From NCBI GenBank assembly GCA_963786955.1, contig CAWBAT010000004.1, positions 640,001-704,000 of the forward strand: a DNA stretch of 64,000 bases, read 5' to 3'. This document shows, one piece after another, positions 1 through 64,000 of this stretch; the first letter of the stretch is position 1, and each line of letters opens with the position of its first letter. The notes under the pieces are model-generated. The model was not told the origin of the DNA. It searched no databases and was given only the letters and a program-made list of their open reading frames with translations. Both the position numbers and the translations under genes were made by a program. This DNA comes from an uncultured Acidimicrobiia bacterium (GTDB lineage: Bacteria; Acidobacteriota; Terriglobia; Versatilivoradales; Versatilivoraceae).

Positions 1-824
1 ATTAACTCATTCGAAATGACGGTGGAGGTTGCCCCTGTATCGACGAGAAACCGGTAAGGGCCGGAGTCATTGATATGGGTTTCGACGATCATGAGTCCAA
101 AGAAGGGTTGAGAGGATATTTCATAGCTTCTTTGTGAGTCTTTAATTCTTCCCACCACTTCATTTTCAAAACTACGAAAGAACGTGAGGAGTGCTTCAGC
201 ATTTTGCACTCTTTCGGGGTAAAACCTCGGCTTCAAGGAGAGATACCTCTCTAGCGACTTCGCTTGTTGCACATAGTTCCGAGTGGCTCCATATCCCTCG
301 CTGGCATAAAAGTAGTTATCTTCCATCTCTGGAGCTAGCTGAATGGCCTTCTGGAAGTGAGCTAAACTCTGGTCAAACTGAAGTCGGCTCAACAAGAGGC
401 GACCCATCGCAAGGTGTGCCTCGGCCTGCTTTGAATTCATCCGTAAACTTTTTTCTAATTGAGCCTCAGCTTTTTTAAACTCACCCTCCCGGAGAAGATA
501 CATCCCATAGGCTGTGAGAATAAATGGATCATTGGGGTTGCGGTGCAATGTTTTCTTAATCTGTTCTGAAGCGAGGTCGAGTTCATCTTCGATTAATAAG
601 ATTTTGATTAATAGCAAGGAGGCTTGTACGGAATCAGGTGACAACTTGAGGACTCTCCGGACTTCCTCTTTGGCAGCAGACAGTTCTCCCTCTTTCAAAA
701 GTACCTGGGCCTTGTCCATCGGACTCACCCTTGATGCCTGAGCGTGTTCGGCGAAAGCCACCAGAAAAAATAGCCAGAAAAAGCAGCCTGACCATAATCT
801 TGGAGACTCAATCCACTTCTTCAT
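1..824 (-). CDS. Secreted TPR-repeat aspartyl protease (retropepsin-like), 3' end beyond window; absent from the ORF track
   Basis: Manual translation from ATG 824: MKKWIESPRLWSGCFFWLFFLVAFAEHAQA signal peptide, then TPR-like helices, then PYRFLVDTGATSTVIS (DTGA aspartyl protease motif) at about 60-10. Confidence 0.85.
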   Translation of the reverse strand, partial: MKKWIESPRLWSGCFFWLFFLVAFAEHAQASRVSPMDKAQVLLKEGELSAAKEEVRRVLKLSPDSVQASLLLIKILLIEDELDLASEQIKKTLHRNPNDPFILTAYGMYLLREGEFKKAEAQLEKSLRMNSKQAEAHLAMGRLLLSRLQFDQSLAHFQKAIQLAPEMEDNYFYASEGYGATRNYVQQAKSLERYLSLKPRFYPERVQNAEALLTFFRSFENEVVGRIKDSQRSYEISSQPFFGLMIVETHINDSGPYRFLVDTGATSTVISNEL

Positions 825-1614
825 CACGCCTCATTTTTCTTAACCGCAATTTTTGCTTCCATAAGAATTTCATCATGCTCCGGAAATGATATCCCTTGGC
901 TCTATAGGAAAAAGCTTTCGCACTTTCTCTTAGATGTTGATGAACCATTCCGGCGGCGGGGTTGTATACGACTTTCCAACCATTTTCATGAATCCTGAAA
1001 CACAAGTCGACGTCCTCGAAATAAAGAAAATAGCGCTCATCAAATAGCTCGGGGCCCGCGGCGGACCGGCGAATCATCATGGCAGCTCCCAATCCCCAAT
1101 CCACGGTCATCAGGTTATTGTGATCCCAATCTATCATGAGATGCTGCCGTACCAAAGGGTGGTTGGCGAACCTATTCTTCCAGGGTCCTCGGCGCATCAG
1201 TAAAGTCTGATAGGAGTAAAAACGTCGGCAGGAGTATTGTAATGTGCCATCGGGGTATTTGAGCTTTGGCAGGACAATCCCGGCTTTCAAGTCCGCCTGA
1301 ATCGTTTGAAGAAGCACCTGGAGAGCCTGGGGTTCGACCCGGACATCTGGGTTCAACAAAAGGACATATTCGCTTTGACTCAAGCGATAGCCCATGTTTG
1401 CCGCGCGGCCAAACCCAAGATTTGAAGGGCTTTGAATTAACCGCAGGTTCGGCCAATCGGCTTCATTAAAAGAAGCCATTTCTTCCGGGACCCCATTATT
1501 GATGACAAAAATTTGATCGTCAACGACGGTGTCGCTGCTCAGAAGAGATGTCAAGCATGATTGCAGCAAGTCTCCAGATCGAAAGTTGACAATGATGACA
1601 GAGAGAAGGCTCAT
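808..1614 (-). CDS. GT2 glycosyltransferase (WbbL/rhamnosyltransferase-like)
   Basis: LSVIIVN, NLGFGRAAN, LLLNPD and FDERYFLYFEDVDLC motifs. Confidence 0.9.
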   Translation of the reverse strand: MSLLSVIIVNFRSGDLLQSCLTSLLSSDTVVDDQIFVINNGVPEEMASFNEADWPNLRLIQSPSNLGFGRAANMGYRLSQSEYVLLLNPDVRVEPQALQVLLQTIQADLKAGIVLPKLKYPDGTLQYSCRRFYSYQTLLMRRGPWKNRFANHPLVRQHLMIDWDHNNLMTVDWGLGAAMMIRRSAAGPELFDERYFLYFEDVDLCFRIHENGWKVVYNPAAGMVHQHLRESAKAFSYRAKGYHFRSMMKFLWKQKLRLRKMRRDEEVD

Positions 1615-4600
1615 TGCATGACATCTTCATGGATTCGCTCGAATAATTCGGTCAACTGGCCCACACCAAAATTTTCTTTAACTCGCAAGCGGGCGGTATT
1701 CCCCATTTCCCTCCGTCGGTCAGCGTCTTGAAGGAGAGTGACTGTGTCCCGGATAAAATCTTCAGGAGTATCTGAAATCATGAGGTCACGACCACTTTCA
1801 AAAGGATATCCTTCTGCGCATCTTCTCGTTGCGACCACTGGTTTTCCCATTGCCATGGCTTCAAGAACCTTTCCACGTAATCCTGCACCGCTGATGACCG
1901 GCGCGACAAAAACAGAGTGTCTCTGCAAGTAAGGTCGAACATCCGGAACATAATCGGTGAAAATGACGGAATCTCGATGACTGTAGATTAGAATTTCGGG
2001 TGGAGGAAATCGGCCAATAATCGTGATATTCGCCCCCGGTACCGCCTGGAGAATCCCCGGCCAAATTTTCTGGAAAAAATATTGAAGTCCTTCAACATTG
2101 GGGGGATGCTTAAAATATCCTATAAAAATCAGACTATTCGGCGTTTCCTCGCAAGTGGGACAGGATGCAAAGTACTCGGTATCCACACCTGTCCGCGCTA
2201 AACGAATATTGATCAACTTCAGTTTCGTTTCCAAGTAACTCTGGTCGACCGAAGACAAGGCGACAACGGATTTGACCTTGCGGCACAGATGACTTTCATA
2301 AGCCTCCATCAGTTTCCATTTGAAAAAACTCTTTGCTTTGAGATAAAGACCCGATGCCCGCTGAAAATTCCTTTTGTAAGCCAAACTCAGCACTTCATGA
2401 TGCGTTAAGAGGCTCGGGTACTCACTGAGGTCGGGAATGAAGTTTAAGGTATGCAGGTACTCGCACTGCACCAGATCCAAGTCTTCCTTCTTCAACTGAT
2501 TGAGAACTTCTTTGCGCATGAGCAGGCACGCATTGATCACCGCAAAGATTTTAGAAAAAAGAAACGAGCTCTTTAACTCATCACTGTAGGGATGCAGCGT
2601 AATCGTTTTGACTTCCTTACAGTACTGACGAAGATAATCAGCGTGCAGCTTTTCTTCGTCAGTTTCCATAAAAGAAAGCAAAGTAATTTCATGATGGGCT
2701 GATAATCCTTTGATCAAATTAACGACGACCCATGACCCGTCGAGCCCGAGCCTAGGCAATCGTTTCGAGACAATCAATATCTTCTTGGGTCGGTTATGGA
2801 TCTTTCCCTTGAGCAGATATTTGTGCCTATAGAGGAACCACGAGTCAATGATTGCCAACGTTTCCTCGTCGGAAAGCCGTGACAGCCGATTGGAGCTTAA
2901 CCGGTTCCAGAGGATCCTGGGAATTTTGAGGAGTGCTCCCAGAAATGCCATGAGAATAGCAAAACGTCTTCGACTCAAATCTAACAGAATCCGGAATGGA
3001 AGCTTCGCCAGGTGATTAATGAACATCCGGACGGAAGTAATATTTTGCCAGAAGAAAACAAACAGGTTTCTCCAGATAAGGTAATCAATTTTTCTGTTAC
3101 CGAGCTTGGTTGCATTGGTGCTGCGATGCTTATGAGTGACCTTGCTAGCCGGGGAAAAAAGGACTCCATACCCTTTTTTCCAGGCCCGATAAGAGAGATC
3201 TGCATCCTCGACATAGCCGGGATAATAAATCTCGTTAAAGCCCCCGAGCGCCAGAAATTTGGCTCGATCATAAGCGCTCGATCCTCCCCCGGCATAAAAC
3301 ACAGGCACGTATTGGCGCAACTCATCTTGCTCACCCGGTTGGGAATGTCCCACGTAAACGCAACCAAAGACCATCGTTCCAAATGTCTTACCGGTCTCTT
3401 CGCGAATCTTCGATTGGTCGTAATTAAAAATCTGCGAAGTCACAGCAAAGATATCCGGTTGATCAAACCCTTTCAATAATGGGCCGAGAAAACCGGGTTC
3501 CACAATCACATCATTGTTCAACAAAACGACAATATTATTCTTGGCGCATTGAACCCCGATGTTGTTTCCACGACTGAAGCGATAGTTCTTGTCGAGTTCG
3601 ATCAGGCGTACGTCAGGGTAATGGATACGAACGTAATCCTGCGACCCATCGGTACTCCCGTTGTCGACCAGGATGATCTCGTGATCTCCTCCTTCAAATT
3701 CGACCGCTTTCTTAACAGCGTCCAGGCATTCCTGAAGCAATTCCTTTTTATTCCAAGACAAGACAATAATCGAGGCTTTAGCGGGTTTGTAGCTCCGGGG
3801 CAGATCTACGAGGTCATATCCCCTGGTAGAAACAATCAACTGGTCATAGAACTCTTCGACCTGCTTGATGAGAAATTTTCGATTGAAGTGGTGTCTGATC
3901 ACTAACCGGCTTTGGCGACTCATCCGCTCACGGAGTTCCGGGTCACCCAACAGCCGGACAACCGACTCAACCACAGCACCTGAATCCGCAGACTGGATGA
4001 GCAGGCCGGTCTGCTCATGAAGGACCGCTTCGGGCGTCCCGCTCACCTGTGTGGCGACCACAGGTATTCCCACCGACATGGCCTCCAGGACACTAAGCGG
4101 CAAGCCTTCATAGATTGAAGTCAACAAGAACAAATCCAAAGCCGACAATATATCGGCAATGTCCTGTCGCTCACCGGCAAAGATCACGTAAGCGGAGAGT
4201 CCTAAGGCCTCTACCCTTTTCAAGCAATTGTCGCGCTGGGGGCCATCCCCTACGAAGAGGAATCGAGCCTGCGGATAGCTCTTGATAATTCCTGGAATGG
4301 CGTCAATAGTATACTCATGCCCCTTTTGAGCGCTGAACCGCGCTACCGTACCGATCAGGAACTGATCGTCGCCAACCCCGAACTCTGCACGAACGTGTCT
4401 ACGGCCTTCCTCGGAAAATTGATATTTTGAGACTTCAATACAATTCCGAATGAGTTTGACGCGAATCGGATCAATCTTATAGTCGCGGATAAGAAGCCGC
4501 TTGTTTGCTTGAGAGACCGCTATTGTGTAATGCAGGCAAAATGAGATGATCTTCTTGACGAGCTTTTTGGTTCCGACCCCGGCTCGTTTTCCAGTTGCCA

Positions 4601-4991
4601 ATTGGAATGCAAGGTGTTCGGTTGCCAAACGCCATGGGACACGTGCGCAGAAAGCCGCTAAAATGGGGAAGAAGCATCCAAAAGAGTTGTTGAGATTGAA
4701 ATGAACCAATGCCGGGCGCTGCTCAAGAAAGTATCGAAAGGGCACCAAAAAATTAGTGAGCGGGGAACGCCCGTGCGTTTCGACATAGTCCACTTGGATC
4801 TGGGCTTTCTGGAAAAAATCGGCAAGAGGGAGAGTATTAGGCCTTTGGGTGAGGGCGACTCTGGGTTGATATTTTTCTCGATTAATTCCCGGAATCAGCA
4901 ATTTGAGATATTCTTCGGCCCCACCGAGAAAAATCGCGTCGGAGAAAAAAATGATCTTCTGCGGCTCAGACATCAGCTTTTTTCCCCTCAC
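1611..4991 (-). CDS. Tri-domain glycosyltransferase fusion GT4-GT2-GT4 (ATG 4973 is an alternative start)
   Basis: N-terminal GT4 (GGAEEY, EGLPLSVLEAM), central GT2 (VDNGSTDGS, LLNND, YVEDADL), C-terminal GT4 (GLRGKVLEAMAMGKPVVAT). Confidence 0.9.
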   Translation of the reverse strand: MRGKKLMSEPQKIIFFSDAIFLGGAEEYLKLLIPGINREKYQPRVALTQRPNTLPLADFFQKAQIQVDYVETHGRSPLTNFLVPFRYFLEQRPALVHFNLNNSFGCFFPILAAFCARVPWRLATEHLAFQLATGKRAGVGTKKLVKKIISFCLHYTIAVSQANKRLLIRDYKIDPIRVKLIRNCIEVSKYQFSEEGRRHVRAEFGVGDDQFLIGTVARFSAQKGHEYTIDAIPGIIKSYPQARFLFVGDGPQRDNCLKRVEALGLSAYVIFAGERQDIADILSALDLFLLTSIYEGLPLSVLEAMSVGIPVVATQVSGTPEAVLHEQTGLLIQSADSGAVVESVVRLLGDPELRERMSRQSRLVIRHHFNRKFLIKQVEEFYDQLIVSTRGYDLVDLPRSYKPAKASIIVLSWNKKELLQECLDAVKKAVEFEGGDHEIILVDNGSTDGSQDYVRIHYPDVRLIELDKNYRFSRGNNIGVQCAKNNIVVLLNNDVIVEPGFLGPLLKGFDQPDIFAVTSQIFNYDQSKIREETGKTFGTMVFGCVYVGHSQPGEQDELRQYVPVFYAGGGSSAYDRAKFLALGGFNEIYYPGYVEDADLSYRAWKKGYGVLFSPASKVTHKHRSTNATKLGNRKIDYLIWRNLFVFFWQNITSVRMFINHLAKLPFRILLDLSRRRFAILMAFLGALLKIPRILWNRLSSNRLSRLSDEETLAIIDSWFLYRHKYLLKGKIHNRPKKILIVSKRLPRLGLDGSWVVVNLIKGLSAHHEITLLSFMETDEEKLHADYLRQYCKEVKTITLHPYSDELKSSFLFSKIFAVINACLLMRKEVLNQLKKEDLDLVQCEYLHTLNFIPDLSEYPSLLTHHEVLSLAYKRNFQRASGLYLKAKSFFKWKLMEAYESHLCRKVKSVVALSSVDQSYLETKLKLINIRLARTGVDTEYFASCPTCEETPNSLIFIGYFKHPPNVEGLQYFFQKIWPGILQAVPGANITIIGRFPPPEILIYSHRDSVIFTDYVPDVRPYLQRHSVFVAPVISGAGLRGKVLEAMAMGKPVVATRRCAEGYPFESGRDLMISDTPEDFIRDTVTLLQDADRRREMGNTARLRVKENFGVGQLTELFERIHEDVMQ

Positions 4992-5386
4992 TCACGAAGA
5001 TGAGGGGCATAGGACCCCGCTTCGCAAAGCTTTCCGCATTGTCAGACTTAAAGTATAACCTAGTGTATTCATAGGCAGCAACCGGGCATTAAACCGATGA
5101 TGAGAGGCTACAGATGGACGGCACAACTCCCCCATAATTCCTGAATCTTCTTGCTGAGACTGGCCAGAGATGCCATCTCCATTCGACTGAAGAGGGGCAA
5201 CGATCGCTCAATCCCTTCAATAATTGTAGACCCAATGTCGGACAGCTGCTACAAGCAAGAGCCTCCTCCCCCCCTGCCCAATTCCATTCCAGATTGTAAA
5301 AAACACAGGACACCAGAAAGGCCAATTCGATCAATCCACCACAAAGGCGACGGTCAAGAAATAAGGATGTTTAAAAAAATACTGCG

Positions 5387-6622
5387 TCATTCTTGATGCG
5401 CTGGCGCGCTCGACTCTCGAGGGGAGCGGAAACTCCGGCGAGTAGTCAGCACATAAGGAGCGGTGATGAGAAAAAGAAAGATGATCAACACTTCAGAGTC
5501 TCCAAAATTAAATTCGAATTGCCCGGCCACGAAAAGGACCACGACCGTTATGAATCCGATTGCGCAAATGGTTTGCTTCGCGGCGTCGCCGAGGAAACGC
5601 CTATAGTTCTTCCAATGGTCTAATCCGATCTTAACCATCAGCCACAGCCAAGCAACGGCACAAGGGATCCCTCTTTCCGCAGCAAATTGTAAAATGTTAT
5701 TGTGGAGGTGAACGGGGTAGAATCCGTCACGATAACGATCTTCAGGATGATCGTGATAGTCATAAAAGACTTTAGAGACCCTTTGAGGCCCAACACCCGT
5801 TAACGGGTGAGCCTCAATCATCTTCAAACCTGCCTTCCAGATCGCCCGGCGGGCGTAATTGGACGGATCGGAGGAGTCCCAGAGACTCACGAATCGCCTT
5901 TGAAACGGTCCGGGGATAGCCAATAGAACGGCAAGGGTGCAAAGCACTACCATCAGCATTTTCCAATTGAGCCTACCCATTGCCAATATACAGAAAAGAC
6001 CGACAATCGTGGCGATCCAAACACTGCGCGTAAATGTGAAGGCCAAAGCCACTCCGAGCACGCAGGCCAGAGTTGTCCAGACGAGAGCCCTCCTGGGGCG
6101 CAGAATATAAACATAAGCCACGAGGGCTATGAAAACCAGCATCAACTCACCACTAAAGGTCATCCAATGCCCCATAAAGCCAGTCGTCCTGAACCACCCT
6201 TTAGAAAGATAATGAAGCGATTGGTAAATGGATCGTAAAGCCGCAAGCAGCGCTAGAACAAAGAGAAAATGATAAGTTCTGAGGACCAGTTGTTCTGTAA
6301 AAAGGCTGCAGATCAGAGGGATCACTGCAAAGAGCCAAAACTTGTTGATGGGAGGAAGCCCTATCCCAGGTTCAGGAGAAAAGGCAAGCGCAACGAGAGT
6401 CGAAACCATGAATAAAGTGAGTGGGAGCTGGATGGGAGGAAAGTTTACTTGAAAATTTCTTTGCTGGGCTTTAAGAATGAGGAACCCAATAATGCTGAGC
6501 GATAAGCATATCGAGGCTCCGGCGATGGAAACCACGGGGAGTACAACTGCCAGCATCGTGGACCAGCAGGTAATATCCTCAACAATCGATTCCCGATTTT
6601 TCACTTCCGGGTTCCTTGACAC
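5387..6622 (-). CDS. O-antigen ligase / O-oligosaccharyltransferase family (Wzy_C) membrane protein
   Basis: Multiple TM helices; TFTRSVWIA, R-x-x-IWK-x-GL-x-MI-x-x-HPLTGVG and HLHNNILQFAAERGI motifs. Confidence 0.85.
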   Translation of the reverse strand: MSRNPEVKNRESIVEDITCWSTMLAVVLPVVSIAGASICLSLSIIGFLILKAQQRNFQVNFPPIQLPLTLFMVSTLVALAFSPEPGIGLPPINKFWLFAVIPLICSLFTEQLVLRTYHFLFVLALLAALRSIYQSLHYLSKGWFRTTGFMGHWMTFSGELMLVFIALVAYVYILRPRRALVWTTLACVLGVALAFTFTRSVWIATIVGLFCILAMGRLNWKMLMVVLCTLAVLLAIPGPFQRRFVSLWDSSDPSNYARRAIWKAGLKMIEAHPLTGVGPQRVSKVFYDYHDHPEDRYRDGFYPVHLHNNILQFAAERGIPCAVAWLWLMVKIGLDHWKNYRRFLGDAAKQTICAIGFITVVVLFVAGQFEFNFGDSEVLIIFLFLITAPYVLTTRRSFRSPRESSAPAHQE

Positions 6623-6682
6623 ATTCCTCTCACTTTCCCTATGCTTGCGACAAAGTTCATTGGTGGGTAAGGACCGCGTTGC

Positions 6683-8173
6683 ATGACTGACAGTTCTGAA
6701 TCACAACGGTCCAGCGAGATCGGAACAAAAACCATGAGGGGGGTATCCCTCATGGTCATGCGAACGCTGATCCTTTACCCGATTGGCCTCGTCGGAGAAA
6801 TTTGTCTCGCGCGTCTCCTTACCCCTGAGGATTTTGGAGTCTATGCCTTGGCAAGCTTTGTCACGGTGACCCTTGCTGGCGTCCTGGAAGTCGGCCTGGC
6901 CGCTTCATTGATCCAGCGGAAGGCCGAACCTCTTGATGAAGAATATCAAGTCTTATTTTCACTCCAGATTTTGGGAATCACCGCGCTGGTGTTGTTTACC
7001 TTCTTCCTGGCTCCCTATCTATTTCCGCTCCTCGACCTCGACGCCGGTATTCGTTGGAAGCTCCTCGTTCTGCTGTTCTGCCCATGGATCAGCTCCTTCG
7101 CCACGATGTCCAGCGTCAAGCTAGAGCGAGAGCTCCGCTATGCTGTCTTTGCGAAAATCGATATCTTACGGGGTCTTACTTACGTTGCGACCGCGGTCCC
7201 ATTGGCCTATCTGGGCTGCAAATCCTGGAGCTTTGTTGGCGCAATTACGGTCAGTACGATAGTCAAGGCCTGGGTTGCCTTCCGCGAAGCACCCTGGCCA
7301 GTCCGATTCAGACTGCGCCTCAAGGGAATGAGGCATACCCTTCATTTTGGTATCATTTTCCAGTTGTCCACCTTGACGTCCTTATTTCGTGACCATATCG
7401 CCGTTATTCTGGGAGGTCCACTTTTTGGAGCCCAATCGGTAGGCTACTTGAATTGGGCGAAGAATACGACCTACTATTCAAGCCAAATTTTTGCCCAGGT
7501 TGTTTCCAGAGTTGCCTTCCCTTCCATCTCACGTGTTCAGAATGACAGGCAAGCAGCTGCAAGGATGGCCGAACTCCTTCTTAAATACGTCAACATATTC
7601 ACGCTTCCCATCATCATGATATTCGCAGCATTGATTCCTGAGTTCGTCGCCGTCGTTTACACGAACAAATGGAGTCCTGCTATCCCTGCATTTTACGCCT
7701 ACTCGGTACGCATGATTGGCTCCAATTTCACGACTCTGATTATCGGTGTTCTAAGTGCTTTGGGCATGGTGAAGCAGTCATTGAGAATTCTGATTTGGTG
7801 GACGTTATTGGATTGGCTCCTCGCTCTTGCGTTGACTCCTTATTTTGGGTTTACAGGAATTGCCCTCGCTTACGCCGCCAGCGTCGTCCCCATCTCCATC
7901 TGGTTGGTTCTGGAATTGAATCGCACAATCAAGATTAAGTTGGTGTCAAGTTTCTATCAGCCCTTTTTTTTTAGCGCCTTAGCTGGGGTGGTCACCTTCT
8001 TAATAAAGCCATTCTTCTTGCCTTCCTGGGCTTCAGTCATTGGGCTCACTCTGGCAGGGCTGATCATCTTTGTTGCACTTCTTTTACTGGCAGAACGAAA
8101 AGTCATTTTCGGCGAATGCCGAACTTTTCTTGCGATAGTCCTGAAACGACAGGACAACGTCCCTTCTTATTGA
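6683..8173 (+). CDS. wzx: Polysaccharide/oligosaccharide flippase (Wzx/PST family)
   Basis: LARLLTPEDFGVYA, GLAASLIQR and VAFPSISRVQND motifs; many TM helices. Confidence 0.85.
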   Translation: MTDSSESQRSSEIGTKTMRGVSLMVMRTLILYPIGLVGEICLARLLTPEDFGVYALASFVTVTLAGVLEVGLAASLIQRKAEPLDEEYQVLFSLQILGITALVLFTFFLAPYLFPLLDLDAGIRWKLLVLLFCPWISSFATMSSVKLERELRYAVFAKIDILRGLTYVATAVPLAYLGCKSWSFVGAITVSTIVKAWVAFREAPWPVRFRLRLKGMRHTLHFGIIFQLSTLTSLFRDHIAVILGGPLFGAQSVGYLNWAKNTTYYSSQIFAQVVSRVAFPSISRVQNDRQAAARMAELLLKYVNIFTLPIIMIFAALIPEFVAVVYTNKWSPAIPAFYAYSVRMIGSNFTTLIIGVLSALGMVKQSLRILIWWTLLDWLLALALTPYFGFTGIALAYAASVVPISIWLVLELNRTIKIKLVSSFYQPFFFSALAGVVTFLIKPFFLPSWASVIGLTLAGLIIFVALLLLAERKVIFGECRTFLAIVLKRQDNVPSY

Positions 8174-8232
8174 CACGAACCAGTCTAAACCTATTGTCAA
8201 TTTGAAACCGTCCCGTTAGTTGTATCGGACTG

Positions 8233-8292
8233 GTAGGGCGGTCTCGCTGAGACCGCCGCGAAGATTCGGCCCGCAAGGCAAGCGCGTCCTAC
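8233..8292. repeat. GTAG-type REP doublet between convergent genes
   Basis: GTAGGGCGGTCTCGCTGAGACCGCC hairpin and a CTAC end; the same unit recurs at about 12940, 16070-16470 and 22645. Confidence 0.8.
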
Positions 8293-8301
8293 CGCGCTGA
8301 C

Positions 8302-9351
8302 CTATCGCAAGGCTAGAGGTCTCAATGTAAAACCAGCAACCGTCCCTTTAATTTTATTTGTCGAGGCAACATAACAAAACTCGTAAGCCTTGTCTCGGGA
8401 CAGGTCTTCCAAAAAGTGAAACTCGCCAATATGAACTCCCTGCTCAATCAGAAGGTACTGGTGGACCGGGATGAAAGCGCTGCTTCCAGCTGGTGCAGGG
8501 GAAACTTCCAATCCCGAGGTGTCTGACGCGATTAGGATGGCCCCTTTTTGTTCCACCAGCCACTTGGCTGCCTCCAGATTGATTCCGGCCGAATCATGGG
8601 CAAGCAATTTGTCATGGTCGCTTCCTGTCTCCCCCCAATATCGAAGGGTCCCGGTCCGAATGAAAACGGCATCTCCGGGCTGAATATCCACCTTTTCCCA
8701 TTCCAGTGTTTTCTTGAGATCTTCAATAGTGATTGCATAGTGCGCTTCCAATGCATCGACCTTGTGAAAGCCCGCCACATCAACCAAAATACCTCGCACA
8801 ACAATCGGTGGGATGGTCGTCACATCCGTCTTCCGAATGCCCCAGTTACCGCCCCAATCCGCTTCTTTAAAACCGTTATACCAATGATTGTCATCTCCCG
8901 TTGTGATGTGACCGAGACCATCAATTTGTGTGGCCACGTTGTCACTGATGAATAGCGCACAGCTGTGCCAGCCGATTCCTGCCTTGTTGACATTCGGAAG
9001 GACGAATTCTAAATCCTTTTGCCTCTTCACACCTTCCGGGGAGCGAAAAGTCATTATTTCAGCAGGTGAATGTCCAGGCCATTTGAAAGATGTCCTGTCA
9101 TAGGTAATCCCCAAATCGTACATCTTCCCTTGCTTGACGAGGCTAACAGCCTTTAAGCTCATTTCCGGCGTCATCGCATTTAGGGATCCGACTTCATCTT
9201 CTTGGCCCCAGATCCAACCCCATCCCTGGCCTTTCTTCCAGCCTTTTACTTGTGCCTCCAGTGGCGCAGTTGATGAAAGCAAGAACATTCCACAAAACAG
9301 AAGAAGGCAGCCCGCCTTCGTTGGAAGACTTCTTCTTAAACAGCAAATCAT
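8302..9351 (-). CDS. Cyclase-family (kynurenine formamidase-like) metal-dependent hydrolase with signal peptide
   Basis: WG-x-x-DEVGSLN, TQIDGLGH, PGDAVFIRTG and VHQYLLIEQGVHIGE motifs; ATG 9351 preceded by GGAGG. Confidence 0.85.
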   Translation of the reverse strand: MICCLRRSLPTKAGCLLLFCGMFLLSSTAPLEAQVKGWKKGQGWGWIWGQEDEVGSLNAMTPEMSLKAVSLVKQGKMYDLGITYDRTSFKWPGHSPAEIMTFRSPEGVKRQKDLEFVLPNVNKAGIGWHSCALFISDNVATQIDGLGHITTGDDNHWYNGFKEADWGGNWGIRKTDVTTIPPIVVRGILVDVAGFHKVDALEAHYAITIEDLKKTLEWEKVDIQPGDAVFIRTGTLRYWGETGSDHDKLLAHDSAGINLEAAKWLVEQKGAILIASDTSGLEVSPAPAGSSAFIPVHQYLLIEQGVHIGEFHFLEDLSRDKAYEFCYVASTNKIKGTVAGFTLRPLALR

Positions 9352-9613
9352 ATGTCCTCCTTCAGAATTAAGATTTGACTTGGGTATTCTTTGCACGGGA
9401 ATTGTGGACGACACCTGACAGGATTTGCAAGCTCTCTATTGCTTCCTAAGAGTTTCTCTGAGAATCACTCTAACTAGACCAACAACTCGCGACACTTCAC
9501 TACGCCTCAAGATACGAGAGGGAAGGTCTGGGACTGTGAATCAACCCTGTAGAGGAGACATCGATTATGTGTATAATATCCGCATGTAAAACTTGGATTC
9601 CTCATCACCAGGG

Positions 9614-9764
9614 AAGGTGCGAAAAGATTCCGCCGGGTCGGGGATGAAGCATTGAGAAGGCTTCATGCCTACAACATGATGGTAAGATCTTTGAAATCAT
9701 TGTAGGCTTCAGGCTTTCTCAAAGCCTGAACCCCACGCGGCGTTTTCCAATTTTTTCACACCTT
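9614..9764. mobile_element. MITE-like element with 12-bp terminal inverted repeats enclosing an inverted GTAG REP pair
   Basis: AAGGTGCGAAAA ... TTTTCACACCTT (1 mismatch); internal GCCTACAA...TTGTAGGC with hairpins. Confidence 0.45.
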
Positions 9765-9879
9765 AAGAGGAACCAGGGGTAGAGTAAGTCTGAGAAATTT
9801 TGTTTGCCGGCTCAGGGCTTCAGCCCTGAAACAGTGGCTGTTCATGAGAATGACCCATCAATCGAAGGGAATATAAAAA

Positions 9880-10641
9880 ATGACAAGGGAAGAGAGACAG
9901 ACTCTTGCAGACAGCGCGCCTCGCTGGATGTACGAATTTGATCTGGGCGACGGAATCAAAACACCGCTGCTGACTGAAGAACTTCGGTCTGTTCACGAGA
10001 CACGCGAAAAGGCGATCTTCCCCTTAATCGATCGCTTATACCCCAAAGGACTGGAACGGAGGCAGTGCCTGGATGTAGCCTGTAACGAAGGTTATTTCTC
10101 ACAATTGCTTTACCAACGCGGAGCTGCCGTCAAAGGGATCGACATCCGGGATCTCAACATCCAGAGGGCCAGAACGGTCCAGGAACTTTATCGTATGGAT
10201 TCTGAACGCCTTCGCTTTGAGGTTGCCGATTTCCTGCTGAATCAGGATACACCCGACAGCTATGAGGTGGTTCTCTTCCTAGGGTTGCTCTACCATTTGG
10301 AAAACCCCATGGGAGCTCTTCGGATCCTTTACCGAATTACACGGACGATTGTAGTGATCGACACGCAACTGACGCGTCAGAACACACCCGTGAAGACGGG
10401 TTGGGGCCAGACTTCAGTCACTCTGGAGTTGCCTGCGAGTGTCGCTTTGCTACAGCAGGAAGACTCTGAAATAAACAACTTGGCTTCGTGGAAGAATTTA
10501 AGTTTTATTCCGAACGCGGCCGCGGTCAGGCAGATGCTTTTTGCAGCGGGCTTCTCGAGCGTCCTGCAGATCGCTGCTCCTCCCGGTTCAAACCCCCAAT
10601 ACTTGAACAACGACCGGGGGATTTTTGTTGCCTTCAAATAG
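9880..10641 (+). CDS. Class I SAM-dependent methyltransferase
   Basis: CLDVACNEGYFS motif I; YEVVLFLGLLYHLENP. Confidence 0.85.
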   Translation: MTREERQTLADSAPRWMYEFDLGDGIKTPLLTEELRSVHETREKAIFPLIDRLYPKGLERRQCLDVACNEGYFSQLLYQRGAAVKGIDIRDLNIQRARTVQELYRMDSERLRFEVADFLLNQDTPDSYEVVLFLGLLYHLENPMGALRILYRITRTIVVIDTQLTRQNTPVKTGWGQTSVTLELPASVALLQQEDSEINNLASWKNLSFIPNAAAVRQMLFAAGFSSVLQIAAPPGSNPQYLNNDRGIFVAFK

Positions 10642-10649
10642 GTCATTGG

Positions 10650-11432
10650 TCAAGCTGGCTTCTGTTCAACCAACGTAAAGACAGTCTGGTTGAACCAGTA
10701 ATTGTCGTAATGAATCTGGCACATCGGCTTAACCCTGCTCCGGATGAAATCTCCTCCGAATTCCCATACCACAGGATACTCTCCGAGTTCTCCATGAAAA
10801 CTGGGGGAAAGCTTGTGCACTACTTCGGCAGAAGGGCCTCTAAGAATTCTTTGACGAGTGATGCGATCATGAAGAACCGGCACCGTGTAGAAATGGTAGC
10901 CTCCAGGCTTAAGCACCCTTTCAGCTTCTCTCAGTGCTTGTTTAAAATCGTAGACATGTTCCAGGGTTTCCGAGTGAATCACCAGATCAAAGGAATTATC
11001 AGGAAATGTCAGTTGGCAAAAATCCAGATTGATTACTCGGTTAATTTCTTCGCCCATGGCTCTCTCGGAATCATAGGTGGTTTCCACCAAATTGGCCGCT
11101 CCGGACAGTGCAGCACTGAGATGATTCGTTTGGTTTAAATGGAGTACGCGCAGCTCACTTAAACGGGGACACACTTTTTTGATGCTCCACAGCAGCATTC
11201 TAACGCGCTTGGACATCTGGCAACCTTGACAGATATGTCCTTCTCGCACGTCAAACAAGCTCCTCTCCTTCCCAGTGAGTTCCCAGCTTGCCGCCAGCTC
11301 ATTGGAGATGATCTTGCGTCTTTCAAAGCGTCGACCACCACAATGAACACAACCATTTCTGTCGATGCGGCAAAATAATAAGGCTGAACCCGGTCCTCGG
11401 AGATGACTGAGAAGTTGGGAGAGGCTGCCCAT
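10650..11432 (-). CDS. Methyltransferase type 11-like protein with N-terminal CxxC...CxxC
   Basis: LTFPDNSFDLVIHSETLEHV, RVLKPGG; CVHC and CQGC. Confidence 0.75.
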   Translation of the reverse strand: MGSLSQLLSHLRGPGSALLFCRIDRNGCVHCGGRRFERRKIISNELAASWELTGKERSLFDVREGHICQGCQMSKRVRMLLWSIKKVCPRLSELRVLHLNQTNHLSAALSGAANLVETTYDSERAMGEEINRVINLDFCQLTFPDNSFDLVIHSETLEHVYDFKQALREAERVLKPGGYHFYTVPVLHDRITRQRILRGPSAEVVHKLSPSFHGELGEYPVVWEFGGDFIRSRVKPMCQIHYDNYWFNQTVFTLVEQKPA

Positions 11433-11559
11433 AGCTGCTGCTCTCTAATGGATCCAAAGACAGAAATGTTATCTTGACGCTTGAAAAATTCTCTCCCGAG
11501 CGTTAGAGAATCTGGTTCCTCTCATGACAAATCAATCGTTGCGGATGGTGAATGGATAG

Positions 11560-12495
11560 TTATGGGTTGCGGGCAACGGGTTTGAAATACTCTTCATCAA
11601 TCTGGACGTTCTGGCCGTTTCTCATTTCCTTTAAAAAGTTCTCGAATTTTTGGTTTCGCAGATCGGTATCAACCTCCTTGCGAACATCCTCGAGTTTAGG
11701 CTTCCTCCGGTCTTCAACTTTAACAATCTCATATCCCAGTGCCGTTGCTTGTACTTCGCTAATCGATCCGACCGGAATCGAAAAAATTAATTGTTCGAGA
11801 GGTGGTACGATCAGGTGGGTCTTGGTCCCTCTCCGGATGTAACCTAAGTCTCCGCCTTTTCCTGAAGACATGGGGTCTGAGGAATATTTAGCCGCTATTT
11901 CCTCGAAGTCTGCGCCTTCGAGAAGCTTCTTTCGTATTTCTTCTGCCTTGGCAAGCGCTTCTTCCTTGGTCGCAGGAGATTCCATCCCTGCTGTACCACT
12001 GTTAGGAAGGCTAAAGGGCGCCTGGAATACGATCCTCCTGACCCGAGCTTCCTCATATTTGGTGATGTTGTCGTCCAGGAACTTTTGGGCTTCTTCTGCG
12101 GTTGCGGTCATTTCCTTTTGTAGTTCCTGTCGAACTGCATACATGAGGATACTGTCTCGCGCGATGTTAAGGCGTATTTTCACCTCCTCCCTCTCGTCGA
12201 GATGACGTTTTTCGGCTTCCTTTGTCAAAAGCTTGCTATTCAGGATGTATTCTGCAAGCTGCCTCTTTCCCTGCCCTGAATAAAACGAGCGCTGTTGAGG
12301 TGGAAAATTCTCTAACATTTTTTCAGTATCTCTGGCCGTGATTTTGAGATCGCCGATAACAATCACCACTTTGTCCGGAGGGGTGACGATTGGCGAATCT
12401 ACTTTCCCTCCTGTCTGCGCGTGTAGCTGACAAGGGATCGTCCAGAAAAAAAGGCTCAACAATAGAAAAGAAAGTGCAAAGGATTTTGATGGCAA
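11560..12495 (-). CDS. Periplasmic PpiC/parvulin-type peptidyl-prolyl isomerase (SurA/PrsA-like)
   Basis: Signal peptide; GADFEEIAAKYSSD-x-x-S-x-x-KGGDLG and GYEIVKVED. Confidence 0.9.
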   Translation of the reverse strand: MPSKSFALSFLLLSLFFWTIPCQLHAQTGGKVDSPIVTPPDKVVIVIGDLKITARDTEKMLENFPPQQRSFYSGQGKRQLAEYILNSKLLTKEAEKRHLDEREEVKIRLNIARDSILMYAVRQELQKEMTATAEEAQKFLDDNITKYEEARVRRIVFQAPFSLPNSGTAGMESPATKEEALAKAEEIRKKLLEGADFEEIAAKYSSDPMSSGKGGDLGYIRRGTKTHLIVPPLEQLIFSIPVGSISEVQATALGYEIVKVEDRRKPKLEDVRKEVDTDLRNQKFENFLKEMRNGQNVQIDEEYFKPVARNP

Positions 12496-12639
12496 GAGGA
12501 ACTCCTTTCAGCGAAAAAGACGTGTCCAAGATCGCAAGCGTAATATAACCGTTTGGCTATGAAATTAAAACCTACAAAATACAATCAGGGCGGGCTGTAT
12601 TTCCCAGAATTGTTCGAACATTTTATGTTTATCCAATGC

Positions 12640-12963
12640 CATTCACCCCTCGACGAATCGAGGGGTGAATGAAATGTCCGTGCTTGAGAACGTGTCCTCC
12701 CCGGCTCAGCTTGGTGTTTGGACATCTGTGCAGGCCAGAGGCCCGCACCACAACCTTGTGGTGCAGGCGTCCCGCCTGCCTCAAGCGGCCTGAAAGGCCT
12801 ATTCACGCCGTAGCCGAGGGCAACGCCCTCGGTGACGATTCCAAAATGTCCGGTGCCCTGTAAGGGCAACACAATCAGTAGCCGGCCGCGGTGAGGCCGG
12901 GCCGGCGTCACCGATCCCTGCTCCAACGAATGTCCGCGGCGGTCTCAGCGAGACCGCCCTACC
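12640..12963. repeat. Composite REP/BIME-like cluster
   Basis: CATTCACCCCTCG..CGAGGGGTGAATG palindrome; GTGGTGCAGGCGTCCCGCCTGC; GTAGCCGAGGGCAACGCCCTCGG; GGCGGTCTCAGCGAGACCGCCCTAC. Confidence 0.8.
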
Positions 12964-13144
12964 TTACCCCTGGAGCTCTCTTTAGCCAAGGGAAACACTC
13001 GAAGAACAACACCGAAACCAATTCTTGCACACCTTCACGCCGCCCCGAAGACTAACCGAGTGCCTTTCTTAGTGGCATCCAACAGTTTGTGGCCTATAAT
13101 TAGATTAATATTTCGATTTAAGCTTGATTCATTAGGAGGTCGAA

Positions 13145-15946
13145 ATGGGAAGATCCTCTCTAAAACCAAACTCTTCCCACGGAGCCTGCCGTATCGGCGT
13201 GGGAACAAAGCTCTCAGTTCCTGGATTGCGACGGTGCTTCATGGCATCCCTGGGAGCACTGGTCTTCCAGTTCGCATTGATACAATCGCTCTTTGCCCAA
13301 ACAATCTCCCAAGATTTGAGTACCTCCGTTGCAAATGTGAACTTTAACGGAGTGGCTGAACTGTTGGGGCCAGTCGCTCTCACTCGGAGCGCCAGTGGGG
13401 GAGCGACTCAAACGACCCAAGCCAGCACCCTCTATTTTCAATATCTGGAAGTTCCTATTAGCAATCTTTTCGCAGGGCAAGGCAGTGTCAACCCGGTCAC
13501 AGGTATTTTTGCTGATTCGGGCGGGATCACGGTCACCGTGACCGGTGGATACATCAATGCGGGGGTCACGGTACAGGTGACCAACATTGGATCAGGAATC
13601 TCAACCAGCGGGATATTGGCCATTTCTCTTCCAGGCGGGCTGAATGTCTCCGCGGGGGATCAGATCAGGGTTAATGGGGTTAAGGGGAACGCTAAAGACA
13701 TCGCGTTGGGCAGTAAAATCTCATGCTCCATCTCGGCTCTACCCGGGGGAAGCCATTCCTTCGTTATTAGCTCTGTCGGTACCGTCGGATTTGTTCAATA
13801 TTTGACTCCAATACTCACTACAGCGTCACCGCTGCCTGATTCAATACTCTACATGACCTATTCGCAGACTCTCAAAGCTACAGGAGGGACTGCACCCTAC
13901 ACTTTTACCCTCGATAGCGGCAAACTCCCGCCCGGGTGCCTCATCATGACGGGAACAGGGGAGATTAAGGGCTTCCCTGAAATCGGTGGAGCTTACGTTT
14001 TCGTGGTAAAAGTAACAGACTCTCTCGGAGCGTCCGGGAAAAAAGAATATGTTATGAATGTGGTGGGTTTCACAACCTCACCTTTTGAGCTTAGCTTTGG
14101 AAATGTTCCTGTCGGCACCGCTTCAACATTGAAGCTCACAGCTACAAACACCGGGCCCACCAAACTGGACATCACTCTGGGTGTTACCAAGCCTGAGATC
14201 TTCCAGATTTCTCAGACAAGCTTAAGTCTTGAGGCCGGAAAGTCGGGAACATTCGCCGTCACTTTTAATCCTCTGAATCAATTATACGTGAATGCTAATG
14301 TCCTCCTCTCCATTCCAGGGCTCAACGCGGCTGTGAGCTTGAAAGGGCGAGGCACTTCCGGGCAGGGGAATTTGCAAACTTCCATCATTCCTGTTAATGG
14401 ATCCACAGCCGGAGGCACTCGGGTGCATATCCGAGGACAGAATTTTAGGCCGGGTATCAACGCTCTCCTCGGAGGTGTGGCTCTTTCAGATCTATCCCTC
14501 ATCAGTGACACGGAGTTGGCCGGCACGACGGCACCACATCGGCCCGGCGCCATAGAACTCACCGTTATTAAGGCTGATGGGACAAGTAACACGCTGGCTA
14601 ATGCGTTTACTTATAGAGATCTTCCAAAGGTTTCGGCTGCTCCCGGATCGCAGCGGATCCCCTTTGTCATAGACAATGACCAATTTCGGACCAATTTGGG
14701 AGTCAATAATTTGGGAGACCAGATGGCCACGACAACGGTCACGCTGGTCGACTGCAGTGGCTTCTTGCTGGGACAGAAAATCCTCACGGTCCCCGCCAAA
14801 GGTTTGACCCAAGTCTCTCATATTGTCCGCTTTCTCGAAGACACCACCCAGATCACCGGACGTGAGGGGTATCTTCTTTTGGAGTCTGATCAACCTGTTT
14901 TGGGTTGGGTATCTCAAATTGACAATTTGACATTGGACCCAAGCCTGCAAATTTCCGCATCCGAAACTGCTTCGCGAATCTTAATCCCCTCTTCTGTCTC
15001 AAATGGGCGATTCGCTACGAGCTTGCTCATCTTGAACAGCAGCCCTAGCGCTGGTCACGTGAATGTCCTGGCTCGCAATAGTGCCGGGTCTCTCCAAGTT
15101 TCACTTTCGAATTTAAATATTGCCAGCAACGGCTATCTGCTTTTTGAAGATTTCTATAAGACCGTTGGACTAAATAACGTTTCAGGTCCAATTGAAATAG
15201 TGGCTTTGGATGACATTCAAATCATGGCTAGCGCTCGGGTCTTTAGCACGGACCATACCGGAGCCTACCTCGCCGGAATTGCCCCGAGCAGGGCTTCCAA
15301 AGAACTTTTCTTGCCTTACTTTGTCAACAGCCTGGATTTTCGCACCAACCTTGTAGTGAACAATCCGGGGACAAAGTCTGCTACTGTAACCATTACGCTC
15401 ACTGACAAAGAGGGCGAGGCTCTCGGCTGCCAGATGGCCAACGTCCCTCCCAACGGCCTTGCACAGTTTAACGACATCATCCGTGCACTTATTGGAGGTT
15501 CTCAGAATGCCAACTTAGAAGGTTGGATTCGTCTGAATTCGGATCAGGAAATTTTTGGATGGACTTCACAGATCGATAATACAGTCCAAGATCCGAGTTT
15601 CGCCGAAGCAATCCTGTCAGGAAATTCGAGATGGCTGATCCCCTCGGCAGTGAAAGCCGGAACCTTCCAATCGACCTTGGTGGTGGTGAATCTGGATTCA
15701 GCGGATAATCAGGTTGAACTGCTAGCCAGGGATCCCGCGGGTAACGTGAGAAAGTCAGAAACGATTATGATCCCGGGAAATGGAATGATTACTCTTCCAG
15801 ATGTCCTTGCACGGCTGGGACTCGAAGGCGTCTTCGGACCGCTGGAAGTTCGCTCAGCCAGCAACGGACGCCTGCTGGTGCAATCACGTGTTTATACTGC
15901 TGCACGATATAGTGGAATATTCGAAGGGATTGCTCTGAACCCTTGA
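13145..15946 (+). CDS. Secreted multidomain surface protein: N-domain like that of the candidate S-layer protein, putative Ig (He_PIG-like), ASH/Ig-like, IPT/TIG, and four C-terminal beta-sandwich repeats
   Basis: AGGAGG RBS; signal ending LFA-Q; ATGGTAPYTF..LPPG; LSFGNVPVG; PVNGSTAGGTRVHIRGQNF..AFTY; A-B-A-B repeats P-x-V...F-x-T-x-L-x-x-x-N. Confidence 0.8.
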   Translation: MGRSSLKPNSSHGACRIGVGTKLSVPGLRRCFMASLGALVFQFALIQSLFAQTISQDLSTSVANVNFNGVAELLGPVALTRSASGGATQTTQASTLYFQYLEVPISNLFAGQGSVNPVTGIFADSGGITVTVTGGYINAGVTVQVTNIGSGISTSGILAISLPGGLNVSAGDQIRVNGVKGNAKDIALGSKISCSISALPGGSHSFVISSVGTVGFVQYLTPILTTASPLPDSILYMTYSQTLKATGGTAPYTFTLDSGKLPPGCLIMTGTGEIKGFPEIGGAYVFVVKVTDSLGASGKKEYVMNVVGFTTSPFELSFGNVPVGTASTLKLTATNTGPTKLDITLGVTKPEIFQISQTSLSLEAGKSGTFAVTFNPLNQLYVNANVLLSIPGLNAAVSLKGRGTSGQGNLQTSIIPVNGSTAGGTRVHIRGQNFRPGINALLGGVALSDLSLISDTELAGTTAPHRPGAIELTVIKADGTSNTLANAFTYRDLPKVSAAPGSQRIPFVIDNDQFRTNLGVNNLGDQMATTTVTLVDCSGFLLGQKILTVPAKGLTQVSHIVRFLEDTTQITGREGYLLLESDQPVLGWVSQIDNLTLDPSLQISASETASRILIPSSVSNGRFATSLLILNSSPSAGHVNVLARNSAGSLQVSLSNLNIASNGYLLFEDFYKTVGLNNVSGPIEIVALDDIQIMASARVFSTDHTGAYLAGIAPSRASKELFLPYFVNSLDFRTNLVVNNPGTKSATVTITLTDKEGEALGCQMANVPPNGLAQFNDIIRALIGGSQNANLEGWIRLNSDQEIFGWTSQIDNTVQDPSFAEAILSGNSRWLIPSAVKAGTFQSTLVVVNLDSADNQVELLARDPAGNVRKSETIMIPGNGMITLPDVLARLGLEGVFGPLEVRSASNGRLLVQSRVYTAARYSGIFEGIALNP

Positions 15947-15968
15947 GCTTCGAACTGCCGGCGAAGAG

Positions 15969-16506
15969 CAAACATTCGTTGTAGCCGGGGTCGTTGACCC
16001 CGGCCCCAGGCCGGCCTCACCGAGGCCGGCTACAGCTAAGAATAATTTTCGAGGTTTCACAACACATGGTAGGGCGGTCTCGTGAGACCGCCGCAAATGT
16101 TCGTTGTAGCCGGGGTCGTTGACCCCGGCCCCAGGCCGGCCTCACCGAGGCCGGGTACAGTTAAGAATAATTTTTGAGGTTTCACAACACATGGTAGGGC
16201 GGTCTCGTTGAGACCGCCGCAAATGTTCGTTGTAGCCGGGGTCATTGACCCCGGCCCCAGGCCGGCCTCACCGAGGCCGGCTACAGTTAAGAATAATTTT
16301 TGAGGTTTCACAACACAAGGTAGGGCGGTCTCGCTGAGACCGCCGCAAATGTTCGTTGTAGCCGGGGTCGTTGACCCCGGCCCCAGGCCGGCCTCACCGA
16401 GGCCGGCTACAGTTAAGAATAATTTTTGAGGTTTCACAACACAAGGTAGGGCGGTCTCGCTGAGACCGCCGCGAACGTTCGTTGTAGGCCGGGTCACCGA
16501 CCCGGC
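15969..16506. repeat. Tandem array of 125-126-bp BIME-like units (4 full plus a partial fifth), each with three GTAG REP hairpins
   Basis: GTAGCCGGGG starts at 15981, 16106, 16232 and 16358, with a variant at 16484; units nearly identical, no unique spacers. Confidence 0.95.
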
Positions 16507-16546
16507 GCCAATCTTTCCAAATTTCCTGCTCTGGAAGAGTTTACAA

Positions 16547-17371
16547 CTACTTTTTCGTTCCCTCAGCTGGGGGGATTTGATCCGCCGGCAAGATAAAAGC
16601 TTTAAAATAGAGCTGAATCATCTCCTTGATCGGAAGAAACTCCACAACGAACGAGTGATCAATACGGCCTTTCAGTTTAGACGTATCCAACTCCACAATC
16701 ACTTCCCCTTTTTCATGCGGGTTGATCATCCGCTTTTCGGTTTTGTTTTTTAGGAAGTCGGCTCTGAGATAGATGTTTTCAACTTTGATAGGCTGAGATG
16801 AGAGATTCGTAAACGGAAACTTCAGAGTGATTGGGAGTCCTATGGGGACAGTCCCCAATTTGAGGTGATCTTGGTCAAACTTAACCTCTTTTCCTGCTGA
16901 GAGGCCCAGGAGGGGACCCGGGGCAGATTGCGGCGTCTTCGAATATTCTTCCATTTTTTGCGCAAGGCTTTGCGGAGGGTTTTCTATATCGCAGTACCAG
17001 TTTCCTTTCAGTAATCTCCATCGTGTGTAATTTGGCACTTCCATTCGGTACGGAAACTTGGCGGTACCCCCAGTGCTGATACTAGCCTCAACAGCGGCAG
17101 ACGTGCCTTCCTCCTCCATCTTCACAACAATAATTCTAAACGCATCAACTGGATCCCGTTTTTGAGTCAAAAAGCGCTTCCTGGATTTCGGCAGTACAAG
17201 CTCTGCGGCCTTTTTGAGGTCGTTGCTTTTGATATCATTGTAATACTCCGTTACTCTTTGCTTGATTTTCTCGGCTTCAGGATTTGCCTGGATGGTGTCA
17301 GTAGCCTGTCCAAGAAACTCCGGAGCACTCAATAAATTCAAAAAGAGGAGTAGTAAAAAGCAGTAACCCAT
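16547..17371 (-). CDS. Secreted protein with C-terminal DUF1573-like Ig domain
   Basis: ATG 17371 with AAGGGAGG RBS and signal peptide; C-terminal LGTVPIG..FPFTN-x-S-x-x-PIKV..I-x-P-x-EKGEVIVELDT; the ORF-track start at 17635 is likely too long. Confidence 0.7.
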   Translation of the reverse strand: MGYCFLLLLFLNLLSAPEFLGQATDTIQANPEAEKIKQRVTEYYNDIKSNDLKKAAELVLPKSRKRFLTQKRDPVDAFRIIVVKMEEEGTSAAVEASISTGGTAKFPYRMEVPNYTRWRLLKGNWYCDIENPPQSLAQKMEEYSKTPQSAPGPLLGLSAGKEVKFDQDHLKLGTVPIGLPITLKFPFTNLSSQPIKVENIYLRADFLKNKTEKRMINPHEKGEVIVELDTSKLKGRIDHSFVVEFLPIKEMIQLYFKAFILPADQIPPAEGTKK

Positions 17372-17633
17372 GCCTCCCTTGACAATAGCCAAGAGATCCC
17401 CTCCTATTTTAGGAGGGGTCTGGGGCTGGTAATGGCCTGCCCGTACAAACTCAAACCCATTGGCCCCTCCTTTAACAGAATAGCGGCGTGCGACCATTTC
17501 AAATCCATCGGAATATTTGGCGTTCCTGTTGATTACTTGCTGCTTTTCCAATATCCCTCCTTCGCGCGTGATAAAAACAATGTGACTGTATTTATGAAAC
17601 AGAGCAGTTAACCGCAAGACTGTTGATGATATC

Positions 17634-17670
17634 AAAAAAATGGGGTAGCCACCTTCGTAGCTACCCCATT
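17634..17670 (-). terminator. Intrinsic terminator of the 529-aa gene
   Basis: Minus strand ATGGGGTAGCTAC-GAAG-GTGGCTACCCCAT followed by a T-run. Confidence 0.9.
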
Positions 17671-17706
17671 AGAAGATACAAAGACTCAGACTAGACTAAC
17701 GACTCA

Positions 17707-19296
17707 TTACTCGCCCAGAGATTCTGGATAAAATCTCGCTGTTGATGTTCCTGATGTATTCAACACGAGGGCCAGATAGCCTTGAGCTGTATCGAGAGTC
17801 CCGCCGATTGTGCCTTGCGTAATATAAGCAAAGCCATGACCAAACCGGAAGTCGCATACGGCTATCAGATACCCAAACTTTTGTGCGCCAAAGGCTGAGA
17901 AAGGCGTAGCATAGGTATCCCCTGGCACGATGACAGACGTTGTTACTGGAGTGGGTGCTACTGGAGCTGCTCCGAAGGTCTGTGGGTAGAAGTAGAACTT
18001 GATCACTCCAGGATCGCCAACGGTCGGAGGATTGATCGCCCCTACGTCATAACCCGTATTGGCAATGGCAATACCTGTGTCATAACCAAAGGATGGCAAC
18101 GAACCCACCCATGGGAACAACAGGTTTGTGACGCAATCGACATACTGGACAACGTCGAATGCTGTCCTAAGCGGGTCGGCAAAACGAGGCAGGGCTGTGA
18201 AAGGACTAGCATCAGGAGGTTGCTCCTGGGCCTGCAAGGCCATAATCGAATTGGGAAGAGTGGACAGGCCTACGCCAATTTGCCCAGCAGCGGGTGTAGC
18301 GCTGCCCGTAAATGTCCAGTTAAAGGTATACGTTTCAACCGTATTGTCGCTTCCTGCCTGCGAGGGGGTGGTGAATGAGTAAAGGGCGTTTTCACCATTG
18401 GTGGCCTGTGAAACAAGAGTGAGTGCGGACTGCTGGGGGACCGCATTAATGTTCTCATTGCTTGCAACACTAGCCGGCCAGTTAGCCTTCACGCCAGTTG
18501 GCAAACCATTAAAAACAAAATAAACCCAGCTATTTGCGTTCCCCCCGGCTGCTAAGTTTATCGGCGGACCAACTGAGCTCCTGCCATCTGTCGGCGCAGC
18601 AACACCCGCAATCGCCACGTATTGAACCCAGGTAGTCAGTGACTCTTCCTTAACGGTAAAAGCCAAACTGCCTGACGGTTGGCAGATTGGAACCCTTACT
18701 ATGGGGTTTCCACTGATGCTAAAGTTGTCCACAACAAAGGCAACTGTTGGGGACGAAGTCACAATGAAATTACTCGATCCGCTAGGAGCTGCGGTAAACT
18801 GGGTAATCACGATGCTCGAAATGGCTCTGCCTATTACACTGGAGCGAATACCCCTAAGTATGATCTGATCATTCGCCGCAGGCGCAGCAGCGGCACCAAA
18901 TCTAATGCTCACCGTCCCGCCGATGCTTGGGACATTGGAGTTGACCGTAACCGTGTAAGCTGGAAAGCCCGCAGTTGTGGTCAGAGACCATCCATTCACG
19001 CCAACACAAGTCGTGGCACCGCCAGCACAAGCGACATTGGTAGCGGCCTGCGTGGGAGTAATCGCAGATTGAGAGAAGGTAATTGTAACCTGGTCATTTG
19101 TGGCGATTCCCGTCGGGAGTGGACTAGCTGCTACTGATAAAAGAACATCACCCATCACTTCAGCTGCACCGTTCTTTACGGCGTTAAGGGGTGAAGTCTG
19201 GACTTGGTAAGTAATAGCGGCCTGGGCACTCAATGCAAAACCGAGCACCAAGAGCGCGCATACCAATGATGATACTATTGTATTTTTTACTCGCAT
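17707..19296 (-). CDS. Secreted Ala/Thr/Ser/Gly-rich protein, candidate major S-layer subunit (529 aa)
   Basis: ATG 19296 with GAGGAG RBS; signal peptide ..ALSAQA; few charged residues; C-terminal TNLLFPWV..YDTGIAIANT..AQGYLALVL; own promoter and terminator. The S-layer role is inferred. Confidence 0.6.
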   Translation of the reverse strand: MRVKNTIVSSLVCALLVLGFALSAQAAITYQVQTSPLNAVKNGAAEVMGDVLLSVAASPLPTGIATNDQVTITFSQSAITPTQAATNVACAGGATTCVGVNGWSLTTTAGFPAYTVTVNSNVPSIGGTVSIRFGAAAAPAANDQIILRGIRSSVIGRAISSIVITQFTAAPSGSSNFIVTSSPTVAFVVDNFSISGNPIVRVPICQPSGSLAFTVKEESLTTWVQYVAIAGVAAPTDGRSSVGPPINLAAGGNANSWVYFVFNGLPTGVKANWPASVASNENINAVPQQSALTLVSQATNGENALYSFTTPSQAGSDNTVETYTFNWTFTGSATPAAGQIGVGLSTLPNSIMALQAQEQPPDASPFTALPRFADPLRTAFDVVQYVDCVTNLLFPWVGSLPSFGYDTGIAIANTGYDVGAINPPTVGDPGVIKFYFYPQTFGAAPVAPTPVTTSVIVPGDTYATPFSAFGAQKFGYLIAVCDFRFGHGFAYITQGTIGGTLDTAQGYLALVLNTSGTSTARFYPESLGE

Positions 19297-19544
19297 TTTC
19301 TCTCCTCGTTTAAAGTTTAATTCGACAAAACATTCAGATGTGGGGTCCCAACTTCTGTCTTGCAGATACAGCTTGTCAATCAACCGGTTCACTAAGTATA
19401 CAACTGAGAAGTGGAATTTGTGTCACCAGCGTTCAAAAATATCTTTTGGTTCCATAACTCTGGCAAACACGCGGAGAATCAGGTGACAGACTAGATGTTT
19501 TCGTTACACCCTAACTCCGGATATTCTGAAAGACTCTAGATCTC

Positions 19545-19555
19545 TCACCTCCTTT
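19545..19555 (-). promoter_or_regulatory. Stand-alone strong Shine-Dalgarno (STAB-SD-like) in the long 5' UTR
   Basis: AAAGGAGGTGA with no start codon at normal spacing downstream (GAGATCTAGAGTC). Confidence 0.45.
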
Positions 19556-19629
19556 AGACACCTAATTCATTCCTCTAGATCCAATATTTTTCTTGGTTAA
19601 TTTGTTAAGACTATTAAAATAACGCGCTT

Positions 19630-19658
19630 ACGTTAACACCCTGAATTTTTGATGTCAA
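19630..19658 (-). promoter_or_regulatory. Sigma70-type promoter for the 529-aa gene
   Basis: TTGACA (19658-19653), 17-bp spacer, TAACGT (19635-19630) with extended -10 TG; AT-rich surroundings. Confidence 0.6.
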
Positions 19659-19974
19659 GATTATTTTTTGGCCTGCACCAGCTTAAATTAATGGAACCAA
19701 AATAGTTGCGCCGGGTTCACTGAGAATTTAACAAAACTCGTCCGGGAGAGTAAAGCTCACCATTTTTGTTCTAGATCAAAGCGTAGTCCAAAAACTTTGC
19801 TACCGGGAAATTTCACAGTGAAATATTATTCCAATTCAAAATCGAAATGCAACATGAAAATCTTAGGCATGTCTCCCAAACTTCATCGGATCAGGTACCT
19901 TTTCGGATGCAGGCCGAGAAACCTTACAAAAATCTTCACCGGGGGCGTTCAATCATTCTGCATATTCAGAATCG

Positions 19975-20240
19975 TCACCGAGGGCGTTGCCCTCGGCTAC
20001 GGTGTTACAAGGCCTTTCAGACCGTTAGTAGCTGGCGGATACCCGTTTTAGCCGGGTCGTTGGTTCCGGCCCAGGATTACCGAGGCTGGTTAAAATAACA
20101 TATGGTAGGACAGGCTCGTCGAGGCCGGCGATGACATTCGGCGGGCACGGCGTGCCCCCCCCAATCAGCTAAGACAATCCCCCCTGCAGGCGGGACGCCT
20201 GCACCACAAATGTTTTGGTGCGGGCCTTTGGCCTGCACAT
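19975..20240. repeat. REP cluster downstream of gspD
   Basis: CCGAGGGCGTTGCCCTCGGCTAC, degenerate GTAG units and GCAGGCGGGACGCCTGCACCAC, shared with the 12.7-kb cluster. Confidence 0.75.
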
Positions 20241-20277
20241 AGGTTTTAATTCCAAACCTATAGGCTCAACGCTCGGT

Positions 20278-22515
20278 TTACTCCATGCGAATATTTTTTT
20301 TGATCGCTTTTAGCGTAGATTTTAGCTCATCGGTAATTTCCGACGCTTGATCGATGTTCTCAATCACACGGGGTGTAATCAGCACAATCAGTTCGGTGCG
20401 CGTTTTCGTATAGGTGGTAGTCCCAAACAGTAAGCCCACACCCGGAAGGTCTCCCAATAGCGGAATTCGATTTTTCCCGAGTAACCGGCTTTCCAAAATG
20501 ATTCCACCAATGGCGATTGTCTCTCCGTCCATGACCGTCACCTGCGTGTTCACAGAACGGATTTGAATTGAGGGAGATTGAATGCCGCTACCAGGATCCG
20601 GCGCAACCGGGCTGCTGACTTCCTGGTTAATCTTAAGGGTCACCCATCCGCTGGAATTAATCCTCGGGGTCACTGTCAGAATGATACCGGTGCTGCGGTT
20701 CTGGATAGTGTTGCTGAATAGGCCCTGACTCCCGGTCCCCCCCGCTATAGTTCCTTGGGAGGTCAGCAAAGGCACCTCCTGCCCGACCTGAATCCGAGCA
20801 TCGGTATTGTCTGAAGCAATAACGGTTGGGGCTGACAGAACCCGTGTGTTCTGCTGGCTTTCCTGAGCGTTTAAGAAGACTAATAATTGCTGTGTGTTCC
20901 CGATTAGCATGCCCGTAGCAACGTTCAACCCCGCTTTTAGACTCCCTACGGCGGCAGCCGAAAAGGAGGCGGCGGTAGTACGGTCGGCGGCGTTTCGTTG
21001 AGAAGACAGAAAATACGAGACTCCCATTGACAAAGCACCGGTCAAATCGACTTCGTAGATCTTGGCGTCAATAAACACCTGCTTTGGCACAAGATCTAGA
21101 GCTCGGATGGTTTCCTGGATCGTCTCATAGTCTTGAGGGCTGCTTTGGACAACGATTGAATTGGTGATTTCATCAGCCACAATCCTGATGTCTCCACGAA
21201 GCAACTTGACCTGACTCCGAGTGACCTCCCCTCCGACCGCACGCGCGGGAGTAGACGCTCCTCCAGGAGTAAAACCCGCTGCGGTGGTTTCGCTGGATTC
21301 AGACTCTGTCGCATAAATCTGAGTCAGCATGGACGCGATGTTTTTAGCGATGCCATTTTGAACTTTATAAACATAGTTTTTGATGCTCATATTTTCGCCA
21401 GGCTGATCAAGCCTTTGAATCCACTTCTCCACTTCCGCAAAGGCGGTGGTACTGGGACTCACGACCAGGATGGCATTGATCCGGTCAATCGGAAGAAACC
21501 GAATGGCAGAATCTTTTTTCGATAGAGCGTAGGCAGCGAAAACATTCTCGAGCTCGGAAGCCAAATCCTTAGCCCGATTGTTCTTGACAGGGAACAACTG
21601 CACTCTCTTATTCTGGAATACATCCGCATCAAAAATGCTGACCAATTCCAACAGCCGCTTCAAATTCATGGCGGTTTCCGTGAGGATCAGGATGTTCCCT
21701 CCTTCATGGACCACCATACTCCCGCTTTCCGAAAGATAAGGTTCCAATACCTTTGACATATCTTTAGCTGAAACGAAACGCATGGGTATCACTTGCATGA
21801 TTCGATCGGCATTTCCCGCGCGAGCGTCGGGCTGGCTGTCTGTCCGAATCGGGACTGGAAGTTGTTTGACATCAGAGCGAGGCACAATCTGATAAAAGTT
21901 GCCCGTTTTTACAATCGCGGCCCCATTCAGTCTTAAGATCGTTTCAAGCAGTGGAATTAAATCTTCGCGCCTGACTTCCCCCATCGTGCTGATGGTGGCC
22001 ACCCCTTTCACCTTGGGGTCAACAACATAATTGATCTTGAGCTCATTCCCAATAATGTTGATGACCTGGTTAAGATCTGCCTGGAACAGCTGCAACTTCA
22101 CATTGGACGGAGTTCCCGGGACCTCGGCAGGTACCGGAGGATTAGGGGTACTCGTCGGGATTGGAGAGGGAGCGGGAGGACTGGTCTGAGGGCCGGGAGC
22201 GGTTCCTGCGGCAGGAGGAGTAGTCTCGGCTGCCGATGAGGCCGTATGAGCGTCTGAAGGCTGCCCGGTCTTCTTCAATACCTTCATGGGGCCATAAGGC
22301 GTTTGGACCTCTATGGTTTCATCCTGGCCGTTCGGTGGCACAGCACTGTCGGCAGACTTTGGCGGGAGCGTTGGATTCTCGGCCGGAGTTGTCTCTCCTG
22401 CTTTTTTCTCCTTCGTGGCCGATTCCTGGCCTTGCAGCATAGGCTGAACGCAGAACTGCAAAGAGATTAGAAGAGCTAACCATGTACATCTAAAGCGTGA
22501 CGGATTCTTGTTCAT
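20278..22515 (-). CDS. gspD: Type II secretion secretin GspD with Pro-rich N-terminal linker
   Basis: N domains (NYVVDPKVKG, ADEITNSIVV); QVFIDAKIYEV, LSAP, GIILTVTPRIN, IPLLGDLPGVGLLF, RTELIVLITPRVI. Confidence 0.95.
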   Translation of the reverse strand: MNKNPSRFRCTWLALLISLQFCVQPMLQGQESATKEKKAGETTPAENPTLPPKSADSAVPPNGQDETIEVQTPYGPMKVLKKTGQPSDAHTASSAAETTPPAAGTAPGPQTSPPAPSPIPTSTPNPPVPAEVPGTPSNVKLQLFQADLNQVINIIGNELKINYVVDPKVKGVATISTMGEVRREDLIPLLETILRLNGAAIVKTGNFYQIVPRSDVKQLPVPIRTDSQPDARAGNADRIMQVIPMRFVSAKDMSKVLEPYLSESGSMVVHEGGNILILTETAMNLKRLLELVSIFDADVFQNKRVQLFPVKNNRAKDLASELENVFAAYALSKKDSAIRFLPIDRINAILVVSPSTTAFAEVEKWIQRLDQPGENMSIKNYVYKVQNGIAKNIASMLTQIYATESESSETTAAGFTPGGASTPARAVGGEVTRSQVKLLRGDIRIVADEITNSIVVQSSPQDYETIQETIRALDLVPKQVFIDAKIYEVDLTGALSMGVSYFLSSQRNAADRTTAASFSAAAVGSLKAGLNVATGMLIGNTQQLLVFLNAQESQQNTRVLSAPTVIASDNTDARIQVGQEVPLLTSQGTIAGGTGSQGLFSNTIQNRSTGIILTVTPRINSSGWVTLKINQEVSSPVAPDPGSGIQSPSIQIRSVNTQVTVMDGETIAIGGIILESRLLGKNRIPLLGDLPGVGLLFGTTTYTKTRTELIVLITPRVIENIDQASEITDELKSTLKAIKKNIRME

Positions 22516-22644
22516 CGGGTTCTATGTTTCCTGAATAGAAAGTGTTGATTGCCGGTTTCTGAGCTTCCCTACTTTTCCTCGACGTGAAGTTCCTTCGTAC
22601 TCCCTTAGTGCTGCATTTCATCAATACGGTGGCGTTCCTTTTGG

Positions 22645-22912
22645 GTAGGGCGGTCTCGCTGAGACGGCCGCAGTTTGTGTTGCCCTTACAGGAATCGCCA
22701 CCGAGGGCGTTGCCCTCGGCTACGGTGTTAAAAGGCCTTTCAGCCCGTTAGCTCGCCGCAGACATTCGGCGCCCAAATTTGTGTTGCCCTTACAGGGCAA
22801 CGGACATTTTGGAACCGGAACCGAGGGCGTTGCCCTCGGCTACGGTGTCAAAAGGCCTTTCAGGCCGTAAGCTCACCGCAGACATTCGGCGCGCTCGGGG
22901 AGCGCGCCCTAC
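22645..22912. repeat. REP cluster with two tandem roughly 100-120-bp units between the gspC-like gene and gspD
   Basis: GTAGGGCGGTCTCGCTGAGAC; 2x TGTGTTGCCCTTACAGG..CCGAGGGCGTTGCCCTCGGCTAC..GCAGACATTCGGCGC. Confidence 0.8.
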
Positions 22913-22950
22913 CATGAATCCCACAATAGCTAAAGCACTACACTTCTGTT

Positions 22951-23682
22951 TCATTTATCCCTGGTATAAATCGTAAAAGGACCAAAAGGCGAAGGAATAC
23001 TTCTCTTTACCTTGCCATCGACAACGGCTCCCACAGGAGCCTGGTCGCTGGAGGCTTGGGGGGGCGGATTTGGAACATTCGCTGCAGTGGTACGAGCGGA
23101 ATCCGCACCCGAATCGATTGAAGTGACTCTAGCCGCGTTTCCAGAGCCAGTGGTGGGCTGGCTGGGGGCGGTGACAGGTAGTTCCCGGGCCACCAGTTTG
23201 GCCGGCTCGCTAAGGGGAATTTCAAGTTCCTTTCCACCGATGCTCATCGTCACCTTTTGGTCGAGGAACTTTATCAAGGTATATCCGTCGATGGTGTCCC
23301 CAATCCTCAGTTGCCTATAGCCCCGGCTATCCTTGGCATCGGCAGGAAGCATCAAAGCCAAATCCTGCCCGCCAAATCCCAAAATTCCGGTGAGGATCGG
23401 CTTGGGTTTATTGACGACAGACGCCTCTGGATCCTGTGGAATGACATTGTTTCGGTCTAGCGCAAAAAGGTTGTTATCGACGATCGCCACATAGCTCGCC
23501 ACCGGGACAGGTTTTGCACCGGTGTTCTGCGCCACCGAAGCGCCATCGGGTTTTGGGTTGAAAATCGACAGATTATGGCTGGCCCAAAATTGATTCCTCT
23601 GGCGGTTCAAATAGAGGAACATCAGTAGGGCGGTTCCGACTAGCAATAGATCGAGGAGTATTAAGTTTTTTCTTTTCGTCAT
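22951..23682 (-). CDS. T2SS GspC/GspN-like bitopic protein
   Basis: N-terminal TM, IVDNNLF..R, LTGI..G...AL, LRIGDTIDGYTL (HR-domain-like); lies between gspM and gspD. Confidence 0.6.
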   Translation of the reverse strand: MTKRKNLILLDLLLVGTALLMFLYLNRQRNQFWASHNLSIFNPKPDGASVAQNTGAKPVPVASYVAIVDNNLFALDRNNVIPQDPEASVVNKPKPILTGILGFGGQDLALMLPADAKDSRGYRQLRIGDTIDGYTLIKFLDQKVTMSIGGKELEIPLSEPAKLVARELPVTAPSQPTTGSGNAARVTSIDSGADSARTTAANVPNPPPQASSDQAPVGAVVDGKVKRSIPSPFGPFTIYTRDK

Positions 23683-23726
23683 AAGAGGGTCCCAGTAAAA
23701 ACCCAAATTAGGAATAGATACCTCAT

Positions 23727-24347
23727 TTAAGATTTCTTGGCTGGCGGAGTGCTGTCCGGCTGCGCCCGTTTCAACCCCGAGATCATTAAGCTGGTGGATA
23801 CTTGTTTGTTCTTCAGATTGTTTGTTTCCATCGGCAAAATTCTCAGCTCTTCAATGAAGAGAATTTGGGGAGCCGTTTCAAGCCCGGTCAGCAATGCGAC
23901 CACCTGGTCCAGGTTTCCCGTCATCTCGATATGCGTCGAGACCTTGCTGTACTCAGGACTCACATTTTTGACAGGTAATATGTCGCTGCGACGAAAATTG
24001 AGCCCTTTGGCCCGAACCATCTCTTTGATTAATCCCTGCAATTCGGCATTAGCCAGGGCATCAATACTGTTTTCGAGAAGACCCATCTCCGCGGAAACCA
24101 GCTGTCGCTGCGTCTCGTCAAGAGCAGCCCTTACAGAATCCTGTCCGCGCAAAAGGCGTCGATAATTGGTTAAGCGCTTAGCGTGGATCGCGATCTTTTC
24201 CGCCATTGCAGACGAAGAATCCAAGTAGGGAAACAAGAATGAATTCGCCACGTAATAGACGAGAATACTGGCGAGGGCCATCGCAACCAGCCACTTTTCT
24301 CTATTCGATACCTTGATGCTCTTCAAATACCTCAAAAACTCCATCAC
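23727..24347 (-). CDS. gspM: T2SS GspM/PilO-like protein
   Basis: SNREKWLV then TM, coiled coil, LL-x-x-LE..P-x-ILFIEEL; operon position. Confidence 0.8.
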   Translation of the reverse strand: MMEFLRYLKSIKVSNREKWLVAMALASILVYYVANSFLFPYLDSSSAMAEKIAIHAKRLTNYRRLLRGQDSVRAALDETQRQLVSAEMGLLENSIDALANAELQGLIKEMVRAKGLNFRRSDILPVKNVSPEYSKVSTHIEMTGNLDQVVALLTGLETAPQILFIEELRILPMETNNLKNKQVSTSLMISGLKRAQPDSTPPAKKS

Positions 24348-24448
24348 ACCCCCGCTGGTTCATCAAAAAGCTGCAAAAGACGATCCGAATTCATGCTCTT
24401 TCAGTAACTAAACTAATTCAAACAAATTAGTTGTGGTCGGCCACTAAA

Positions 24449-24485
24449 GCCACCCCCCAGTATTTCCCCCTTGGCAAGGGGGGAC
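24449..24485. repeat. C/G-run palindromic REP-like element
   Basis: TCCCCCTTGGCAAGGGGGGA; related element near 30875. Confidence 0.5.
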
Positions 24486-24534
24486 TTGAGCGAGGTCGAT
24501 GTCCGAATTGCAACGTGAGATTAATGCGCTAGTC

Positions 24535-26016
24535 CTAGTTCTGGCCAATGGTCGCCCCTAAGTTCTTCACGGCTGAGGAAGCAGCAGGGCTGGGAACCAA
24601 CGAGGCCTGCGGCAAAACCTCGACTTGCATTCGAATTCTAAATTGTTCTTTTCCACCACTGTCTCGAGTGATTGGAGCGGCAAATTCTGCATTCTTGAAA
24701 TAGGGCGAACCATCCAGGATCTTAGGCAGCGTCGCTGCGTCATCGGATGCTCCATTAATCTCGATGAGCTGATCTTTGATACTGAACTGTAAAACATAAC
24801 TATTCTTAGGCAAGACAACCGAAAGCTCATTTAAAGCGCCTAAAACCAAGCTATTGGATCTCCGGAAATTCGACAAGAGCTCGCTGCGCCGTTGCAGATC
24901 GGCCAGTTGGGACTCCACCGACCGGACCTTCTTCACCTCGGGTTCCAGTCGGGTAACCTCCCGTCCAAGTTGTCTGGCATAAATGTATTGTTGCACCGTC
25001 CCTCGCATGCCGAGGCAAAGCAACAGGACCAAGTTGATTCCTAACAAAGCATAGGCCGAGGTCCAGGCCCAACGGGACTTTTGGGGGCGCTCTTCGGGCG
25101 GCAAGAGGTTGATAGGAATAGGATTCTTCCTTTCGAGCCCCGATCGCGCCGCCGATATAGGAAGGAAATATTCACTGAACTTCTGGTTGTCGAGTATCTT
25201 GCCGGATAATTCAAAACCCAGGGGTGTTAATCCTGAAATCCGATGGATCTTTAACCTTCCCTCCGCAGTCTCGACATCCCGCATTTTTTCTGTGCGGCCG
25301 ACAAGGAAGATATCCAGCGGAACAGCATCTGGCACTGGAACCTGTTCGCGAAAAACCTCGACCTCCGCTTTGAAGCTTTCAACGAGTTCCTCGTCAGTTG
25401 AAAACTGAATCGTACGTGATTGATGGATTGATTTGTTCACGAATCCGACCAGTTCCGCCTGTTGCTCGCTCACATAGGCCAACAATGCGACAGAAAGCTG
25501 AAATTGTTGCGGCAGGAGAAGATAGTAATTGCTGATCACCACACTTGAGGGAATGATCCGGTCCAGTTTCAAACCAAATGCTCTACAAACGCCCAAGCCT
25601 CGTTGCAGCACGGACCTTAAGACCACAAAAATAGTGACCCCAATGGTCTTCACATCCGCCTTGTTTTTCGATACAAAAAAGTCATAAGCTACGCTGGCCT
25701 CATCGGTAGGCAGCAACCCCGCCAATTGGTACTCGACTACCTTCACCAAGTTCGATTCCGCCTCGGCAGGAAGTTTGATCTGCCGCACAACACTATCGCT
25801 CCGGGGAATCACCAATACAGATCGGCACCCAGTTGCTTTGTTCTTTTGAATGAGCCCGGCAATTTGCTTTTGAATCTCGGATGGGGGCTTTTCGGCGAAC
25901 TTGTCAATCGAAAGACCCTCGATCCAGGTGATCTTCTTGAATCGGCGGGACAATAAGGCCAATCGGAGTGTCTCTCCGTCAATAAAGATGCCCAAACTGT
26001 GCTTGCTCATGACCAT
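24535..26016 (-). CDS. gspL: T2SS GspL (PilM-like cytoplasmic domain plus PilN domain)
   Basis: LGIFID, RQIKLP, INLLP-x-E, TM, LNELS-x-x-LP, L-x-x-SPYFKNAEF. Confidence 0.85.
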   Translation of the reverse strand: MVMSKHSLGIFIDGETLRLALLSRRFKKITWIEGLSIDKFAEKPPSEIQKQIAGLIQKNKATGCRSVLVIPRSDSVVRQIKLPAEAESNLVKVVEYQLAGLLPTDEASVAYDFFVSKNKADVKTIGVTIFVVLRSVLQRGLGVCRAFGLKLDRIIPSSVVISNYYLLLPQQFQLSVALLAYVSEQQAELVGFVNKSIHQSRTIQFSTDEELVESFKAEVEVFREQVPVPDAVPLDIFLVGRTEKMRDVETAEGRLKIHRISGLTPLGFELSGKILDNQKFSEYFLPISAARSGLERKNPIPINLLPPEERPQKSRWAWTSAYALLGINLVLLLCLGMRGTVQQYIYARQLGREVTRLEPEVKKVRSVESQLADLQRRSELLSNFRRSNSLVLGALNELSVVLPKNSYVLQFSIKDQLIEINGASDDAATLPKILDGSPYFKNAEFAAPITRDSGGKEQFRIRMQVEVLPQASLVPSPAASSAVKNLGATIGQN

Positions 26017-26052
26017 TGTCTTGTGAAAATCGTCGGTATCGTTTTTTTAGTT

Positions 26053-26142
26053 GTAGCCGGGGTCGTTGACCCCGGCCCCGGCCTCACCGAGGCCGGCTAC
26101 AACCGGCCTGGATATTTGGCGCGCTCTGCGAGCGCGCCCTAC
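26053..26142. repeat. GTAG REP cluster between gspK and gspL
   Basis: GTAGCCGGGGTCGTTGACCCCGG, CCGGCCTCACCGAGGCCGGCTAC, GGCGCGCTCTGCGAGCGCGCCCTAC. Confidence 0.85.
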
Positions 26143-26152
26143 CTTCATTCCC

Positions 26153-27195
26153 CTAATAACTAATGCACGACTGAGCAAAGAGGTTTTCATTGGCCACCCT
26201 CATTAGCCTCAGGTAGCCGGCTCCAGTTCAGAACCCGTTCAGCCGGCCAGTACTCGTCGTACCAGATGAGCTTTTCATGCTTCTGCTTAAGCGTATCATC
26301 GAACTTGACCACCGCTTTGACGCTCCGGCCAGCCTGAATTCTTCAAAAACGCCGTAGCGACAATACTGTAGGTTCCCGAAACGCTGCTTGAAAGCAGAGC
26401 CACTGACTCTCCAGGTATCGAAGCGGGAATCCGTTGAGACAGGTCGCTCATGCTCTTGATTGCATCTTTTTCTCTGGCGAGCACGATGGAGTTCGCGATA
26501 TGCATATCCATACCCGGTAGGGCCGCTATGGCTTCAGGTTCAGCGTAGTTTATATTGATCAGGGGTGCGCCTGTGTAGACGGTGACATACTCCGCCAATC
26601 CCCTCCCCAATCCAACAGTACCGTTTGGGCTTCTTCGCGGGCCTCCGTATAAAATCTCTCGGGTCATTCCTTTGACCTGCAGGAGTTCTTCCACAGAACG
26701 AAACTGCCGGGTTTTCTCAGTGACAGCTTCAGGGGAATCTTCCTGATCCTGACCTCGCCATTTCATGATCGATTTTGCCAGAAGAACGCTCAGATGCGGG
26801 TCCACGCCAATGTTTCCCATAAGTCTTTCCAGGGCTGGCTCATTTGAAAAATTCAGGTCCATTTTTCCAGCTTCATCCAGTACAGCCACATGACAGTCAA
26901 TCTCCGGGCTATGCATCCAGTAATGACTCATGCCGTCTGCGTAAGGTGGAAGTTTCTTTTGCCCCACTTTGTCCAGCTCGGGATAGACCATCTGATAGAC
27001 AACGGCTTCCAGTGCGCCTCGTGCATAAAAATAAGCTTTCTCGCTTTCTTCCGCGGCCCTAGCCATGCTCATTTCTGCCCTCACCGTGGATGCCAGGTTC
27101 AGAGCGAGCAGAGATAAGGCCGCGAGCACCCAGAGGAGGGTGATGAGCACAAACCCTTGTGTCTGACCAAACTTTTCGTCGCTCCGGCTTCTCAC
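26153..27195 (-). CDS. gspK: T2SS minor pseudopilin GspK, apparent frameshift near 26330
   Basis: GFVLITLLWVL, DEAGKMDLN, FRSVEELLQVKG, ININYA. In-frame stop at 26296, but another frame continues RSVKAVVKFD..LIWYDEYW to 26153. GTG 27195 with AAGGAG. Confidence 0.8.
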
Positions 27196-27278
27196 TTGGA
27201 TTGCTGTCTCCTTGTAAGAGCAATTGAAAAACTGATGATAAAAGCCAATGCGTCTGCTCCTCTTCGCTTCCGCGGGAC

Positions 27279-28028
27279 TTACGAGACGGTAGTTGAGTGA
27301 ACGGGGATCGCAATGGAGAGATCCCTGGCCCCCAGCAATCCAGGCTCGCTCCAACGCAATCTGATCCCGATTCCCTGCGGCAATAAGTCTCTTGACGGAC
27401 CCGGAGCGGTTGCACCTTCCAACTGCGGCCTGATATAGCTGAATTGAATACTCTCCAGATCTTCCAGAAGGGTGCGAGAATTCGTCCGGACGGAGAACTC
27501 ACGAAAAGCCACCACCGGAAAATTGTCATTACCTAATGAAATGTCATGAATCATCGAGTGGCCTATCGTGACATCATCGGGTAATCCTGTCTCGCTTAGG
27601 ACTAACGTCTTCTTAATGTGGTCACCCTGTCTTGAACTGGACACAAAATATTCTACGAAGTGAAATCCGCCGGCATTTCGCGATTGCGAAGAAAAAGTGG
27701 TCACGAATCGTATCCCCGATTCTGTGCCTTGAAAAATGAGCACTTTAACAGTTGAATCTTTGAGTTTCTGCGGAGAGATATAGGCGACCATCGAGCCCAG
27801 TTGCCGGTCGAGTAAGTCGAAGGTTGCCTGGGTGGTTCTAATCCGCTCCAAGCCGGTTTCCCCTTTTGCCCAGGCACTCGTTCCAATTCGGAAACCAAAG
27901 AGTATCGCCAACATCAAAAAACCTACGATGGTCATGCTGACGAGCAACTCGATGAGGGTAAATCCCGAGTTCACCCTGATCGCAGACTGAGGGGTAATCA
28001 ATTGGTCCTTAACTTTTTTGAGAACCAT
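27279..28028 (-). CDS. gspJ: T2SS pseudopilin GspJ
   Basis: GFTLIELLVSMTI prepilin motif; operon position. Confidence 0.8.
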   Translation of the reverse strand: MVLKKVKDQLITPQSAIRVNSGFTLIELLVSMTIVGFLMLAILFGFRIGTSAWAKGETGLERIRTTQATFDLLDRQLGSMVAYISPQKLKDSTVKVLIFQGTESGIRFVTTFSSQSRNAGGFHFVEYFVSSSRQGDHIKKTLVLSETGLPDDVTIGHSMIHDISLGNDNFPVVAFREFSVRTNSRTLLEDLESIQFSYIRPQLEGATAPGPSRDLLPQGIGIRLRWSEPGLLGARDLSIAIPVHSTTVS

Positions 28029-28519
28029 GTAAACGTTTCCAATGAATACTCATTTTGTTGTTGAGAGACGCCAGTCCAGATGACCGACAGGCGAATCTTT
28101 TCTATGACATTTTCACGAGAACTGTTCAGATCTTCCCCGAAGCGGACCGGGTCAATGCGGAATTTCCACGAATATTTGTCGTCAAACTGTCCTGCCGATA
28201 CGGTTGGAATATTCCCTTGATTGACACTAAGGACTAACTCGTTCAGCTTCATCTGTCCTAACCGAGTGAGTTTTTCACGTTCTTCAATGCGTCCTATATT
28301 CTTCAAGGAAGTGGACATCAGACTGAAGAGGGTTGCATAAACAATCCCCACGATCGTAATCGCGACCAGCACTTCCATCAGACTAAATCCTTGGGCACTT
28401 CGCCCTGAAGTACTTTCTCGTCTTAACATGTTTCCCGTTTGCAGCTCGACGACCTCACCCAGAAGCCCACGATTGCCGCGTTTTTTGCGGCAATCGTGGC
28501 TACCCGTCGAAGTTCTCAT
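27998..28519 (-). CDS. gspI: T2SS pseudopilin GspI (alternative start ATG 28429)
   Basis: GFSLMEVLVAITI prepilin motif. Confidence 0.8.
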   Translation of the reverse strand: MRTSTGSHDCRKKRGNRGLLGEVVELQTGNMLRRESTSGRSAQGFSLMEVLVAITIVGIVYATLFSLMSTSLKNIGRIEEREKLTRLGQMKLNELVLSVNQGNIPTVSAGQFDDKYSWKFRIDPVRFGEDLNSSRENVIEKIRLSVIWTGVSQQQNEYSLETFTWFSKKLRTN

Positions 28520-28544
28520 TGCCTGCGTGTTGTGAAACAGCGCA

Positions 28545-29102
28545 TTAGCCCTCGGTCTCCGCTGGGATCTGTTCGATTCGCGGGGAACCGGTCAGTACAT
28601 CTTGAAACACCTTTACCTGCAACCCTCGCTCCGTGCTAATCACTACTTGAAAACTGTCACTGAGACCATTTGGCATAAAGAAATAAGTTGAGCTCTCCTG
28701 TTTCCCTGACGGCTCCTGCTCTCCAAGAAGCGATCCCTTGATAATGGAAATACCGTAAGGCATGGATATCAACTTTTGGTATTTCAAGTCTTGACTTGCC
28801 AACTCAATTTCGTTCTTTTCCGAATCGATCCTCATCCAATAAAGCTGTTGCTCGCGAATCGCCTTCCATCGGGCGAAACGCATGGTGGCAGCAATTTCAC
28901 GCGAAGTGGTCCTGAGCTTTACGGCGGATAAGCCCCGCCCAATCGATGGCAGTGTTACCGACATAAGAATCCCAATCAGCACCAACACAACCAGGAGCTC
29001 AACGAGCGTGAATCCGGCTGCCCGGTTTACTCGCAGGCCTGAACGACGGGACCAATGAGAAGTCTTAAAGTCCTGCTCACTTCCAGCTACACACATCCTC
29101 AT
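28545..29102 (-). CDS. gspH: T2SS pseudopilin GspH/FimT-like
   Basis: GFTLVELLVVLVLIG, AR-x-x-AI and FF-x-PNG motifs. Confidence 0.8.
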   Translation of the reverse strand: MRMCVAGSEQDFKTSHWSRRSGLRVNRAAGFTLVELLVVLVLIGILMSVTLPSIGRGLSAVKLRTTSREIAATMRFARWKAIREQQLYWMRIDSEKNEIELASQDLKYQKLISMPYGISIIKGSLLGEQEPSGKQESSTYFFMPNGLSDSFQVVISTERGLQVKVFQDVLTGSPRIEQIPAETEG

Positions 29103-29526
29103 TCTCACCCTCTCCACCTTCTTTGCCGTCAGCCCCTTTAGAAATAATGTCTGGCTCATCCCCATGTTCGCCGGGGAATTTATACACATAAAGGTTCCCC
29201 CACGGATCTAATGGGATTTCTTTGGGCAGATAAGGTCCGTCCCAGTGGTTCGCGGAAACGGGCCTGACTCTCAATCCTTGCAACCCTTCCTCAGTTGTAG
29301 GAAATGTGCCAACGTCCAGTTTGTAAGCCCCCAAGGCCGTTTGAAAACTAGCGATCTGGGCCTTGGTGGCCGTAACCTTGCTCTTGCCCACGTTTTTGAA
29401 GAGTCGTGGCATGACGAGTGCCCCCAGCAAGCCGATAATGATCATCACAACCAGTAGTTCAATGAGGGTGAACCCTTTTGCCGCTTTGCGACGCTCCAGA
29501 TCTTCTTTGGTTCCTTGCATGTTCAT
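29077..29526 (-). CDS. gspG: T2SS major pseudopilin GspG
   Basis: GFTLIELLVV, YKLDVG-x-FPTTEEGL, WDGPYL, DPWGN-x-Y-x-Y, GADG-x-EGGEGE. Confidence 0.95.
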   Translation of the reverse strand: MNMQGTKEDLERRKAAKGFTLIELLVVMIIIGLLGALVMPRLFKNVGKSKVTATKAQIASFQTALGAYKLDVGTFPTTEEGLQGLRVRPVSANHWDGPYLPKEIPLDPWGNLYVYKFPGEHGDEPDIISKGADGKEGGEGENEDVCSWK

Positions 29527-29582
29527 CGAGTCTCCTTCAACAAATTTCTTTATCGCTCTCCGTGAGCCGACATATGTTCTGG

Positions 29583-30797
29583 CTATGAGGGCAAATCATT
29601 AATACTCGTGATTGCCATCAATATGGAGATTACAATGATGCCAACAAGGATTCCCATAACCAAAATCATCGCGGGTTCAAACAGGGCAATCAGATTCTTG
29701 ATCGATGACCGGACTTCCTTGTCGTAGACCTTGGCAAGCTCCAAGAACATCGCATCTAAACGCCCCGTTTCCTCTCCAACCTCAACCAGGTGAACAGCCA
29801 GGGGCGGGAATATTTTGGATTTTTCCATGGGCCTGGCGACGCCCTCCCCTCTTTTGACCCCTTCGGCGATATTTGCGATCGATCCGGCAATCACAGAGTT
29901 GTTCGTGATATCTTTAACGATATTGAGCGACTGGACTAAGGGCACCGAGTTGTGGACCAAAGTCCCCAGGGTTCGGGATATACGACCCACTTCGATTTTG
30001 CAGAGCACATCTCCAAGCAGAAAAATCTTGAGTTTAAAATTGTCCCAAATCCACCGTCCCCGCTCTGTCGCCACAAAACGATTAAAAGCGATCAATAGGC
30101 CCACGAATATTCCTCCAACCAACCACCAATATGATTTGGAGAACTCGCTGATCGAAAGCAAGATCTGGGTCGGAAGTGGCAAAGATTGCCCCGCATCAGA
30201 AAACACCTGGGCGAACTTCGGGATAACAAAGTTCAAAAGAACGACGATCGAGGCGAGTCCCACCGCCGCCAAGAGAGCTGGGTAAATCAGAGAGGAGATC
30301 AAATAGCTTTTGAGCTCGTCAGCCGACTGTTGGAACTCTACCAAACGATCCAATACCAGAGGCAAAGAACCACTCGCCTCCCCGGCTCGGATCATGTTGA
30401 TGTACAATTTTGAAAAGACTTCAGGATGAGTGGACAGACTATCTGCAAACGTCTTGCCTTGCTTGATTCCCTGGAGAATTTCTTCCACTAAGGATTGCAG
30501 GGTAGCTCCTTGAGACAGACTCTTGCAGATCGTCAAACTCCGATCCAGAGGCAACCCGGCATTGACGAGCGTGGACAATTCCTGGGTGAAGAACATGATC
30601 TCTTTGGACCCTACCTTGCGCGACATCCAGTTAAGATTCAGCTTCAATGCGGATGAAGCCTGGCGGTGAGCAATCTGAATCGGGGTCAACCCCATCTCTT
30701 GCAGTCGAAGGGCCACTACTCTGTCGTCGCTCCCCTCGAAGCTGCCATCAATTAAATTCCCGTCCTTCGCTACCGCCTTGTAATAAAAAGTAGGCAT
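29583..30797 (-). CDS. gspF: T2SS inner-membrane platform GspF
   Basis: FTQELSTLVNAGLPL, RAGEASGSL, GEETGRLD, EPAMIL. Confidence 0.95.
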   Translation of the reverse strand: MPTFYYKAVAKDGNLIDGSFEGSDDRVVALRLQEMGLTPIQIAHRQASSALKLNLNWMSRKVGSKEIMFFTQELSTLVNAGLPLDRSLTICKSLSQGATLQSLVEEILQGIKQGKTFADSLSTHPEVFSKLYINMIRAGEASGSLPLVLDRLVEFQQSADELKSYLISSLIYPALLAAVGLASIVVLLNFVIPKFAQVFSDAGQSLPLPTQILLSISEFSKSYWWLVGGIFVGLLIAFNRFVATERGRWIWDNFKLKIFLLGDVLCKIEVGRISRTLGTLVHNSVPLVQSLNIVKDITNNSVIAGSIANIAEGVKRGEGVARPMEKSKIFPPLAVHLVEVGEETGRLDAMFLELAKVYDKEVRSSIKNLIALFEPAMILVMGILVGIIVISILMAITSINDLPS

Positions 30798-30869
30798 ACT
30801 CTCTCTTCAATGATTTCAGTGCACTGATAAAACTCAATAGCTAATGATACAAATCCAGCACGGACTCCC

Positions 30870-31060
30870 TCAAGTCCCCCCTTGTTAAGAGAGGACTGTT
30901 TTCAACCACGTCCCCCTGGGGCTGTGAAAAAATTCAAATCCAGCGAGAAACTCGGTTCCCCTCTCCCAAACGTGGGAGAGGGGTTGGGGGTGAGGGGGAT
31001 TTCACAACGTCTCAGATTGCCGCTCATCCGCGTAGGGGCGGGCTTCTTCGGTCTCCGGCA
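30870..31060. repeat. REP-like palindrome cluster between gspE and gspF
   Basis: CCCCTCTCCC-AAACGT-GGGAGAGGGG-TTGGGGGTGAGGGG; GGCTGTGAAAAA; GTAGGGGCGG. Confidence 0.65.
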
Positions 31061-31082
31061 AGCAACATTTAGTGCGTCTGTA

Positions 31083-32780
31083 TTAGACATCTTGAGTGAC
31101 CCGCATGACTTCTTCCACAGTCGTGACACCGGCTAGCACTTTCTCTACGCCGTCTTCCCGCAAGGATCTCATCCCCTGGCTATGCGCATAATTCGCAATA
31201 ATGTTCGAGGGTTCATTGGCCACTATCATGCGCCGAATTTCATCATCCGGAATCATTAACTCAAATATTCCTTGCCGGGTTTCATACCCGGTGAAACCAC
31301 ACGACTCACAACCTTCTCCTCGGTAAAGGGTCAATGGTGAGGCTCGTTTCGCCTCGAATCCTAATGACTGAAGAGCTTCCGGTTCGGCGGTATAGGCAAA
31401 CTTACATTGTTTGCAGATGATCCGGACAAGCCGCTGGGCAAGAACTCCAATCAGACAGGATGCCAGGAGATAATTTTCGGCCCCCATATCCACCAGGCGT
31501 GAGATGGCACTGGGTGCGTCATTGGTATGCAAGGTACTGAAGACCAGGTGCCCAGTCAACGCAGAACGGATGGCGATTTCCGCGGTCTCTAAATCACGAA
31601 TTTCACCCACCATGATGACGTCAGGGTCCTGCCGAACGATGTGGCGCAATCCGGATGCAAAGGTTAGGCCGATTTGAGTATTGACGTGAATCTGATTAAT
31701 TCCATCCATCTGGTATTCAACCGGATCTTCAATAGTGATAATTTTCTTATCCGGCAGGTTAATCCGCTTCATGGCACTGTAAAGCGTGGTGGACTTCCCG
31801 CTACCGGTAGGACCTGTTACGAGCAGAATTCCGTGGGGCAGCGAAGTCAGTTCCTCAATCTTTCGGAGAAGATCCTCGGGAAATCCCAGCCTTATCAACT
31901 CAAACGCACTGGTGTCGCTCTTGTCGAGGATTCTCATCACCACGCTTTCGCCGTAAAGCGTTGGGAGAGTCGACACCCGAAGGTCGATCTCTTTCCCAAG
32001 CACTTTCAATTTGATACGTCCATCCTGAGGGAGCCTTCTCTCGGCAATATTCAGCTTCGCCATGAGCTTGAGGCGGGAGATGATGGCTGCCTTAAGTAGA
32101 ATGGGGGGGGGCTCAACGTTCTGAAGAATCCCATCAATTCGGTATCGAATTCGAAACTCTTTTTCAAATGGCTCAATATGGATATCACTGGCACGGCGCT
32201 CCACAGCTCGGGAAATGATCACGTTGACGAGTCGGATAACAGGAGCCTCCGAGGCCATGTCGCGAAGATGCTCGATGTTCTCATCGCCACCTGTATAGTC
32301 AACGCCCGTCAGCTCAGTGTCTCCATCGATCACACGAGAGGCGTTTCCATTTCCGGCGCCATATAACCGTTCCAGCGTTTCAACGATTTCGTTTTCCAGC
32401 CCGAAACGGACCTTGACCTCATAGCCACTAAACAGACGCACCGAGTCCAAGGTCTCGGTGTCTGAGGGATCGGCCATAGCCAGAGTCAAACAATTTCCTT
32501 CCAGATCCAGGGGGAGGAGTTTGAATTGCTTCATGAATTTGTAGGATAGGGTTTGAACTTCAATCGGCACCGCCGGAAATTCTGCAGACGTAATCAAGGG
32601 AGCCTGCTGCTGATCGCTAATCGCTTGAACCAAATCGCGTTCAGCCAAGTAACCCAGGTCGAGCAGAATCCGGCCGATTTTTTCTTTCCGCTCCCGCTGT
32701 AATGTAAGAGCATCGCGGAGCTCCTGAGAGGAAATCAGGTTGCGCTCCACCAAGATCTGGCCAATAAGTTTCCTAACCAA
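31083..32780 (-). CDS. gspE: T2SS ATPase GspE with N-terminal MshEN-like domain
   Basis: ASDIHIEP, ERRLPQDGR, GPTGSGKSTT, RQDPDVIMVGEIRD, HLVFSTLHTN, CxxC...CxxC; N-terminal KLIGQILV/KIGRILL. Confidence 0.95.
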   Translation of the reverse strand: MVRKLIGQILVERNLISSQELRDALTLQRERKEKIGRILLDLGYLAERDLVQAISDQQQAPLITSAEFPAVPIEVQTLSYKFMKQFKLLPLDLEGNCLTLAMADPSDTETLDSVRLFSGYEVKVRFGLENEIVETLERLYGAGNGNASRVIDGDTELTGVDYTGGDENIEHLRDMASEAPVIRLVNVIISRAVERRASDIHIEPFEKEFRIRYRIDGILQNVEPPPILLKAAIISRLKLMAKLNIAERRLPQDGRIKLKVLGKEIDLRVSTLPTLYGESVVMRILDKSDTSAFELIRLGFPEDLLRKIEELTSLPHGILLVTGPTGSGKSTTLYSAMKRINLPDKKIITIEDPVEYQMDGINQIHVNTQIGLTFASGLRHIVRQDPDVIMVGEIRDLETAEIAIRSALTGHLVFSTLHTNDAPSAISRLVDMGAENYLLASCLIGVLAQRLVRIICKQCKFAYTAEPEALQSLGFEAKRASPLTLYRGEGCESCGFTGYETRQGIFELMIPDDEIRRMIVANEPSNIIANYAHSQGMRSLREDGVEKVLAGVTTVEEVMRVTQDV

Positions 32781-32821
32781 TGGATCTCCTGAGCTTGGTT
32801 GAGAATGGAATTAACACGCCG

Positions 32822-33418
32822 CTAGTACTGGATGATCCGGATATTCTGTTTCAGATCTTCCATGGAAATCTTGCGCTCTTGGTATTGCTGCAAGACATAT
32901 CTCTTCACATTCAACACGATCTGCGATGGGGAGGGCCTTCTCTCATCTCCGCGGGCACTGAAGAGGTACACAACGATAGTCAGGTTTTCTCCCGGCTTTA
33001 ACTGGTTTATTGAATTGCCATGCTCTGCGATGGCCTTGATGATCAGCCCTTTGACATTTTGAATTCGGCTCATCATCTTTTCATAGGCCTCGTCGAGCTC
33101 CTTTTGACTATGAGGTTTCATATCGAAAGGAGAGAGCTGGCGAATCAGGTAAGCATTGACCTCCAAGTTAAACACGGCTCCGTAGTCTGGAAGATAGGTG
33201 CCTCGGGTCGATCCCAAAACGGGAAAAGGGCCTTGAAGGTTCTCTTTGATTGTCGTGTCAATGACTCCCTGAAATACGGCCAACTCTTTCTTAAGGCCGG
33301 GAAGGTCAAGGCCAGTGTTGGTAGAGGGCGTATCAGCGCCCTGGGCTCTCAGTAAGTTTCCCAGAGCAAGAACAAGAATTAAGGTAATACAGGAAATATT
33401 TTTTTTGGGAGTGTGCAT
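32822..33418 (-). CDS. Secreted hypothetical protein
   Basis: Signal peptide ..LRA-Q; RGTYLPDYGAVF; lies between the anti-sigma gene and gspE. Confidence 0.7.
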   Translation of the reverse strand: MHTPKKNISCITLILVLALGNLLRAQGADTPSTNTGLDLPGLKKELAVFQGVIDTTIKENLQGPFPVLGSTRGTYLPDYGAVFNLEVNAYLIRQLSPFDMKPHSQKELDEAYEKMMSRIQNVKGLIIKAIAEHGNSINQLKPGENLTIVVYLFSARGDERRPSPSQIVLNVKRYVLQQYQERKISMEDLKQNIRIIQY

Positions 33419-33454
33419 CTTGTTTTTTATCCTTTTTGAGAAATGGGTCTATCC

Positions 33455-34156
33455 TTAATTAGTCGAAGAGGCCTTCACATAAACTTCGCGGGCCAATGAT
33501 TCAAGGTACGAGGCGTTTCTTGCCGACGCTTTCCAAACCTCTCTCTGGGTCATCTCGAGATATTTCAATCCTTGGGAGACCTTTTGCATGTCCTCCGTTC
33601 TATTCGTGTTAATTTCCGCCTTGGCCTCAAGCAGCAGCTTTTCAACTTTCGAATTCTGCCGCTGTTCACTCTGCGCCAGCACATTTTCGATCAATTTTTC
33701 CAGATCGGAACGGTTCATCGCTGCGGGAACCGCCGCGAGTTGCTGGTTTGCCTCAAACTGAGGGCTCAGCAAAGAGCGGGGCTGGTTAAAGGAAACCCTG
33801 AACTGACCTTCTTTGAATTCTATTTCTGTTTTCAACATCGCTAACGTGCTAATGCAAAGAATGAAACAAATCGTGGCCGCGGCACAGACAACCACTCCGC
33901 GAGACCAAGAACGGGGCGAAAAAACATCGACAAATTGTCTCCAGGATGAACGAGGCGTTTCGAAAATCAGGCTCTTGGGAACCTCCTCGTCCGGCCAACC
34001 ATTGCGAAGGAGCGACGGGATGCCTGAAAGCGAAACCAACTCCTCCCGACAGGTCTTACAAGTCTTCATATGGGCTTGAAGTTCCGCCGATTGTTCTGTG
34101 GTAATTTCTTTTCCCAGATAGTCCGGGAATAAATCCTGCGACTGTTGGCAATTCAT
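33455..34156 (-). CDS. Zinc-finger (zf-HC2) transmembrane anti-sigma factor
   Basis: MNC...HMKTCKTC (HxxxCxxC), one TM; overlaps the sigma stop codon. Confidence 0.85.
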   Translation of the reverse strand: MNCQQSQDLFPDYLGKEITTEQSAELQAHMKTCKTCREELVSLSGIPSLLRNGWPDEEVPKSLIFETPRSSWRQFVDVFSPRSWSRGVVVCAAATICFILCISTLAMLKTEIEFKEGQFRVSFNQPRSLLSPQFEANQQLAAVPAAMNRSDLEKLIENVLAQSEQRQNSKVEKLLLEAKAEINTNRTEDMQKVSQGLKYLEMTQREVWKASARNASYLESLAREVYVKASSTN

Positions 34157-34785
34157 GTTGTCCCCCTCGGTTGGTCAGTAAGTAACTTTCTAAGTTCTTT
34201 TAACCCGAGATAAAGGCGGGATTTGACTGTACTAACAGGGCATTCCGCGATCTCGGCAATTTCTGAAAACTTCATCCCTTCATAGATCTTTAGCACAACG
34301 GTTTCTCGCTGTTCTGCGGACAAAGTATTAAGAGCTCTGGCAAGGATCACTCGGAGCTCGTTTTGTTCAAAGCGCTGGCCACGTTCGATCGAAACAGCTA
34401 CATGATCCGAGAGAAGATCCTCGATCGAGGGCACCCCCTCGATGTCGTTCGTCAATGATTCGGTAAGAGCCGATTGGTCTCGGCGAAGATTGCTAATCCA
34501 GCAGTTACGCGCAATCCGAAATAACCATTGAGGGAATTTGTCAGGATCCTTGAGGTGCCGTATCTGTTCAAAGGCGCGGGTAAAACTTTCCTGAGCAATA
34601 TCCAGAGCTTCATCTCGGTTCCCGGTCAAACGCAATCCGAAATTAAAAAGTTTCTTTTCCCAACGCTTGACCAGTAGGTTGAAGGCTTCCGCCTCACCAG
34701 CCACAACCTTCTGGACAAGATTTTTATCCGATACCCAGACAAGTCCCAATTCGTCTCCTTTTCTAGTTGACGCAAAAAAAGTCAA
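34153..34785 (-). CDS. ECF sigma-70 factor
   Basis: AFNLLV-x-RW, F-x-x-WLFRIARN, F-x-EIAEI-x-x-CPVSTVKSRL. Confidence 0.95.
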   Translation of the reverse strand: MTFFASTRKGDELGLVWVSDKNLVQKVVAGEAEAFNLLVKRWEKKLFNFGLRLTGNRDEALDIAQESFTRAFEQIRHLKDPDKFPQWLFRIARNCWISNLRRDQSALTESLTNDIEGVPSIEDLLSDHVAVSIERGQRFEQNELRVILARALNTLSAEQRETVVLKIYEGMKFSEIAEIAECPVSTVKSRLYLGLKELRKLLTDQPRGTT

Positions 34786-34824
34786 AAAAGTCTTAAAGGT
34801 CTTGGATTCTTTTTGGCTTTTTCA

Positions 34825-37299
34825 TTACTTTACAGAGAGTCTTGCCCGTTTGTATGGACGACCGGTGAGGTAAAGCTGAAGCCGACTCTGAATCTCATCG
34901 GAAAGGTCTTTCCTACCCGAAGTCAAGGCCTCTGCAGTTGCTCTGCGCGCCATCGGAACCGCCTCTTTATACCGGCCAGTTGCAGCGTAGGATGCCGCCA
35001 ATGTGTCCAAGTATTCAACAGTGGGCTGTTTGGCTAAAGCCAAAGCCTTTTGTGCAAGCAGCAGTGACTCTTTGGCTTGACTGGTGCCTTCCAGATCATT
35101 CCTTGTCGCCATAATCCAGGCGAGTTTCTGCATTGCGTCAGGCCAATTGGGTCTTACTCGCAGGGCGGCTCGATAAGAATTGATTGCATCCGAAATTCGA
35201 TTCTCTCGCTCCAAAGCAACTGCTCGGTAAAGATAAGCCTCAGGATAATCGGGTCGAAGCCTAATCGCCTCGGTAAATTGTAACTGTGCCTCCTCATTTC
35301 TTTGTACAAATAGAAGTGCTCGGCCCAGGCTATAGTGAGTGCTTGCAACTCCCGGCTCTAGACGGATTGATTCGGTGAGATGGCTGATTGCTTCCTCATA
35401 CTTACCTTGACGGAGAAGCACCAATCCCAAGTTATTCTGCGCGTCTCGATAGTCCGGCTTGAGCCGCAATGCTTCAGATAATTCTTTCAGGGAGATTTCC
35501 ACTTTTCCTTGAATGAGATATAATCCTCCCAAGTTATTGCGTGCCTCGGCATATTCCGGCTTCAATTGGATTGCCCGATTGTACTGCTCCAATGCCAGGT
35601 CAATTTTCCCCTGTTGAGCAAACATTGCGCCTAGATTATTGTGCGCCTCGGCATAGTCCGGGTTCAGTTGGAGTGCCCGATTGTAATATTCGAGTGCCAC
35701 GTCGAATTTTCCCTGTTGGGAATGGACTTTACCTAGACCGTTGTGAGCCTCAGCCAGAGAGGGGTTAATTCGAAGTGCTTCTAGAAAATGGGAGGTGGCC
35801 TCATTTTGCCGTCCTAATGCATCCAAGGTGAGCCCCAGATTGTAATGCGCCTCTGCATAGTCCGGAGCAATCCTCAAGGCTTGTTCGTACCAATCCCGTG
35901 CCTCTTTATTCTTCCCTTCGTCATACAGGTAATGGCCAAGAACATAGGGTGCACGAGGGTTCATGGGTCGCTGCTGAACGACTTTCTTCCACATTGAGAC
36001 CGCATGCTTGTAATCTTCGTTCCTCAATATCGCTCTCCAGGTTAGGGTTGCGACGACAATTACGACAGCTGTTCCGGAATAGAGGTACGGAAGGTATGAA
36101 GGTTTCCCCCAGAAAGCCCAATTCCTCAGCAACGCAAAGACTCCCAGAACTATTATCACTAGAATTGAAACAGAGGGCAGATACATTCGGTGTTCGGCAG
36201 CCACATCATTTAATGGCATGACACTCGAAGTAGGCGCAAGAATGAGGAAGAACCATGCACCTAAGAACCCCATCGCAGGAGAGAATTTCAAGGCCCAAGC
36301 CGTGGCCACCATAAGACCGACAATTATAAGTGCATAAGCAAGGATCTCCTGAGGGCCCTTGACCACTGGCCAGTAGTAATCTAAACAGAGATTTTGAGGC
36401 CATAAGACCAAGCGAAGGTAATGAACAATCACTTGGGGTTGAGTCAGAGCATAATTCAGGGCACTGACATGTTGAAGCTTGAAGCCGGCCGACTCGATCT
36501 TTGGGAAAATAATAAAAGTCGTCGCCAGCACTCCCCACGTCCCAGCGAGACCCCAATAGAGCTTCCGTCGGCTGTGGAGCGCGTTTCGAAAAGAACCGGA
36601 CAGGAATATTCTGTCGTAAAGCAGCACGAGCAGAGGGGTTGCTACCATATTTTGCTTGGTTCCCATACCGAGCGCACAGGCCAGCACAGCCAACCCGTAG
36701 TAAATTGACTTAAATTGAGATGAGTTCCCTCGTTCTACGCAATAGAACGTTAACAGGAGGAAGAGGCTCATCAAAGATTCGTTTCTTTGGGTTATGTAAG
36801 TAACGGCTTCCGCATTCAGAGGATGAGCAACCCAGCACAAGACTACCGTCAAGGAGAGAATTTTCGAGGCATTCGCAAATAACTTCAGTCGCAGTAAAAC
36901 TCTCCGAAGCAAATCAAATAAAACACAGGCATTTAAGAGATGGATAAACAAGTTGACAACATGATAGCCCCAGGTGTTCAGCCCATTCATGGAATAGTTG
37001 AGTGCCAAAGAGAGGCCCATGACAGGTCTCGTTCCTAAACCCCACTTAAAGATCGGGTCCCAAGGGGGCCAGAGGCGCCGAATGTACTTGTTATCTACTA
37101 TAGTCACCAAATCGTCGAAAATGAATTCTCCCGTAAAGCTATTCGCGTAGGCAATTAAGCCCACAGAGAGAATCGAGCAATAGGCAAGCAGGTTCCCACT
37201 CGGCCTCACATGGAGCAAATGGGAAGTATTTGGCGAAATGGATTCCGGTTGGGCTTTCCCCTTTTTTTTGACTTTTGCAGAAACCGTTTTGTGAATCAT
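34825..37299 (-). CDS. TMTC-like GT-C protein O-glycosyltransferase with C-terminal TPR array
   Basis: FIFDD..I.DN, HPLNAEAVTYITQRNE, LDYYWP and AEHRMYLPS in a multi-TM region; many P-D/E-YAEAHNNLG TPRs. Confidence 0.8.
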   Translation of the reverse strand: MIHKTVSAKVKKKGKAQPESISPNTSHLLHVRPSGNLLAYCSILSVGLIAYANSFTGEFIFDDLVTIVDNKYIRRLWPPWDPIFKWGLGTRPVMGLSLALNYSMNGLNTWGYHVVNLFIHLLNACVLFDLLRRVLLRLKLFANASKILSLTVVLCWVAHPLNAEAVTYITQRNESLMSLFLLLTFYCVERGNSSQFKSIYYGLAVLACALGMGTKQNMVATPLLVLLYDRIFLSGSFRNALHSRRKLYWGLAGTWGVLATTFIIFPKIESAGFKLQHVSALNYALTQPQVIVHYLRLVLWPQNLCLDYYWPVVKGPQEILAYALIIVGLMVATAWALKFSPAMGFLGAWFFLILAPTSSVMPLNDVAAEHRMYLPSVSILVIIVLGVFALLRNWAFWGKPSYLPYLYSGTAVVIVVATLTWRAILRNEDYKHAVSMWKKVVQQRPMNPRAPYVLGHYLYDEGKNKEARDWYEQALRIAPDYAEAHYNLGLTLDALGRQNEATSHFLEALRINPSLAEAHNGLGKVHSQQGKFDVALEYYNRALQLNPDYAEAHNNLGAMFAQQGKIDLALEQYNRAIQLKPEYAEARNNLGGLYLIQGKVEISLKELSEALRLKPDYRDAQNNLGLVLLRQGKYEEAISHLTESIRLEPGVASTHYSLGRALLFVQRNEEAQLQFTEAIRLRPDYPEAYLYRAVALERENRISDAINSYRAALRVRPNWPDAMQKLAWIMATRNDLEGTSQAKESLLLAQKALALAKQPTVEYLDTLAASYAATGRYKEAVPMARRATAEALTSGRKDLSDEIQSRLQLYLTGRPYKRARLSVK

Positions 37300-37398
37300 G
37301 TCCAGACCTCAGAACTAGACGAAACGACGTCGAATCGTCAGCGCAATAACCCTTTTGGTCTTTACTTGCGCTCTCTCATGAATAAAAGATCTAGCTGC

Positions 37399-37836
37399 TT
37401 AGGAACGGGGTATCACGGGGGGAGTCTGCGGCACTATATTCGCCCTCTCATCGCGCCCAGTGGCGTCCACGCCTGTCTGATTCTGTGACTCCAGGAATAT
37501 TTGCTCTAACCTTTCAACCCGGCTTTCGAGCAATGCAATCTCCTGTGTCAAGCGAGTGTTCCTTCGCTGATGCCAAGTGAGGGAGACCGAAACTGAGAAG
37601 GAATAAATGTATATGGCGGCCAAGGCCATAAATAAAACTGCCGCCGCATAACTCAGATGGGACCTATTTGCAAAAGACATGATGAGATTAGGAAATAAAC
37701 CACAAACCAACAGTATAAAGGCAAGTATCGTCCACAAGATGGCGTGTTTTTCACTCAGGTCTCTACTTCGAACCCAGTAAATGGTAAGGGAAAAGACCGC
37801 AATCCCTCCCAAAAACATCAAGGTTTCAGCGTTCAA
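37399..37836 (-). CDS. DUF2304-like small membrane protein
   Basis: L-x-EK-x-AILW, TM helices, LTQEIALLE; directly follows a GT2. Confidence 0.8.
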   Translation of the reverse strand: MNAETLMFLGGIAVFSLTIYWVRSRDLSEKHAILWTILAFILLVCGLFPNLIMSFANRSHLSYAAAVLFMALAAIYIYSFSVSVSLTWHQRRNTRLTQEIALLESRVERLEQIFLESQNQTGVDATGRDERANIVPQTPPVIPRS

Positions 37837-38647
37837 ATTTCATTAACTCCTTCATCCTAAGTCTATCAATAAGGATGGCCAATGAAACCATTATCATATA
37901 TTCCAGCGCTTTGAAGTACCGAATGGAAGAGACCCCTCCTTGCCTTTCGTGCATCTTGACGGGGATCTCCCCGATCCGCAGCTTATTGCGTGCACACCAA
38001 AATAAAGATACAGGTTCCGGAAAATCTTCAGGATAATACTCAGCAAATCGTTCCCAAACAACGGGTCCCGCACAACGAAAACCACTGGTCGGATCTGTGA
38101 TCTTCAATCCCGAAAGCAAATGAATCAATGAGGAGCAGAAGCGTATCCCCATCCGCCTCCGAATTGTTGATTGAAAATTGCCCTTCCCCGAGTATAGGAA
38201 ACGCGACCCGATGCACAAATCAAGTTTGTTCGTTTCACACTCAGAAACAAGAGACTCTATGTACTCTGGGTCATGCTGTCCGTCTGCATCGAACTGAATC
38301 ACATACCGATAGTTCCCTCGCCTTTTGGCATATATGTATCCCGTCTGAACAGCTACTCCAATTCCTCCGTTGGAAATCATGCTGACAATTTGGACTTCCA
38401 ACTTACTTTCCTTCTTTGCACTCCTAGCTCTGTGAATTGTTTTGTCATTAGAGCCGTCGTCGACGATGAGGACTTCGTAATCAGCGGGCAGACACTGCAA
38501 GCCCGCCACAGTCTTCTCCAAAGACTCCTCCTCGTTATATGCAGGGATGACAATCAAGTTTTTCACTGAACCAGCCCGCAAGATATTAGAAAACTCCCGA
38601 GAATTGAATTGGTGAGTATCATGGGGATATGACTCACTTTCCCCCAA
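37826..38647 (-). CDS. GT2 polyprenol-phosphate sugar synthase-like glycosyltransferase
   Basis: VIPAYNEEE, VDDGS, QFDADGQHDP, GSRF, TDPTSGFR. Confidence 0.9.
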   Translation of the reverse strand: MGESESYPHDTHQFNSREFSNILRAGSVKNLIVIPAYNEEESLEKTVAGLQCLPADYEVLIVDDGSNDKTIHRARSAKKESKLEVQIVSMISNGGIGVAVQTGYIYAKRRGNYRYVIQFDADGQHDPEYIESLVSECETNKLDLCIGSRFLYSGKGNFQSTIRRRMGIRFCSSLIHLLSGLKITDPTSGFRCAGPVVWERFAEYYPEDFPEPVSLFWCARNKLRIGEIPVKMHERQGGVSSIRYFKALEYMIMVSLAILIDRLRMKELMKFER

Positions 38648-38803
38648 TATCCCGGGGAGGATATCCTCGAACGCAACCGTTATTTTATTTGAGAATTTCT
38701 TTTTTTCCCATATTCATTTCTAAGGAGATGAGATCCACGCATAGTATCTTGCCCAAAGAATTGTCATGATCCGTATGAAATGCTATTTTGCCCATGTCTC
38801 TGA

Positions 38804-39841
38804 ATGTTGAATAAGATCAGCAGGGCAGATGGGATGACACAAGCTACCATAATCGTGGTGAACCATAATGGAACTATGTTACTAGAGGACTGTTTAAAAT
38901 CTCTCAATGACCAAACCTACACCGACTTCGAGGTTTTATTTGTGGATAACGGATCGACGGATGACTCAATCCTCAACGCCAGGCGGATCTTGCCGAAAAT
39001 CCGTGTTATGTCATTATGTGAGAACTCCGGATGGGCAAAAGCGAACAACATTGGAATTTGCAATTCCGAGAGCGAATTCATTGTCTTGCTGAATAACGAT
39101 ACTCGCGCAGACCCGAATTTCCTATTAGAGCTGGTCAAAGCAGCCGGAGCCAACCCTAAGGTGGGAATGGTCGCTCCAAAGATTCTCAATTTCTATGAGC
39201 CGCGAGTCATTGATTCGGTCGGCGGACTGGTCATTTGCCGTGACGGGATTGCGCAAGGGCTTGGCAGAGGAGAAATCGATAACAGCCAATATGATGACTT
39301 GAAAGAAATCCTAATTCCCAGTGGTTGCGCTGCATTGTATCGTAAGACAATGTTGGATGAAATCGGATTATTTGACGAAACGTTCTTTGCCTATTGTGAG
39401 GATTCAGATCTGGCTTTGCGCGGGTTATGGGCAGGATGGTTAGCCGTCGCAGCGCCTAAAGCCATTGTTTATCACAAATACTCTGCAACTAGCGGGGGCT
39501 ACTCGCCCATTAAGCTCTACTTAGTCGAACGAAACCATTTCTATGTAGCAATCAGGAACTTCCCATTACGAATGATCCTGTTACTCCCAGTATGGACTGT
39601 CTATCGATTTGCGCTAATGACTATAGCCATCATCGCCAATAGAGGCAAGAGTGTAGCGCTGCAAGGAAGCCGCTGGCCGGATCTACTCACCGCTTTATTG
39701 CGAGCACAATTTCATGCGGCTTACCGAGCCTGGCCACAACTTATGCACAGAACTAAGATCCGCCGAATATCCAGCAAACAATTTACCCAAAGGATAAAGG
39801 CCTATCGACTCTCAATGCGGCAAATGGTCTTCAAACGATGA
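38804..39841 (+). CDS. GT2 glycosyltransferase
   Basis: VDNGSTDDS, LLNND, GLFDETFFAYCEDSDL. Confidence 0.9.
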   Translation: MLNKISRADGMTQATIIVVNHNGTMLLEDCLKSLNDQTYTDFEVLFVDNGSTDDSILNARRILPKIRVMSLCENSGWAKANNIGICNSESEFIVLLNNDTRADPNFLLELVKAAGANPKVGMVAPKILNFYEPRVIDSVGGLVICRDGIAQGLGRGEIDNSQYDDLKEILIPSGCAALYRKTMLDEIGLFDETFFAYCEDSDLALRGLWAGWLAVAAPKAIVYHKYSATSGGYSPIKLYLVERNHFYVAIRNFPLRMILLLPVWTVYRFALMTIAIIANRGKSVALQGSRWPDLLTALLRAQFHAAYRAWPQLMHRTKIRRISSKQFTQRIKAYRLSMRQMVFKR

Positions 39842-39910
39842 AGCCTATAGCGGTGCTTTACCCTTTCTGGAAATTAGAGTGAAAGTCTTGATTTGTAGAG
39901 GAGGCAATTA

Positions 39911-40501
39911 TTGCCGTTTTTTAGCAAAGTTGTTGGCCGCTTTTCACCATCCCTGCTTCGCATAGTACGAAATAGTCTCTTAGACTTATCTCGAATTCGT
40001 ACTGTCTTGCCGCTCGCCGGAAGAGTACTTGAGATCGGGTGTGGATATGGCCATGTGCTTTCTCAGTTAGCAGAGGAAAGAACCGACTTACAATTCCTTG
40101 GAATTGACAAAGATGCCGAAGCGATTGACTTTGCCCAAGAAAAGTGGAAATTCCCCAACTTGCAATTCCATCAAGTATCGCTCGAAGAGCTCAAAGAGCC
40201 CTTTGATTTGGTATTGATTCTTGATGTTATTCATCATCTGCCAGACGGGGTTGAAAATCATATTTTCAAGGAGAGCCATCGCCTGCTGGGAGAGAATGGC
40301 CTGCTCTTCGTGAAGGACATTCCCATTCAAAATTGCAAGATCGGAGTGTTCTTGGATAAGTATGTTTCAAGACAACCTCCGCTCGTCCGCAATGATGATC
40401 AGTTACGGAGTGCCCTGAAGTCATATTTCAAGCTAATCAGTTGGGAAACTCCAACCAGGCTGAAGATGGGAGAGCTTTATTTCCTGGCAGAAAAGCTCTA
40501 A
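39911..40501 (+). CDS. Class I SAM-dependent methyltransferase
   Basis: VLEIGCGYG, FDLVLILDVIHHL. Confidence 0.85.
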   Translation: MPFFSKVVGRFSPSLLRIVRNSLLDLSRIRTVLPLAGRVLEIGCGYGHVLSQLAEERTDLQFLGIDKDAEAIDFAQEKWKFPNLQFHQVSLEELKEPFDLVLILDVIHHLPDGVENHIFKESHRLLGENGLLFVKDIPIQNCKIGVFLDKYVSRQPPLVRNDDQLRSALKSYFKLISWETPTRLKMGELYFLAEKL

Positions 40502-40616
40502 GAGCTACTCAATACCCTTCGCGGGTTCCCTCAATTGCGTCAGCGATGGCCAGCGACTCGAAAATTTTCAATGAGTGTTCCAATGATAGGAACCTGCAAA
40601 ATTCTCAGGAAGATCT

Positions 40617-41366
40617 ATGATTTATGAATCGGTAAATATTCCACTATGGCGCAATCTGAAAAACATTTCCGGTGCAAGAATATTGGACATCGGTTGTGGA
40701 GCAGGCGCTCTAGGTGAATTACTGTCGAAGAATGGAAATTGCGTGGATGGAATTACCAATTCTCAAGAGGAGTTGGTCATGGCCTCCAAGAGACTGCACA
40801 AGGTATTTCTTATCGACTTGAACGATCCCATCAAGATTCGAACCGAGATCCGTGAATCATATGAAATCATTTTATTTGCGGGAGTTTTAGAGCATTTGGT
40901 TCATCCAATAGAAACGCTTAGATTGTTTGATCGGAACCTGACTTCTGATGGCCAAATCCACATCTCCCTTCCCAACGTCGCTTGCTTCTACGTTCGCATC
41001 GGTCTTCTCTTGGGGAAATTCGATCCCTTAGAGGAGGGTGGAATTCTGGATAAAACGCATTTGCATCATTACACTTTGAAGACTGCCAAAGAAATGATTC
41101 ACGATGCAGGGCTTCGGATTGAGAAGATTGACTTTATGCCAGGTATTTCTGTCTGGCTATACCAGAATTTTCTCAAAAGGGGACTCCCTACCCCAGGTGA
41201 AAAAATGGTGGAGAGAAAAGACTTCCAGATCTATGAAGGTTATGTGTACCCAGTAGAACGTTTCGTTGGATCCATTTGGAGGTGCATGTTTGCTAACGAA
41301 TTTCAGTTCGTCTGCGGCCGACAGAACAGACAGAATGCTGATGACATCAAAGCTGGGTTGCGTTAG
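40617..41366 (+). CDS. Class I SAM-dependent methyltransferase
   Basis: ILDIGCGAG, VLEHL, SLPNVA, GILDKTHLHHYT. Confidence 0.85.
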   Translation: MIYESVNIPLWRNLKNISGARILDIGCGAGALGELLSKNGNCVDGITNSQEELVMASKRLHKVFLIDLNDPIKIRTEIRESYEIILFAGVLEHLVHPIETLRLFDRNLTSDGQIHISLPNVACFYVRIGLLLGKFDPLEEGGILDKTHLHHYTLKTAKEMIHDAGLRIEKIDFMPGISVWLYQNFLKRGLPTPGEKMVERKDFQIYEGYVYPVERFVGSIWRCMFANEFQFVCGRQNRQNADDIKAGLR

Positions 41367-41428
41367 AAACAAGACTCGGGCATTTCAATACTGACGGGTT
41401 CCGGGGGGAACTCGGGGAGACGTCAAGA

Positions 41429-42162
41429 ATGGGAATCGAACTAGAACGCATATCCGATGACGCCTTCATCCCGAAATGGGTTGGGCATGAACACTTGGCT
41501 CGATTTAATTTTGCCGCTGAGCGGGTAAAAGGGAAACGCGTAATTGACTGCGCTTGCGGGACAGGGTTTGGTTCGAGCCTGTTTGTGGCGGCTGGAGCAA
41601 GCTCAGTTTTAGCTTTCGACGTTTCTGAACAAACAATTTCGCAATCCATTCTCAAATATCAGGCACCCAATCTAAAGTTTCAGGTTGGCTCGGCTCTCAA
41701 TCTTCCAGTACCCGATCAGTCTGCCGATATCTTCATATCATTAGAGACCATTGAACATTTGGAAAAAGACCGCGAATTCCTGTCCGAAGTACATCGTGTC
41801 CTGGGGCCGGGAGGCATCTTCATTTGTTCCACACCCAATCGAACCGTAACCAATCCCGGGAAGGAGATTGTCGATAGGCCTTGGAACCCATTTCATATCC
41901 GGGAATATTCCGAAAAAGAATTCCTCGACTTGTTGAAGACCGAGTTTGAAAGAGTGACAATCTACGGACAAAACCCCAAGAAGAGGTGGAAAGTGAATCT
42001 TATGGAAAAAATCGGGAGAGTAATGCCTTTTCATGGGGCCGTGCGGATTAACCAGATTTTAAAGCTCCCTCACATGGCCCTGGATAAGGTCGAGGGGACC
42101 ATTTGGTCTTAGATACAAAGGGGGATCATGATTATGAGTATCTGGTGGCAGTTTGTCATTAG
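41429..42162 (+). CDS. SAM-dependent methyltransferase, apparent frameshift in a G-run near 42095
   Basis: EHLARF, IDCACGTGFG, ETIEH, STPN, NPFHIREY. In-frame stop at 42112; the shifted frame gives DHLVL..YEYLVAVCH ending 42162. Confidence 0.8.
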
Positions 42163-42168
42163 GGTGAG

Positions 42169-42735
42169 CTAAGATCTCGACTTGTTCTTTTTCAACCTTG
42201 AACAAAAAAGGGCTCCGGTCATGATCACCAATATCACAAATCGCAGTGGGAGAAGCATTAACCTCATGCCCGCCCAGTACCCAGAGTAAAGGGGCTTTCG
42301 GATTCTCTGTGCCCATGACCGTGGAAGCAGCGCACCCTCACGAGCTCTGGCAGAAACGATGGCCTTGAGATAGCTCGGCTTCAAATACTCACAGTCTAGA
42401 TTTTCGTTGAATACTAAGAGACGTTTGCCTCCGCAGAGAAGTGCAAACGTCTTCGTTCTAGCCCGCTCAGCATCCTGGCACCAAAGAACCGCAATAACAT
42501 CGTAGCTCGCTTTGCGAATTCGCCTGCAAAGTTGCAGCGCCGCCCAATATTCCTGACGATGTGGGAAGACCAGAACTTTTTGAATTTGGGGTTGTCCCTC
42601 GTAATCCAATAAATCTGCCGAGCTGCACAGAAGGTCGATCTGGGGAGATCGGAACACGGAGTCATGCAGAATTCCTAATGCCCTCGTGACATTGGGAATT
42701 GTCGATGTGCAAACCAAAAGAACTCTTTCAGCCAT
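42169..42735 (-). CDS. Hypothetical GT9-N-terminal-like protein with C-terminal membrane anchor
   Basis: RVLLV..IDLLC..RIRKASYDVIAVLW..LLVFNEN; overlaps the GT4 stop codon. Confidence 0.55.
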   Translation of the reverse strand: MAERVLLVCTSTIPNVTRALGILHDSVFRSPQIDLLCSSADLLDYEGQPQIQKVLVFPHRQEYWAALQLCRRIRKASYDVIAVLWCQDAERARTKTFALLCGGKRLLVFNENLDCEYLKPSYLKAIVSARAREGALLPRSWAQRIRKPLYSGYWAGMRLMLLPLRFVILVIMTGALFCSRLKKNKSRS

Positions 42736-43919
42736 TCCGGTTCTCCACGAGCTCGAGGAAGCGAGGACGGAGGACATTCCAATCGTACTTTTCCCGAATC
42801 ATTTTCCTGGCATTTGCCCCAAGTTCGGCTCTGAAGTTGGGATGAAGTAGAAGTCGAGTGATCTGGTCTGAGAATTCCTCAGCGGTTTCGGCGAGGAGCA
42901 GGTGTTCACCCTCTTTGACAGAAAATCCGGCTGCAGCGAGGCGCGTGGCAACTACCGCCTTCCCCATTGAGAAAGCCTCTAGCAGTTTAACCCTCATGCC
43001 ATTCCCCGAATGCAAGGGTGCAACGAAAATGTCGGCCTGATCATACGCCGCGCGGATATCCGGAAGGTAACCCAGGAGATGAGTTCCGCCACCCGCTTCC
43101 AGCAAAGTTCGATCCAATAAACCTGCGTTGGCCCCTGCGATGCAGAATTCGACGTTGGCAACATGGGATTGCAGCCGCGGCAGAATCTTTTGAACAAAAA
43201 GTAAGACGGCTTCCCGATTGGGTGGATGTCGATAGTTGCCAACAAATAGCAACCGGGGGATCAGTCTCGTTTCTGGTTGGGGGACTCGAGGCCGGAAATA
43301 GTCGCTATCCACTCCAATGGGAATCCATCTCAGTTTAGCGGATGGGATGAACGAACTGAGAAGGCTACGATCCTGTTCCGTCATGCACACAATCCGGTCA
43401 AACTGTCGGCACATTCGTATTTCATAGTTAAACTGGGATAACCATTCATAGAATTTGCCCATTTTTGCGCTGTAACTCGGCCCTGTTCGAACGTCGTCCC
43501 AAGAATTGGCAAAGTGCACTTCATGCTCCGTAAGAATTCTGAGTAACGGAACATCAGGGGGCACGTGCTGTCCCATTTGTATAAACTCAACTTGCACAAC
43601 GTCGTAATGGTTCTTGGCCAAAGCGTCTCGAACCAAAGTCTTCAAGTCGGTTGAGGCATATTCCCAATGCTCTCTGGGTTTGGACAACAGGAGATCTTGT
43701 GCCCGGGACTGGGCGCCGTAGCACGGTCTTCACTTGGACACCAAGAGCCTCTATTTCATGAATATTCTCCAGTTCTTGCTCCTGTTCAATAAATGAAATT
43801 AAGGTAACAAAATGTTTCTCAGCCAGAATCTTCAGATTGTGAAACATCCTGGCTCCTCCACCATGAAGTCCAAGTACCGGCAGATGAGCGGAGAGAAAGA
43901 GTATCTTGAGAGGAGGCAT
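42728..43919 (-). CDS. GT4 glycosyltransferase split by an apparent 1-nt frameshift near 43704
   Basis: ORFs 43587-43940 and 42728-43687 join as VLRRPVP/AQDLLLSKPREH if one G of CCGGGCA is removed; GMRVKLLEAFSMGKAVVAT. Confidence 0.8.
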
Positions 43920-44117
43920 CAGCAGGATCACCCAATACAATTGAAAGTCAGCATCTCGAGGTTCAGTCAGCGATAAATTCTACAAATTCATTAACGAATC
44001 CCATGTTTCCGATCCGACCCTGAAGGCTAGGATGGAAGCCTTTTTTCAAGAGAAAACCTGTCAGGGTCTCTTCAAGCTTGATCATGGAAACGTGTTCTTT
44101 AAAATGAAAAGGTACTC

Positions 44118-45689
44118 CTATACCAGGCGCATTGCGGCTATGATCACACCCAATTCCCGCTGGTCGTCAGATTTTTCGATTTGAGCAGGGCAAAAGCTGT
44201 GCGCCAAAAGTAGCTTGAAGGCCTGGCAGCCGGGTTTACTCACATGAATGGGAATTGACAGCGCCAATTCTTCAGAATTGCTCCATCGGGCTTCATAAAT
44301 CTTCCTGTCGTTATGGTAAACAGACATCCTCTGGCACCGACTGAGGTAGTTGTTAATTTCTGGTATGGTCCCCCGAATTTCCAAAATTCTTTCGCTCCCC
44401 AGCGAAAACAAAAAGAACCTGCATTCGCGGGCAGTCCACCGGAAACTCTTTTCGCCGTCGTTTTCTAAGTTGTGCCATCCTTCTCCCAATTGGTCTAGAA
44501 AGTCAGACTGGGAAAAATCAATGGAACTGTGCCCCTGCTCAGGAAGATCCTTCGCAGTCTCCTGGAAAATATCGGGATCATCCATAACATAAATCTTTCT
44601 CATGCGTTGGCGCTTCAAGATCGCTTCGGGCAACTGGATCAACGCTCTGAAGAAAGCCTTAAATTCAAATGAGACCGTTGTCTGGGCAAGTAGCCGAGCT
44701 TGGGTCAAGGGAAGAAAAAGGGCATGTTGGATGGTCCACGGGAGTGATGTAATGTTCTTCCACACGAACAAGTATTGGTTTTTTCGGATCGTGTTATCGA
44801 CGTAATTGTCACCAAATTTGAGTTTGTTCGTCCCGCGATGACGGTGGATAACGATGCTGTCAACAGCGAGCAGGCTTTTCCATCCCCTCTTCCAAGCCTG
44901 ATAGGAGAGGTCCGTGTCCTCCAGGTAGAAAGGGTCATATAGAGTGTCTAACCCTCCGATTTCCTGAACCTTTCTCTTGTCAAAAGCACAAGACCCGCCC
45001 CCACCCCAAAAAATGGGTACAACCTTCTTGCGAATGTCTGAAGTCAGAATCTGGTCGTGGTAAGGTTCGAGAAAACCCCATTTCCAGCGGGCCCGTGTTT
45101 TGCCGGTTTCTTCACGCCGCTTTTCTCTGTCCTGAAAGAAGACTTGGCAGGAGACCGAAAAAACACCCTCCTGCGCAAACCCCTCAAGAAGTGGCTTGAT
45201 GAAATCCGGGTCCACCTGCATATCATTATTCAGGAAGATCACGATGTCATTTAGAGCCGCTTGGATACCGGCATTGTTTCCCCCTGTATAGCGCATGTTT
45301 CGTGGCAACGGAACGACCCGAATACCCGGGAACCGGGCCTTTAGAAAGGCGACACTGCCATCCGTGCTTCCATTGTCAACGACTAGGATTTCGTGGTCAC
45401 GGCCATCCTCTTTAACGGCGGCTACAACGGAAGGTAGAAATTCTTCCAGTAAATGTTTCCCTTCCCAATTCAAGACAACGATACTTGCCTTCTCGATATT
45501 CACCCCTGAAGGTGGGGCAAACGTTCGTTGGCTGAGAACGGGGCTGAGAAGAAAGTAAAAAAGGTCCGACAGGAAAAGAGAAAGGCCAACCAGAATGTCA
45601 AAAGGCAGAAGGAACAGTACCGTGACGAGGGAGGTCCAAAAACGGAGGCGAAACAATCTGGCAGACAAAATCATCGCACTGAAAGACAT
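44118..45689 (-). CDS. GT2 glycosyltransferase with N-terminal TM and C-terminal beta-rich extra domain
   Basis: VDNGSTDGS, FLNND, REETGKT, YLEDTDL; tail LGEGWHNLE..FRWT..DQRELGV. Confidence 0.85.
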   Translation of the reverse strand: MSFSAMILSARLFRLRFWTSLVTVLFLLPFDILVGLSLFLSDLFYFLLSPVLSQRTFAPPSGVNIEKASIVVLNWEGKHLLEEFLPSVVAAVKEDGRDHEILVVDNGSTDGSVAFLKARFPGIRVVPLPRNMRYTGGNNAGIQAALNDIVIFLNNDMQVDPDFIKPLLEGFAQEGVFSVSCQVFFQDREKRREETGKTRARWKWGFLEPYHDQILTSDIRKKVVPIFWGGGGSCAFDKRKVQEIGGLDTLYDPFYLEDTDLSYQAWKRGWKSLLAVDSIVIHRHRGTNKLKFGDNYVDNTIRKNQYLFVWKNITSLPWTIQHALFLPLTQARLLAQTTVSFEFKAFFRALIQLPEAILKRQRMRKIYVMDDPDIFQETAKDLPEQGHSSIDFSQSDFLDQLGEGWHNLENDGEKSFRWTARECRFFLFSLGSERILEIRGTIPEINNYLSRCQRMSVYHNDRKIYEARWSNSEELALSIPIHVSKPGCQAFKLLLAHSFCPAQIEKSDDQRELGVIIAAMRLV

Positions 45690-45731
45690 TCATGAAAGGA
45701 TTTGGGAGCCGGGAGATCCTACTCGGTGATT

Positions 45732-46409
45732 TCAGTTACTGAACCGGAATTTCACCAGGGTCCAGATGGCTGAAAACCCATCACGCCAGGTGATTTTCTT
45801 CCCTTGCTCAAAGCTTCTTCCAGCATAGGAAATGGGGACTTCAACGATCCGTAATCGTCGCTTCAAGAGCTTAGCCGTAATCTCCGGCTCGAAGTTAAAT
45901 CGATTGGAAACGATTCGAATGCTTTGGATCGTTTCTCTGGGAAAAAGCTTATAACAAGTCTCCATGTCTGTGATGGATGTCTGGAAGAGAATATTGGTCA
46001 TGAGAGTCAGGAATTGATTTCCAAAGTTATGGAGAGAGCTCATATTGTGACGTTTTCCGCTAAACCTTGAACCAAACACGACGTCCGCCTGTCCTTCCAA
46101 TAAAGGTTGAAGCAGCTTAGGATATTCCCCTGGATCATATTCCAGGTCGGCATCCTGGACGATGACAAAATCCCCGGTTGCATGCTGAAACCCTGTTCTT
46201 AGGGCAGCCCCTTTCCCCATGTTTCGTTCATGATAAAGCACTCTCACTCCCTCTTTCTCCAACTGTTGCAGTAGCCCGCGAGTGCCGTCAGTCGAATAAT
46301 CATCGACGAGGATAATCTCCTTCTCGAGGGAGACAGATTGCACTTTGTTGACAATTTCCAACAAGGTCGATCGTTCGTTATAGACAGGAATGATGACTGT
46401 CAGTTTCAC
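45732..46409 (-). CDS. GT2 (DPM-synthase-like) glycosyltransferase
   Basis: IIPVYNE, NMGKGAA, QDADLEYDP, DMETCYK, GKKITWRDG. Confidence 0.9.
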   Translation of the reverse strand: MKLTVIIPVYNERSTLLEIVNKVQSVSLEKEIILVDDYSTDGTRGLLQQLEKEGVRVLYHERNMGKGAALRTGFQHATGDFVIVQDADLEYDPGEYPKLLQPLLEGQADVVFGSRFSGKRHNMSSLHNFGNQFLTLMTNILFQTSITDMETCYKLFPRETIQSIRIVSNRFNFEPEITAKLLKRRLRIVEVPISYAGRSFEQGKKITWRDGFSAIWTLVKFRFSN

Positions 46410-46429
46410 CGGACTCTACCTACTTATTC

Positions 46430-47290
46430 TCAACTCTTTGACGGTCTCGTCGAAATATACTCCAGCAAAGCATCCTGCCAGGATTTTAAATCATCCATGC
46501 CCCATTTTTTGAGGTGCGCATTCTCCATTACGGAAAAGGCCGGTCGCCTGGCAGGCGATTTGAATTCAGCCGAAGTCGTCGGCGAAAGGTCTGCTTTGAT
46601 TCCAACAAATTCAAAGACGGCCGCCGCAAATTCATACCAGGAGCAGGCACCTTGAGACGTCACGTGATAAAGTCCATAATGCTTAGTCTGGATCAACTCC
46701 GCGACCTTTCGGGCTAATTCGCGGGTACTAGTTGGAGTCAGCACTTGATCGTGGACCACACGAATCGAGTCACGGGCTATAGCTTTTTGCAGCATCGTTT
46801 CAACAAAATTACCGCCCTTTCCGCTACTGCCTGCATGACCATACAGACCACAGGTCCGTATCACAAAGCTCTTTTCCCAAAGATAGCGGATGATTTTCTC
46901 TCCCGCGAGCTTCGAGACTCCATAAGCATTGACCGGGTTGGTTTCATCCTGCTCCAACAGGGGCCGACGAAGGTTCCCCTCAAAGACATAATCCGTGCTG
47001 AAATGGACGAGAGTGGCGTCAACGGCTCGGGCCGCTATGCATAGATTCTTAACGCCTAAGGCATTGACTTGGAAAGCGGCGAGGCTCTCCGTTTCACACA
47101 AATCGACTTTGTGAAAAGCAGCCGTATTGATGATAATTTCCGGGCGGAGGGCCTGGACTTGTTGAACCACCTGCTCGGGAATGGTCACATCGAGGATCGC
47201 ATGGGTCGTTCCAGAAACTTGATGCGCTAATAGGGATTTTCTGAGGTCAGACCCGAGCTGGCCATTCGCCCCGATCAGCAGGATCTTCAA
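46430..47290 (-). CDS. rfbD: dTDP-4-dehydrorhamnose reductase
   Basis: GANGQLG, STDYVF, YGVSKLAGE, DQ-x-x-TPT, ARRPAFS. Confidence 0.9.
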   Translation of the reverse strand: MKILLIGANGQLGSDLRKSLLAHQVSGTTHAILDVTIPEQVVQQVQALRPEIIINTAAFHKVDLCETESLAAFQVNALGVKNLCIAARAVDATLVHFSTDYVFEGNLRRPLLEQDETNPVNAYGVSKLAGEKIIRYLWEKSFVIRTCGLYGHAGSSGKGGNFVETMLQKAIARDSIRVVHDQVLTPTSTRELARKVAELIQTKHYGLYHVTSQGACSWYEFAAAVFEFVGIKADLSPTTSAEFKSPARRPAFSVMENAHLKKWGMDDLKSWQDALLEYISTRPSKS

Positions 47291-48390
47291 TGGTCGGCTC
47301 CCTGCATCCTTCGCATCGGGTTCCCCGCGGCGGGCTGGGACGAGGGGCCCGAAGTAACGTCAAAGACGGATCCGGTCACTTGGATAATTTTGTCGGCTTC
47401 CTCCAGGAGTTTCATCCAGGCAATGTTGTTGTAGCGAGGATTGTCAAAATCCGAATAGCGGTATCGCGAAATGCTTTCCACCATATCTTTCACAGCCTCT
47501 TCTACCGAAACCGCTGGCTTAAAATCTAGTGTTCTCTCCAGCTTTTTCCCGGAAACACGGTAGCTCCGGACCCCATGATAACGATAATCCGGCTTCAATT
47601 CTGTCTTGATCCCTACCTCTCTGAGAGCTTCAATGACCCGCAAGGCCAACTCCGAGATCCGGAAATTCCCATAGACCACATTGAAAATTTGGCCTTTCAC
47701 CTTACTTTCCTCTGCCTCCAAACATGTAATGTACGCACGGGCTGCATCCCGCACATCCACAAGAGGACGCCACATCTCTCCACCATAATGGGTGGTGAGA
47801 TATCCCTTCGAGAGGACATCTTTCAAGAACGTATTGACTACCAGATCGTAGCGCATCCTTGGAGAAAATCCGTAGATCGTCCCTTTGCGAAGAATGACCG
47901 GAGAAAAGTCCTCATCGTTCATGGACAACAAGATCCTCTCGGCTTGGTACTTTGAGCTCGAGTAGGCCGCTTTTGGATTCACCGGGACTTCTTCATCCAA
48001 GAGAATATCCTTTTCATCATTCCCGATGCCAACATCATAAATGGAACAAGAGGATGCAAATATGAATCGCCGGACGCCTCGTTTCTTGCAAATCTTGGCG
48101 AGGTGTTCCGTCGCTTGGGTATTCATCTCAAAATTGGCTTTGGGATTGTATTCGGCAGTAGGATCATTGGACAAACCACTCAAATTAATCACTGCATCCA
48201 CTTCGTCCAACACCGAACTATCCATGGTTCGGATATCTCCGGCCACAAGCTTTATTCTTTCCAATACTTCACGGATACCCTGGTCGCCGTAATACAGACG
48301 GTCAAATACCTTGACCGCATAGCCGCGCTCCAACAATTCTCGAACTAAAACGGAACCTACATAACCTGCGCCTCCAACCACTAAGATCAT
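47287..48390 (-). CDS. NAD-dependent nucleotide-sugar epimerase/dehydratase (extended SDR)
   Basis: GGAGYVGS, SSCSIY, YSSSK, GFSPRMRYDLVVN. Confidence 0.9.
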   Translation of the reverse strand: MILVVGGAGYVGSVLVRELLERGYAVKVFDRLYYGDQGIREVLERIKLVAGDIRTMDSSVLDEVDAVINLSGLSNDPTAEYNPKANFEMNTQATEHLAKICKKRGVRRFIFASSCSIYDVGIGNDEKDILLDEEVPVNPKAAYSSSKYQAERILLSMNDEDFSPVILRKGTIYGFSPRMRYDLVVNTFLKDVLSKGYLTTHYGGEMWRPLVDVRDAARAYITCLEAEESKVKGQIFNVVYGNFRISELALRVIEALREVGIKTELKPDYRYHGVRSYRVSGKKLERTLDFKPAVSVEEAVKDMVESISRYRYSDFDNPRYNNIAWMKLLEEADKIIQVTGSVFDVTSGPSSQPAAGNPMRRMQGADH

Positions 48391-48585
48391 CTTAATCCTC
48401 CGCAGAAGATTTAGTCAGTTGCGCTCGTGCCAACTGTGAGCCCCCAACTCAATGACTCTCTTGGGGGGACTCATTTCTATATAACAAAGTTAAAATCAGT
48501 TTGAAACGCCCAAAAAACGAATGATTGCACAGTTTACGTGAAGAATCGACTCGAGATCCAAATTTGTCGACTTTAACCTATCGTT

Positions 48586-49647
48586 TCAGATCTTGGGCAC
48601 GAGTCCTAGAACCTTACTAAAACGGTAGAGTTTTGACTGCTTGAGCCTTTCCAGCTTGGCCTGACAAAGGCCTAATTCATTGTTTAGGCGAAGCGCCCAC
48701 TCAGTTCTTTCATCATATTCCCTCTGGAGCTGGGTGATCTGTTCGTCCCTTTGCCTTAGGTCATCCGATAGGCGATTGGCCCAGTCCGTCCTCTCCAAAA
48801 ACTCCTGATGGCACTTAGTCAGTTGGGCAGTGCTCTCTTCAACTTGTTGGTCATATTCTTTTTGTAGCGTTAATATTCTTCTATCGAGTTCTTTAATCCG
48901 GGATTCCAGTTCACCAATCCACTCCTCTTTTTCCCTCAGGAGATTGGCTGTAGAAGGTAAAAAGAGCAAATTCTGATATGGGGGGATGCGCCCTGCTTTC
49001 TTGGCACATACCGCCAGGAAAAAGTTCGAAGTGGTCTTCCATTTGGGATCAAGTCTCTCAATGTGAGTGTTTAGCGCTCTGGAAGGTTCAGGGTCCCCCA
49101 AGAAGATAGAGGAGACTTGATTCTGAAAACAGATTTCAACCTCCTCAAAACATCGCTTCAAGTAGGACGAGAATTCTTCATGGTCGAACTCATGCATGTG
49201 GTAAGGGTTAATTTCCTGCCGTTCTTCCGTGTAATAGAGCCGATTGGGCGTGGAAATCACCAAAAGTCCATCCTGCTTCAAAACTCGGGATATTTCATCG
49301 AGCAGACGTTCTTGCTCAGAAAGATGTTCCACAACTTCGAAACAGACCACCAGATCTAGACTTTCCGATCTTACAGGTAGTTGAGTGCAGTTTGCCACGA
49401 GGAAGTCTATTCCCGGTTGCGCATAGTTTTCACGCGCATAAGCAATCGTTTCCCTGGAGATGTCAACTGCAAAGACACTCATGGCGGACTCCGCTAGAAT
49501 AGCCGAGCCATAGCCAGTCCCGCACCCGAGGTCTAACACTTGTCGTGAGGACGCGAAACCACGGGCGAACAAGTATCTGGAAAGGTGCTCGTTCAATAAG
49601 TCGGGCTCGACCTTGCCAGGGACAACGCGCTCGCCGGTAAACTCCAT
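48586..49647 (-). CDS. SAM methyltransferase with C-terminal coiled coil (WbdD-like glycan chain terminator candidate)
   Basis: EFTGERVVP, EHLSRY, LDLGCGTGYG; heptad tail with two ERT-D/E-WA repeats and a basic amphipathic end; directly after wzt. Confidence 0.75.
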   Translation of the reverse strand: MEFTGERVVPGKVEPDLLNEHLSRYLFARGFASSRQVLDLGCGTGYGSAILAESAMSVFAVDISRETIAYARENYAQPGIDFLVANCTQLPVRSESLDLVVCFEVVEHLSEQERLLDEISRVLKQDGLLVISTPNRLYYTEERQEINPYHMHEFDHEEFSSYLKRCFEEVEICFQNQVSSIFLGDPEPSRALNTHIERLDPKWKTTSNFFLAVCAKKAGRIPPYQNLLFLPSTANLLREKEEWIGELESRIKELDRRILTLQKEYDQQVEESTAQLTKCHQEFLERTDWANRLSDDLRQRDEQITQLQREYDERTEWALRLNNELGLCQAKLERLKQSKLYRFSKVLGLVPKI

Positions 49648-49669
49648 AGAAACCTCGTACTTTTACCTT

Positions 49670-50965
49670 TTACACCAACAAATGATTTGAAGAGACGTGG
49701 ACTAACTCGATCTGACAATCAAATCTCATATAACCATATACCGGCAGGCGCTGCTTTACCGACAGCAAGATTGCGTTGTCGATCCAATCGCAAATGACAT
49801 TGTCCAGGTGGGTCCCATTCGCCACAGCGAGTGAAAAGTAATAGTTTCCAGGATGCAAATAGGGCACTTGAACACGGAAATCCACCGTATAGATCTGGAA
49901 CCCGTCTGCCGGGGGTAAGACAATGCCTTCGGCAGAGGTATTAATTCCAGCGATATCTTCCCCCAGGCGATTCCTCATGAGGAATCCCACAATCGGGTGA
50001 GGGAGTGAGCGATTAAATTTAATCGAGACCCTGACGGTCAATGAATCTCCATGAGTGAGGCTATCGCACGGGCACCCTTGGCCGTCCAATAACTGAACTC
50101 CGAGGATTTCCGCCTGTCCATTTCCCCAGCGGCGGTCAATATTCGGGAGGGACTGCACAATGAGATCGGAAGGGCCGATAGAATCCGGTCGTGGAGGCAA
50201 CGAGGCTCGTTCCCCCTGCAAAGTCGCAAAGGGATCTTTTCGCTGTGTGATCTCTGCCAGGTAATGGCCAACAACTTCGTCCGGGTTGCCGACTTCTTTC
50301 ACCCTGCCGTGATCCAGCCATACGGCTGATTCGCAAAGATTCTTGACTGCAGTCATATCATGAGAAACAAACAAAATGGTCTTCCCCTCTTCCTTCATCT
50401 GGCGAAGCTTGCGGATGCAGCGCTGCTGAAAGTAAACATCCCCCACGGACAACGACTCGTCGACGAGGAGTATTTCCGGATCAACATGAATCGAAACTGC
50501 AAAAGCCAAGCGGACGTACATGCCACTTGAGTATGTTTTGACCGGTTTATTGATAAATTCTCCAATCTCCGCAAATCGCTCAATATCAGGAAACTTTTCT
50601 TCAATTTCAGAGGTGGAAAGACCCATAATCGCCGCATTGAGAAAGACATTTTCCCGCCCAGAAAATTCCGGATTAAATCCCGCCCCCAATTCCAACAGTG
50701 CAGCGACTCTTCCGCCGAGAGACACTTGCCCCGAGGTAGGCTGCAGTGTCCCGGCAATGATTTGAAGCAAAGTGCTCTTGCCAGAGCCATTCTCCCCAAT
50801 AACCCCAAACGTCGTCCCTCTTCTGACAGTGAAGGTAACATCCGAGAGAGCCCAAAAATCCGTGTGATATTTTTTTCGCCTTTGGAAAAGTTCCTTTAGC
50901 CTGTCGACAGGTTTTGAATAGATCCTGTAGTTTTTGAAGACTCTTTCAACGTTGACGGCGTCCAT
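49670..50965 (-). CDS. wzt: Polysaccharide ABC transporter ATPase with C-terminal carbohydrate-binding (Wzt_C) domain
   Basis: FWALSDV, GENGSGKST, YSSGM-x-x-RLAF, RWGNG-x-AEI; ATG 50965 overlaps the wzm stop. Confidence 0.95.
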   Translation of the reverse strand: MDAVNVERVFKNYRIYSKPVDRLKELFQRRKKYHTDFWALSDVTFTVRRGTTFGVIGENGSGKSTLLQIIAGTLQPTSGQVSLGGRVAALLELGAGFNPEFSGRENVFLNAAIMGLSTSEIEEKFPDIERFAEIGEFINKPVKTYSSGMYVRLAFAVSIHVDPEILLVDESLSVGDVYFQQRCIRKLRQMKEEGKTILFVSHDMTAVKNLCESAVWLDHGRVKEVGNPDEVVGHYLAEITQRKDPFATLQGERASLPPRPDSIGPSDLIVQSLPNIDRRWGNGQAEILGVQLLDGQGCPCDSLTHGDSLTVRVSIKFNRSLPHPIVGFLMRNRLGEDIAGINTSAEGIVLPPADGFQIYTVDFRVQVPYLHPGNYYFSLAVANGTHLDNVICDWIDNAILLSVKQRLPVYGYMRFDCQIELVHVSSNHLLV

Positions 50966-51786
50966 CACAACACGTCCGCAAAACTGCGTTTGGAGTATTT
51001 GAAGAATAGCCCACCCCCAATAAAAACAGCGATGGCCACTGCATAAAGCAGCAGTAATGACGCCAGGTGGGGAAGTTCGTGGTTGAGCAGGCAATTGCGA
51101 TATGCGGTCACCACAGCAGCGAGAGGGTTGAGTTGCATGACAATTCTCAAATTTTGCGGGAGTCTCTGCTCGTCGAAAAAAATAGGCGTAAACCAGAACC
51201 AAAAAGTCAGGACAACCGTCAGGATTTGGGCCGTGTCCCTTAAAAATACCTGCACACTCGCGAGAAACCAGCTCAGTCCCAAAGCGAACAACGAGAGCGC
51301 AAAAAGATAGACGGGAATGAGGATGATCATCCAACTGAACGATTGCAGATAAAAGAAGCAAACGATCTGGAATATCCCCAGTCCGATGAAATGGTTGACG
51401 AGATTCGCAATCAGTACCGAGACGGGCAGGATTTCGGACGGAAAGAGAGTCTTGGTAATGAGATTGGAGTGGTCAACAAGAATATTGCTTGAACGCGTCA
51501 ACGTTTCCTGGAAGACCAGCCAGGGGAGTATTCCGCAGAACAGGTAAATGGCAAAGCTCGAAGTTCCCGCCTCTGGACCCAGTCTTTGTTTCATGATAAT
51601 GGAAAACACAAAAGTGTAGCTGGCAAGCAATACGAGAGGATGGATCACTGACCAAAATAGACCCATCGCGGACCCGACATACCGGCTCCTCAGGTCGCGA
51701 ATAACCAAATTCTTGATTAACCCGCGATGCCGGATCAATTTTCCAATGAAGTTAAAACCGGTTTGTAGGTATGTCACCGAGGACAT
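50965..51786 (-). CDS. wzm: Polysaccharide ABC transporter permease
   Basis: RDLRSRYVGS-x-MG-x-FW, RDTAQI, TPIFF, LNPL, FADVL. Confidence 0.95.
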   Translation of the reverse strand: MSSVTYLQTGFNFIGKLIRHRGLIKNLVIRDLRSRYVGSAMGLFWSVIHPLVLLASYTFVFSIIMKQRLGPEAGTSSFAIYLFCGILPWLVFQETLTRSSNILVDHSNLITKTLFPSEILPVSVLIANLVNHFIGLGIFQIVCFFYLQSFSWMIILIPVYLFALSLFALGLSWFLASVQVFLRDTAQILTVVLTFWFWFTPIFFDEQRLPQNLRIVMQLNPLAAVVTAYRNCLLNHELPHLASLLLLYAVAIAVFIGGGLFFKYSKRSFADVL

Positions 51787-51830
51787 GAAATGCTTTGGAT
51801 GGCTATGTCTCTTAGTTCTTGGGAATATAG

Positions 51831-52070
51831 GGGAGCCACGAAATTATTAGGCGACAGACCACGAGCATGAAATCCATCAGGACCCCGGCCGCTACAGAAC
51901 CGACCCAATCATGTGTCGTGCCTGGCCTAAAGAGGTGTTTCCGTACGGGCTGTTGCAAGCCCTATCCCGCATCATTCAACAAAGTATCAGGAGTTGCGGA
52001 AACTAATCAAAGCGTACGAGTGCCGGGGGAAAAGGGTCCTCTGCAGCCATGCGACCCCATAATTCCTCCC
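51831..52070. ncRNA. Candidate 240-nt structured RNA or leader upstream of wzm
   Basis: Nested complementary blocks closing the ends: GGGAG/CTCCC, AATTAT/ATAATT, GCATG/CATGC, GACCC/GGGTC, CCTGGC/GCCGGG, GTTTCCGTA/TGCGGAAAC. Confidence 0.3.
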
Positions 52071-52163
52071 GGTATCAATTTTACAATGTTGCTTGAACGC
52101 TAGTATTACTGGCTGGAGTGTCTCCATTGGGAACTGCGATCCGCCAGCACGGTTCGGCAAGAA

Positions 52164-52496
52164 CTAAGCAACATCTTTTTCCCCGGTGCGAATGTTGTAT
52201 CCTTGCTCAACCGGAAGGACAAAAATCCGACCATCTCCAATCTCACCTGTTCGAGCGGTTTCAATAACCACCTTGACAACTTCGTCGACGAGATCATCGG
52301 TGAGCACCATTTCGATCATCATCTTCGGCAGGAGAGTTACGCTATATTCCCGACCGCGATAAATGGCTTTGTGCCCCTTTTGTCTTCCGTGCCCGCGGAC
52401 TTCCGTCACGGTCATCCCGGATACGTTGAGTTTGCCGAGGGCTTCCCGTACTTCCTCTAATTTGTTTGGCCGGATAATGCACTTCACGAGTTTCAT
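52164..52496 (-). CDS. glnB: Nitrogen regulatory protein P-II
   Basis: IIRP-x-KL, GHGRQKGH..YRG.EY, TARTGEIGDGRIFV. Confidence 0.9.
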   Translation of the reverse strand: MKLVKCIIRPNKLEEVREALGKLNVSGMTVTEVRGHGRQKGHKAIYRGREYSVTLLPKMMIEMVLTDDLVDEVVKVVIETARTGEIGDGRIFVLPVEQGYNIRTGEKDVA

Positions 52497-52631
52497 GGAG
52501 TTCCCCTTTTCGTGAGAGTATCGAGTCTCTTTGCAATGAATGGAGTTATTGAGTCACCTTCTGAGCAATTTCCCTGGGGTTCGGCTGAAAATCGTGCCAC
52601 AGGATCACCTTCCGAAGCAATCCACGACTTC

Positions 52632-55222
52632 CTATAAAAGAGGGGCATCCAGAGTCCTCATCATCACGGAAGACAGGTTCTCCTTGGCACTCTGGTCAAG
52701 CTTACCGCCTCCTTGGGTCAGATAGAAAACATCTATGGCCCGATTCCCTCAGTAGAAATAAGAGCCACTTCAATATTGCACGCGTTCTGAGCGAAAGTTC
52801 GGGCTATGGTTGAGAGCAAACCGTAACGATCGCGTGTGACAATCTCAACGATTGTATACTTCTCTGAAGAACGGTCATCAAAATTTATGAATGTTGCTAC
52901 GGAACCCTTGTGTTTACGCTGGAAGAGGATACTACTTTCCCTTCGCTGGAGCAACTGAGATAAGCTCTCCTCCCCCCCTAAGACCCGTTGCAACGTGAAT
53001 CGAAAATTTTCAATTTCACTCTTGTTGAGTTTGAACGTTTGGAGTTCGTCTTCAAATTCTATGATGTCCAAAATCATTCCACGATTGTTCGCAAAAGCTT
53101 GGCCTCTCAAAATATTCATCCCAAAATAAGACAATACCCCGGTTAAGTCTGCAAATAGGAACGGACGATCGAAGGCCATGAGGCTCAATTCGAAAGTAGT
53201 ACGGGACCGCACCAATTTGAAAGCTACATCATTCGGGGTCTTCAATTTCTCGGAGAGGCGAAAGTGGTCGGCAATCTTTCTCTTGGGCGTAAAACGAAGA
53301 TAGCGGCGGGGAAACCCATCCAGGAACACCCGAAGCTGATCTTTATAAGTCTCTGAGGCAGAGCCCAGTTGAGTGGCGACTTCTTGCATCAAATTCCCAT
53401 CGGCCTGTGTCCGCCAGCGATCATCTGCAAACTGGCGCGTCAGCTGAGCTTCGGTTTCAACATAAAGCTGCCACAGCAAATCTGCTTTCCAGGGGGTCAG
53501 CGCTTCAGAGCTGACTGCCTTGATATCCGCATAGGTTACAAGACAGAGCATCCGCAAATTCTCCTGAGACCCGACGAAATCCGCAAACCGTTTGATCACG
53601 GATTCGTCGGTAATATCTCTTCTCTGAAAGGTCACGGACATCTCAAGATGGTTCTGAACCAGGAATTGGATCGTACTGGTCTCCTCCTCTAAGATGCGAA
53701 GGCGGCTGGAAATCGCGTCGATCGCTCGCAAGCTGTTCTCACAATGGTTGCCGGGGTCTGCCTTCCCCACATCATGGAAAAGCATGGAGAACAAAACCAG
53801 GTCCGGTCGAGGAAGGGCTTTGAGAATCCCAGCAAAACGTCTTTCTTTGGCCTTCCTCGTGTGGTAGAGGTCTTCTAAATTCTTGATGGTCAACAAAGAA
53901 TGTTCGTCCACTGTATATTTGTGAAAGAAGTCCTGGATCACGTGACAGCGGATGCGGTCAAATTCCGGGAAAATAGCACCCAGTAATCCAATTTCATGCA
54001 TTAACACGAGGGCTTGATAAATTCCTCTGGGTTGTTTGAGCAACTTCAAGAAGAGATCCCGCACTTCATTGGAACTACGGGTTTCTTCATCGATCAGATC
54101 GAGGTGTTTCTTGACTTGATCTAAAGCCTGCTCGCTCACTGGGATCTGGTATTTCACCGAACGGCAAAACAACTTCAACATGTTGGCGGGGTGATCGACA
54201 ATGACCGCTTCACTCGGGAAACCGAGGGCCCCGCGACGGACTATGGTTGTGCTCCAGTGAGGGGACTGCAGCCTCCCGGCAGTTTTTCGGGTTGGAGGAA
54301 AGGCTCGCCGGATCATCGACTCTCTAAAGCCATAGATCGACTTGGCTCTCAGAAAATAGTCTTTCATCAGGCGCTCAACGGCAGAGCTACTTTCTCCCTC
54401 ATAACCCAAGAGTCCAGCGATCTCAATCTGTAAGTCGTGCGAAAGCACATTCCGATTTCGCCCCGTAAGAAAATGTAAGTGGTTCCGAGCGAGCAGCAGA
54501 AATTGTTGTGCATCAACATTCCGAGAGAGTTCCTCTGTCGTCAAGAGATCATGGGCCGGGTAGTCTTCGAGGCGCTCGAGATCGAAAAGGATCCTTCCGA
54601 TCCACCGCGACAACTGAAAATCGCGCAACCCGCCTGGCGCATCTTTGATGTCCGGCTCGAGTTGATAAATGGTTTCGTTGAATCGCTTATGCCTCTCTTC
54701 ATTGGAAGCAATTAATGCTTTCAAGATCTCTTTCTTACGTCTCGAGAGAACACGAGGAAGCTCCTCGCTTTTGAAATATTGAAAAATCGTGTGTTCTCCG
54801 GCAATAAAGCGGATGTCCAACAGCGCTGTGGCAAGTTCCAAATTTCTCAACTCGAAATCATAATGTCTCAGCTGCAGGACATGCTGTCCGATGTTGAGTC
54901 CAAGGTCCCAAAGAGGATGAAGAAAGGCTCGGAGGAATTTCTCGTCGCTGGAAAGCAGCGGATTCTCGAAAAGTAAAATAATGTCCACATCGGAGTGAGG
55001 ATGCAATTCACGTCGGCCAAATCCTCCCGTCGCCAATAAGGCAACCTTGCTTCCGCTTGCTTCCAGAAGCGGATGCGCCTCGGAGAACGAGTCAGAAACA
55101 ACCTTCTCCATCAACTGGGTAACTTCGCCCAGAACCAGCCGCGCATCCCTGGACCCGATCAAGTGTTCCCTGATATCATTTAATTCTTGGTCGAATTTTT
55201 CACGTTTCATGTCTTGAGCCAA
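52632..55222 (-). CDS. glnD: [Protein-PII] uridylyltransferase, apparent 1-nt frameshift near 52745
   Basis: GGFGRRELHPHSDVD, EPDIK..PGGLRD, HKYTVDEH, FHDVGK, ACT domains. In-frame stop at 52733; one added base restores STEGNRAIDVFYL ending 52632. Confidence 0.9.
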
Positions 55223-55386
55223 CCGTGTTTTTTAGCCGACTTGAAAAGAATATGCAAGAACCATAGCAAAAGTGATGATTTCTGCGTGGAGTTAAAATCA
55301 GGGGATGTTGACAATCTGGGCAAGATAGAGGAAATTTTGTCTGTGAACACACATTGGAGAATCCATTCATTAGCAAGGAGAGAGCC

Positions 55387-56355
55387 ATGAAGGCGGTTAA
55401 AATTCACCAATTCGGGGGCCCAGACGTATTGTCCTTTGAAGACGCCGCCACCACTGAGCCAGGAAAAGGTAATGCTGCAGTTAACATCAAGGCGATCGGC
55501 GTAAACTATATCGATATTTACCATCGGACCGGCCTCTACAAAGTCCCTGTTCCTTTCACTCCTGGCATGGAAGCTGCCGGCGTCGTCGAATCTGTCGGTC
55601 CGGGTGTAACGGATTTAAAGCCCGGAGACCGAGTTGGATATGCTATGGCCATTGGATCGTATGCAGAAAGAGCCATCGTGCCTTCCTGGCAACTCGTTAA
55701 ACTACCAGAGGAAGTTAGTTTCGAGCTAGCCGCGGCAGGTCTTTTGCAAGGCATGACAGCGCATTACTTGACACAGACGACTTACCCAATCCAGAAAGGG
55801 GACACCGTGCTTATCCATGCAGCGGCCGGAGGCGCGGGTTTGCTCATCATCCAGATGGCAAAACAGCGGGGTGCTCGTGTCATTGGCACAGTCTCTTCCA
55901 GGGAAAAGGCCGAATTAGCCCGGGAGACTGGAGCAGATGAAGTCATTCTCTACACCGAAACTGATTTTGAAAGTGAGGTTAAAAGACTGACCGAAGGGAA
56001 AGGCGTCCCGGTTGTTTATGATTCCGTTGGAAAGACTACCTTCGAAAAGAGCTTGAATTGTCTTCGTACTAGAGGAATGTTGGTTTTGTTTGGGCAATCC
56101 AGTGGAGTGGTTCCTCCTTTCGATCCAGGGATTTTGGCCTCCAAGGGCTCATTGTTCTTGACCCGGCCTTCCTTGGGTCACTATACCCTAACCCAAGAGG
56201 AACTCCTTTGGCGGGCAAGAGATATCTTAAATTGGACCTCTTCCGGGAAACTTAAGATCCGTATTCACCAGACATATCCTCTTGCCGAAGCTGCTGCGGC
56301 CCATCGTCATCTGGAGTCACGACAGTCCACCGGCAAATTGCTGTTGATCCCCTGA
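55387..56355 (+). CDS. qor: Quinone oxidoreductase (zeta-crystallin MDR family)
   Basis: GVNYID, PGMEAAG, HAAAGGAG, VYDSVG, GSLFLTRPSL, STGKLLL. Confidence 0.9.
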   Translation: MKAVKIHQFGGPDVLSFEDAATTEPGKGNAAVNIKAIGVNYIDIYHRTGLYKVPVPFTPGMEAAGVVESVGPGVTDLKPGDRVGYAMAIGSYAERAIVPSWQLVKLPEEVSFELAAAGLLQGMTAHYLTQTTYPIQKGDTVLIHAAAGGAGLLIIQMAKQRGARVIGTVSSREKAELARETGADEVILYTETDFESEVKRLTEGKGVPVVYDSVGKTTFEKSLNCLRTRGMLVLFGQSSGVVPPFDPGILASKGSLFLTRPSLGHYTLTQEELLWRARDILNWTSSGKLKIRIHQTYPLAEAAAAHRHLESRQSTGKLLLIP

Positions 56356-56469
56356 ACTTTCCGTGGACTTACCAAGTGGAAAGCTCTCGCGCGACGGGAG
56401 GCAAAAAGGCCTGAAGAGCTAGTTCATCCATGATTCGGCTTGGTTGGCCTACAAGATCTTTGTAAATTC

Positions 56470-56958
56470 TTATTTTTCAGAGCGTCTTTTTCTGCTCAAC
56501 ACCTGCTGAAGGGCATAACTGTCAGGATCCGATAACATCAGAATTGAACTGAGAGCCAGGAAGAAAAAATTTCTCATGAGACTCAATGGCCCGATCATTT
56601 CCCCCCCAGAGGCAAAGCACCCACAATGAATATTAAGCCCCCGAAATAGGGCTGTGCTCATGGCAGCGATGAAGGTCACAAACAACCCACTGCTGAGGAT
56701 GGCAACGCTCCGGGTGAAAACTCCAAGAAGCAAGAAGACGCCACAAAACCATTCAACCCATGGAAGCGTGGCAGCAGCATACCTCACCCACTGAGGGGAC
56801 GGAATGAGCTGATAAGCAACCAAATTCTCGGCAAAGGACTGAGGATCCAAGATTTTTCCGAAGCTGGAAACGAAAAAAACGATTCCCAATAATAGGCGAA
56901 CAGAGAAAAGGGTTTTCGGATGAGCAAGAATTTCCCTCAACTTATTTTCGTGCTGCAT
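56470..56958 (-). CDS. MauE/DoxX-family membrane protein
   Basis: RLLLG..F...GK, LPWVE, GLNIHCGCF. Confidence 0.85.
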   Translation of the reverse strand: MQHENKLREILAHPKTLFSVRLLLGIVFFVSSFGKILDPQSFAENLVAYQLIPSPQWVRYAAATLPWVEWFCGVFLLLGVFTRSVAILSSGLFVTFIAAMSTALFRGLNIHCGCFASGGEMIGPLSLMRNFFFLALSSILMLSDPDSYALQQVLSRKRRSEK

Positions 56959-57496
56959 TTTTTCCGCTTCCTCTTTCGACTGGATTCCCACCGAGAAACC
57001 ATTCTGAATAGCCGCCAAAATAGATCTTGAGCCGCTTAAATCCCTTCTTGGCAAGCGATCCCGCCAAAATCTGCGCCAAGCTACAGTCGTGCCCCCCGCA
57101 ATAAACCGCCAATAATTGGTCATGAGTGACTTGAGCGGCGAACTGTGGAAAAAAAGTCTCCATTTCTAAGGCAGGAAGATTGTATGCGCCAGGGATATGC
57201 CCTGCTTCAAAATCCTTTACCGCTCGGCCATCGACCAACACGACTCCTCCGCTTGAAACAAGGGTTTTAAGTTCGCCCAACTCAACTCGCTCCGGGGTAA
57301 CGGAAGTTTTGGGCGGCGAATCATCAATCGGTACGAAGATAGAGTGACCGTCCACTTGTTTCATTGTGAAAGTCCTTTTCTCTGGCCCCCTCAGAAATGG
57401 GCGATTGATTAAAACACCGATCCAAGCCGATCCGGCTATGAGAATGGAAATGACGATGAGAACTTTTAAAATGCCTGAGGCGTTTATCCGAGTCAT
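56942..57496 (-). CDS. Membrane-anchored rhodanese-like protein
   Basis: DGR..FEAGHIPGA, VYCGG-x-DC, GGYSEW. Confidence 0.85.
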   Translation of the reverse strand: MTRINASGILKVLIVISILIAGSAWIGVLINRPFLRGPEKRTFTMKQVDGHSIFVPIDDSPPKTSVTPERVELGELKTLVSSGGVVLVDGRAVKDFEAGHIPGAYNLPALEMETFFPQFAAQVTHDQLLAVYCGGHDCSLAQILAGSLAKKGFKRLKIYFGGYSEWFLGGNPVERGSGKNAARK

Positions 57497-57802
57497 GATC
57501 TCTTCCCAAACCGCTTTCTGGAAATAGTCCCTTAGCCTCGTGCGGGAAAGGGGGGCCATGGTTCACATCATCGGTATCACCGCAAGTTTGCTTTAACATC
57601 CATCAGTTGAATCATTCCCTCTAATATTCATCCGATAAATATAAGAAGTGTCTGGGACGATTGAGGGAAAATCGAAAGATTCTTAAAGTTAAGCACAATC
57701 GTTTGTCCATTCAAAATGTGCTATATTCTCATCCTCAAGTCATCGCGAATGAGATTTTACTAAAGTCTCCAGCCAGTAGGTCGAATAGCTAGAACGAGTT
57801 AA

Positions 57803-59125
57803 GTGAATATTCTTCTGATTTATCAACAGCTGACAACGCTGGCAGCTCTAAAAGAGTTTGCGCTTGCAGAAAATCACTCTCTTGTCTCTAGATCTAGCCT
57901 CGAAGAGGGTCTTGCCTCTCTTGAGAGCTCGAATGGAGATTTGGTAATCATTGAACTGGGAAGCCATTTAACGGCAATGAGGCAAACACTGCAGGAGAAA
58001 TGGACCAATCGAAAGGCTCCCCCTACCTTTTTTCTCGGCCAGGGTGCGGATGAAGAGGTTTCGTTGGCTTGGGATCTTGGCGCGCAGTTCTTCCTGAATA
58101 GTCCAGTTCATCCCAAAATTCTCTCCATGGCGGTCAATTTAATTCGTGACAAGATCCAGTTGATGCAAACCATTTATCTTGCTGAAAAGGAAAATACAAA
58201 AGTCCAGAAAGAACTGGATGGATCGGTGGTTCGTCAAAGAGAGGCGATTCTAGAGCGTGAGTTGACTTACCGGGAATTGCTGCTAGCCTACTCTCGATTG
58301 CAGGAACTCAATCAATTAAAGAATAACTTTCTGGCCAAAGCAACTCACGAGCTCAGAACCCCCGTAACAGTCATCAAAGGCTATCATCGCATCTTGCTAG
58401 ACGCGCGATTGGGTGAACTTCTCCCCCAACAAAAAGAAGTTCTTTTGGAATCGGAACAAAGCTGCGCCAGGTTAATCCGAATCGTCAACTCACTTCTTGA
58501 CTTTTCCCGAATAGAAGCTGGGAAGTTGGAACTTGTTTATCAGGAATATGACTTGGCATCGAATGCAAAGCTCGTCGCAAGTCAAATTAAAGAAACGGCC
58601 AATAAGAAGGATCTGCTTTTGCGTGTAAGGATCAATAAGGATGTGCCCCAGCTAAATTGTGATCGAGAGAAAATCAATCAGGTTCTCACAAACCTGCTGG
58701 ACAATGCGGTCAAGTTTACACCGACCGGCGGGCGCGTCTCCCTTTCTGCTTGGCCTCTCTCCTGGGATAAGGGGAATCTGCCAACTCGTCGCCCGAGTTC
58801 TGCTCATACGAGAAAAGAAGAGCATTCGACCAGTCAACCCAATGGGAGTTTGGCAAAAAACGCCGTTCTGATTGAAATCTGTGACACGGGTCCTGGTATT
58901 TCACCTCAACATCAAAGTGAGATTTTCGAAGAATTCACTCAGATTTCTTCTCAGTTGTTGCAGCGGTCGGGACTCGGTCTGGGCTTGGCCATATCCAGGC
59001 GGATTATTGAAGCTCATGGAGGAACGATCTGGGTTGAAAGCGAAATTAATAAAGGCAGCCGTTTTGCGTTTGTGCTGCCGATGAGTCCTGGTGGGGCCAT
59101 GGGAATGAAACCAGAAGTCAACTAG
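57803..59125 (+). CDS. Cytoplasmic histidine kinase with degenerate N-terminal receiver-like domain
   Basis: HELRTP, NLLDNAVKFT, DTGPGI, GLGLGLAI, GSRF. Confidence 0.9.
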   Translation: MNILLIYQQLTTLAALKEFALAENHSLVSRSSLEEGLASLESSNGDLVIIELGSHLTAMRQTLQEKWTNRKAPPTFFLGQGADEEVSLAWDLGAQFFLNSPVHPKILSMAVNLIRDKIQLMQTIYLAEKENTKVQKELDGSVVRQREAILERELTYRELLLAYSRLQELNQLKNNFLAKATHELRTPVTVIKGYHRILLDARLGELLPQQKEVLLESEQSCARLIRIVNSLLDFSRIEAGKLELVYQEYDLASNAKLVASQIKETANKKDLLLRVRINKDVPQLNCDREKINQVLTNLLDNAVKFTPTGGRVSLSAWPLSWDKGNLPTRRPSSAHTRKEEHSTSQPNGSLAKNAVLIEICDTGPGISPQHQSEIFEEFTQISSQLLQRSGLGLGLAISRRIIEAHGGTIWVESEINKGSRFAFVLPMSPGGAMGMKPEVN

Positions 59126-59162
59126 TGGATCCATTCTGTGTTTTGAGTTTGGAAATGGTGTT

Positions 59163-60575
59163 ATGAACGAAATCACATCAATCTTAGTCGTCGATGATGA
59201 AGAGGGAATCAGGAATTACCTAAGAACTCTCTTAAAGCTGAAGGGCTATGAAGTCACTACCGTCTCGAGCGGAAATGAAGCCATTGAATATTTTGGCGCG
59301 AATCCCCCGCCTTCGCTGATCCTAATGGACATTCTGATGCCCAATATCGATGGCATCGAAACGCTGAAGCGTTTGAGAAAATCGAACAAGGAACTTCCTG
59401 TCATCATGTTGTCCTGCATTGGTGAAACCCGTACGATTGTCGAAGCGATGAGATCGGGTGCCACGGACTACCTCAACAAGCCCTTCGAGGAAGCCGAGTT
59501 GGAGATTGCGATTTTAAAAGCGTTAGATCGCAAGAAACTCGTCGAAGAAAACAAGATTCTGCGCGAGCAGAATGAGCAACTCACCGAGGAATATCGCTTT
59601 ATTGCTTCGAATCCTAAAATGGTCAGGATTCGTGAACTCATTACTCAAATCGCAGATACGGATGTCACCGTGTTTATCCAGGGAGAAAGCGGCGTGGGAA
59701 AAGAGATTGTGGCACGCGAAATCCATCGGGGATCTCCCAGACGGGATAAGCCGTTTGTCAAGGTCAACTGTGCTGCTCTCCCCTCGGAGTTGCTGGAAAG
59801 CGAGCTCTTTGGTTATGAACGGGGTGCTTTTACGGGGGCGTTTCGCCTCAAACAAGGGAAGTTCGAATTAGCCAATTACGGAACCTTGTTCTTGGATGAG
59901 ATTGGAGACATGGCTCCAGTCCTTCAGGCCAAACTGCTCCATGTCTTGCAGGATAGCGAGTACTCAAGGCTCGGCGGGAAAAAGAACGTAGTCATTGACG
60001 TGCGAATTCTGGCAGCCACTAACCAGAACCTGGAACAGGGCATGCAGGATGGCCGATTTCGTGAAGACCTCTATTATAGATTAAATGTCGTCAACATCAC
60101 AATCCCCCCTTTGCGTGAACGAAAGGAAGAAATCCCACTGCTTTGTGAACATTTCGTCCACAAACACCACCGGAAATATAACATCGGGGCTCAGCCCATA
60201 ACCCAAAGCCTCATGGGATACATGCTGCAATACGATTGGCCCGGCAATATCCGCGAGCTTGAGAATGTCATGAAGCGGTTTGTTATCTTTGGAAACGAGC
60301 AACAAATCATTGAAGAACTGGTCCAGAAATCTGAAGATCGAAGGAAGGTTGAAAAGGTTCCCCATGAAAAGCCAGGCGTTGAGACGGTTAATGATGACGC
60401 CGTTGGAGGAATGAGCCTCAAAAATATGAGTCGGAGCCTTACCTCCACCGCCGAAAAAGAGGTAATCTTGAGAGCTTTGCAACAGACTCAATGGAACCGG
60501 AAACAAGCGGCAACCATGCTTAATGTGAGCTACAAAACGTTACTAAACAAAATCAGAAAATTGGACATCAAATGA
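59163..60575 (+). CDS. Sigma54-dependent NtrC-family response regulator
   Basis: VVDDE, GESGVGKE, GAFTGA, FLDEIG, WPGNIREL, Fis-type HTH. Confidence 0.95.
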   Translation: MNEITSILVVDDEEGIRNYLRTLLKLKGYEVTTVSSGNEAIEYFGANPPPSLILMDILMPNIDGIETLKRLRKSNKELPVIMLSCIGETRTIVEAMRSGATDYLNKPFEEAELEIAILKALDRKKLVEENKILREQNEQLTEEYRFIASNPKMVRIRELITQIADTDVTVFIQGESGVGKEIVAREIHRGSPRRDKPFVKVNCAALPSELLESELFGYERGAFTGAFRLKQGKFELANYGTLFLDEIGDMAPVLQAKLLHVLQDSEYSRLGGKKNVVIDVRILAATNQNLEQGMQDGRFREDLYYRLNVVNITIPPLRERKEEIPLLCEHFVHKHHRKYNIGAQPITQSLMGYMLQYDWPGNIRELENVMKRFVIFGNEQQIIEELVQKSEDRRKVEKVPHEKPGVETVNDDAVGGMSLKNMSRSLTSTAEKEVILRALQQTQWNRKQAATMLNVSYKTLLNKIRKLDIK

Positions 60576-60742
60576 GTCAGTCTTTCCGTTAATTTTTTCA
60601 GACGGATTTCCCCCCTGCATTACCACTTGCCAATCCCTGCTTCCTCTTTCCTCCCGAGTCAAATTGCCCCGGGAAAGAGCTCTCCGCTGACTTCCGAGGA
60701 TCGCAAAGAGAAGCAAATCACTGTCCGCTAGAGAACGAGAGG

Positions 60743-61111
60743 TTACTTGAGGACCAGCTGCAGCAATGAGATCAAACTTGCGGCAGTGAATGGTTTCGGC
60801 AGAAAAAGCACACAACCCGAAGAAAAGCTTCTCTTGATCATGTCTGTCTCTTTGCTGGCCGTCACCATGATGACGGGGATATTCTTGAAAATTGGGTCAT
60901 TCTTGACCACCTGGGCCAAAGCATTGCCGTCCATTTGAGGCATCAAAGCATCCGTGATGATCGCATCAAACTTGTCCTGCTTCAGGAGCTCCACGGCGAG
61001 AGCCCCATTGAGGGCAGTGGAGACTTTAAATTCCTTTTGTGTCAAGATGGTCTTGACTAAGGTCAATATGTTTTGATCGTCGTCCACAACCAGAATATGC
61101 TTCTGAGCCAT
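60743..61111 (-). CDS. Single-domain response regulator
   Basis: LVVDDD, D-x-x-MP-x-MDG, KPF. Confidence 0.9.
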   Translation of the reverse strand: MAQKHILVVDDDQNILTLVKTILTQKEFKVSTALNGALAVELLKQDKFDAIITDALMPQMDGNALAQVVKNDPIFKNIPVIMVTASKETDMIKRSFSSGCVLFLPKPFTAASLISLLQLVLK

Positions 61112-61366
61112 AAACCTTGAACCCTTCGGATTGCCGTTGGTACGAAATCGACCAACTCGTTTGGTGTCATTCTATGACGCGTTAAGGGAAAATCAAGTTA
61201 AACCTTTCGACCTCGTCGTCTTTTGGGGTGTAGCTGGTCGCTGCCGGCTGCGATGACTCCTATTTGAAAGAATGTGCATCGTGAGCGGGTTTCACCTCGA
61301 TCGCTGCCACGAGCATTCAGGAGGACTGTCCAGCCATTCCAGCGATATGGCATAGCACCAGTCTAT

Positions 61367-61867
61367 ATGGAGTATTCATTTTGTCCAAAATGCGGGGGCC
61401 CATTGGAATTGATCGTACTCAAACCTCTTGAGCCCGCACGAATGGTCTGTTCCCGCTGTAAGTTCGTTTTCTTTCAGGACCCCAAAATCGCCGCTTGCTG
61501 TATTGTAAAGATTGACCAAAAAATTGTTTTGCTCCGGCGGAGCATTCAGCCAGGCTACGGCAAGTGGGTTTTTCCCGGTGGTTACGTCGATCGCGGTGAA
61601 ACGGTCACCGCTGCCGCGATTCGAGAGACCCGAGAGGAAATTAACCTCGAGGTGCAGCTGGAGTCTTTACTGGGAGTCTATTCCTACCCTCAAAGCCCCG
61701 TTATCATCGTTGTCTATGTCGCTCGAATGGAAGGTGGAAAGCTTCTCCCAGCCGATGAGACCCTTGAAGTTCGAACTTTCTCCCCTCACGAAATCCCTTG
61801 GGAAGAGCTGGCCTTCCCAAGCACCAAGGAAGCTTTAAAAGACTTCTTTAAAAGCAATAGTTCCTAA
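61367..61867 (+). CDS. NUDIX hydrolase with N-terminal zinc ribbon
   Basis: FCPKCG..CSRC, PGGYVDRGET..AAIRETREE. Confidence 0.9.
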   Translation: MEYSFCPKCGGPLELIVLKPLEPARMVCSRCKFVFFQDPKIAACCIVKIDQKIVLLRRSIQPGYGKWVFPGGYVDRGETVTAAAIRETREEINLEVQLESLLGVYSYPQSPVIIVVYVARMEGGKLLPADETLEVRTFSPHEIPWEELAFPSTKEALKDFFKSNSS

Positions 61868-61932
61868 TAACTACTTTACCCGATTAGGATGCAAAGCGGA
61901 CGATCAATCTTTAATGCGGGAGGCACAATGAA

Positions 61933-62325
61933 ATGGACCGGAATAACCCAGCTATTCGCGTCATCATGATGCCAAAAGATACGAACGCGCGGGGGACGAT
62001 CTTCGGTGGGGTTATCCTTAGTTACATCGATCAGGCCGCCGCCGTTGCAGCATACAAACAGTCCAACAAGAATTTTGTCACCAAGGCGATGAATACTGTA
62101 GAGTTCGTCGCTCCGGTCCAACTGGGAGATGTCGTTAGTTTTTATGCCAGCATCGTGCGTTTCGGGACAACTTCCCTCACGGTGAAAGTGGATGTGGAAG
62201 CTGAACGGGCTCAGCCAAAAGGCCAGAAGCAACTTGTAAGAGTCACCGAGGCCGAGGTCGTCTGCGTCGCCGTCGACTCACAGGGTAGACCTATCCCAAT
62301 TCTAGATCGAACCCCACCAGCCTAG
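61933..62325 (+). CDS. Hotdog-fold acyl-CoA thioesterase (YciA-like)
   Basis: MPKDTN..G-x-IFGG, FVAPV-x-x-GD, GTTS. Confidence 0.9.
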   Translation: MDRNNPAIRVIMMPKDTNARGTIFGGVILSYIDQAAAVAAYKQSNKNFVTKAMNTVEFVAPVQLGDVVSFYASIVRFGTTSLTVKVDVEAERAQPKGQKQLVRVTEAEVVCVAVDSQGRPIPILDRTPPA

Positions 62326-62437
62326 ATTGGATTAGCCACGTGGAAAAGTGAACTCGGGAAAATTCAAATTAAAGAAATTTGGCCTAAAGTTTTGTCTGGA
62401 TTCTATCGAAAAATAAGTTTGTCGGCGGAGAAAAGCT

Positions 62438-62493
62438 GACAAAGGATCGACAATTTATCGTCAATTAATTGACTATATAGCCAAATAATTGAC
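62438..62493. promoter_or_regulatory. Three phased 14-bp boxes (G-x-CAA-N4-T-x-GAC), candidate enhancer sites
   Basis: GACAAAGGATCGAC (62438), GTCAATTAATTGAC (62460, perfect palindrome), GCCAAATAATTGAC (62480). Confidence 0.6.
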
Positions 62494-62644
62494 TATAAAG
62501 TTGGTAAAGTTACAAATTCGTAATCCAATAAACCCGCCTTCCGTTCCCTCCACTCATTTTTCAGTAAGTTTTATCCCCTTACATTTCAACTCTTTAAACC
62601 TAATCTCACATTTTTAACTCATTTTTTTGATCGGACATTTTTAC

Positions 62645-62661
62645 CTGGTCACACTTTTGCT
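62645..62661 (+). promoter_or_regulatory. Sigma54 (-24/-12) promoter upstream of fliA
   Basis: CTGGTCACACTTTTGCT: GG-N10-GC with TTGCT. Confidence 0.65.
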
Positions 62662-62854
62662 TTAGTGAAGTCATCGTGTTTGGGATTTTGAATAAATAGA
62701 GGTCAGAAGCCAATGATCTTGTCCGGGGTAAGTCGACACAATGCATGTATAGCAGGAAATGACGACAAATCCAGAGAACGACTGATATCCCACTTCGCGA
62801 ATCATCAGTTCTTGACCCCCTCTTTGCTTTATTTCAGGTCTTAGGAGAAAAACG

Positions 62855-63637
62855 ATGTTACAAACCCAGCCCCAGAAGAAAGCTGTAGTCCAAAATCGAA
62901 GTAATTCTGCCAGCCAAAAGCGTGAAGACCTGATCCTGGAACACGTCCCCCTGATCAAGTACCACGCCTACCGATTAGCGAGTCAGTTGCCTCCAAACAT
63001 TGAGATTAATGACCTAATCAACGCTGGGGTTTTGGGTTTGATGGATGCCATTGAAAAGTTTGAGCCGTCCCGCGGAGTCAAATTCAAGACCTATGCAGAA
63101 CTGCGCATCCGCGGAGCCATGATTGACAGCCTCCGAGAACTCGACTGGGCACCGAGGTCTTTAAGAAAGAAGAGTAAAGAGCTGTCGAAGGTATCCCAAA
63201 AGCTGCAGCAGGAACTAGGCCGCGAAGTCAGCGACAATGAAATTTGCGCGGAAATGGGAATCGAACTTGAGGAGCTCTACAAGCTAGAAGACCAACTAAC
63301 TGGGTTAAGCATCGGAAGCTTCTATGATGCATCCCGCAGGTTTGGTGAAGAAGATAGCGACGCTGAAAGTTTGATTAATTATTACCCCGACGACGCTGAA
63401 AAGGGTCCTCCACATGTTTTCGAAAAAGAAGAACTCAAGCAGATTCTAGCAGATGCGGTGGATTGCCTCAGTCGGAAGGAACGTTTGGTTGTTTCCCTAT
63501 ATTACTTCGAAGAATTAACAATGAAAGAAATTGGAGCGGTTTTAAGAGTTAATGAATCAAGAGTTTCACAACTGCACACCAAGGCAATGCTCCGACTGAG
63601 AGGTAAATTAAAGAACTCTTCCTATCGGCCAAAATAA
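62855..63637 (+). CDS. fliA: FliA/WhiG-family sigma-28 factor
   Basis: DLINAG-x-LGL, FKTYA-x-x-RIRGAM-x-D-x-LR-x-x-DW-x-PRS, LYY-x-EELTMKEIG..ESRVSQLH. Confidence 0.9.
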   Translation: MLQTQPQKKAVVQNRSNSASQKREDLILEHVPLIKYHAYRLASQLPPNIEINDLINAGVLGLMDAIEKFEPSRGVKFKTYAELRIRGAMIDSLRELDWAPRSLRKKSKELSKVSQKLQQELGREVSDNEICAEMGIELEELYKLEDQLTGLSIGSFYDASRRFGEEDSDAESLINYYPDDAEKGPPHVFEKEELKQILADAVDCLSRKERLVVSLYYFEELTMKEIGAVLRVNESRVSQLHTKAMLRLRGKLKNSSYRPK

Positions 63638-63696
63638 AACATCCTCGATAGAAACCAAGGAAATTAAAGCAGTCGCATTGTCAAAATTTTGACTAT

Positions 63697-63816
63697 TCAT
63701 AAGTATTTGATTAATAAGAACAAAAAGAACAAAAAGACGTAGTAGAGCCCCAGGATTCCAATGATGATCAGGCCGACCACCTTTTCAAAGTTCCATTTGA
63801 TTTTTGGCTTTGTCAT
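63697..63816 (-). CDS. 39-aa single-TM small protein (below the ORF-track cutoff)
   Basis: MTKPKIKWNFEKVVGLIIIGILGLYYVFLFFLFLLIKYL. Confidence 0.4.
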   Translation of the reverse strand: MTKPKIKWNFEKVVGLIIIGILGLYYVFLFFLFLLIKYL

Positions 63817-63940
63817 CTAAGATTGGGACGATCAAACAATCAACCTTTATTTCAACTCCACACGACAATAAGCGACGGGACTCGATAAAAGACAGGGTCA
63901 AAGGCTTTTCTGCGGAACTAACTCATGAAGAGCTGGTGAG

Positions 63941-64000
63941 TTACTCGGTTGGGTGTTCACTTCGAGGCAACTCGGTCATGAGAGCAGCGATGATGTCGCG
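63941..64000 (-). CDS. Possible 3' end of a gene entering from beyond the window
   Basis: Open frame RDIIAALMTELPRSEHPTE-stop. Confidence 0.3.
   Translation of the reverse strand, partial: RDIIAALMTELPRSEHPTE

What the first reader, a model, noticed from the sequence alone, without database searches (positions are those of the whole stretch)
808..51786. Candidate S-layer glycoprotein system: surface protein, its own T2SS and glycosylation machinery in one 51-kb locus
Seen: one co-directional minus-strand run (38647 to 16547) goes GT2, DUF2304, TMTC-like GT-C, ECF sigma, anti-sigma, gspE to gspD, the 529-aa secreted protein and a DUF1573 protein. It is flanked by a PPIase, a paralogous surface protein and two glycan blocks. 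Known: Aeromonas S-layer export uses T2SS-like components, and Geobacillus slg clusters combine Wzm/Wzt, rhamnose enzymes, a terminating methyltransferase and a ligase-like oligosaccharyltransferase. Inferred: this locus builds, exports and glycosylates a surface lattice. I do not know of such a system being characterised in Acidobacteriota.
Basis: partly seen in the sequence, partly recalled or inferred. Interest (0 to 1): 0.85.

Follow-up and report, generated by a model that had tools for sequence, protein, structure and literature searches.

The report
Secretion system with conserved surface-coat protein
A soil-type Acidobacteriota genome keeps its only type II secretion system next to a gene for an unknown, secreted 52-kDa protein and to sugar-polymer genes, a layout known from the Aeromonas S-layer locus, so the protein is probably a cell-surface coat, though no lattice or sugar attachment has been shown.

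Summary
The linkage is also conserved. The secretin gene gspD is followed by a homologue of the 529-aa protein (P529) and a DUF1573 protein in 14 of 17 related loci. The block Wzt - sugar genes - ECF sigma/anti-sigma - gspE lies upstream in 11 of 11 extended loci.

P529 has a signal peptide and no Pfam or NCBIfam match. It belongs to a large family, found here only in Acidobacteriota, with 2981 clusters. Its model shows three beta-sandwich domains. The last has the fold of TM1070/ASRT, a superfamily predicted to bind sugars.

The closest known layout is the Aeromonas O11 locus, where spsE-to-spsD plus vapA sit inside a Wzm/Wzt O-antigen cluster.

Corrections:
- This is the genome's only canonical T2SS, not an extra dedicated one.
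- Two "genes" are repeat DNA.
- The ligase-like gene is one of at least 7 in the genome.
- P529's codon usage is in the bottom 2%.

A lattice, protein abundance and glycosylation remain untested. My best reading is a T2SS-exported surface coat held by the neighbouring glycan (confidence 0.45).

The parts
49670..51786 (-). Wzm (50965-51786) and Wzt with a Wzt_C glycan-recognition domain (49670 to about 50971): ABC exporter of a lipid-linked polysaccharide
   Evidence: Pfam ABC2_membrane 5.2e-15; ABC_tran 1.6e-20; Wzt_C 4.4e-30. Wzt is conserved upstream of the T2SS in 10 of the 11 extended loci; the 11th (L057) ends before that point. A second Wzm/Wzt pair lies elsewhere in the genome.
42169..49647 (-). 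Glycan synthesis genes: methyltransferase next to Wzt (48586-49647), SDR epimerase/dehydratase (47287-48390), RmlD (46430-47290), short polyprenyl-phosphate-sugar-synthase-like GT2 (45732-46409), GT2 (44118-45689), GT1/GT4 (42728-43687) and an unnamed 202-aa protein with a C-terminal TM segment (42169-42777)
   Evidence: RmlD TIGR01214, 301 bits, over the cut-off of 224. The order is conserved in 11 of 11 extended loci, with some members missing.
38804..42112 (+). Divergent GT2 plus three SAM methyltransferases; seen only in the window's own genus
   Evidence: Pfam; present in L056 and L057 only.
34825..38647 (-). Three-part periplasmic glycosylation set: polyprenyl-phosphate glycosyltransferase-like GT2 (37826-38647), DUF2304 small membrane protein (37399-37836) and a TMTC-like GT-C with TPR repeats (34825-37299)
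   Evidence: Pfam/NCBIfam. AF2 model of residues 1-430: pLDDT 78, pTM 0.83. The 34 best PDB rows listed are all GT-C enzymes or GPI-transamidase subunit U, a related multi-pass fold (STT3, ArnT, Pmt4, AftB, AglB, PglB), E from 2.5e-3. D62 and D63 are invariant in 16 sequences. This position is specific to the genus; in other genera GT-C/TPR genes lie just after the DUF1573 gene.
32822..34785 (-). ECF sigma factor (34153-34785), zf-HC2 membrane anti-sigma (33455-34156) and a secreted 198-aa protein of no family (32822-33418), directly upstream of gspE
   Evidence: Pfam. The trio precedes gspE in 12 of 12 loci that reach it, including one from another family. The anti-sigma and the 198-aa protein are single copy in the genome.
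20278..32780 (-). Type II secretion system: gspE 31083-32780, gspF 29583-30797, gspG 29077-29526, gspH/I/J 27279-29189, gspK 26296-27354, gspL 24535-26016, gspM 23727-24347, gspC-like 22951-23706, gspD 20278-22515
   Evidence: Pfam. GspD TIGR02517: 457 bits, over the cut-off of 351. It is the only hit over that cut-off and the only strong T2SSG hit in the genome. GspC, G, H, I, J, K, L and M have no paralogue outside the window.
19297..20277 (-). Intergenic region between gspD and P529, with a promoter-like site (19466-19438), a leader of about 140 nt, a Shine-Dalgarno string just before the ATG, and REP-like repeat copies (19968-20049, 20209-20255)
17707..19296 (-). P529: secreted 529-aa protein. 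The signal peptide is cleaved after residue 26. The mature protein is 51.7 kDa with pI 4.5. It has three beta-sandwich domains: 27-190 cohesin/pilin-like, 190-387 Ig/CnaB-like, and 388-514 TM1070/ASRT-like
   Evidence: No Pfam or NCBIfam family. 2981 representative clusters at E <= 1e-3.
17639..17670 (-). Intrinsic-terminator-like hairpin (14-bp stem, 7 G-C pairs, T run) 37 nt after the P529 stop codon
16547..17371 (-). Secreted 274-aa partner protein: N-terminal domain of no family plus a C-terminal DUF1573 Ig-like domain; single copy
   Evidence: Pfam DUF1573 2.5e-9. Start and signal peptide come from 16 homologues. It lies downstream of P529 in all 17 family loci. Single copy. Complex prediction with P529 gave weak support.
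13145..15946 (+). 933-aa secreted multi-Ig protein that shares only its N-terminal domain with P529
   Evidence: Pfam He_PIG, TIG, ASH. hhalign probability 98.7. Seen next to the locus only in one genome of the same genus (L013).
11560..12495 (-). Parvulin-type (PpiC/PrsA-like) peptidyl-prolyl isomerase with an N-terminal membrane or signal segment
   Evidence: Pfam Rotamase. It follows the DUF1573 gene directly in 5 further loci: L066, L067, L068, L071 and L077.
8302..11432 (.). Putative cyclase (8302-9414, -) and two methyltransferases (9880-10641 +, 10650-11432 -): frequent neighbours of the P529/DUF1573 pair in other genera
   Evidence: Pfam. At least one of the three is seen in L014, L015, L017, L019, L020, L022, L027 and L031.
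808..8173 (.). Wzx/Wzy-type glycan block: GT2 (808-1614), 1126-aa GT4+GT2+GT1 fusion (1611-4991), Wzy_C protein (5387-6622) and MOP flippase (6683-8173, +). Linkage to the rest is seen only within the genus
   Evidence: Pfam. Conserved in L020; partly present in L013. The Wzy_C gene is one of at least 7 in the genome.

Best explanation
This is a conserved surface-biogenesis supercluster of the class Terriglobia.

The genome's single type II secretion system (gspE to gspD) sits behind an ECF sigma/anti-sigma pair. P529 follows it as a separately transcribed gene for an acidic, 52-kDa, all-beta protein rich in Thr, Ser, Ala and Gly.

Inferred mechanism:
1. P529 crosses the inner membrane by Sec.
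2. It folds in the periplasm with help from the co-encoded secreted DUF1573 protein and, in some lineages, a parvulin PPIase.
3. It leaves through the secretin as a main T2SS cargo.
4. It stays on the cell as a surface coat. Its C-terminal domain, which has the TM1070/ASRT (predicted sugar-binding) fold, would hold on to the methyl-capped deoxyhexose polysaccharide made and exported by the neighbouring Wzm/Wzt cluster. This would work as the Aeromonas A-layer does, which is tethered by O-antigen LPS.
5. The TMTC-like GT-C enzymes kept beside the pair may in addition O-glycosylate it.

Shown: gene content, conservation of the linkage, signal peptides, predicted folds, and the single-copy status of the T2SS and the partner.

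Inferred: export by this T2SS, surface retention, glycan binding, glycosylation, and any crystalline lattice.
For: 1. Linkage. gspD -> P529 -> DUF1573 occurs in 14 of 17 family loci. Two more are cut at a contig end and one lacks gspD. Four of 5 further genomes from the species collection show the same order (L066, L067, L071, L077; L068 has no gspD within 5.1 kb). This holds while P529 identity falls to 25-35% and GspD stays near 50%.
2. The block Wzt-(MT)-epimerase-RmlD-GT2-GT1-202aa-ECF-anti-sigma-198aa-gspE is kept in 11 of 11 extended loci. PII/GlnD beyond Wzm are not seen in any of them, so the block has an edge.
3. The same layout is characterised in Aeromonas: O-antigen genes, spsE..spsD, vapA (469 aa, 52 kDa), then wzm and wzt. 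The A. salmonicida layer is tethered by LPS (PMC4413209, passages).
4. P529 has a signal peptide, a mature pI of 4.5 and 51.5% A+T+G+V+S.
5. The model (pLDDT 80.4, pTM 0.71) has three beta-sandwich domains. Matches are to surface adhesins, pilins and cohesins (Z 7-10). The C-terminal domain matches TM1070 (Z 12.0, rmsd 2.7, 107 of 116 residues) and ASRT (Z 8.4). That superfamily is predicted to bind sugars (PMC2739507, abstract and section 4 part 1). Its conserved Asn at the end of strand 2 fits the invariant N413.
6. In 16 of 16 larger family members scanned, the only other domains are structural or adhesive (TIG, Big_7, DUF11, lectin, FG-GAP, ASH/DUF1573, DUF5719). No enzyme domain was found. 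Six members carry four tandem C-domains, as binding modules do.
7. P529 has its own expression signals: a promoter-like site and a 14-bp terminator hairpin. The string GAGGAGAGAAA lies directly before the start codon in 9 loci, with close variants in 3 more, and 5 loci show TTGACA-17-extended -10 sites.
8. Weak hint of transcription. In RNA contigs of 3 metatranscriptome studies laid on 16500-22600, cover in two runs (40 and 13 contigs) lies almost only on P529 and its leader. The tool warns that contigs cannot rank genes.
9. Partner. P529 with the DUF1573 protein scored 0.34 (runs 0.51, 0.34, 0.00) against a best control of 0.00, which is 'weak support'. The mark was reached by 116 of 157 solved complexes and 2 of 215 mismatched pairs. 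At 0.60 or under it was reached by only 18 of the 157 and by both passing mismatches. The runs agree in at least 0% of contacts, and partner pLDDT is at least 72.
10. GT-C/TPR genes whose match includes the N-terminal GT-C part lie within 6 kb in 7 of 14 full-length loci. The genome holds only 3 such genes.
Against: - No similarity to any known S-layer, SLH, VapA-type or RsaA-type family: 0 Pfam and 0 NCBIfam families, and no PDB sequence relative.
- Codon adaptation was measured against the fusA-tuf-ribosomal-protein operon. P529 scores 0.693, which ranks about 3704 of 3770 ORFs (mean 0.762, sd 0.031). Its GC3 is 0.487 against 0.567 for the genome. That is not what is usual for a cell's most abundant protein, although selection on codons looks weak in this genome.
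- Its 5-nt Shine-Dalgarno match is ordinary: 31% of ORFs reach 5 or more.
- The T2SS is the only one found, so neighbourhood alone could reflect one favoured cargo among many.
- Two genomes have the P529/DUF1573 pair without gspD nearby (L016, L068).
- In Bryobacterales most proteins carrying the C-domain are not near a secretin. About 12 of about 60 are, and several occur per genome. This fits a general surface or secreted module better than a single lattice protein.
- The mature protein has 5 cysteines, two of them invariant.
- The related genomes are kin, so the counts overstate independence.
- To my recollection (no call), cultured Acidobacteriaceae have been described with capsules, not S-layers.
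Confidence: 0.45

Rival explanations
1. P529 forms a true two-dimensional S-layer. Its glycan is built by the Wzm/Wzt rhamnose pathway and moved onto the protein by the Wzy_C ligase-like enzyme, as in Geobacillus slg clusters. A T2SS dedicated to it exports it.
For: - Wzm/Wzt with Wzt_C, a methyltransferase next to Wzt, RmlD and GTs are present and conserved with the T2SS.
- The Geobacillus slg scheme has the same parts (PMC2943079, passages).
- P529 is rich in Thr and Ser.
- The Aeromonas layout gives a precedent for export.
Against: - The T2SS is not dedicated.
- The Wzy_C gene sits in a separate Wzx-type block. I saw that block linked only within the genus, and the gene is one of at least 7 in the genome.
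- No initiating transferase and no RmlA-C were found in the window.
- Codon usage is in the bottom 2%.
- There is no homology to known S-layer proteins.
- In the Gram-negative precedent the glycan tethers the layer and is not attached to it.
Confidence: 0.2
2. An ordinary general T2SS, where P529 is just one soluble or adhesive cargo. The glycan blocks are LPS O-antigen or exopolysaccharide loci that lie nearby by shared ancestry, with no functional tie to P529.
For: - It is the sole T2SS in the genome.
- The family has many paralogues away from secretins in Bryobacterales.
- A second Wzm/Wzt pair and many GT and Wzy_C genes show that surface-glycan loci are plentiful.
- The compared genomes are relatives, so synteny may be inherited.
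Against: - The order survives across about 10 genera while the flanks (PII/GlnD) do not.
- P529 and DUF1573 are single copy and always paired.
- The predicted sugar-binding fold of the conserved C-domain gives a direct reason for the glycan link.
- The Aeromonas case shows that such co-location can be functional.
Confidence: 0.25
3. P529 is the subunit of a secreted fibre or pilus-like polymer. The DUF1573 protein, whose domain I recall being grouped with the PapD-like Ig folds, is its periplasmic chaperone, and the secretin is the outer-membrane conduit.
For: - Fold matches to pilins of Gram-positive bacteria, a Saf chaperone-usher subunit and the CLIPPER domain of a fibrillar adhesin.
- The DUF1573 protein is always adjacent, secreted and single copy.
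- Weak complex score of 0.34 against control 0.00.
Against: - The fold matches are generic Ig-like sandwiches, with Z below 10 and 5-12% identity.
- No usher, sortase or isopeptide motif was looked for or seen.
- The model shows complete domains with no obvious missing strand.
- That DUF1573 belongs with PapD-like folds is recalled, not tested.
Confidence: 0.07
4. P529 and DUF1573 are structural accessories of the T2SS itself, for example secretin-associated or pilotin-like parts, rather than cargo.
For: Their position directly after gspD in most genomes.
Against: - P529 has its own promoter-like site and terminator.
- It diverges much faster than the Gsp proteins: 25-35% identity against about 50-75%.
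- Family members occur far from any secretin, and as parts of 1100-1900-aa surface proteins.
- It resembles no known T2SS part.
Confidence: 0.03

Closest known systems
Aeromonas hydrophila AH-1 / A. salmonicida S-layer locus (spsE-spsD T2SS genes plus vapA, inserted in the Wzm/Wzt O11-antigen cluster)
   Same: The gene order matches: deoxyhexose/GT genes, then T2SS genes E, F, G, H, I, J, K, L, M, a small ORF and D, then a gene for a secreted protein of about 50 kDa, with Wzm/Wzt glycan genes on the flank. The cargo sizes are close (VapA 52 kDa, mature P529 51.7 kDa). The Aeromonas layer is tethered by LPS (PMC4413209, passages read; window).
   Different: - In Aeromonas the sps genes are described as a specific S-layer T2SS. 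That Aeromonas also has a general T2SS is my recollection, not taken from a call. Here only one T2SS is found.
- Here an ECF sigma/anti-sigma pair heads the operon, and a DUF1573 partner follows the cargo.
- Sequence relatedness of P529 to VapA could not be tested, because no VapA sequence was in hand.
- The phylum differs.
- No lattice is known here.
Geobacillus stearothermophilus / Paenibacillus alvei slg S-layer glycosylation clusters
   Same: Wzm/Wzt exporter, rhamnose-pathway gene, methyltransferase for a chain-terminating cap, several GTs and a Wzy_C protein (PMC2943079, passages; window).
   Different: - These are Gram-positive systems with no T2SS.
- There the Wzy_C O-oligosaccharyltransferase is part of the cluster. 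Here it lies in a separate block whose link is seen only in the genus, and it is one of at least 7.
- No WsaP-type initiating enzyme is in the window.
TMTC-type GT-C protein O-mannosyltransferases (multi-pass GT-C domain followed by TPR repeats)
   Same: The 824-aa protein has a GT-C fold, an invariant DD in the first loop and C-terminal TPRs. A polyprenyl-phosphate-sugar-synthase-like GT2 and a small membrane protein precede it. The candidate acceptor is built of beta-sandwich domains. That eukaryotic TMTCs modify cadherin beta-sandwich domains is recalled, not taken from a call.
   Different: The Pfam TMTC_DUF1736 match is below the cut-off (E 0.024, 15 bits against 27). The acceptor is unknown and could equally be a glycan or lipid A.
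ASRT/TM1070 (ASRAH) superfamily of predicted sugar-binding beta-sandwich domains
   Same: P529 residues 388-514 superpose on TM1070 (Z 12.0) and ASRT (Z 8.4). [quoted passage not shown] The superfamily has extracellular members in cell-surface proteins (PMC2739507).
   Different: There is no sequence-level match to the Pfam family or to PDB chains. The conserved Trp of the superfamily is not clearly in the same place. Sugar binding is a prediction even for the founding members.

Membership tests
Type II secretion system (Gsp) | Outer-membrane secretin GspD | tested here: met
   TIGR02517: 457 bits, over the cut-off of 351. Secretin, Secretin_N and N0 domains are present.
Type II secretion system (Gsp) | ATPase GspE, platform GspF, major pseudopilin GspG | tested here: met
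   T2SSE 4.3e-139, T2SSF 9.2e-53, T2SSG 4.1e-37.
Type II secretion system (Gsp) | Minor pseudopilins H-K and assembly proteins L, M, C | tested here: inconclusive
   Three N_methyl proteins. GspK domains have E 2.5e-5 to 1.7e-4, near or below the cut-offs. T2SSM_b is over its cut-off. PilN is over its cut-off, but T2SSL is below. GspC_delta has only E 0.0092. The order and the number of genes fit.
Type II secretion system (Gsp) | Prepilin peptidase GspO | not tested
   None in the window; not searched for in the genome.
S-layer protein | Self-assembles into a two-dimensional lattice that covers the cell | not testable with these tools
   Needs microscopy or in vitro assembly.
S-layer protein | Among the most abundant cell proteins | tested here: inconclusive
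   For: own promoter-like site, strong terminator and a conserved ribosome-binding string. RNA contigs of two runs lie mostly on this gene (which gives no ranking). Against: codon adaptation rank about 3704 of 3770.
S-layer protein | Secreted, acidic, rich in small and hydroxy residues, few Cys/Met | tested here: met
   Signal peptide, pI 4.5, 51.5% A+T+G+V+S, 2 Met, but 5 Cys in the mature protein. This is a loose, non-specific criterion.
S-layer protein | Homology to a described S-layer family or anchoring module (SLH and others) | tested here: not met
   0 Pfam and 0 NCBIfam families at E <= 0.01. The alignment profile finds no PDB relative; the best hit is E 0.12 to an unrelated ribosomal protein.
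Aeromonas-type T2SS/S-layer/O-antigen locus | T2SS genes E to D followed by the layer gene, set within a Wzm/Wzt O-antigen cluster | tested here: met
   Window order compared with Table 1 and the text of PMC4413209. This is likeness of layout only.
Aeromonas-type T2SS/S-layer/O-antigen locus | A T2SS specific to the layer protein, additional to the general one | tested here: not met
   There is one GspD over the cut-off and one strong GspG. There are no paralogues of GspC, G, H, I, J, K, L or M in a 93%-complete assembly.
Aeromonas-type T2SS/S-layer/O-antigen locus | Cargo homologous to VapA | not tested
   No VapA sequence was available from a tool.
Geobacillus-type slg S-layer glycosylation cluster | Wzm/Wzt, nucleotide-rhamnose genes, GTs, terminating methyltransferase | tested here: inconclusive
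   Wzm/Wzt, RmlD (over the cut-off), GTs and a methyltransferase beside Wzt are present. RmlA-C and an initiating transferase are not seen in the window. O-antigen clusters contain the same parts.
Geobacillus-type slg S-layer glycosylation cluster | Wzy_C O-oligosaccharyltransferase that acts on the layer protein | tested here: inconclusive
   A Wzy_C protein is present (3.1e-22). It is one of at least 7 in the genome, and it was seen linked to the locus only in one genome of the same genus. Its acceptor is not testable.
TMTC-like GT-C glycosyltransferase | GT-C fold with an acidic DD/DE motif in the first extracytoplasmic loop | tested here: met
   The model has pTM 0.83. The best PDB matches are nearly all GT-C enzymes, with probability 1.0 and TM about 0.5, but E only 2.5e-3 and weaker. 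D62 and D63 are invariant.
TMTC-like GT-C glycosyltransferase | C-terminal TPR array | tested here: met
   TPR_11 7.8e-64, 7 stretches, residues about 425-790.
TMTC-like GT-C glycosyltransferase | Match to the TMTC signature domain (DUF1736) | tested here: inconclusive
   E 0.024, 15.1 bits against a cut-off of 27.
ASRT/TM1070 (ASRAH) domain | Eight-stranded beta-sandwich of that topology | tested here: met
   Z 12.0, rmsd 2.7, 107 of 116 residues aligned to 1nc7. Z 8.4 to 2ii7. These stand above the unrelated rows for that domain.
ASRT/TM1070 (ASRAH) domain | Sequence-profile membership, with conserved Trp (strand 1) and Asn (end of strand 2) | tested here: inconclusive
   No Pfam hit at E <= 0.01. 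The invariant N413 lies at the end of the domain's second strand. The conserved aromatic residue at 397 lies at the end, not the start, of strand 1.

The most novel reading that the evidence does not exclude
P529 founds a large, so far unnamed family (about 3000 sequence clusters, found here only in Acidobacteriota). Under this reading it is the principal surface-coat or S-layer protein of Terriglobia. The cell's T2SS exports it under an ECF envelope switch, with a dedicated DUF1573 periplasmic partner. An ASRT-fold lectin domain holds it on a methyl-capped rhamnan. TMTC-like GT-C enzymes O-glycosylate its beta-sandwich domains. That would be the first bacterial counterpart of TMTC-type protein O-glycosylation and the first S-layer system described in this phylum.
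Probability: 0.15. Interest if true: 0.85.

Novelty: new variant of a known kind. Interest (0 to 1): 0.62.

Why it matters
[quoted passage not shown] My searches of the held library found no paper describing an S-layer or a T2SS cargo in this phylum.

This locus names a concrete, testable candidate set:
- one secretion system;
- one cargo family of about 3000 clusters with no annotation;
- one partner protein;
- one polysaccharide pathway;
- one regulator pair.

If the reading holds, it would:
- explain what the T2SS of these bacteria mainly exports;
- give a marker protein for their envelope, useful for metaproteomics, phage-receptor work and studies of soil-particle adhesion;
- extend the Aeromonas way of building an LPS-tethered layer to a distant phylum;
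- possibly add a bacterial TMTC-like protein glycosylation route.

Tried and rejected
- **Self-consistent codon-bias ranking.** The dominant axis is set by sulfatase, DUF1254/DUF1214 and similar genes, not by translation genes. P529's rank on it (3610 of 3770) says nothing about expression. I replaced it with a reference built from the fusA-tuf-ribosomal operon. Only EF-Tu and EF-G in that reference were identified by a tool; the other ORFs are taken as ribosomal from their position.\n- **Transcription start from RNA contigs.** A contig end near 19431 looked like a start site just after the -10. The unmatched tail resembles the promoter of a variant strain, so no start can be claimed.\n- **Parts of 16500-22600 without RNA contigs.** Most of gspD and DUF1573 have no cover in runs X2 and X3. 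Contigs cannot show absence or rank genes.\n- **Habitat labels of the three runs.** The runs hold 10-12% of the sampled words and I did not use them for any claim.\n- **Rfam.** No RNA family was found in the window, so the 980-nt gap before P529 is not a known leader or riboswitch. It holds REP-like repeats.\n- **Shared C-terminal domain with the 933-aa protein.** hhalign gives probability 0.3, so this is rejected. Only the N-domain is shared.\n- **ECF-type promoter shared by the sigma gene and P529.** Inspection by eye found none. The sigma genes share an A-tract plus TTAGACTTTT, while P529 genes show sigma-70-like sites. Its supplementary tables were not opened and might list the orthologue's abundance.

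Full report

Yes. The ORF list and Pfam scans reproduce the described run on the minus strand, in this order:
- GT2 (37826-38647) and DUF2304 (37399-37836);
- an 824-aa protein with a multi-pass N-terminal half and seven TPR_11 stretches (34825-37299);
- ECF sigma (34153-34785), a zf-HC2 anti-sigma (33455-34156) and a 198-aa secreted protein of no family (32822-33418);
- a full gsp set: E, F, G, three N-methyl minor pseudopilins, K, L, M, a weak C and D (32780 down to 20278);
- the 529-aa protein, called P529 here (17707-19296);
- a DUF1573 protein.

GspD passes NCBI's equivalog cut-off (457 bits against 351).

The flanks are as stated:
- a parvulin PPIase;
- a 933-aa Ig-domain protein;
- a Wzx/Wzy-type glycan block (808-8173);
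- a Wzm/Wzt block with RmlD (over its cut-off), several GTs and methyltransferases (38804-51786).

Four corrections are needed.
- The DUF1573 gene most likely begins at 17371. That start gives a signal peptide like those of its homologues.
- Wzt begins near 50971.
- The ORFs at 16057-16497 and 12585-12926 are read-throughs of repeat DNA. One is a four-copy tandem array with a 126-nt period at 15958-16503. The others are REP-like elements, which also occur at 19968-20049 and 22691-22892.
- The 933-aa protein shares only its N-terminal domain with P529 (hhalign probability 98.7, E 1.7e-16; nothing in the C-terminal half).

**2. Is the T2SS P529's own?**

No, not in the sense of an extra system. 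In the 5.65-Mb, 93%-complete assembly:
- only the window's secretin passes the GspD cut-off;
- only the window has a strong GspG;
- tblastn with the window's GspC, G, H, I, J, K, L and M finds nothing elsewhere.

The other four secretins and the other GspE/F-like genes belong to other systems.

**3. Is the linkage conserved?**

P529 homologues occur in 25 of 41 related genomes searched, and in 20 of 24 genomes of the same family. I fetched 20 kb around 20 of these homologues and compared them with all window proteins by tblastn. Of the 17 loci from the same family:
- 14 have gspD, then P529, then DUF1573 on one strand;
- 2 end at a contig edge inside P529;
- 1 (L016) has the pair but no gspD within 9.3 kb.

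A scan of one genome per species found 318 stretches encoding a relative. All 80 that were kept carry Acidobacteriota labels, apart from three 'Acidimicrobiia' titles; those three contigs are the same ones as three of the relatives. The scan adds five new full-length loci. Four have gspD upstream and one (L068) has none within 5.1 kb. All five have DUF1573 downstream, and in all five a PPIase follows.

I then extended 11 family loci upstream. In 11 of 11 the order is Wzt, (methyltransferase), epimerase, RmlD, (GT2), GT2, GT1, the 202-aa protein, ECF sigma, anti-sigma, the 198-aa protein, gspE. PII and GlnD, which lie beyond Wzm in the window, appear in none of them. The conserved block therefore has an edge.

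The GT2-DUF2304-GT-C/TPR trio, together with the divergent GT2 and methyltransferases, sits between the 202-aa gene and the sigma gene only in the window's own genus. In other genera, one to three GT-C/TPR genes lie just after the DUF1573 gene, often with the two methyltransferases and the cyclase.

These genomes are relatives, so the counts are not independent events. Even so, P529 identity falls to 25-35% while the order is kept.

**4. What is P529?**

- It has a signal peptide. The mature protein is 503 aa, 51.7 kDa, with pI 4.5, 51.5% A+T+G+V+S, five Lys and five Cys.
- It has no Pfam or NCBIfam family. A profile of 27 homologues finds no PDB chain.
- A word-indexed search found 44 unnamed homologues. 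A full profile search of 1.84 billion representatives found 2981 clusters at E <= 1e-3 and 1251 at <= 1e-30. Most are 500-680 aa with the same architecture.
- An AlphaFold2 model from the alignment (pLDDT 80.4, pTM 0.71) is all-beta, with three domains.
  - Residues 27-190 resemble cohesins, a CLIPPER domain and pilin domains (Z 7-8).
  - Together with residues 190-387 they align to the C-terminal regions of streptococcal antigen I/II and to PrgB Ig domains (Z 9.3-9.8).
  - Residues 388-514 match Thermotoga TM1070 (Z 12.0, rmsd 2.7, 107 of 116 residues) and the Anabaena sensory rhodopsin transducer (Z 8.4).
[quoted passage not shown] Its near-invariant Asn at the end of strand 2 fits P529's invariant N413.
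- The C-domain is the most widely conserved part. It occurs alone or in pairs in many Bryobacterales proteins (about 12 of about 60 are within 3 kb of a secretin). It occurs four times in tandem in six listed family members.
- In 16 of 16 larger relatives scanned, the accompanying domains are TIG, Big_7, DUF11, a lectin, FG-GAP, ASH/DUF1573 and DUF5719. None is an enzyme domain.

This profile fits a structural or adhesive surface protein with a glycan-binding anchor module.

**5. Expression signals**

The evidence is mixed.

For high expression:
- a promoter-like site at 19466-19438, and a 14-bp hairpin with a T run 37 nt after the stop codon;
- the string GAGGAGAGAAA directly before the start codon in 9 loci, with close variants in 3 more, and TTGACA-17-extended -10 sites 100-150 nt upstream in five loci;
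- RNA contigs from three metatranscriptome studies. In two runs (40 and 13 contigs laid on 16500-22600) the cover lies almost only on P529 and its leader. In the third (6 contigs) it lies on P529 and gspD. The tool states that contigs cannot rank genes, so this is only a hint.

Against high expression:
- codon adaptation measured against the fusA-tuf-ribosomal operon is 0.693, rank about 3704 of 3770 ORFs, with GC3 of 0.487 against 0.567;
- the 5-nt Shine-Dalgarno match is common in this genome.

The whole locus is slightly AT-richer than the genome (0.491 against 0.515). The Geobacillus review notes the same for glycan clusters.

**6. The partner**

The DUF1573 protein is secreted and single copy. 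It is present downstream of P529 in all 17 family loci and in the five further full-length loci.

A complex prediction of mature P529 with it gave 'weak support':
- score 0.34 (runs 0.51, 0.34, 0.00), with a best control of 0.00;
- the mark was reached by 116 of 157 solved complexes and 2 of 215 mismatches;
- at 0.60 or under it was reached by only 18 of the 157 and by both passing mismatches;
- the runs agree in at least 0% of contacts, and partner pLDDT is at least 72.

I read the protein as a possible dedicated periplasmic helper, in the way lipase-specific foldases serve T2SS cargo. That analogy is recalled, not taken from a call.

**7. The glycosylation candidates**

- The N-terminal 430 residues of the 824-aa protein model with pTM 0.83. 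The 34 best PDB rows listed are all GT-C enzymes or GPI-transamidase subunit U (STT3, ArnT, Pmt4, AftB, AglB, PglB, Emb). Probability is 1.0, but E is only 2.5e-3 and weaker.
- D62 and D63 are invariant in 16 homologues.
- With its TPR array this is the TMTC architecture. The DUF1736 signature is below its cut-off.
- The two short GT2s (37826-38647 and 45732-46409) resemble polyprenyl-phosphate sugar synthases, below the cut-offs. Such enzymes would supply a periplasmic GT-C.
- The genome has only three such GT-C genes.
- The acceptor is unknown. It could be P529, another protein, or a glycan.
- The Wzy_C protein cannot be assigned as an oligosaccharyltransferase. It is one of at least seven and lies in a block whose link to the locus I saw only within the genus.

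**8. Comparison with what is known**

The closest system is the Aeromonas S-layer locus. In A. hydrophila AH-1, ORFs 5-16 are spsE, F, G, H, I, J, K, L, M, orf2, spsD and vapA (469 aa, 52 kDa). They lie in the middle of the Wzm/Wzt-dependent, rhamnose-containing O11-antigen cluster. The authors note the same situation in A. veronii and A. salmonicida, whose A-layer is tethered to the cell by LPS (PMC4413209, passages).

The window copies this layout gene for gene. It differs in these ways:
- it has no second T2SS;
- an ECF pair heads the operon;
- a DUF1573 partner and GT-C enzymes are present;
- the cargo has no detectable relation to known layer proteins.

The Geobacillus slg scheme (PMC2943079, passages) shares the Wzm/Wzt-rhamnose-methyl-cap logic. 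That logic is equally typical of O-antigen synthesis. Its defining step, transfer to the protein by a clustered Wzy_C enzyme, has no conserved counterpart here.

**9. Verdict**

The best-supported mechanism is a T2SS-exported surface coat protein retained by the co-encoded polysaccharide (0.45). The rivals are:
- the full S-layer-glycoprotein reading (0.20);
- an unrelated general-cargo reading (0.25);
- a fibre with a chaperone (0.07);
- a T2SS accessory (0.03).

My searches of the held library for Acidobacteria with S-layer, T2SS, type II secretion, secretome or DUF1573 found no description of such a system. Papers outside that library were not searched. I class it as a new variant of a known kind: the Aeromonas design in a new phylum, with a new cargo family.

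Noticed in passing
window 15958-16503; 12772-12965; 19968-20049; 20209-20255; 22691-22892: Intergenic repeat DNA. There is a tandem array of four copies with a 126-nt period. An 80-90-nt REP-like element with a palindromic GC-rich core is scattered, in both orientations, through the gaps around gspD, P529 and the 933-aa gene. Together they create spurious ORFs of 113 and 146 aa.
   Followed up: partly
window 34786-34830 and the equivalent places in L052-L062, L032: Just before the ECF sigma gene, 11 of 13 genomes share an A-tract followed by TTAGACTTTT or a close variant. One of them belongs to another family. Two loci carry the element twice. It could be the promoter or an operator of the sigma/T2SS operon.
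   Followed up: no
window 32822-33418 and 42169-42777: Two single-copy genes of no known family are as firmly conserved in the block as the Gsp genes. One encodes a secreted 198-aa protein between the anti-sigma gene and gspE (12 of 12 loci). The other encodes a 202-aa protein with a C-terminal TM segment after the GT1 gene (11 of 11).
   Followed up: partly
L025, L026, L027 (G020, G022, G013): In one genus with complete genomes the DUF1573 gene is flanked by two P529 paralogues, and extra DNA (2-3 kb) separates gspD from them.
   Followed up: no
proteins P0109, P0117, P0140, P0174, P0175, P0181: Family members with four tandem copies of the TM1070/ASRT-like C-domain. Some also carry DUF11 or DUF5719.
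   Followed up: partly
G000 C5:6852-9363, C5:678524-684513, C6:1004205-1009116 and others: A set of sulfatase and DUF1254/DUF1214 genes has the most extreme codon usage in the genome and dominates a self-consistent codon-bias ranking. Several of these ORFs look split, with sulfatase domain halves in adjacent ORFs.
   Followed up: no
G000 C4:462560-463741 and C4:112490-113671: Two EF-Tu genes with identical scores: a duplicated tuf.
   Followed up: no
G000 C6:947823-949924: A second Wzm/Wzt pair (32% and 40% identity to the window's) lies elsewhere. Either pair could serve the O-antigen proper.
   Followed up: no
G000 C4:894817-896400, C5:1316148-1317632 and 14 further matching segments: The C-terminal half of the 933-aa protein (residues about 410-933, two repeats, weak DUF5719 match) is a multi-copy module in this genome.
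   Followed up: no
window 52164-63637: Outside the finding lie PII and GlnD, a zinc alcohol dehydrogenase, MauE/DoxX with a rhodanese, a histidine kinase with a sigma-54 activator, a lone receiver, a Nudix protein and a sigma-70-family (group 3-like) factor. At 3-827 lies a TPR protein that ends in an aspartyl-protease-like stretch.
   Followed up: no
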